A stretch of DNA of 15,418 nt from Roseibacillus sp. (lineage in GTDB: Bacteria; Verrucomicrobiota; Verrucomicrobiia; Verrucomicrobiales; Akkermansiaceae): contig CBDEUM010000023.1 of the NCBI GenBank assembly GCA_965242925.1, positions 1 through 15,418 of the forward strand. Reading direction: 5' to 3'. This document shows positions 1-15,418 of the stretch, piece by piece. The stretch's first letter is position 1, and every line of letters begins with the position of its first letter. The position numbers and the translations under genes are program-made. Under the pieces are notes generated by a model. The model had not been told where the DNA came from, made no database searches, and saw only the letters and a program-made list of their open reading frames with translations.

Positions 1-165
1 TATTTGCGGGCCTCTTCCATCGTCTCAACCTCTTCGCCTTTGCTATTCCAGTATTTCGCTGAAACCTCTTCGATAAGTTTTTTGATGTCTTTGGAGTCTA
101 GCGACTTCTCCCCAAACCCCCCGACCAGTAGCACGGCAAACAGCAGGACGAGTAGGGCCAGGCTC
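1..165 (-). pseudogene. Internally deleted member (L1) of the MORN_2/YwqK-like lipoprotein family; runs off the left edge
   Basis: Manual translation: ..LALLVLLFAVLLVGGFGEKSLDSKDIKKLIEEVSAKYWNSKGEEVETMEEARK, with the stop incomplete at the edge. The signal-peptide segment (lipobox Cys replaced by Phe) is fused in frame to the family C-terminus; there is no ATG at the expected position. Confidence 0.7.
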
Positions 166-256
166 TCTTCCGGATCCGGTCGCCTGCCTACGTGATGAGG
201 CAACCCCAAGCCTGTCTCCCGACTGGCGTAATGGGCAGCCCCTCATCGGCCTCCCT

Positions 257-1666
257 TCACCTCTGCCGGAGAAAGAGCCGCATCTCGCGATAGGTGATTA
301 CCGCGTCGAGTTCACGCATGAAGTCGCCGCCGTAAATTCCAACCGAATCCCTCGAACTGAACTCGGCCGACAGGATCCTCCGGTTTTCGATCAGGGTCTT
401 CCCAACTACCACGGACTTGAACTTGGTGACTGCAGCGGGAGCCCTGCCGCCAATGCCGTAAACCCACTGGTCCATGGCCCCTACTTCGCATCGATACCGA
501 TTGGCCAATTCGACATTGAAGAGACTTCCATCTGCTCCAGTGTCTACTAGGAATTTCGCATCATCACCATTCAGGCTTCCGTCCACGTAGATGTGGTTGC
601 CCTTTCGTTCGGTATCAAATGACTGGTAGCCGCGCATGGTGAGAAGATCCCTCACGGTGAGATCCTTGCAGTTCTTCTCGAATGCCACGGCGTCCTTGCT
701 CCACCGCCTCATGAGGAGTTCGTCCTCCGGTTTGAAGCGGTCTACGGTGAAGCCCCTCTTCTCGCCGTTGACCAGTTCGATGGTAATCCCGGTTCCCGAT
801 TCGTTCTTGGCCACCAGTTTGCCTCGGATCGTGCTTCCGTCCTTCAACTTGAAGATCCGGAAGTCAAACTGACTGTCCTTGTCCTCAGCCTCAGCGTCAA
901 CACCCTTCACCTCGGGCTTATCGCCAAGATCCGGGCGCAGGAAAATGAGACGTTCCCGGTAGGAAATGACCGCGTCGAGTCGCGCCAGAACGCCACCTCC
1001 GATAATGGCGTCTTCCTTCAATTTCGATCCTTCCGGAAGGCCATTGGTCAAATCCGTGCACAGGATCTTCTTGTCCAGAAGCAGCGTTTCTCCGAGCTGA
1101 ATCCTGTCCACCTTGGTGTAAGCCGCGGGGGCCGTCCCTCCCACACCGGCCACAACCTCATCGTATGGGCCCATCTTGCATCCGGCCTCCTTCGCAAAGG
1201 CATCATGCAGAATCGTGTTATGCGCCCCGGTATCGACCAGGAACCGCGCCTTCTTGCCATTCAGAAGACCGGGGATAATCAGGGAATTGTTGGCAAAGGT
1301 GAATTTGAACGACTCATATCCTCGTAGTTCAAGGAGTTCTCGCACCGTGAGAGTACGGCACTTCTTGAGGAAGATCTTCTTCAGTGCCGCCGAGGGAACC
1401 TCCGGTCGTATCCATGACTTGAGAAACTCCCGGTCCTTCCTGCTCAGCACCTTGAGAGGGACCTCGGCGGGACCCTCCCTGCCCTTGATCAGGAGGTTGA
1501 CTGTTGTGTCCGTCTTGGAAACCACGACGGCCTCGAGGGTCCTGCCCTTCGTGTCGGTGAAGGTACGATACTCCTCTGCCTGGGCCGAACCCAGTCCGGC
1601 AGTGACCACCAGAACTGCGAGCAGGAGGGCAAGTGCCCTTCCGGAAAGTGGGATAGCGGGCTTCAT
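257..1666 (-). CDS. Secreted aspartyl protease with two retropepsin-like domains, each preceded by an SHD1-like domain
   Basis: Signal peptide (..SAQA). Two FLVDTGA catalytic motifs with downstream IIGG/IYGG motifs. RTFTDTKGRTLEA..VPLKVLSRKDREFL is SHD1-like. Duplicated linker CxxLTVRxLLxxRGYxSF. Confidence 0.85.
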   Translation of the reverse strand: MKPAIPLSGRALALLLAVLVVTAGLGSAQAEEYRTFTDTKGRTLEAVVVSKTDTTVNLLIKGREGPAEVPLKVLSRKDREFLKSWIRPEVPSAALKKIFLKKCRTLTVRELLELRGYESFKFTFANNSLIIPGLLNGKKARFLVDTGAHNTILHDAFAKEAGCKMGPYDEVVAGVGGTAPAAYTKVDRIQLGETLLLDKKILCTDLTNGLPEGSKLKEDAIIGGGVLARLDAVISYRERLIFLRPDLGDKPEVKGVDAEAEDKDSQFDFRIFKLKDGSTIRGKLVAKNESGTGITIELVNGEKRGFTVDRFKPEDELLMRRWSKDAVAFEKNCKDLTVRDLLTMRGYQSFDTERKGNHIYVDGSLNGDDAKFLVDTGADGSLFNVELANRYRCEVGAMDQWVYGIGGRAPAAVTKFKSVVVGKTLIENRRILSAEFSSRDSVGIYGGDFMRELDAVITYREMRLFLRQR

Positions 1667-2925
1667 TTGAAATCCTGGCTTTTGATGAACTCGATCCAGT
1701 CAGTCTCAAACTCTTTGGCCGTCTTGAATCCGTAAAGCTTCGCCAGCTCAAGGGAAATAGGCATTGCTCCATCGTACTGGACTCGACGGATCATGTTGGC
1801 AAACGAGTTCAGGCGCTCCGGCGTGCTCTGCAGGTAGTAGGCGAACGAGTAACTCAGGACGATACTCTCCGGAGTCAGGTCCTTGACCTCTCTCCAGCCG
1901 AGCAGCTTTTCAAGATTTGGCTCCACCTTTCCCTTGCGCACCAGTTCGCGCAGGGTCTTGGCCCATTTCGTTCCGTCATCAAACCCCTTGGCCTTCACGA
2001 TCTCATCCTGGTCGTAAACCTCCGCATCAAGCAGACTCGTCTCGGTGTGCCCGGCCAGCTTGATCTCCTTGTAGTAGGCATGCCCGATCCTAAGGGCCAT
2101 GGCACCATCCTCCGCGTAGTCCGCGATGCCCCCGATAAACTCCGAGAGCAGGGTTCCGGAAAGGGAATGCGTCGGGAAGGCTCCAAAGACTTCGGTATAG
2201 CTGTTCTTGGTGTCGCCAATCTGGAAGGCCTTGGCAGTGCCAAAAATGTTCAATTTCTCAACAATGCTGTCCGGCATGTAAATGCTCTGGGAACTGGATT
2301 CTTCCCACAGCAAGCGCGCCCGGATCGCCACATCCCGCATATGCTCGCCCTCAAGGGTCAGAAGGTGGGCCTTGTACCAGTCGCCCAGCTTGGCGTAGGC
2401 CTTCTTGTCCTCCACGAGGAAGATGAGCTTGCGCCTGGCACCCCAGTCCTCCCGAAAGTTGACGTGCTGAAAGACCATGCCCCGCCACAGTCGCTCCGCC
2501 ACCTCGGCAACATCCATCGGGCGGATCTTTCCCTGTGTAATGACATAGAAGTGCTCCGTCTTGAGCATGTCATATTGCAGGTCGTCGTCCGTCCCGAGCA
2601 CGAACCTTTCCTTCACCCGTTCGAACGTTTTCGACATGTCACGGGCATCCTTCTCAGGCACACCCACCTCCGACTTCGTCACCACGCTCTGATCCGCCCC
2701 CCCGTATTCCACGAGGTAGAGGCGATCTACCAGGCTGAGATCCTCAATCTTGAGTGTAATGGTCCGAAGTTGGGGGGTAATGAGAACGGCCTCATCTCCT
2801 TCCACTCGCAATAGTAGGGCCGTCACGTCCGCTCCCTTCCGGGAGGTCCAGACCCGCTCCTCGGCCGCACTGGCCGGGCAACAGAGCAGCGCGCCCGCAG
2901 CGGTTATCGTTGCTAATTTTCGCAT
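1663..2925 (-). CDS. Secreted SHD1-domain protein with a possible DUF1570/peptidase MA-like C-terminal region lacking HExxH
   Basis: Likely start is ATG 2925 or 2931 (MRKLATITAAGALLCCPASA signal peptide) rather than 3003. RVWTSRKG..LKIEDLSLVDRLYL is SHD1-like. Its stop overlaps the ATG of the protease gene (ATGA). Confidence 0.75.
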   Translation of the reverse strand: MRKLATITAAGALLCCPASAAEERVWTSRKGADVTALLLRVEGDEAVLITPQLRTITLKIEDLSLVDRLYLVEYGGADQSVVTKSEVGVPEKDARDMSKTFERVKERFVLGTDDDLQYDMLKTEHFYVITQGKIRPMDVAEVAERLWRGMVFQHVNFREDWGARRKLIFLVEDKKAYAKLGDWYKAHLLTLEGEHMRDVAIRARLLWEESSSQSIYMPDSIVEKLNIFGTAKAFQIGDTKNSYTEVFGAFPTHSLSGTLLSEFIGGIADYAEDGAMALRIGHAYYKEIKLAGHTETSLLDAEVYDQDEIVKAKGFDDGTKWAKTLRELVRKGKVEPNLEKLLGWREVKDLTPESIVLSYSFAYYLQSTPERLNSFANMIRRVQYDGAMPISLELAKLYGFKTAKEFETDWIEFIKSQDFK

Positions 2926-3272
2926 CCGCATTTCCTGCGACGCTACTGAGTGAAATCCCATGATGTCGATGCTCTTTTTGGATAGCCTGCTACACCCGGA
3001 CAACGGGAGCTCAAAACTTGGGCTCCCGTGGCCCCTCTTCCTGGTGCCTCTAGAGGGCTTTCAACAAAGGGAACTTGTCGTTTCCTTTGGCCGCTCCGGG
3101 GGAAGAGGGAGACTTTTACGCGGATGGCAATCAGAGGAATTCTACTCCTGCAAACTGCAAACGAGCACGGATCTAAGGTCCTGGAACTCACAATACTTGA
3201 GTGGAGGCCGTGAGATAACTACTTCGCTCCAGACCGTGGACCATGCCGTCCCTGTAAGTTACTTCCGACCTG

Positions 3273-3326
3273 GGACAACCAATTATCCCCTGACCCAATC
3301 CACGCGGATCCGGGGTGAGGTTAGTT
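3273..3326. repeat. Element A, near-complete copy (imperfect hairpin)
   Basis: ggacaaccaattatcccctgacccaatcc-acgc-ggatccggggtgaggttagtt; lacks 4 G relative to the 6846 copy. Confidence 0.85.
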
Positions 3327-3495
3327 GAAGGCTCCTCAATCGTCTCAACCTCTTCGCCTTTGCTGTTCCAGTATCGCGGAAACCAGTTCGCCGTCTTTCA
3401 TGGTTCCTTCATACTCCTTCTGCCCGTTCTTGCGCCATTCGATATGAAGACCGTCCTTCACTCCGTCCTCGTAGGTGCCTTCCGACTTCTCCGAG
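3321..3495 (-). pseudogene. 3' fragment (L2) of MORN_2 lipoprotein, frameshifted
   Basis: EKSEGTYEDGVKDGLHIEWRKNGQKEYEGTMKDGELVSA, then a frameshift (gcg a tac vs gcg aaa tac) into YWNSKGEEVETIEE. TAA at 3321-3323 overlaps element A. Confidence 0.75.
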
Positions 3496-3502
3496 GCATC
3501 TA

Positions 3503-3631
3503 TTGTGTGGTTTTGTACCCAAACCCCCGAGAAAGGTTGCCGTCCTTGGCGCCATCGTTGGTATTCTGGCACTGCTCGGCATCGCCTTTATTATCTATGC
3601 ACTGGGGTGGGGGTATAGTTCCGGCCATTAG
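3503..3631 (+). CDS. Possible 42-aa single-TM peptide or 3' gene fragment
   Basis: TTG..TAG frame reads ..PKPPRKVAVLGAIVGILALLGIAFIIYALGWGYSSGH*; basic residues then a clean hydrophobic helix; no obvious RBS. Confidence 0.3.
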   Translation: MCGFVPKPPRKVAVLGAIVGILALLGIAFIIYALGWGYSSGH

Positions 3632-3692
3632 GTGCATACGAGGTTTTCACGATGGGCGACCCCTCATCCCTGCGCTGTCAAACCGCGGCACC

Positions 3693-3777
3693 GCACCCTG
3701 GTTCCTGCACCTTTGCAGCCTGTGGGTTGCCCCACCCTGCACCCTTAACCCTGATCCCCGCACCCTGTTTCCTGCAC
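3693..3777. repeat. Element D cluster (GCACCCTGKTTCCTGCAC x2 plus CCACCCTGCACC)
   Basis: Copies at 3693-3711 and 3760-3777; ccaccctgcacc at 3732-3743; the same motifs recur at 7955-8007. Confidence 0.7.
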
Positions 3778-3790
3778 TGGGATGGGTGGG

Positions 3791-3974
3791 CTATTCGGCG
3801 GATTCTTCCCGCGTCTCAACCTCTTCGCCTTTATCGTCAGCTGAATGGATTGATCCCCCTTCCGGAGAGGTCTGGCCAAGGAAGTGGAACATCTTGGCCG
3901 TCGAGGGTGTAAACGGCACACCCGGCAACTAGTAACGCGGCAAACAGCAGAAACAGCAGGACAAATATCTTCAT
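3791..3974 (-). pseudogene. Lipoprotein-family member (L3): signal peptide + short foreign middle + family C-terminus, frameshifted
   Basis: MKIFVLLFLLFAALLVAGC (with a duplicated ctgctgttt), then in a shifted frame ..SADDKGEEVETREESAE*. The 184-nt span is not a multiple of 3. Confidence 0.7.
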
Positions 3975-4026
3975 AGCACCGCGATTCCTAGCACAGCCCA
4001 GGCGCAGTCGGAAAGCGGGGAGAGGG
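3975..4026 (-). promoter_or_regulatory. Element C, upstream/promoter region of the lipoprotein family
   Basis: Shares agcacYgcgattcctagcacagcc with the 13156 copy and cccaggcgcag..aagcggggagaggg with the 9011 copy; lies directly before the ATG. Confidence 0.6.
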
Positions 4027-4082
4027 GCTTGTGGCTCCCGGGGGCGGCTCAAGCTTGTTCCTGCTCATCAGCAGGCGTGTGA

Positions 4083-4118
4083 TTGACTGCCCGGAATGGT
4101 TCCCGTATGAAATACGGG
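4083..4118 (+). promoter_or_regulatory. Sigma70-like promoter of the symporter with an overlapping inverted repeat
   Basis: TTGACT(4083)-N17-TATGAA(4106); CCCGTAT-gaa-ATACGGG (4102-4118) overlaps the -10 box; ATG at 4126. Confidence 0.5.
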
Positions 4119-4125
4119 TCGCGCC

Positions 4126-5670
4126 ATGCCTGAAACGAATTTTACTGCCCTTGACTGGATCATTGTCGGCGCCTACCTGCTGGGCACGGTGGCCATCGGG
4201 CTGTGGGTCAACCGCTACATCAAGGGCATGGGGGATTTCCTGGTGGCCGGGCGCTCGTTGCGCACCCGGCTTGGGATTGCAACCATGATCGGTTCCGAGC
4301 TTGGCCTGGTGACGGCGATGTTTGCTGCCCAGAAGGGGTTTGCCTCCGGGTTTGCCGCATTTCATATCGGCTTAATGGCGGGCATCGCGACGCTGGTGGT
4401 GGGCATTACCGGCTTCATCGTCGTGCCGTTGCGACGCATGGGGGTAATGACGATTCCCGAGTTTTACCAGAAGCGTTTTGGCAGTCGACGGTTGCGCATC
4501 TTCGGCGGGTTTGTTCTGGCGGCGGCGGGTATCCTCAATATGGGTCTGTTCCTGCGTGCTGGTGGGGAGTTCGTTGCCGGTATTACCGGCATAGAGTGGG
4601 AGGCGGTGAAGTGGGTGATGAGCGCGATGATCCTGCTGGTACTCGTCTACACCGCGCTGGGCGGAATGGTCTCGGTGGTGATTACCGATTACGTGCAGTT
4701 TGTGGTGCTCTCTCTCGGCTTGCTGCTGGCCTGTGTCCTGGCGGTGGTCAAGGTCGGTTGGTCGAACCTTGTCACCGGGGTCGAGAAAATCCACGGCGAC
4801 GGCGGCTTTGATCCTTTTGCTGCAGACGGTGTTGGCGGCTCCTACGTGGGATGGATGTTTTTTCTGGGAATTATTTCCTGTGCGGTGTGGCAGACGGCGG
4901 TGATGCGTGCCTGCGCGGCGGAAAGCGTCGCGGTGGTCAGGCGCATGTATATCTGGTCGTCACTGGGCTTCATGATCCGTTTCATGATTCCGCAGTTCAT
5001 TGGAATTTGTGCGCTGGTTTATTTTTTCCAGGGTGGGAATGAGACGTTTTTTGATGCAACAGGCACAGTGTCAGGGGACTCGTCGGTGACGATGCGCGCG
5101 ATGCCGGTGTTCCTTGGCCAATTGCTGCCGATGGGGCTTATCGGTCTGGTGGCTGCGGGCATGATCGCGGCCTTCATGTCGACCCATGACACCTATCTAT
5201 TGTGCTGGGCCTCGGTGCTGACCGAGGACGTTGTCAACCCGTCCCGTGGCGGCAGGATGTCGCAGCAGGCAAGGTTGCTGCTGACCCGTGTGCTGCTCTT
5301 CGTGATTGCTGGATTCCTGGTGATCTGGGGACTCTGGTATGAACTTGGACAGGACCTGTGGGACTATATGGCTGTCTCCGGGTCGATTTATTTTACCGGC
5401 GCCTTCGCGATCCTCCTGCTCGGGCTTTACTGGAAGGGTGCCACTGCTGCCGGGGCTTTCACGGCCTTGAGTATTGGGCTGTTGGCGGTGGTCGGGCTCA
5501 AACCGGTGCAGGAATTGCTGCATATTGCAGATTTCCTTAAGGACAATGAGATCAAAGGTGAACACATAGGCTTGTCGCTGGCCGCATTTTCCCTGGTGGC
5601 GATGGTGCTTGTGTCGCTGGTTACCTCTAATGGCTGCCGGGATAGCCAAACCCAAGAACACGGAGAATAG
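4126..5670 (+). CDS. Sodium:solute symporter (SSS) family transporter
   Basis: LDWIIVGAYL..DFLVAGRSL; MTIPEFYQKRFG; YTALGGMVSVVITDYVQ; AAFMSTHD; many TM helices. Confidence 0.93.
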   Translation: MPETNFTALDWIIVGAYLLGTVAIGLWVNRYIKGMGDFLVAGRSLRTRLGIATMIGSELGLVTAMFAAQKGFASGFAAFHIGLMAGIATLVVGITGFIVVPLRRMGVMTIPEFYQKRFGSRRLRIFGGFVLAAAGILNMGLFLRAGGEFVAGITGIEWEAVKWVMSAMILLVLVYTALGGMVSVVITDYVQFVVLSLGLLLACVLAVVKVGWSNLVTGVEKIHGDGGFDPFAADGVGGSYVGWMFFLGIISCAVWQTAVMRACAAESVAVVRRMYIWSSLGFMIRFMIPQFIGICALVYFFQGGNETFFDATGTVSGDSSVTMRAMPVFLGQLLPMGLIGLVAAGMIAAFMSTHDTYLLCWASVLTEDVVNPSRGGRMSQQARLLLTRVLLFVIAGFLVIWGLWYELGQDLWDYMAVSGSIYFTGAFAILLLGLYWKGATAAGAFTALSIGLLAVVGLKPVQELLHIADFLKDNEIKGEHIGLSLAAFSLVAMVLVSLVTSNGCRDSQTQEHGE

Positions 5671-5673
5671 ACA

Positions 5674-5850
5674 ATGAACGGATGGAGCTTTTTTTGGGGA
5701 GGGTTGTTACTGGTTACACTCGTATTCTATAGTGTGATGGTTGTGTATGTGTCACTTGGCGGTTTCAAGGACATCAGGCAGATGTTCCGGTCCCTTTCCG
5801 GCAATGGTGAAAATAAGCCTGAACAGGAAGGAGATGACGAGAGTCATTAA
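5674..5850 (+). CDS. 58-aa single-TM protein, probable symporter accessory subunit (absent from the ORF track)
   Basis: MNGWSFFWGGLLLVTLVFYSVMVVYVSLGGFKDIRQMFRSLSGNGENKPEQEGDDESH*; ATG 3 nt after the symporter stop, with GGAG upstream. Confidence 0.8.
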   Translation: MNGWSFFWGGLLLVTLVFYSVMVVYVSLGGFKDIRQMFRSLSGNGENKPEQEGDDESH

Positions 5851-5869
5851 CCTGCCCCTGCCGGTAATT

Positions 5870-5944
5870 TTGCACTCCCACCTTCCCTGGTTCCTCAGTC
5901 TCCAGGAACCCCGGCTTGAAAAAGGAGAATCCTGGCAGTAATCC
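5870..5944 (+). repeat. Element B, full copy (hairpin + promoter-like)
   Basis: ttgcactcccaccttccctGGTTCCTcagtctccAGGAACCccggcTTGAAA-N17-TAATCC. Confidence 0.85.
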
Positions 5945-5986
5945 CTCGTGGTGCCGGAGCGTGACTTTTTATCGAGGAGTTCATCA

Positions 5987-6766
5987 ATGACGGATCTTGC
6001 GAACAAGGTAGCCTTAGTTACCGGTGCCAGTCGAGGCATTGGGCGGGCAACGGCAATTGCACTGGCCGAAGCGGGTGCCGATGTGGGAATTAATTTTCGT
6101 TCGCACCCTGCTGAAGCCGAGGAAGTTGCTGATCAAGTTCAAGCTTTGGGAAGACGTGCGCTGCTTTTGCAGGGTGACGTGGCCGATCAGGACGCCGTTG
6201 AGGCGATGGTTGAAAAGTTAGTGACTGAGTTGGGTGGGTTGCACATTGCTGTGAGTAACGCCGCCTATTCGAAACGGGAGCCATTTCACAAGGCTGACAT
6301 GGAAGCCTTCCGGCGCACCGTTGATGTTACGATGTGGGGTGCGTTCTACGTTGTGCGCAGTGTAGCCCGCCACATGATTCAACAAGGGGAACCAGGATCG
6401 ATTGTCATCATCAGCTCACCTCATGCTTCTATTCCGGTGCCGACAGCCATGGCATACAACATGTCCAAGGCAGCCGTTGATCAACTGTCACGGACCGCTG
6501 CTATTGAATTGTCACGATACAGAATACGGGTCAATTCGGTTCATCCGGGTTGGATTGACACACCCGGAGAACGAACGATGGCGTCTGACGAGGAATTGGC
6601 TCTGGCGGCCCAGGCATTGCCCTGGAACCGGATGGGGCGACCCGAAGAAATTGCCCGGGGAGTGGTTTTTATCTGTGATCCGAAAAGTGATTACATGACC
6701 GGCAGTTGCCTGTTGATTGATGGTGGATTCACGCTGCCTTGGTGGGAAAGTCGTGGGAAAGATTAG
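5987..6766 (+). CDS. Short-chain dehydrogenase/reductase (classical SDR, glucose 1-dehydrogenase-like)
   Basis: TGASRGIG, SNAA, YNMSK, PGWIDT. The start is placed at ATG 5987, after RBS GAGGAG (5974-5979). Confidence 0.93.
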   Translation: MTDLANKVALVTGASRGIGRATAIALAEAGADVGINFRSHPAEAEEVADQVQALGRRALLLQGDVADQDAVEAMVEKLVTELGGLHIAVSNAAYSKREPFHKADMEAFRRTVDVTMWGAFYVVRSVARHMIQQGEPGSIVIISSPHASIPVPTAMAYNMSKAAVDQLSRTAAIELSRYRIRVNSVHPGWIDTPGERTMASDEELALAAQALPWNRMGRPEEIARGVVFICDPKSDYMTGSCLLIDGGFTLPWWESRGKD

Positions 6767-6776
6767 CCCAATTGGT

Positions 6777-6822
6777 GGGGAAAGTGGGTTGCGCCCCCAC
6801 CTTCCCCGGTTCCAGGCTGAGG
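6777..6822. repeat. Element B 5' part forming a hairpin, followed by an inverted B loop
   Basis: ggggaaagtggg-ttgcgcc-cccaccttcccc stem (1 mismatch), then ggttcc-aggctgagg (reverse complement of cctcagcct). Confidence 0.7.
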
Positions 6823-6845
6823 GAGTGATTAAGAAGAAGAGGAAG

Positions 6846-6885
6846 TGATCCAATCCACGCGGATCGGGGCGGGGTGAGGTTAGTC
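6846..6885. repeat. Element A copy
   Basis: tgatccaatcc-acgc-ggatcggggcggggtgaggttagtc. Confidence 0.85.
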
Positions 6886-6903
6886 GTCAGTCTCCTGGAG
6901 CGA

Positions 6904-7911
6904 TTATTTGGCCCACTGGTAGACTCTCACGTAGTCGACCTCCATGACCTGGGGAAACCGGCTGGCCGGGATCCGGTCGGCTTTCTGGTCTTCGTTTTCG
7001 AAAAAGCGGCCGTCGACCGCGACATTGAGAATGAGGTGGAAGGGCTGGTCGTAGGGTGCGGAGGGGTTCTTTCGCGCACTCGCCGACCACCATTCGGCCT
7101 TTCTGCGTGTCCTCCACTTCACACCATCAACGAACCACGAGATTTCATCCACGGTCCACTCCAGTGCGTAGACATGAAAATCCTCGGCGGCATTCCTGGC
7201 GGGAAACCGGTAGGTGTGATCGAGGTGAACGTTGTCGGGCCATTTCCCTCCGAAGTGAAGGGCTCCCAGGGTTTCATGAACCTTGCTGCCACGGGATTCA
7301 ACGATGTCAATCTCGCCACCGGCGGCCCATCCACCATAGGGAGAATGGGTGGGCATCATCCAGATGGCGGGCCAGATCCCCTGGCCGTCCGGCATCCTGG
7401 CACGGATCTCAAACCGTCCAAATTTCCAGTCACCGCGTTTCATGGTGCGCAACCGGGCAGAAGAGTAGGGCTGTGTCTTTCCGTCGCTGGTGGTGTGAGA
7501 GTCGCGGTATACCGCAATACAGAGGGATCCGTTCTTTACGAAGCTGTACTTGGGTTCAGTGCGGTAGGCTTGCCGTTCATTGTTGCCACCACCATAGTTG
7601 TTTTCTTCGTGCGCCCACCTGCGGAAGTCAATCTGGTCACCGTCGAATTCGTCGGCCCATACCTGGACCCACCCATCGACTGGAGTGTGCAGGCGGTAAT
7701 CGCCGACAGGTTGGTAAGTGGACCAGGTTCTCCCGGTGCCCCGGATGACCGTTCCGATGTTACTCCATCTGTTTTCGCGTTTTACCTGGAGTTGATGAAA
7801 GGATCCCTTGGCAGTCTCAAAGCTCAGCTTGACGGCCGGGATGCTTTGGAGAGCCGGCTCGGCTGAGAGGAGGATGGGGACAAGAACAGGAAGGAAAAGG
7901 CCAGAGAGCAT
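6904..7911 (-). CDS. Secreted glycoside hydrolase family 16 (laminarinase/beta-1,3-glucanase-like)
   Basis: WPAIWMMP..WAAGGEIDIVE catalytic motif; YSSARL; FHVYALEW; MEVDYVRVYQ; signal peptide. Confidence 0.93.
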   Translation of the reverse strand: MLSGLFLPVLVPILLSAEPALQSIPAVKLSFETAKGSFHQLQVKRENRWSNIGTVIRGTGRTWSTYQPVGDYRLHTPVDGWVQVWADEFDGDQIDFRRWAHEENNYGGGNNERQAYRTEPKYSFVKNGSLCIAVYRDSHTTSDGKTQPYSSARLRTMKRGDWKFGRFEIRARMPDGQGIWPAIWMMPTHSPYGGWAAGGEIDIVESRGSKVHETLGALHFGGKWPDNVHLDHTYRFPARNAAEDFHVYALEWTVDEISWFVDGVKWRTRRKAEWWSASARKNPSAPYDQPFHLILNVAVDGRFFENEDQKADRIPASRFPQVMEVDYVRVYQWAK

Positions 7912-7954
7912 GCCGAATCCCTACCACTTGCAAAGAGCAGGGGCCATAGCCAAA

Positions 7955-8007
7955 CCACCCTGCACCGCTACAGCCTACTCCGTGCACTGCACCCTGGTTC
8001 CTGCACC
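7955..8007. repeat. Element D copy
   Basis: ccaccctgcacc at 7955; gcaccctggttcctgcacc at 7989-8007, identical to 3693-3711. Confidence 0.7.
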
Positions 8008-8187
8008 AATAGAGTGGTTAAGGAGGTAGAAAATCGGGATTACGAAATTGCGTCCATGAATGACGAGTCCCAGTTTGGTCCGGAGTTCCACATCATCGAG
8101 ATGGTCGGCGCCGTTTTCCCTCCAGGACCACTCCCGTCACTACCAGGATCTTGGGGCTCTGTTTCATGGCCAAGCAGCCTTGCCAGG

Positions 8188-8214
8188 AAAACGCGTATTC
8201 GAACGCGAATACAC
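8188..8214 (-). terminator. Probable intrinsic terminator of the MORN lipoprotein gene
   Basis: Minus strand gtgtattcg-cgtt-cgaatacgc followed by gtttt, about 22 nt after the stop codon. Confidence 0.45.
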
Positions 8215-8236
8215 AACTTCCCCGTCCCGCTGCCTT

Positions 8237-9010
8237 TTACCTCAAAGGCCCGGCAGGTCTCCCATCCGGCAGCGATTCTACTACATCGCCACTGCTGTTC
8301 CAGTAGTTGGCGATAATTATCTCCCCGCCCCGATAGGTGATTTCCTGTTGCTTCTGGCCGTTCTCATGCCAGCGCACCCACACTCCCTCCTGGTTGCCGA
8401 CGTTGTAGATTCCTGCAATCATGCTCTGGCCGTTAGGCCACGACTGCGCGAATGGGCCATGCAAGACGCCTTCGCGGTAGTTCCGCTCTCCCGCCTTCTC
8501 GCCATTCTCGTGCCATCCAATCCAGGCCCCGTTTGACTTGTTGTCCCTGAAGTTCCCCTCCAACGATCGCTGCCCGTTCTGGTGCCAACGCAGCGACAAT
8601 CCGTTTTTTCTACCGTTCTGCAACTGGTCCAGGCTTTGCACCCGGCCTTCGGAGGACACCTGTTTCACCCAACCCGTGTAGGCGGTCTGCTGATCCTTCT
8701 CGTAGTAGTTGCCATCATCCCGCAATTCGAGGGCCTGCCCTCCCGGAACCGCTTCCTCAAGAAGTCGGTCAACCTCACGCTCACTAAGCGATTTCTCCTT
8801 TGGTTCCGGCGCGGGCTCCCCCTTCGGTTCCGGTTCCGGCGCAGCTTCCTCCTTGGGCTCCGGCGCGGGCTCCTCCTTCGATTCCGGTTCCGGTGCAGGT
8901 TCAGGCTTGGTCTCCGGCTTCGCCCGGGACTTGGGTTCCTCCTTCGGTTGTTCCTTCTCCCCGCACCCGACGATCAACAGCGCGGCAAACAGCAGGAGGG
9001 CTTTCTTCAT
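8237..9010 (-). CDS. Lipoprotein with Pro/Glu/Lys linker and MORN-variant (MORN_2, YwqK-like) repeats; the only intact family member (L4)
   Basis: Lipobox LIVGC; PEPK-rich linker; ~24-aa repeats WHxNGxK..GxxxG; C-terminal YWNSSG. Confidence 0.9.
   Translation of the reverse strand: MKKALLLFAALLIVGCGEKEQPKEEPKSRAKPETKPEPAPEPESKEEPAPEPKEEAAPEPEPKGEPAPEPKEKSLSEREVDRLLEEAVPGGQALELRDDGNYYEKDQQTAYTGWVKQVSSEGRVQSLDQLQNGRKNGLSLRWHQNGQRSLEGNFRDNKSNGAWIGWHENGEKAGERNYREGVLHGPFAQSWPNGQSMIAGIYNVGNQEGVWVRWHENGQKQQEITYRGGEIIIANYWNSSGDVVESLPDGRPAGPLR
8790..8955 (-). repeat. Coding low-complexity tandem repeat (EPAPEPK-type)
   Basis: Repeated ggttccggcgcgggctcc / ggttccggttccgg units encoding PEPAPEPESKEEPAPEPKEEAAPEPEPKGEPAPEPK. 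Confidence 0.8.
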
Positions 9011-9057
9011 TCCTGATACCTACCTGCCCCAGGCGCAGGGGACAAGCGGGGAGAGGG
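9011..9057 (-). promoter_or_regulatory. Element C copy
   Basis: Minus strand TTGTCC-N17-TAGGTA then tcagga-ATG; similar to the 3975 and 11679 copies. Confidence 0.6.
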
Positions 9058-9060
9058 TAG

Positions 9061-9088
9061 CCACGCGGATCGGAGCGGGGTGAGGTTA
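9061..9088. repeat. Element A, right half
   Basis: ccacgcggatcggagcggggtgaggtta; broken near the hairpin loop and joined to element C. Confidence 0.8.
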
Positions 9089-9157
9089 CTTCTTGGCTTC
9101 TTCCGCCGTCTCAACCTCTTCGCCTTTACTGTTCCAGAATTTCGCGGAGATCAGTGT
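9086..9157 (-). pseudogene. C-terminal-only fragment (L5) of the lipoprotein family
   Basis: TLISAKFWNSKGEEVETAEEAKK*; element B lies about 20 nt upstream; no family N-terminus. Confidence 0.75.
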
Positions 9158-9176
9158 CGCTGACCTGCTCGAAAAG

Positions 9177-9248
9177 TTGCACCCCCACCTTCCCCGGTTC
9201 CTCAGCCTCCAGGAACCCCGGCCTGAGAAAGCAATTTACTTAGCAATA
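9177..9248 (+). repeat. Element B, full copy
   Basis: ttgcacccccaccttccccGGTTCCTcagcctccAGGAACCccggcctgagaaagcaatttacttagcaata. Confidence 0.85.
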
Positions 9249-9331
9249 GCAATCGACTCCACGGAACAGCTGAGCGAGGTCTGAGTCGGCAGAAATAGCG
9301 AGGCGGGCCTGCGGATCTCGATCACATTGGT

Positions 9332-9461
9332 GGCAGTTCGAGAAGGATTGTAATCATTCGTGTCCGATAATCTGCGATACCGCGATGTTTTCTTGCGGCA
9401 GTTCGAGAAGGATTGTAATCATTCGTGTCCGATAATCTGCGATACCGCGATGTTTTCTTGC
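9332..9461. repeat. Perfect 65-bp tandem duplication
   Basis: 9332-9396 is identical to 9397-9461 (ggcagttcgagaaggattg...gttttcttgc). Confidence 0.95.
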
Positions 9462-9641
9462 CCGAATATTCCACCGGTGGGACAGGAACGCCGGCGTTGT
9501 CAGGGTGTCACCTCATCGTGCGTAAGCCTCCTTCTCCAAATGCGGAAATTGGCTTGCCGCCTATCGGGCTCTTTACCCATGCTAAGAGTTGGTGTCGCGT
9601 TGCGACGGGACCGGGGAAATAACACTCGAGAAACCCTGCTC

Positions 9642-11093
9642 ATGAAAACGACATTTGGAACAACGACGATCTCGGCGACTGCGATTTGGCTCCTTCACAC
9701 CCTGGCACCGGCCGTCATTGTGGGATTCGAGGCGGAATCGGGAAGCACACCGACCGGGGTTAGCTACCGGGTGCAAAGTGACCCCGGCGCCTTGGGGGGC
9801 CAGTACATCGATACCGACCATCGGGACGCGAAGGATCCCTTTGGCGATTTCGCCGTCTTCCGCCAGTACTCGGTCACCCTCCCAGCGGGCACCTACGATC
9901 TCTGGGGACTGATCTACGCCCCGACGACGTTCAGCTATGACCCCAACTTCAGTGACGATCCGGATTCCAACAACGCGTTGGCTGCCTACGAGAGCGACAG
10001 CTTCTTCGTCCCCTTGACGTTTGGCGGCGATCCGGCCGTCGATCAAGACCGGGGGAACGGCTACGGGAGCTCCGGCCGGTTCGATGGCTCGGGCTCTCCG
10101 GCCAGGTCCAACGTCCATGATAATTGGGTGTGGATCAACCTGACCGACGGAACGGACCTCAACGGATTGGGCCCGAGTTCCGGCACGCTCGACAACGTGG
10201 CCTCCTACGCCACCGCTGGGGGCACGGAGAGCTTCACGCTCATGAGCCGGGAGGGAGGGCTGCGCCATGATTGCTTCGCCTTCGTGACGGACGGAGAACT
10301 GCCGACCGAGGAGGAACTGAATCTGGCGGTCCTCGAGTCGCCAACGAGGGGACCGATGCTTCTCAATGTGGAACGCTTCGGTCCGGGAGGCGAGTCCATC
10401 CGCATCACCTGGGACACCACTCCCGGCCGCAAATACGCCATCGATACCGGAACCGACTTGCAGAACTGGGACGTTGAGGTCGCGACCGAAATCGTGGCCA
10501 CGGCGGATACCACGGTCTACGAGGAACTGATTTCGAACCTTCCGCTCAACGGCCCGGAGGACTACTTCCGTGTGCGGCCCCTTGTTCCGCCGCCCGTCCT
10601 GATGGACGATTTCGAGAGCGGTCAGGGTGCATGGACCGTCGGGGTTGAGGACGCCACCGGCAACACCAACTGGGAGTTCGGAGCACCAAGCGGCGCCGTT
10701 CCGGGCGCCCCGGCGGCCGCCAACAGTGGAACCAATTGCTTTGGCACTAACCTGGCTGCGGCTTACGATGAGGACACGGAGATCTGGCTGCGATCCCCGG
10801 AGCTTGATCTCACCGGGGCGGCGGGGGCCACCCTCAGCTTTTTTCACTACCGCGACATCGAAGAAGGGTTCGACTCCGGGGCGGTGCGGGTCCTCGATGC
10901 CTCTGACAACTCGGAGCTTGGAGTGATGGGAGACGTCATTGACGGCTCCTCCGACGGGTGGGAGCAGTTCGCGAGGAGCCTTCCGCCAGCCGCCCTCGGC
11001 AAGGCGGTGGTCCTCGAATTCCGATTCCTCTCGGACGAGATCAATAACCTGGCGGGATGGTATATCGACGACGTGAAAGTAACCTTGCGGTGA
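9642..11093 (+). CDS. Secreted multidomain protein: CBM-like N-terminal domain, small beta linker domain, and C-terminal jelly-roll domain (cleaved-adhesin/MAM/InhA-associated type)
   Basis: Start moved to ATG 9642 (signal peptide ending ..LAPA). FEAESG..SREGGLRHD; ITWDTTPGRKYAI..DLQNW..YFRV; DDFESG..WEFGAP..LRSPELDL..GWYIDDV. Confidence 0.8.
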   Translation: MKTTFGTTTISATAIWLLHTLAPAVIVGFEAESGSTPTGVSYRVQSDPGALGGQYIDTDHRDAKDPFGDFAVFRQYSVTLPAGTYDLWGLIYAPTTFSYDPNFSDDPDSNNALAAYESDSFFVPLTFGGDPAVDQDRGNGYGSSGRFDGSGSPARSNVHDNWVWINLTDGTDLNGLGPSSGTLDNVASYATAGGTESFTLMSREGGLRHDCFAFVTDGELPTEEELNLAVLESPTRGPMLLNVERFGPGGESIRITWDTTPGRKYAIDTGTDLQNWDVEVATEIVATADTTVYEELISNLPLNGPEDYFRVRPLVPPPVLMDDFESGQGAWTVGVEDATGNTNWEFGAPSGAVPGAPAAANSGTNCFGTNLAAAYDEDTEIWLRSPELDLTGAAGATLSFFHYRDIEEGFDSGAVRVLDASDNSELGVMGDVIDGSSDGWEQFARSLPPAALGKAVVLEFRFLSDEINNLAGWYIDDVKVTLR

Positions 11094-11128
11094 GGGTTCG
11101 AGATTAGCTCAGGGAAAGCCTCGTTTCT

Positions 11129-11155
11129 GCGGATCGGGGCGGGGTGTGGTTAGTC
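11129..11155. repeat. Element A, right half
   Basis: gcggatcggggcggggtgtggttagtc, broken at the loop. Confidence 0.8.
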
Positions 11156-11164
11156 GAGGGCCTC

Positions 11165-11214
11165 GGGTCTCCCTACGAACCCGGCCTGAAAAAGCGATTT
11201 ACTAGCAGTAATTT
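11165..11214 (+). repeat. Element B, 3' variant (promoter-like)
   Basis: gggtctccctacgaacccggcCTGAAA-N17-TAATTT. Confidence 0.85.
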
Positions 11215-11313
11215 CAACCTTGTTAGCGTATGAGTGAGAAAGAAGCAGAGCTTGGAGACTTAAAGAAAAAATAAACCTCGCTTCTTCACTAAAAAAATTA
11301 AATTAGCCGCATA

Positions 11314-11631
11314 ATGAAAAATATAATCTCATCAATACTTGTAGTAGTAGGTTTGTCTTCCTGTGCAACAGATCATGCAGGGTGGCCTACAGGAAAACTC
11401 CTCTGGTCTACAAATCACATCTCAACCGACGATAGAGAAGTCCAACGGGTTGGCTTACAAATCTCAGTCGCTCAGCAACAAGGTTATGCCATCGGTTTTG
11501 GCGCAACTAGAGCTGGAGCCTTAGGTGATGCTGGGAAAAGTCTGCCGAAAGGAGCTATCAGGCTTAAAGTTTCCTACACTAAAGAAGGTAACAAGTGGAA
11601 ATGCACGATTAAGTACAAACCAAAGAAATAA
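11314..11631 (+). CDS. Small AT-rich lipoprotein of unknown function
   Basis: MKNIISSILVVVGLSSC lipobox; 105 aa; visibly AT-richer than its neighbours. Confidence 0.75.
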   Translation: MKNIISSILVVVGLSSCATDHAGWPTGKLLWSTNHISTDDREVQRVGLQISVAQQQGYAIGFGATRAGALGDAGKSLPKGAIRLKVSYTKEGNKWKCTIKYKPKK

Positions 11632-11666
11632 CTCACCCTGACTCAATCCACTCGGATTGGGGCGGG
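11629..11666. repeat. Element A copy overlapping the stop codon (TAAC)
   Basis: taactcaccctgactcaatcc-actc-ggattggggcggg. Confidence 0.8.
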
Positions 11667-11678
11667 ACAGCCATCACC

Positions 11679-11708
11679 CCCCAGGCGCAGGGGGCAAGTG
11701 GTCAGAGG
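11679..11708 (-). promoter_or_regulatory. Element C copy with no lipoprotein gene attached
   Basis: ccccaggcgcagggggcaagtggtcagagg matches 9027-9056 at 26/30 positions. Confidence 0.65.
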
Positions 11709-11793
11709 CTTTGATGTGGCATTTTCACCCGGCCGGTTTACCCTTCCAGGCCATGCAGCAGGCGTCGTTCAGGTGTATTTCCGCCCGGGCCCT

Positions 11794-11846
11794 GGGCCTC
11801 CCTACGAACCCGGCCTGAAAAAAAAGCGATTTACTAGCAGTGATCT
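11794..11846 (+). repeat. Element B, 3' variant; direct repeat of 11165-11209
   Basis: gggcctccctacgaacccggcctgaaaaaaaagcgatttactagcagt; one substitution and A8 instead of A5. Confidence 0.9.
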
Positions 11847-11865
11847 TCTATTTTATCCCTGAAGC

Positions 11866-12753
11866 ATGAAACCGCCTCCTCTCTACTGGATCAAGGTCAG
11901 GTCTGAAAGAGAGGATATCGACCTGAAGTGCTGGGGGTGGTCAGACACCAGCCTCGACGAGGCCCGGGAGAACGGTCAGAAGCGTTGCAAGCAGGCCCTC
12001 GCCCGGTGGGACGAAAACCATTCCCTGGACAAATATCCCTACGGGGTCTCGCGCCCTCTCCGGGAAAAAGCACTTGAACAATGGAATCAGGATGACGGGT
12101 CCCTGCAAGCTATCGTCACCATCAACGCTTACGGATGCAGGGTGCTCAATTGCGCTAACGTCATGTTCGTCGATGTCGATTTTGGAGAGCCTATGTGGGC
12201 GCGCGGAGTGAACCCGGGCTGCCTCCTCGGCTGGCTTTTCCCCAGACAAGACATTCGTAAAGACACTGAAGACAATCGTGAGGCCTTCAACGCGGAGAAG
12301 GAGGCAAGTGCCCTCGCCCGGCTCCAGGCTCTGGTCACTCGCGTTCCCGGGATCGGGGCACGGGCCTACCACACCAAGGCCGGCCTTCGTTATCTCATGA
12401 CCCATGCGCCCATGGACCCCCTGGCTGAAAACAGCTCCCAGATCATGGAGGAGCTTGATGCCGACCCCTACTACATCAAGTTATGCCGCGCCCAGAAGTC
12501 CTTCCGTGCTCGCCTCACCCCGAAGCCCTGGCGTTGCGGGCTTCCAAAGATACCCCACCGCTACCCGTGGGATGCCCAGCAGGAACACGAAGTAGAGAAC
12601 TGGATAGCGACCTATGAGGCCACCACGAGAGACTTTGCTAGCTGCAAGCTGATAGGGCACTACGGCAACCCGGAGATTCATCCCGAGATCACCAGAACCA
12701 TGGCCTTTCATGACAAAGTGACCAGGGCCGAGTCCGGGATTGCCTTGGCTTGA
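11866..12753 (+). CDS. Conserved hypothetical protein (295 aa)
   Basis: Long ORF with conserved-looking motifs MFVDVD, YHTKAGLRYL and DPYYIKLCRAQKSFRARLTPKPWRCG. Confidence 0.8.
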   Translation: MKPPPLYWIKVRSEREDIDLKCWGWSDTSLDEARENGQKRCKQALARWDENHSLDKYPYGVSRPLREKALEQWNQDDGSLQAIVTINAYGCRVLNCANVMFVDVDFGEPMWARGVNPGCLLGWLFPRQDIRKDTEDNREAFNAEKEASALARLQALVTRVPGIGARAYHTKAGLRYLMTHAPMDPLAENSSQIMEELDADPYYIKLCRAQKSFRARLTPKPWRCGLPKIPHRYPWDAQQEHEVENWIATYEATTRDFASCKLIGHYGNPEIHPEITRTMAFHDKVTRAESGIALA

Positions 12754-12788
12754 GCAACCATCTGGTCAACCCAGCATGCGCTTCCAAA

Positions 12789-12809
12789 TTGCACCCCCAC
12801 CTTCCCCGG
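12789..12809 (+). repeat. Element B, 5' part
   Basis: ttgcacccccaccttccccgg, identical to 9177-9197. Confidence 0.8.
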
Positions 12810-12890
12810 GCCACGGGAACCCTACAGGTCTCTCAGACCATCGAAAGGCCACATCACCCCGGGGAAAAAATACAAAAGGGGTGAAACCTA

Positions 12891-12930
12891 GGATAACCGA
12901 TTATTCCCTGACCCAATCCGCGCGGATCGG
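12891..12930. repeat. Element A, left arm and core
   Basis: ggataaccgattattccctgacccaatcc-gcgc-ggatcgg; matches the 3273 copy. Confidence 0.85.
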
Positions 12931-12986
12931 CTGCTAGGGAATCGCTTTTTCGGGCCGTGTTTCCTGGAGGCTGAGGAGCCGGGGAA
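12931..12986 (-). repeat. Element B in inverted orientation, fused directly to element A
   Basis: Reverse complement reads ttccccggctcctcagcctccaggaaacacggcccgaaaaagcgattccctagcag. Confidence 0.85.
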
Positions 12987-13155
12987 CCTGGCATGTGGCA
13001 TTGAAGGGGAATTGAGGAAACGCTTCTTCTGTAGGCTTAACCTCTTCACTCGGTGCCGTTGGCTTCTCACTGACCGACTCCGAACCTTTGGATGACGACT
13101 TCTCGCCACACCCCGCGACCAGTAGCGCGGCAAACAGCAGGACGAGAACCTTCAT
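12934..13155 (-). pseudogene. N-terminal-only lipoprotein-family member (L6) reading into element B
   Basis: MKVLVLLFAALLVAGCGEKSSSKGSES..PTEEA, then a tail PRLLSLQETRPEKAIP that is translated element B; no MORN repeats. Confidence 0.7.
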
Positions 13156-13195
13156 AGCACTGCGATTCCTAGCACAGCCGATGCGCGGGTGGCAA
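13156..13195 (-). promoter_or_regulatory. Element C variant
   Basis: Minus strand TTGCCA-N18-TAGGAA; the proximal 24 nt match the 3975 copy with one mismatch. Confidence 0.55.
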
Positions 13196-13368
13196 TGGTG
13201 CCACTGGGTAGACAGAGTTGGTGCCTCACTGATGCCTTTGGATCACGAAACTAGTAGCAGGTACCAATTAGAAAAATACTAGGCTTCTGGTAAAACTAAT
13301 TAGAAACACCACACATTGAATTGATTTGTTGAGAAGACCGTGCGCCGATAGGTTCGAGCTATGCAGGG

Positions 13369-13391
13369 CAATTTTCGCAAAGCGAAAATTG
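13369..13391. promoter_or_regulatory. Perfect 10-bp inverted repeat, candidate operator
   Basis: CAATTTTCGC-aaa-GCGAAAATTG upstream of the PQQ-propeller gene. Confidence 0.4.
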
Positions 13392-13575
13392 GGGTCCCCT
13401 AGTTGACGAGTTTCGGAACCTAGGCGTTCCAAATCCAGTTTTGCGCAGTTCTAATTTATTCGGTTGCGTTGATTTGCGGGTTTCGTTCATTGGATCTGGG
13501 GGCGCTTTCCTTGTGCCTGTGCTCCAGAATGACTATGCTCACGGCCAGACAGCAAAAAGCAAATACCTGTCACTA

Positions 13576-15418
13576 ATGGAAAACTCAATCGATCAGGACT
13601 TCAACGGAAACGGCACGGTCACGGCCAAACTTTGCCTCATTTGCATGTGCTTGACATTGGCGGGTTGGTCGGGATTCGGTCAGGATGCTCTTTCGCAAAA
13701 CAAGGCGCCAGCCGCCGAGAAATCCGAGAACATTTCTCCTCAAGTGCCCGGCTCCTGGCCGACGTACCGATTTAGCGACGGTCGCAGTGGCGCCACCAGC
13801 GAACGCCTTGATTTTCCCCTCGTCGAATCCTGGGTGCACAGGTCGAGGCTGGCGCCCAATCCCGCTTGGCCGGCCCCAGCGCGCCACAACTACCTCGGCA
13901 AGCAATACAACCTCCAACCACGCAACGTCGACGACCGCGCCTACCGCACGGTGATCAGCGGTGGACGGCTCTACTTCGGCTCGTCCGCAGATGACAAGGT
14001 CACCTGCGTCGACGCCTCAACGGGGGCGGTCCATTGGTCGTTCTTCACGGCAGGACCTGTTCGTTACGCGCCGGTCGTTGCCGAGGGCCGTCTGCTTTTC
14101 GGATCCGACGATGGATGGGTTTACTGCCTCGACGCCGCCAGCGGAGATCTCGTCTGGAAATATTCGTCACATGCGGAACGCCGCAGACTGGCGAACGACG
14201 GTGCCCTTATCTCGTCAGTCCCTGTACGAACCGGCCTCGTGGTCCGCGACGGAATCGCCTACTTCGCCAGCGGCCATTTTCCTCGTGAAGGAACATTTCA
14301 AACGGCTCTAAGAGTGGCGGACGGCTCGGTCGTATGGGAGACGGAGAAAAAGATTGCAGCGCAGGGATACCTTTTGGCCGGGGCCGGGCAACTTATTATT
14401 CCGATGGGGCGTGGTGTCCCATCGATTTTTGAGCTCCGCACCGGAAAGTTCGCTACGAAGGCGGCGGCTCGACGCGGTGGCACTTTCGGGTTGCTGACCG
14501 GCGATCTTTTGGTGACCGGGCCGGGCGATACCGAGAGTGGAGAGCTCGAGCTCCTGATCGGTGCGAGCCGGGTGCGACTCACCTCGTTCGCGGGTCGGCA
14601 TTTGATCGCCCATCAGGGCACTTTTTACCTGGTGAAGAAGGGGAGTCTGGTTGCAACAGACGCGAAAAAGGTGCGAACGGGCGGTGAAAACTACAGCGCC
14701 GACGGCTACGCGGGTCCCGAGTGGAAGCGCGACTGCAAAGAAACGGTCGCGCTGATTCTCGCAGGCGACCATCTCATCGCCGGCCAGAGGGATCGTGTGG
14801 TCGCCTTCCGCACGCGGGACGGCGAGATCGCATGGACGCAGCCCGTCGACGGTACGGCATACGATCTGGCGGTTGCAGAGGGGGCTCTCTTCGTCAGTAC
14901 GGACCGTGGTGCGATCTACTGCTTTGGCAAGAAGCGCGCCCGCTCAACTACGCCTTCCATTGTAGGCCAAGCCAAACCCCCGAAGCGCACCGAGGGTCCG
15001 AGCTTCGCCAAGGAGTCGGCCGCAACGATCCTGGCCCACGCTCCTTTGAAGAAGGGCTATGGGCTCGTCCTTGGCGGTGATGACGGCGAACTGATCCGCC
15101 GACTCGCCGAGGGAAGCGAACTGCGAGTCATCGGGGTCGCGTCCGACGCGGACCAAGTCGCCAAGATACGACAAACACTCGACCGCCAAGGCGTCTATGG
15201 CGGATCCGTGCGTGTTCACCAGGGGGATCTTCGCAGTCTCGACTATACCGATTACCTGTTCAATCTGCTGGTCGTCGATCCGTCCGTCGATCTGGGCCGT
15301 GACGACGACTCTATCGATGAGCTGTTCCGACTCCTGCGGCCGATGGGCGGCGCGGCGATGATCTACGTGGCGGACTCGACCAAGGCGGATGAGGTCGTGA
15401 CGCGCTGGCGTCGCAAGA
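13576..15418 (+). CDS. Secreted PQQ-binding-like (BamB-like) beta-propeller protein fused to a class I SAM methyltransferase-like domain; truncated by the window edge
   Basis: Frame +1 is open from 13333 to the end (manual translation; missing from the track). Likely ATG 13576. WPTYR..RSG; FGSSADDKVTCVDASTG..W; FGSDDGWVYCLDAASG; KGYGLVLGGDDG; ELFRLLRPMGG. Confidence 0.88.
   Translation, partial: MENSIDQDFNGNGTVTAKLCLICMCLTLAGWSGFGQDALSQNKAPAAEKSENISPQVPGSWPTYRFSDGRSGATSERLDFPLVESWVHRSRLAPNPAWPAPARHNYLGKQYNLQPRNVDDRAYRTVISGGRLYFGSSADDKVTCVDASTGAVHWSFFTAGPVRYAPVVAEGRLLFGSDDGWVYCLDAASGDLVWKYSSHAERRRLANDGALISSVPVRTGLVVRDGIAYFASGHFPREGTFQTALRVADGSVVWETEKKIAAQGYLLAGAGQLIIPMGRGVPSIFELRTGKFATKAAARRGGTFGLLTGDLLVTGPGDTESGELELLIGASRVRLTSFAGRHLIAHQGTFYLVKKGSLVATDAKKVRTGGENYSADGYAGPEWKRDCKETVALILAGDHLIAGQRDRVVAFRTRDGEIAWTQPVDGTAYDLAVAEGALFVSTDRGAIYCFGKKRARSTTPSIVGQAKPPKRTEGPSFAKESAATILAHAPLKKGYGLVLGGDDGELIRRLAEGSELRVIGVASDADQVAKIRQTLDRQGVYGGSVRVHQGDLRSLDYTDYLFNLLVVDPSVDLGRDDDSIDELFRLLRPMGGAAMIYVADSTKADEVVTRWRRK

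Follow-up and report, generated by a model that had tools for sequence, protein, structure and literature searches.

Unrelated genes framed by short repeats in Roseibacillus: a probable recombination hot spot in a flexible island on a broken lipoprotein array

Integron cassette arrays adjoin an IntI integrase gene and possess an attI site, a Pc, and attC sites. They present unrelated genes in a run, each bounded by short common sequences, and their content varies among relatives. BIMEs are lineage-specific mosaics of short extragenic motifs that occur in multiple copies. In marine bacteria, additive flexible genomic islands occupy sites flanked by conserved sequence; close relatives carry different gene sets there, and these sets pass between species at high identity. 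At the orphan T6SS immunity genes of Vibrio cholerae and at orphan rhs/CDI 3′ ends, a constant-ended multigene locus gathers truncated orphan pieces as the DNA of relatives displaces its resident parts; a conserved stretch serves as the anchor while the other end is joined illegitimately (PMC5361080, PMC3240628). Correia repeat enclosed elements of Neisseria are short interspersed elements beside genes and can supply a promoter (PMC2649163).

The window, meaning the whole 15.4-kb stretch analyzed here, is contig C23 of Roseibacillus genome G000, a 42-contig bin of 4.58 Mb that is 90% complete. It was compared with congeners (G005-G018 and others); since all the genomes compared are bins from metagenomes, contigs that are chimeric or wrongly binned could make exchange between species look more frequent than it is. 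Genome-wide, there are 71 module matches: 12 to element A, 24 to element B, 11 to the upstream module P, 11 to the signal peptide SP, 8 to the conserved C-terminus CT, and 5 to the intergenic repeat D5. This one contig holds 25 of the 71. A preliminary description had framed four plus-strand genes between an upstream B and a downstream A, and all four are indeed framed in this way, with the repeats located where it had placed them. Its view of the cargo as unrelated in function and unequal in composition also holds: the genes encode five different protein types (an SDR, a GH16 enzyme, a secreted choice-of-anchor-J protein, a 105-aa lipoprotein, and a 295-aa protein of no known family), and GC is 0.42 at 11201-11600 versus 0.60-0.65 at 9601-11000.

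The MORN-repeat lipoprotein genes of the minus strand have a 28-nt tail after their stop codon, and element A corresponds to this tail. Every copy on the contig lies on the minus strand: 3282-3325, 6846-6884, 9059-9090, 12900-12931, a divergent copy at 11631-11669, and a half copy at 11128-11154 that ends within the element. The copies include bits of lipoprotein coding sequence with the stop codon, which identifies them as gene remnants rather than insertions. A runs antisense to each of the four plus-strand cargo genes; their frame is therefore positional and provides no co-oriented cassette boundary. The module order CT-A-P-SP recurs on the minus strand along the contig, and an intact array of four such lipoprotein genes (270-357 aa) with the same modules is found in G005:C114.

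Pieces of the lipoprotein unit are interspersed along the contig, as had been noticed earlier, in six copies, of which five are truncated or frameshifted fragments. The sole intact family member is a 257-aa MORN_2 lipoprotein (8237-9010) with its upstream P at 9008-9058, together spanning 8237-9058 on the minus strand. At the contig start, a 5′-truncated minus-strand fragment (1-167) retains CT sequence at 1-73 and signal-peptide sequence at 97-167 and joins the aspartic protease block discussed below at a fusion point near 138-150. Beyond that block, the same strand continues with a pseudogene at 3282-3640 with a frameshifted MORN-like middle, a conserved C-terminal piece (3323-3391), and A (3282-3325); two D5 copies (3662-3714 and 3729-3782, within 3662-3782); and a small frameshifted gene at 3792-4027 (P 3973-4027, signal peptide 3901-3974, C-terminal piece 3792-3852). 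Further along, A at 9059-9090 and a C-terminal fragment at 9088-9157 form the minus-strand tail (9059-9157) of a unit cut by the next insertion. The truncated minus-strand unit at 12789-13209 consists of P (13154-13209), a signal peptide (13091-13155), and B (12915-13004) fused directly to A (12900-12931); its tail terminates in the 21-mer head of B, reverse-complemented (12789-12809), and C30:341.8-342.2k holds a copy of the arrangement.

Element B is a separate element of about 70 nt with sharp ends that is present across the genus, mainly in 5′ intergenic regions of flexible genes. Copies were placed by nhmmer at 5866-5950 and 9173-9263 on the plus strand and at 12915-13004 on the minus strand, and a variant without the 21-mer head lies at 11141-11229 and 11770-11856 on the plus strand. 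The head, TTGCACCCCCACCTTCCCCGG, occurs four times in the window at no more than three mismatches (0.00 expected from 200 shuffles) and 22 times genome-wide at no more than four (3-6 in three shuffled genomes). B always ends within about 4 nt of one base, regardless of the sequence that follows. B may act as a promoter. Downstream of 20 of 44 copies, an ORF in the same orientation and of ≥250 aa begins within 350 nt, and a divergent ORF of that size lies on the other side of 17 of 44, with a few loci counted repeatedly; this crude test gave no orientation bias, and B contains no match to the strict sigma-70 consensus.

The two elements also meet in composite modules. The 21-mer head at 6789-6809 (plus strand) precedes A at 6846-6884 (minus strand), and this 6789-6884 module is found in other genomes of the genus. 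The half A at 11128-11154 (minus) overlaps the B variant at 11141-11229 (plus; 11128-11229 in all), and 11631-11856 combines A (11631-11669, minus), a P fragment (11675-11710, minus), and a B variant (11770-11856, plus), and here 11684-11753 duplicates the sequence that precedes a pfk-like gene at C30:343.4k. Between these modules lie cargo 4 (9173-11093, plus), in which B is followed by a perfect 65-nt tandem duplication (9332-9461) and the choice-of-anchor-J gene (ORF called from 9360, likely start near 9642), and cargo 5 (11314-11631, plus), the AT-rich 105-aa lipoprotein gene with a GC of about 0.42.

Two cargo genes have ancestral loci elsewhere in the genome. The GH16 glycoside hydrolase (cargo 3; 6904-7911, minus), directly upstream of which is a D5 repeat (7958-8011, minus), matches its orthologues over little more than the gene itself, homology ceasing near the stop codon at one end and roughly 20 nt ahead of the ATG at the other. 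All 11 congeners fetched carry GH16 in one conserved core context, equivalent to G000:C38:42-56 kb (both flanks match in nine, a single flank in two). The ancestral locus in G000 retains a 64-nt 3′ stub alone, 87.5% identical to the window copy; it differs at 8 of 64 bases and is thus separate DNA. The 295-aa gene (cargo 6; 11866-12753, plus) is homologous to its orthologues over a span that opens 25 nt before the ATG and closes about 35 nt beyond the stop. All three congeners with a DNA match carry it flanked by the orthologues of C12:212035 and C12:213763, a slot that holds a 516-aa ORF in G000. GH16, the 295-aa gene, and the aspartic protease pair are each single-copy in G000, on C23 only, and occupy three different conserved core loci in congeners. 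The ancestral loci of relatives gave no module matches (0 in L003-L012, L019-L032, and L038-L040), and in G015, G016, and G018 no B precedes the 295-aa gene. Sequence comparison supports gene capture into a repeat-rich stretch. Cargo boundaries are tight, with whole genes and at most 20-120 nt of flank; neither this nor the fixed B end is predicted by random illegitimate joining, which counts against the hot-spot reading given below.

Other cargo appears to come from a sister species. Cargo 1 (257-3003, minus) comprises a 469-aa clan AA aspartic protease (257-1666) and a 446-aa protein without a family (1663-3003), and block 138-3035 is 94% identical to G012:C165. The pair adjoins the orthologue of C13:94.2-95.19k in seven of eight congeners; G012 and G000 are 78% identical at that orthologue, compared with 94% for the window copy of the pair. 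The junction keeps the final bases of the G012-type neighbor and joins them to antisense lipoprotein signal-peptide sequence at the common AGGACGAG, a microhomology of 8 nt. These features support import of the pair from a G012-like donor. Repeats had been proposed as landing pads, and recombination between repeated modules is plausible; the aspartic protease block, however, has no visible homologous anchor at either end, so the evidence there falls short of strict homology-facilitated illegitimate recombination, a further point against the hot-spot reading.

Cargo 2 (4126-6766, plus) contains a sodium:solute symporter (4126-5670), a 58-aa membrane ORF (5674-5850), B (5866-5950), and the SDR oxidoreductase (5948-6766). 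Its block (4015-6799) recurs at 96% identity in G012:C269, with other neighbors on both sides. The two genomes diverge on one side at CCCCCA within the 21-mer and on the other at GCGGGGWGAGGGG, which is common to the ends of A and P. G012:C235 unites blocks located in G000 at C30:327.8k, C30:305.9k, and C4:67.5k, and A/P modules occupy the joints. The suggestion of shuffling is borne out by G000 and G012, in which block order differs with breakpoints at repeats, as is the imprecision of those breakpoints: junctions fall at heterogeneous places with 4-13 nt of homology, two at different points of the 21-mer and one inside signal-peptide coding sequence.

The locus resembles additive flexible islands in that island blocks share 94-99% identity between species with only 72-85% identity in their core, and in that an 11.2-kb insert with B-led genes (G000 C39:155,857-167,041) sits between flanks that adjoin each other in G012 and G015. 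It differs in also taking up the genome's own core genes and in being seeded on a decaying lipoprotein array. It shares with the orphan T6SS/rhs/CDI arrays a multigene locus with truncated orphan pieces and displacement by incoming DNA of relatives. In contrast to those arrays, its incoming units are unrelated housekeeping-type or secreted-protein genes rather than new alleles of one system, two apparently come from its own core loci, and a homologous anchor is not demonstrated on the contig.

The preliminary description had also proposed an integron-like platform, a reading that fails here: no IntI-type integrase was found on or near the contig and no IntI gene in the assembly, no conserved attC-like structure was found, the junctions are heterogeneous, and A is part of interrupted lipoprotein genes rather than of the cargo. 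Despite the general likeness to cassette arrays, the contig lacks an adjacent IntI, attI, and Pc, its gene orientations are mixed and its junctions imprecise, and its A is an antisense remnant of another gene without a conserved attC-like hairpin. A true cassette system in which an unrecognized site-specific enzyme moves single transcription units into arrays, using the ends of B (the 21-mer head and a CTAGCAG(TAAT) tail) or the core of A as attachment sites, is unlikely. It would account for the tight cargo boundaries, for B ends that are sharp in more than 15 sequence contexts, for B subtypes that recur across species otherwise about 75% identical, for identical B copies within genomes (three in G008:C141, three in G014:C31), for the co-oriented B-gene-B-gene arrays of G014:C31, for a B that abuts a 5′-truncated DUF1501 gene in G014, and for three B-A fusions with an identical joint, although these fusions are copies of a single event. 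The window encodes no recombinase, as stated earlier, and the genome search for integrase, IntI, and RAYT genes found neither IntI nor RAYT. The assembly holds no dedicated recombinase gene for the locus: its three tyrosine recombinases (two Xer-size, one phage-type at C30:199.8k) and its one rve all lie off C23, and RAYT, RVT_1, resolvase, and IS110 gave 0 matches each in this 90% complete assembly, with no serine recombinase or reverse transcriptase gene. Among 20 genomes of the genus surveyed, only four carry Y1 transposases, and B-rich G008 and G014 carry none. Nor do the block junctions of G000 and G012, scattered within modules and in coding sequence, fit an attachment site, and B has no consensus fold on either strand.

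It is unlikely, too, that B (and perhaps also A) belongs among small mobile elements such as MITEs, REPs, or Correia repeats and inserted beside genes after their arrival, so that the frame reflects an intergenic preference with no role in capture. The discrete ends of B fit this idea, as do its 24 copies in G000 and more in congeners of 5-5.7 Mb, its near-identical copies within genomes, its tandems in G008:C141 and G009:C48, and its absence upstream of the 295-aa gene in three congeners. Against it, no inverted terminal repeats, target duplications, or conserved target were seen by eye, no transposase co-varies with B, and A copies carry lipoprotein coding sequence and a stop codon. REP/BIME elements and REPINs are likewise mosaics of several short extragenic motifs in many copies, but B lacks a palindromic consensus, the A hairpin forms in only about half of its copies, G000 has no RAYT, and A, P, SP, and CT are recognizable pieces of a gene unit. 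B is short, interspersed, and gene-adjacent like the Correia elements, with putative promoter activity, but shows no inverted terminal repeats. An assembly or binning artifact, with the contig stitched via repeats or derived from another organism in the sample, is very unlikely. The contig begins within a repeat, its GC is 57.3% versus about 60% for the rest of this incomplete bin, and independent metagenome contigs from Logan stop at every repeat, with alternative joints among repeats such as 6876->9218 and 9048->12834. However, the repeats measure only 25-100 nt and match imperfectly (80-97% identity), and Logan contigs from four runs of four studies reproduce 5733-6879, 6853-7954, 8082-9008, 9186-11207, 11793-12861, and 13117-15418, giving each cargo with flanking module pieces at ≥99% identity. 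The three relocated units are missing from the ancestral loci of the same bin, and the C38 stub is distinct from the C23 copy. The long-range order of blocks is not reproduced by these contigs; its lack of independent confirmation weighs against the hot-spot reading, as do the missing orientation bias and sigma-70 match of B. Least credible is an ordinary paralogous family in a stable locus, with A and B as the conserved terminator and promoter of related genes and no capture or shuffling. A and P do flank a real lipoprotein multigene family (11 signal-peptide and 8 C-terminal matches in G000), and the modules are conserved across the genus; yet the framed genes belong to unrelated families, block order is unequal between G000 and G012, and three cargo units sit at other conserved loci in congeners without modules, which already contradicts this reading.

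The favored explanation, to which we assign a probability of about 0.6, is a recombination hot spot within a flexible island, not an integron, in which a lipoprotein array was broken and genes were inserted at the breaks. The island of this Roseibacillus-like marine verrucomicrobium would have been founded on a minus-strand tandem array of small MORN-repeat lipoprotein genes, each unit ordered as upstream module P, signal peptide, MORN repeats, conserved C-terminus, and the 28-nt tail A. Recombination at short homologies would have broken this array repeatedly, and whole transcription units would have entered at the breaks: GH16 and the 295-aa gene probably from the genome's own core loci, and the aspartic protease pair and the SSF-SDR block probably from a sister species. 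The [B]-gene-[A] pattern would then arise because B-led plus-strand units were inserted into a minus-strand array, so that downstream of each insertion comes the A tail of the interrupted lipoprotein unit. The joining itself would be the work of the host's general recombination and repair functions, possibly acting on DNA taken up from relatives.

Read along the minus strand, the lipoprotein unit opens with P, an upstream module. A lipoprotein signal peptide bearing a lipobox comes next, then MORN-type repeats and a conserved C-terminus (…WNSKGEEVET.EEA), and A closes the unit. The A core is TAACCTCACCCCGCCCCGATCCGCGTGG, and its first bases are the stop codon of the lipoprotein gene. A second intergenic repeat, D5, lies between some lipoprotein units. 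Pieces of the unit are interspersed along the contig, as the preliminary description had noted; there are six copies, and only that at 8237-9010 (257 aa, MORN_2) is intact. Its nearest named record comes from a Roseibacillus sp. MAG and shares 66% amino-acid identity, which places the source organism among the marine Verrucomicrobiota. Of the other minus-strand copies, that at 1-167 is truncated at its 5′ end, those at 3282-3640 and 3792-4027 are frameshifted, that at 9088-9157 is reduced to the C-terminus, and in that at 12934-13155 a signal peptide runs into junk sequence. In the congener G005, contig C114 carries a tandem array of four such genes, intact and with the same modules. A role of the fragments as silent donor cassettes for antigenic variation was rejected, as they represent the conserved ends of the gene and not its variable middle.

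The candidate hairpin in A is weak (RNAalifold −2.9, only ~2 sd below column shuffles), and of 21 copies, 9 have no 3′ arm; therefore, compensatory changes in this hairpin are not relied on. Contigs from three sequencing runs (X1, X2, and X6) join 3267 to 3413, leaving out A and the lipoprotein C-terminal piece; this could reflect variation within the population or an assembly path that passes through a different copy. The A-P intergenic region contains G runs on the plus strand (GGGG…GGGG…GGG…GGGG) at 9028-9085 and 3997-4050, where a four-stranded DNA structure favouring breakage is conceivable.

Profile matches place A, always on the minus strand, at 3282-3325, 6846-6884, 9059-9090, 11128-11154, 11631-11669, and 12900-12931, and B on the plus strand at 5866-5950, 9173-9263, 11141-11229, and 11770-11856, with a further minus-strand copy at 12915-13004. 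Four copies of the 21-base B head are present in the window, where none is expected. Both repeats are real and lie where they had been reported. Six module profiles yield 71 matches in the whole source genome, 25 of which fall on this 15.4-kb contig and most of the others at C30:305-343k and C34:307-313k. The genes framed by the repeats are indeed unrelated and differ strongly in composition: an SDR oxidoreductase, a GH16 enzyme, a choice-of-anchor-J secreted protein, an AT-rich 105-aa lipoprotein, and a 295-aa protein without a family. The [B]-gene-[A] frame holds as an observation, but every copy of A on the contig is antisense to the four plus-strand cargo genes.

B is ~70 nt long and sharply bounded, by (T/C)TGCACCCCC… at the 5′ end and by …CTAGCAG, to which TAAT is often added, at the 3′ end. 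Beyond either end, the sequence is unrelated from copy to copy, and the end is constant within a few bases even where B abuts a truncated gene in the congener G014 or an A element on this contig. The source genome has 24 matches to B, some outside islands, and larger congeners have more. Copies can be identical within one genome, and the same subtypes are found again in other species. RNAalifold on 23 of 30 copies found no consensus pairs on either strand, inspection by eye of more than 20 ends found neither terminal inverted repeats nor target-site duplications, the marks of a MITE or Correia-like element, and no orthologous site, empty or filled, was found for B alone. A crude orientation test based on ORFs gave 20 versus 17 of 44, with no clear bias, and B fails a strict sigma-70 scan. 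An 11-8-11 inverted repeat of the Xer/pdif-like kind is present in one B subtype only and is lacking in the others. Variable short tandem repeats occur at the 3′ end of B just upstream of genes (TAGCAAT ×2-3, CAAT ×5, and TAGCAGT ×2), namely at 9228-9247 in the window and, in further stretches, at L115:2140-2185, L116:1230-1440 and 5100-5180, and L113:100-140; these could shift promoter spacing in the style of phase variation. Among the matches listed for Roseibacillus genomes and Verrucomicrobia intergenic repeats, in the portions of the literature available, neither B nor A is described.

The GH16 gene has a conserved position in the genus. All 11 congeners fetched share the context of G000:C38:42-56 kb in the source genome; both flanks match in nine, and one flank matches in the two whose contig ends there. 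At the C38 locus itself, GH16 is reduced to a 64-nt 3′ stub that differs at eight bases from the copy on this contig, which is the only GH16 of its type in the genome. Its homology to the orthologues begins near the stop codon and ceases ~20 nt 5′ of the ATG; outside this stretch lie D5 at one flank and, at the other, A with a remnant of a lipoprotein 3′ end. Similarly, the 295-aa gene lies between orthologues of C12:212035 and C12:213763 in all three congeners with a DNA match, and in the source genome this slot is taken by a 516-aa ORF of another kind. That ORF (G000:C12:212125-213675) has a twin-arginine-like start and appears sulfatase/DUF1501-like by eye. Homology of the 295-aa gene starts 25 nt upstream of its ATG, exactly at the stop codon of the ancestral upstream neighbour, and ends ~35 nt beyond its own stop; its joint with B shows TGAT microhomology.

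The Asp-protease pair adjoins the orthologue of C13:94.2-95.19k in seven of eight congeners. It is 94% identical to its counterpart in the congener G012, and the neighbour gene is only 78% identical between G012 and the source genome. The junction at ~138-150 retains the last bases of the G012-type neighbour, and the shared word AGGACGAG joins them there to antisense lipoprotein signal-peptide sequence; no shared sequence is seen at the right end of the block (3035). The pair was thus imported from a donor resembling G012 and was joined illegitimately. G012 has the SSF-SDR block (4015-6799) at 96% identity, with different neighbours on both sides. Divergence between the two genomes starts at CCCCCA, within the 21-mer, at one end and at GCGGGGWGAGGGG, a word common to the ends of A and P, at the other. 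The ends of this block and of the blocks on contig C235 of G012 lie in shared modules, and the module profiles have no matches in the ancestral-locus stretches of relatives. Overall, the sequence shared at the junctions is 4-13 nt long, and the junctions differ in position, some falling within coding sequence, which agrees with the reported imprecision of the breakpoints. Microhomology of a few bases where foreign DNA meets resident DNA is a feature of homology-facilitated illegitimate recombination, and it is present here. Such recombination also calls for a homologous anchor at the far end of the incoming DNA; the block ends in shared modules may provide one, and the right end of the Asp-protease block shows none.

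The same pattern is found at other loci of the genus. G012:C235 joins blocks whose counterparts in the source genome are on C4 and at two places on C30 separated by 22 kb; A and P are present at the joints, and identity is 94-98% versus 72-85% in the core flanks. An 11.2-kb insert with B-led genes at G000:C39:155857-167041 separates flanks that are adjacent in G012 and G015, and content between conserved flanks also varies at the C34:307k array relative to G012:C179. Variable content between conserved flanks is thus established at C39 and C34:307k and not at the present contig, whose ends lie in repeats. The C39 insert carries two copies of B and choice-of-anchor-J genes, and it takes the place of ~215 nt in G012 or 485 nt in G015; neither of its ends shows repeats. 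Further B-led units reach 95-99% identity between species with a far more distant core, and these values suggest very recent exchange or mis-binned contigs. A B-led 4.6-kb stretch at G000:C22:283000-287619 is 99% identical to G010:C411, and a pfk-like gene at G000:C30:342300-343235 is 95-96% identical to G004:C25, G008:C191, and G011:C35; core DNA in both comparisons is ~72-76% identical. The C30:304-324k island, followed across the genus, contains a conserved cluster of 7 kb flanked by modules, with no further relocation resolved there.

All genomes compared are metagenome bins, and an array stitched together by assembly through its repeats is an unlikely rival explanation. The independent Logan contigs do stop at every repeat and show alternative joints among the repeats, so the block order derives solely from the original assembly; since none of them bridges a repeat, they neither confirm nor refute it. 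However, the repeats are short and imperfect, and independent assemblies of four runs, each from a different study, contain each cargo gene with module pieces on both sides at an identity of at least 99%. One such contig, matching 6853-7954, consists of A, GH16, and the GH16 5′ flank. In addition, the GH16 gene, the 295-aa gene, and the Asp-protease pair are missing at the core loci of the same bin and are single-copy on this contig. The strongest cases for exchange are G012:C165 and G012:C235, single contigs in which diverged core sequence and near-identical island sequence occur together.

The source bin comprises 4.58 Mb in 42 contigs and is 90% complete, and the array is one entire contig, with a GC content of 57.3% versus ~60% for most of the others. 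Twenty sequencing runs from 13 studies, mostly of sea water, contain it wholly or in part. Across the whole window, B included, Rfam gave no matches at E up to 1. A consensus promoter scan found four promoter-like sites versus 5.4 expected and did not pick up B, and a terminator scan found 16 terminator-like sites versus 16.1 expected. A plus-strand ORF for a PQQ-like beta-propeller fused to a methyltransferase domain (13441-15417) runs off the contig end and has no DNA match in 30 other genomes among the matches listed; a contig of one run continues ~2.8 kb past this end and reaches another copy of B. A 58-aa hydrophobic ORF on the plus strand (5674-5850), directly 3′ of the symporter gene and kept in G012 (L002:2188-2364), is probably a small transporter subunit. 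A perfect 65-nt tandem duplication (9332-9461) separates B from the probable start of the secreted-protein gene at ~9642; it is collapsed to one copy in Logan contigs of three of four runs, which may reflect a real variant or an assembler effect.

The integron-like nature proposed in the preliminary description was not upheld, because the integrase, attC, and orientation tests all fail. An integron has an IntI-type gene adjoining its array, and this is absent here. Its attC sites are imperfect palindromes in cassette orientation, whereas the A copies are antisense to the plus-strand cargo and their hairpin is weak. Integron cassettes are co-oriented and mostly promoterless under a common promoter, whereas the cargo lies on both strands, as the mixed orientation first described implies, and each plus-strand gene has its own upstream B. 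The window is also free of recombinases, as had been stated; the three tyrosine recombinases detected in the 90% complete bin with PF00589, the family profile used, all lie off the contig. Two are of Xer size, and the third is a 409-aa phage-type integrase (Phage_int_M) at C30:199.8k, 100 kb from the nearest island. A single rve-type integrase lies on another contig, and a reverse transcriptase (RVT_1), a serine recombinase, and an IS110 transposase are absent from the assembly. Retro-transfer of mRNA as a cause of the tight cargo ends was rejected, as the assembly has no RVT_1. The repeats recall BIMEs and Correia elements; however, a REP/BIME-REPIN system needs RAYT and short imperfect palindromes, and the source genome has no RAYT (PF01797) match and B no consensus fold. 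Y1 transposases (PF01797; IS200/IS605-type) occur in 4 of 20 genomes of the genus (17 matches in G010, 10 in G017, and 7 in G009, all three large congeners, and 2 in G007) and are absent from the B-rich G008 and G014. Homologues of ComEC and DprA are present, which says little because they were also matched in 10-11 of 14 control genomes.

With no dedicated recombination enzyme found in the assembly, the proposed reading is that the repeated modules would have recombined with each other, with microhomology-mediated illegitimate joining in addition and with part of the joined DNA coming from congeners. Plus-strand B-led units would have landed in a minus-strand lipoprotein array, and the [B]-gene-[A] frame would then appear with no need for A to be a cassette boundary. 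Two features fit this reading poorly: cargo is cut nearly exactly at gene boundaries, and B ends within a few bases of one position. The 5′ precision could come from selection for expression behind a putative B promoter. A site-specific or structure-directed process is given roughly one chance in eight. Such a capture platform, an unlikely idea, would be new; it would lift single transcription units from core or sister-species DNA behind the portable, promoter-like B into a sacrificial lipoprotein array, by an unrecognised enzyme or structure-directed repair, and its edges would be the ends of B and A. Under the favoured reading of module recombination and illegitimate joining, the array is somewhat like additive flexible islands and like arrays that grow by displacement and homology-facilitated illegitimate recombination. 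This reading resembles a model put forward for arrays of orphan immunity genes in Vibrio cholerae (PMC5361080).

In this genus of marine Verrucomicrobia, assemblies are fragmented throughout by two new repeat families, B and the A/P set. The usual view of genomic islands is that they gather accessory genes of foreign origin. In the present array, three core units with conserved positions across the genus have left their loci and share a single repeat-rich stretch of 15 kb. They were excised at nearly exact gene boundaries and lie beside blocks exchanged between species at 94-99% identity. Such relocation of core genes into one array is unusual, and the evidence for it comes from metagenome bins. 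If upheld in closed genomes, it would offer a natural and tractable case in which to study how decaying multigene arrays and short repeats channel gene relocation in the absence of a dedicated recombinase, and how a gene first turns into a portable unit. If the capture-platform reading were true, the array would be a natural, observable case of the first making of 'cassettes'.
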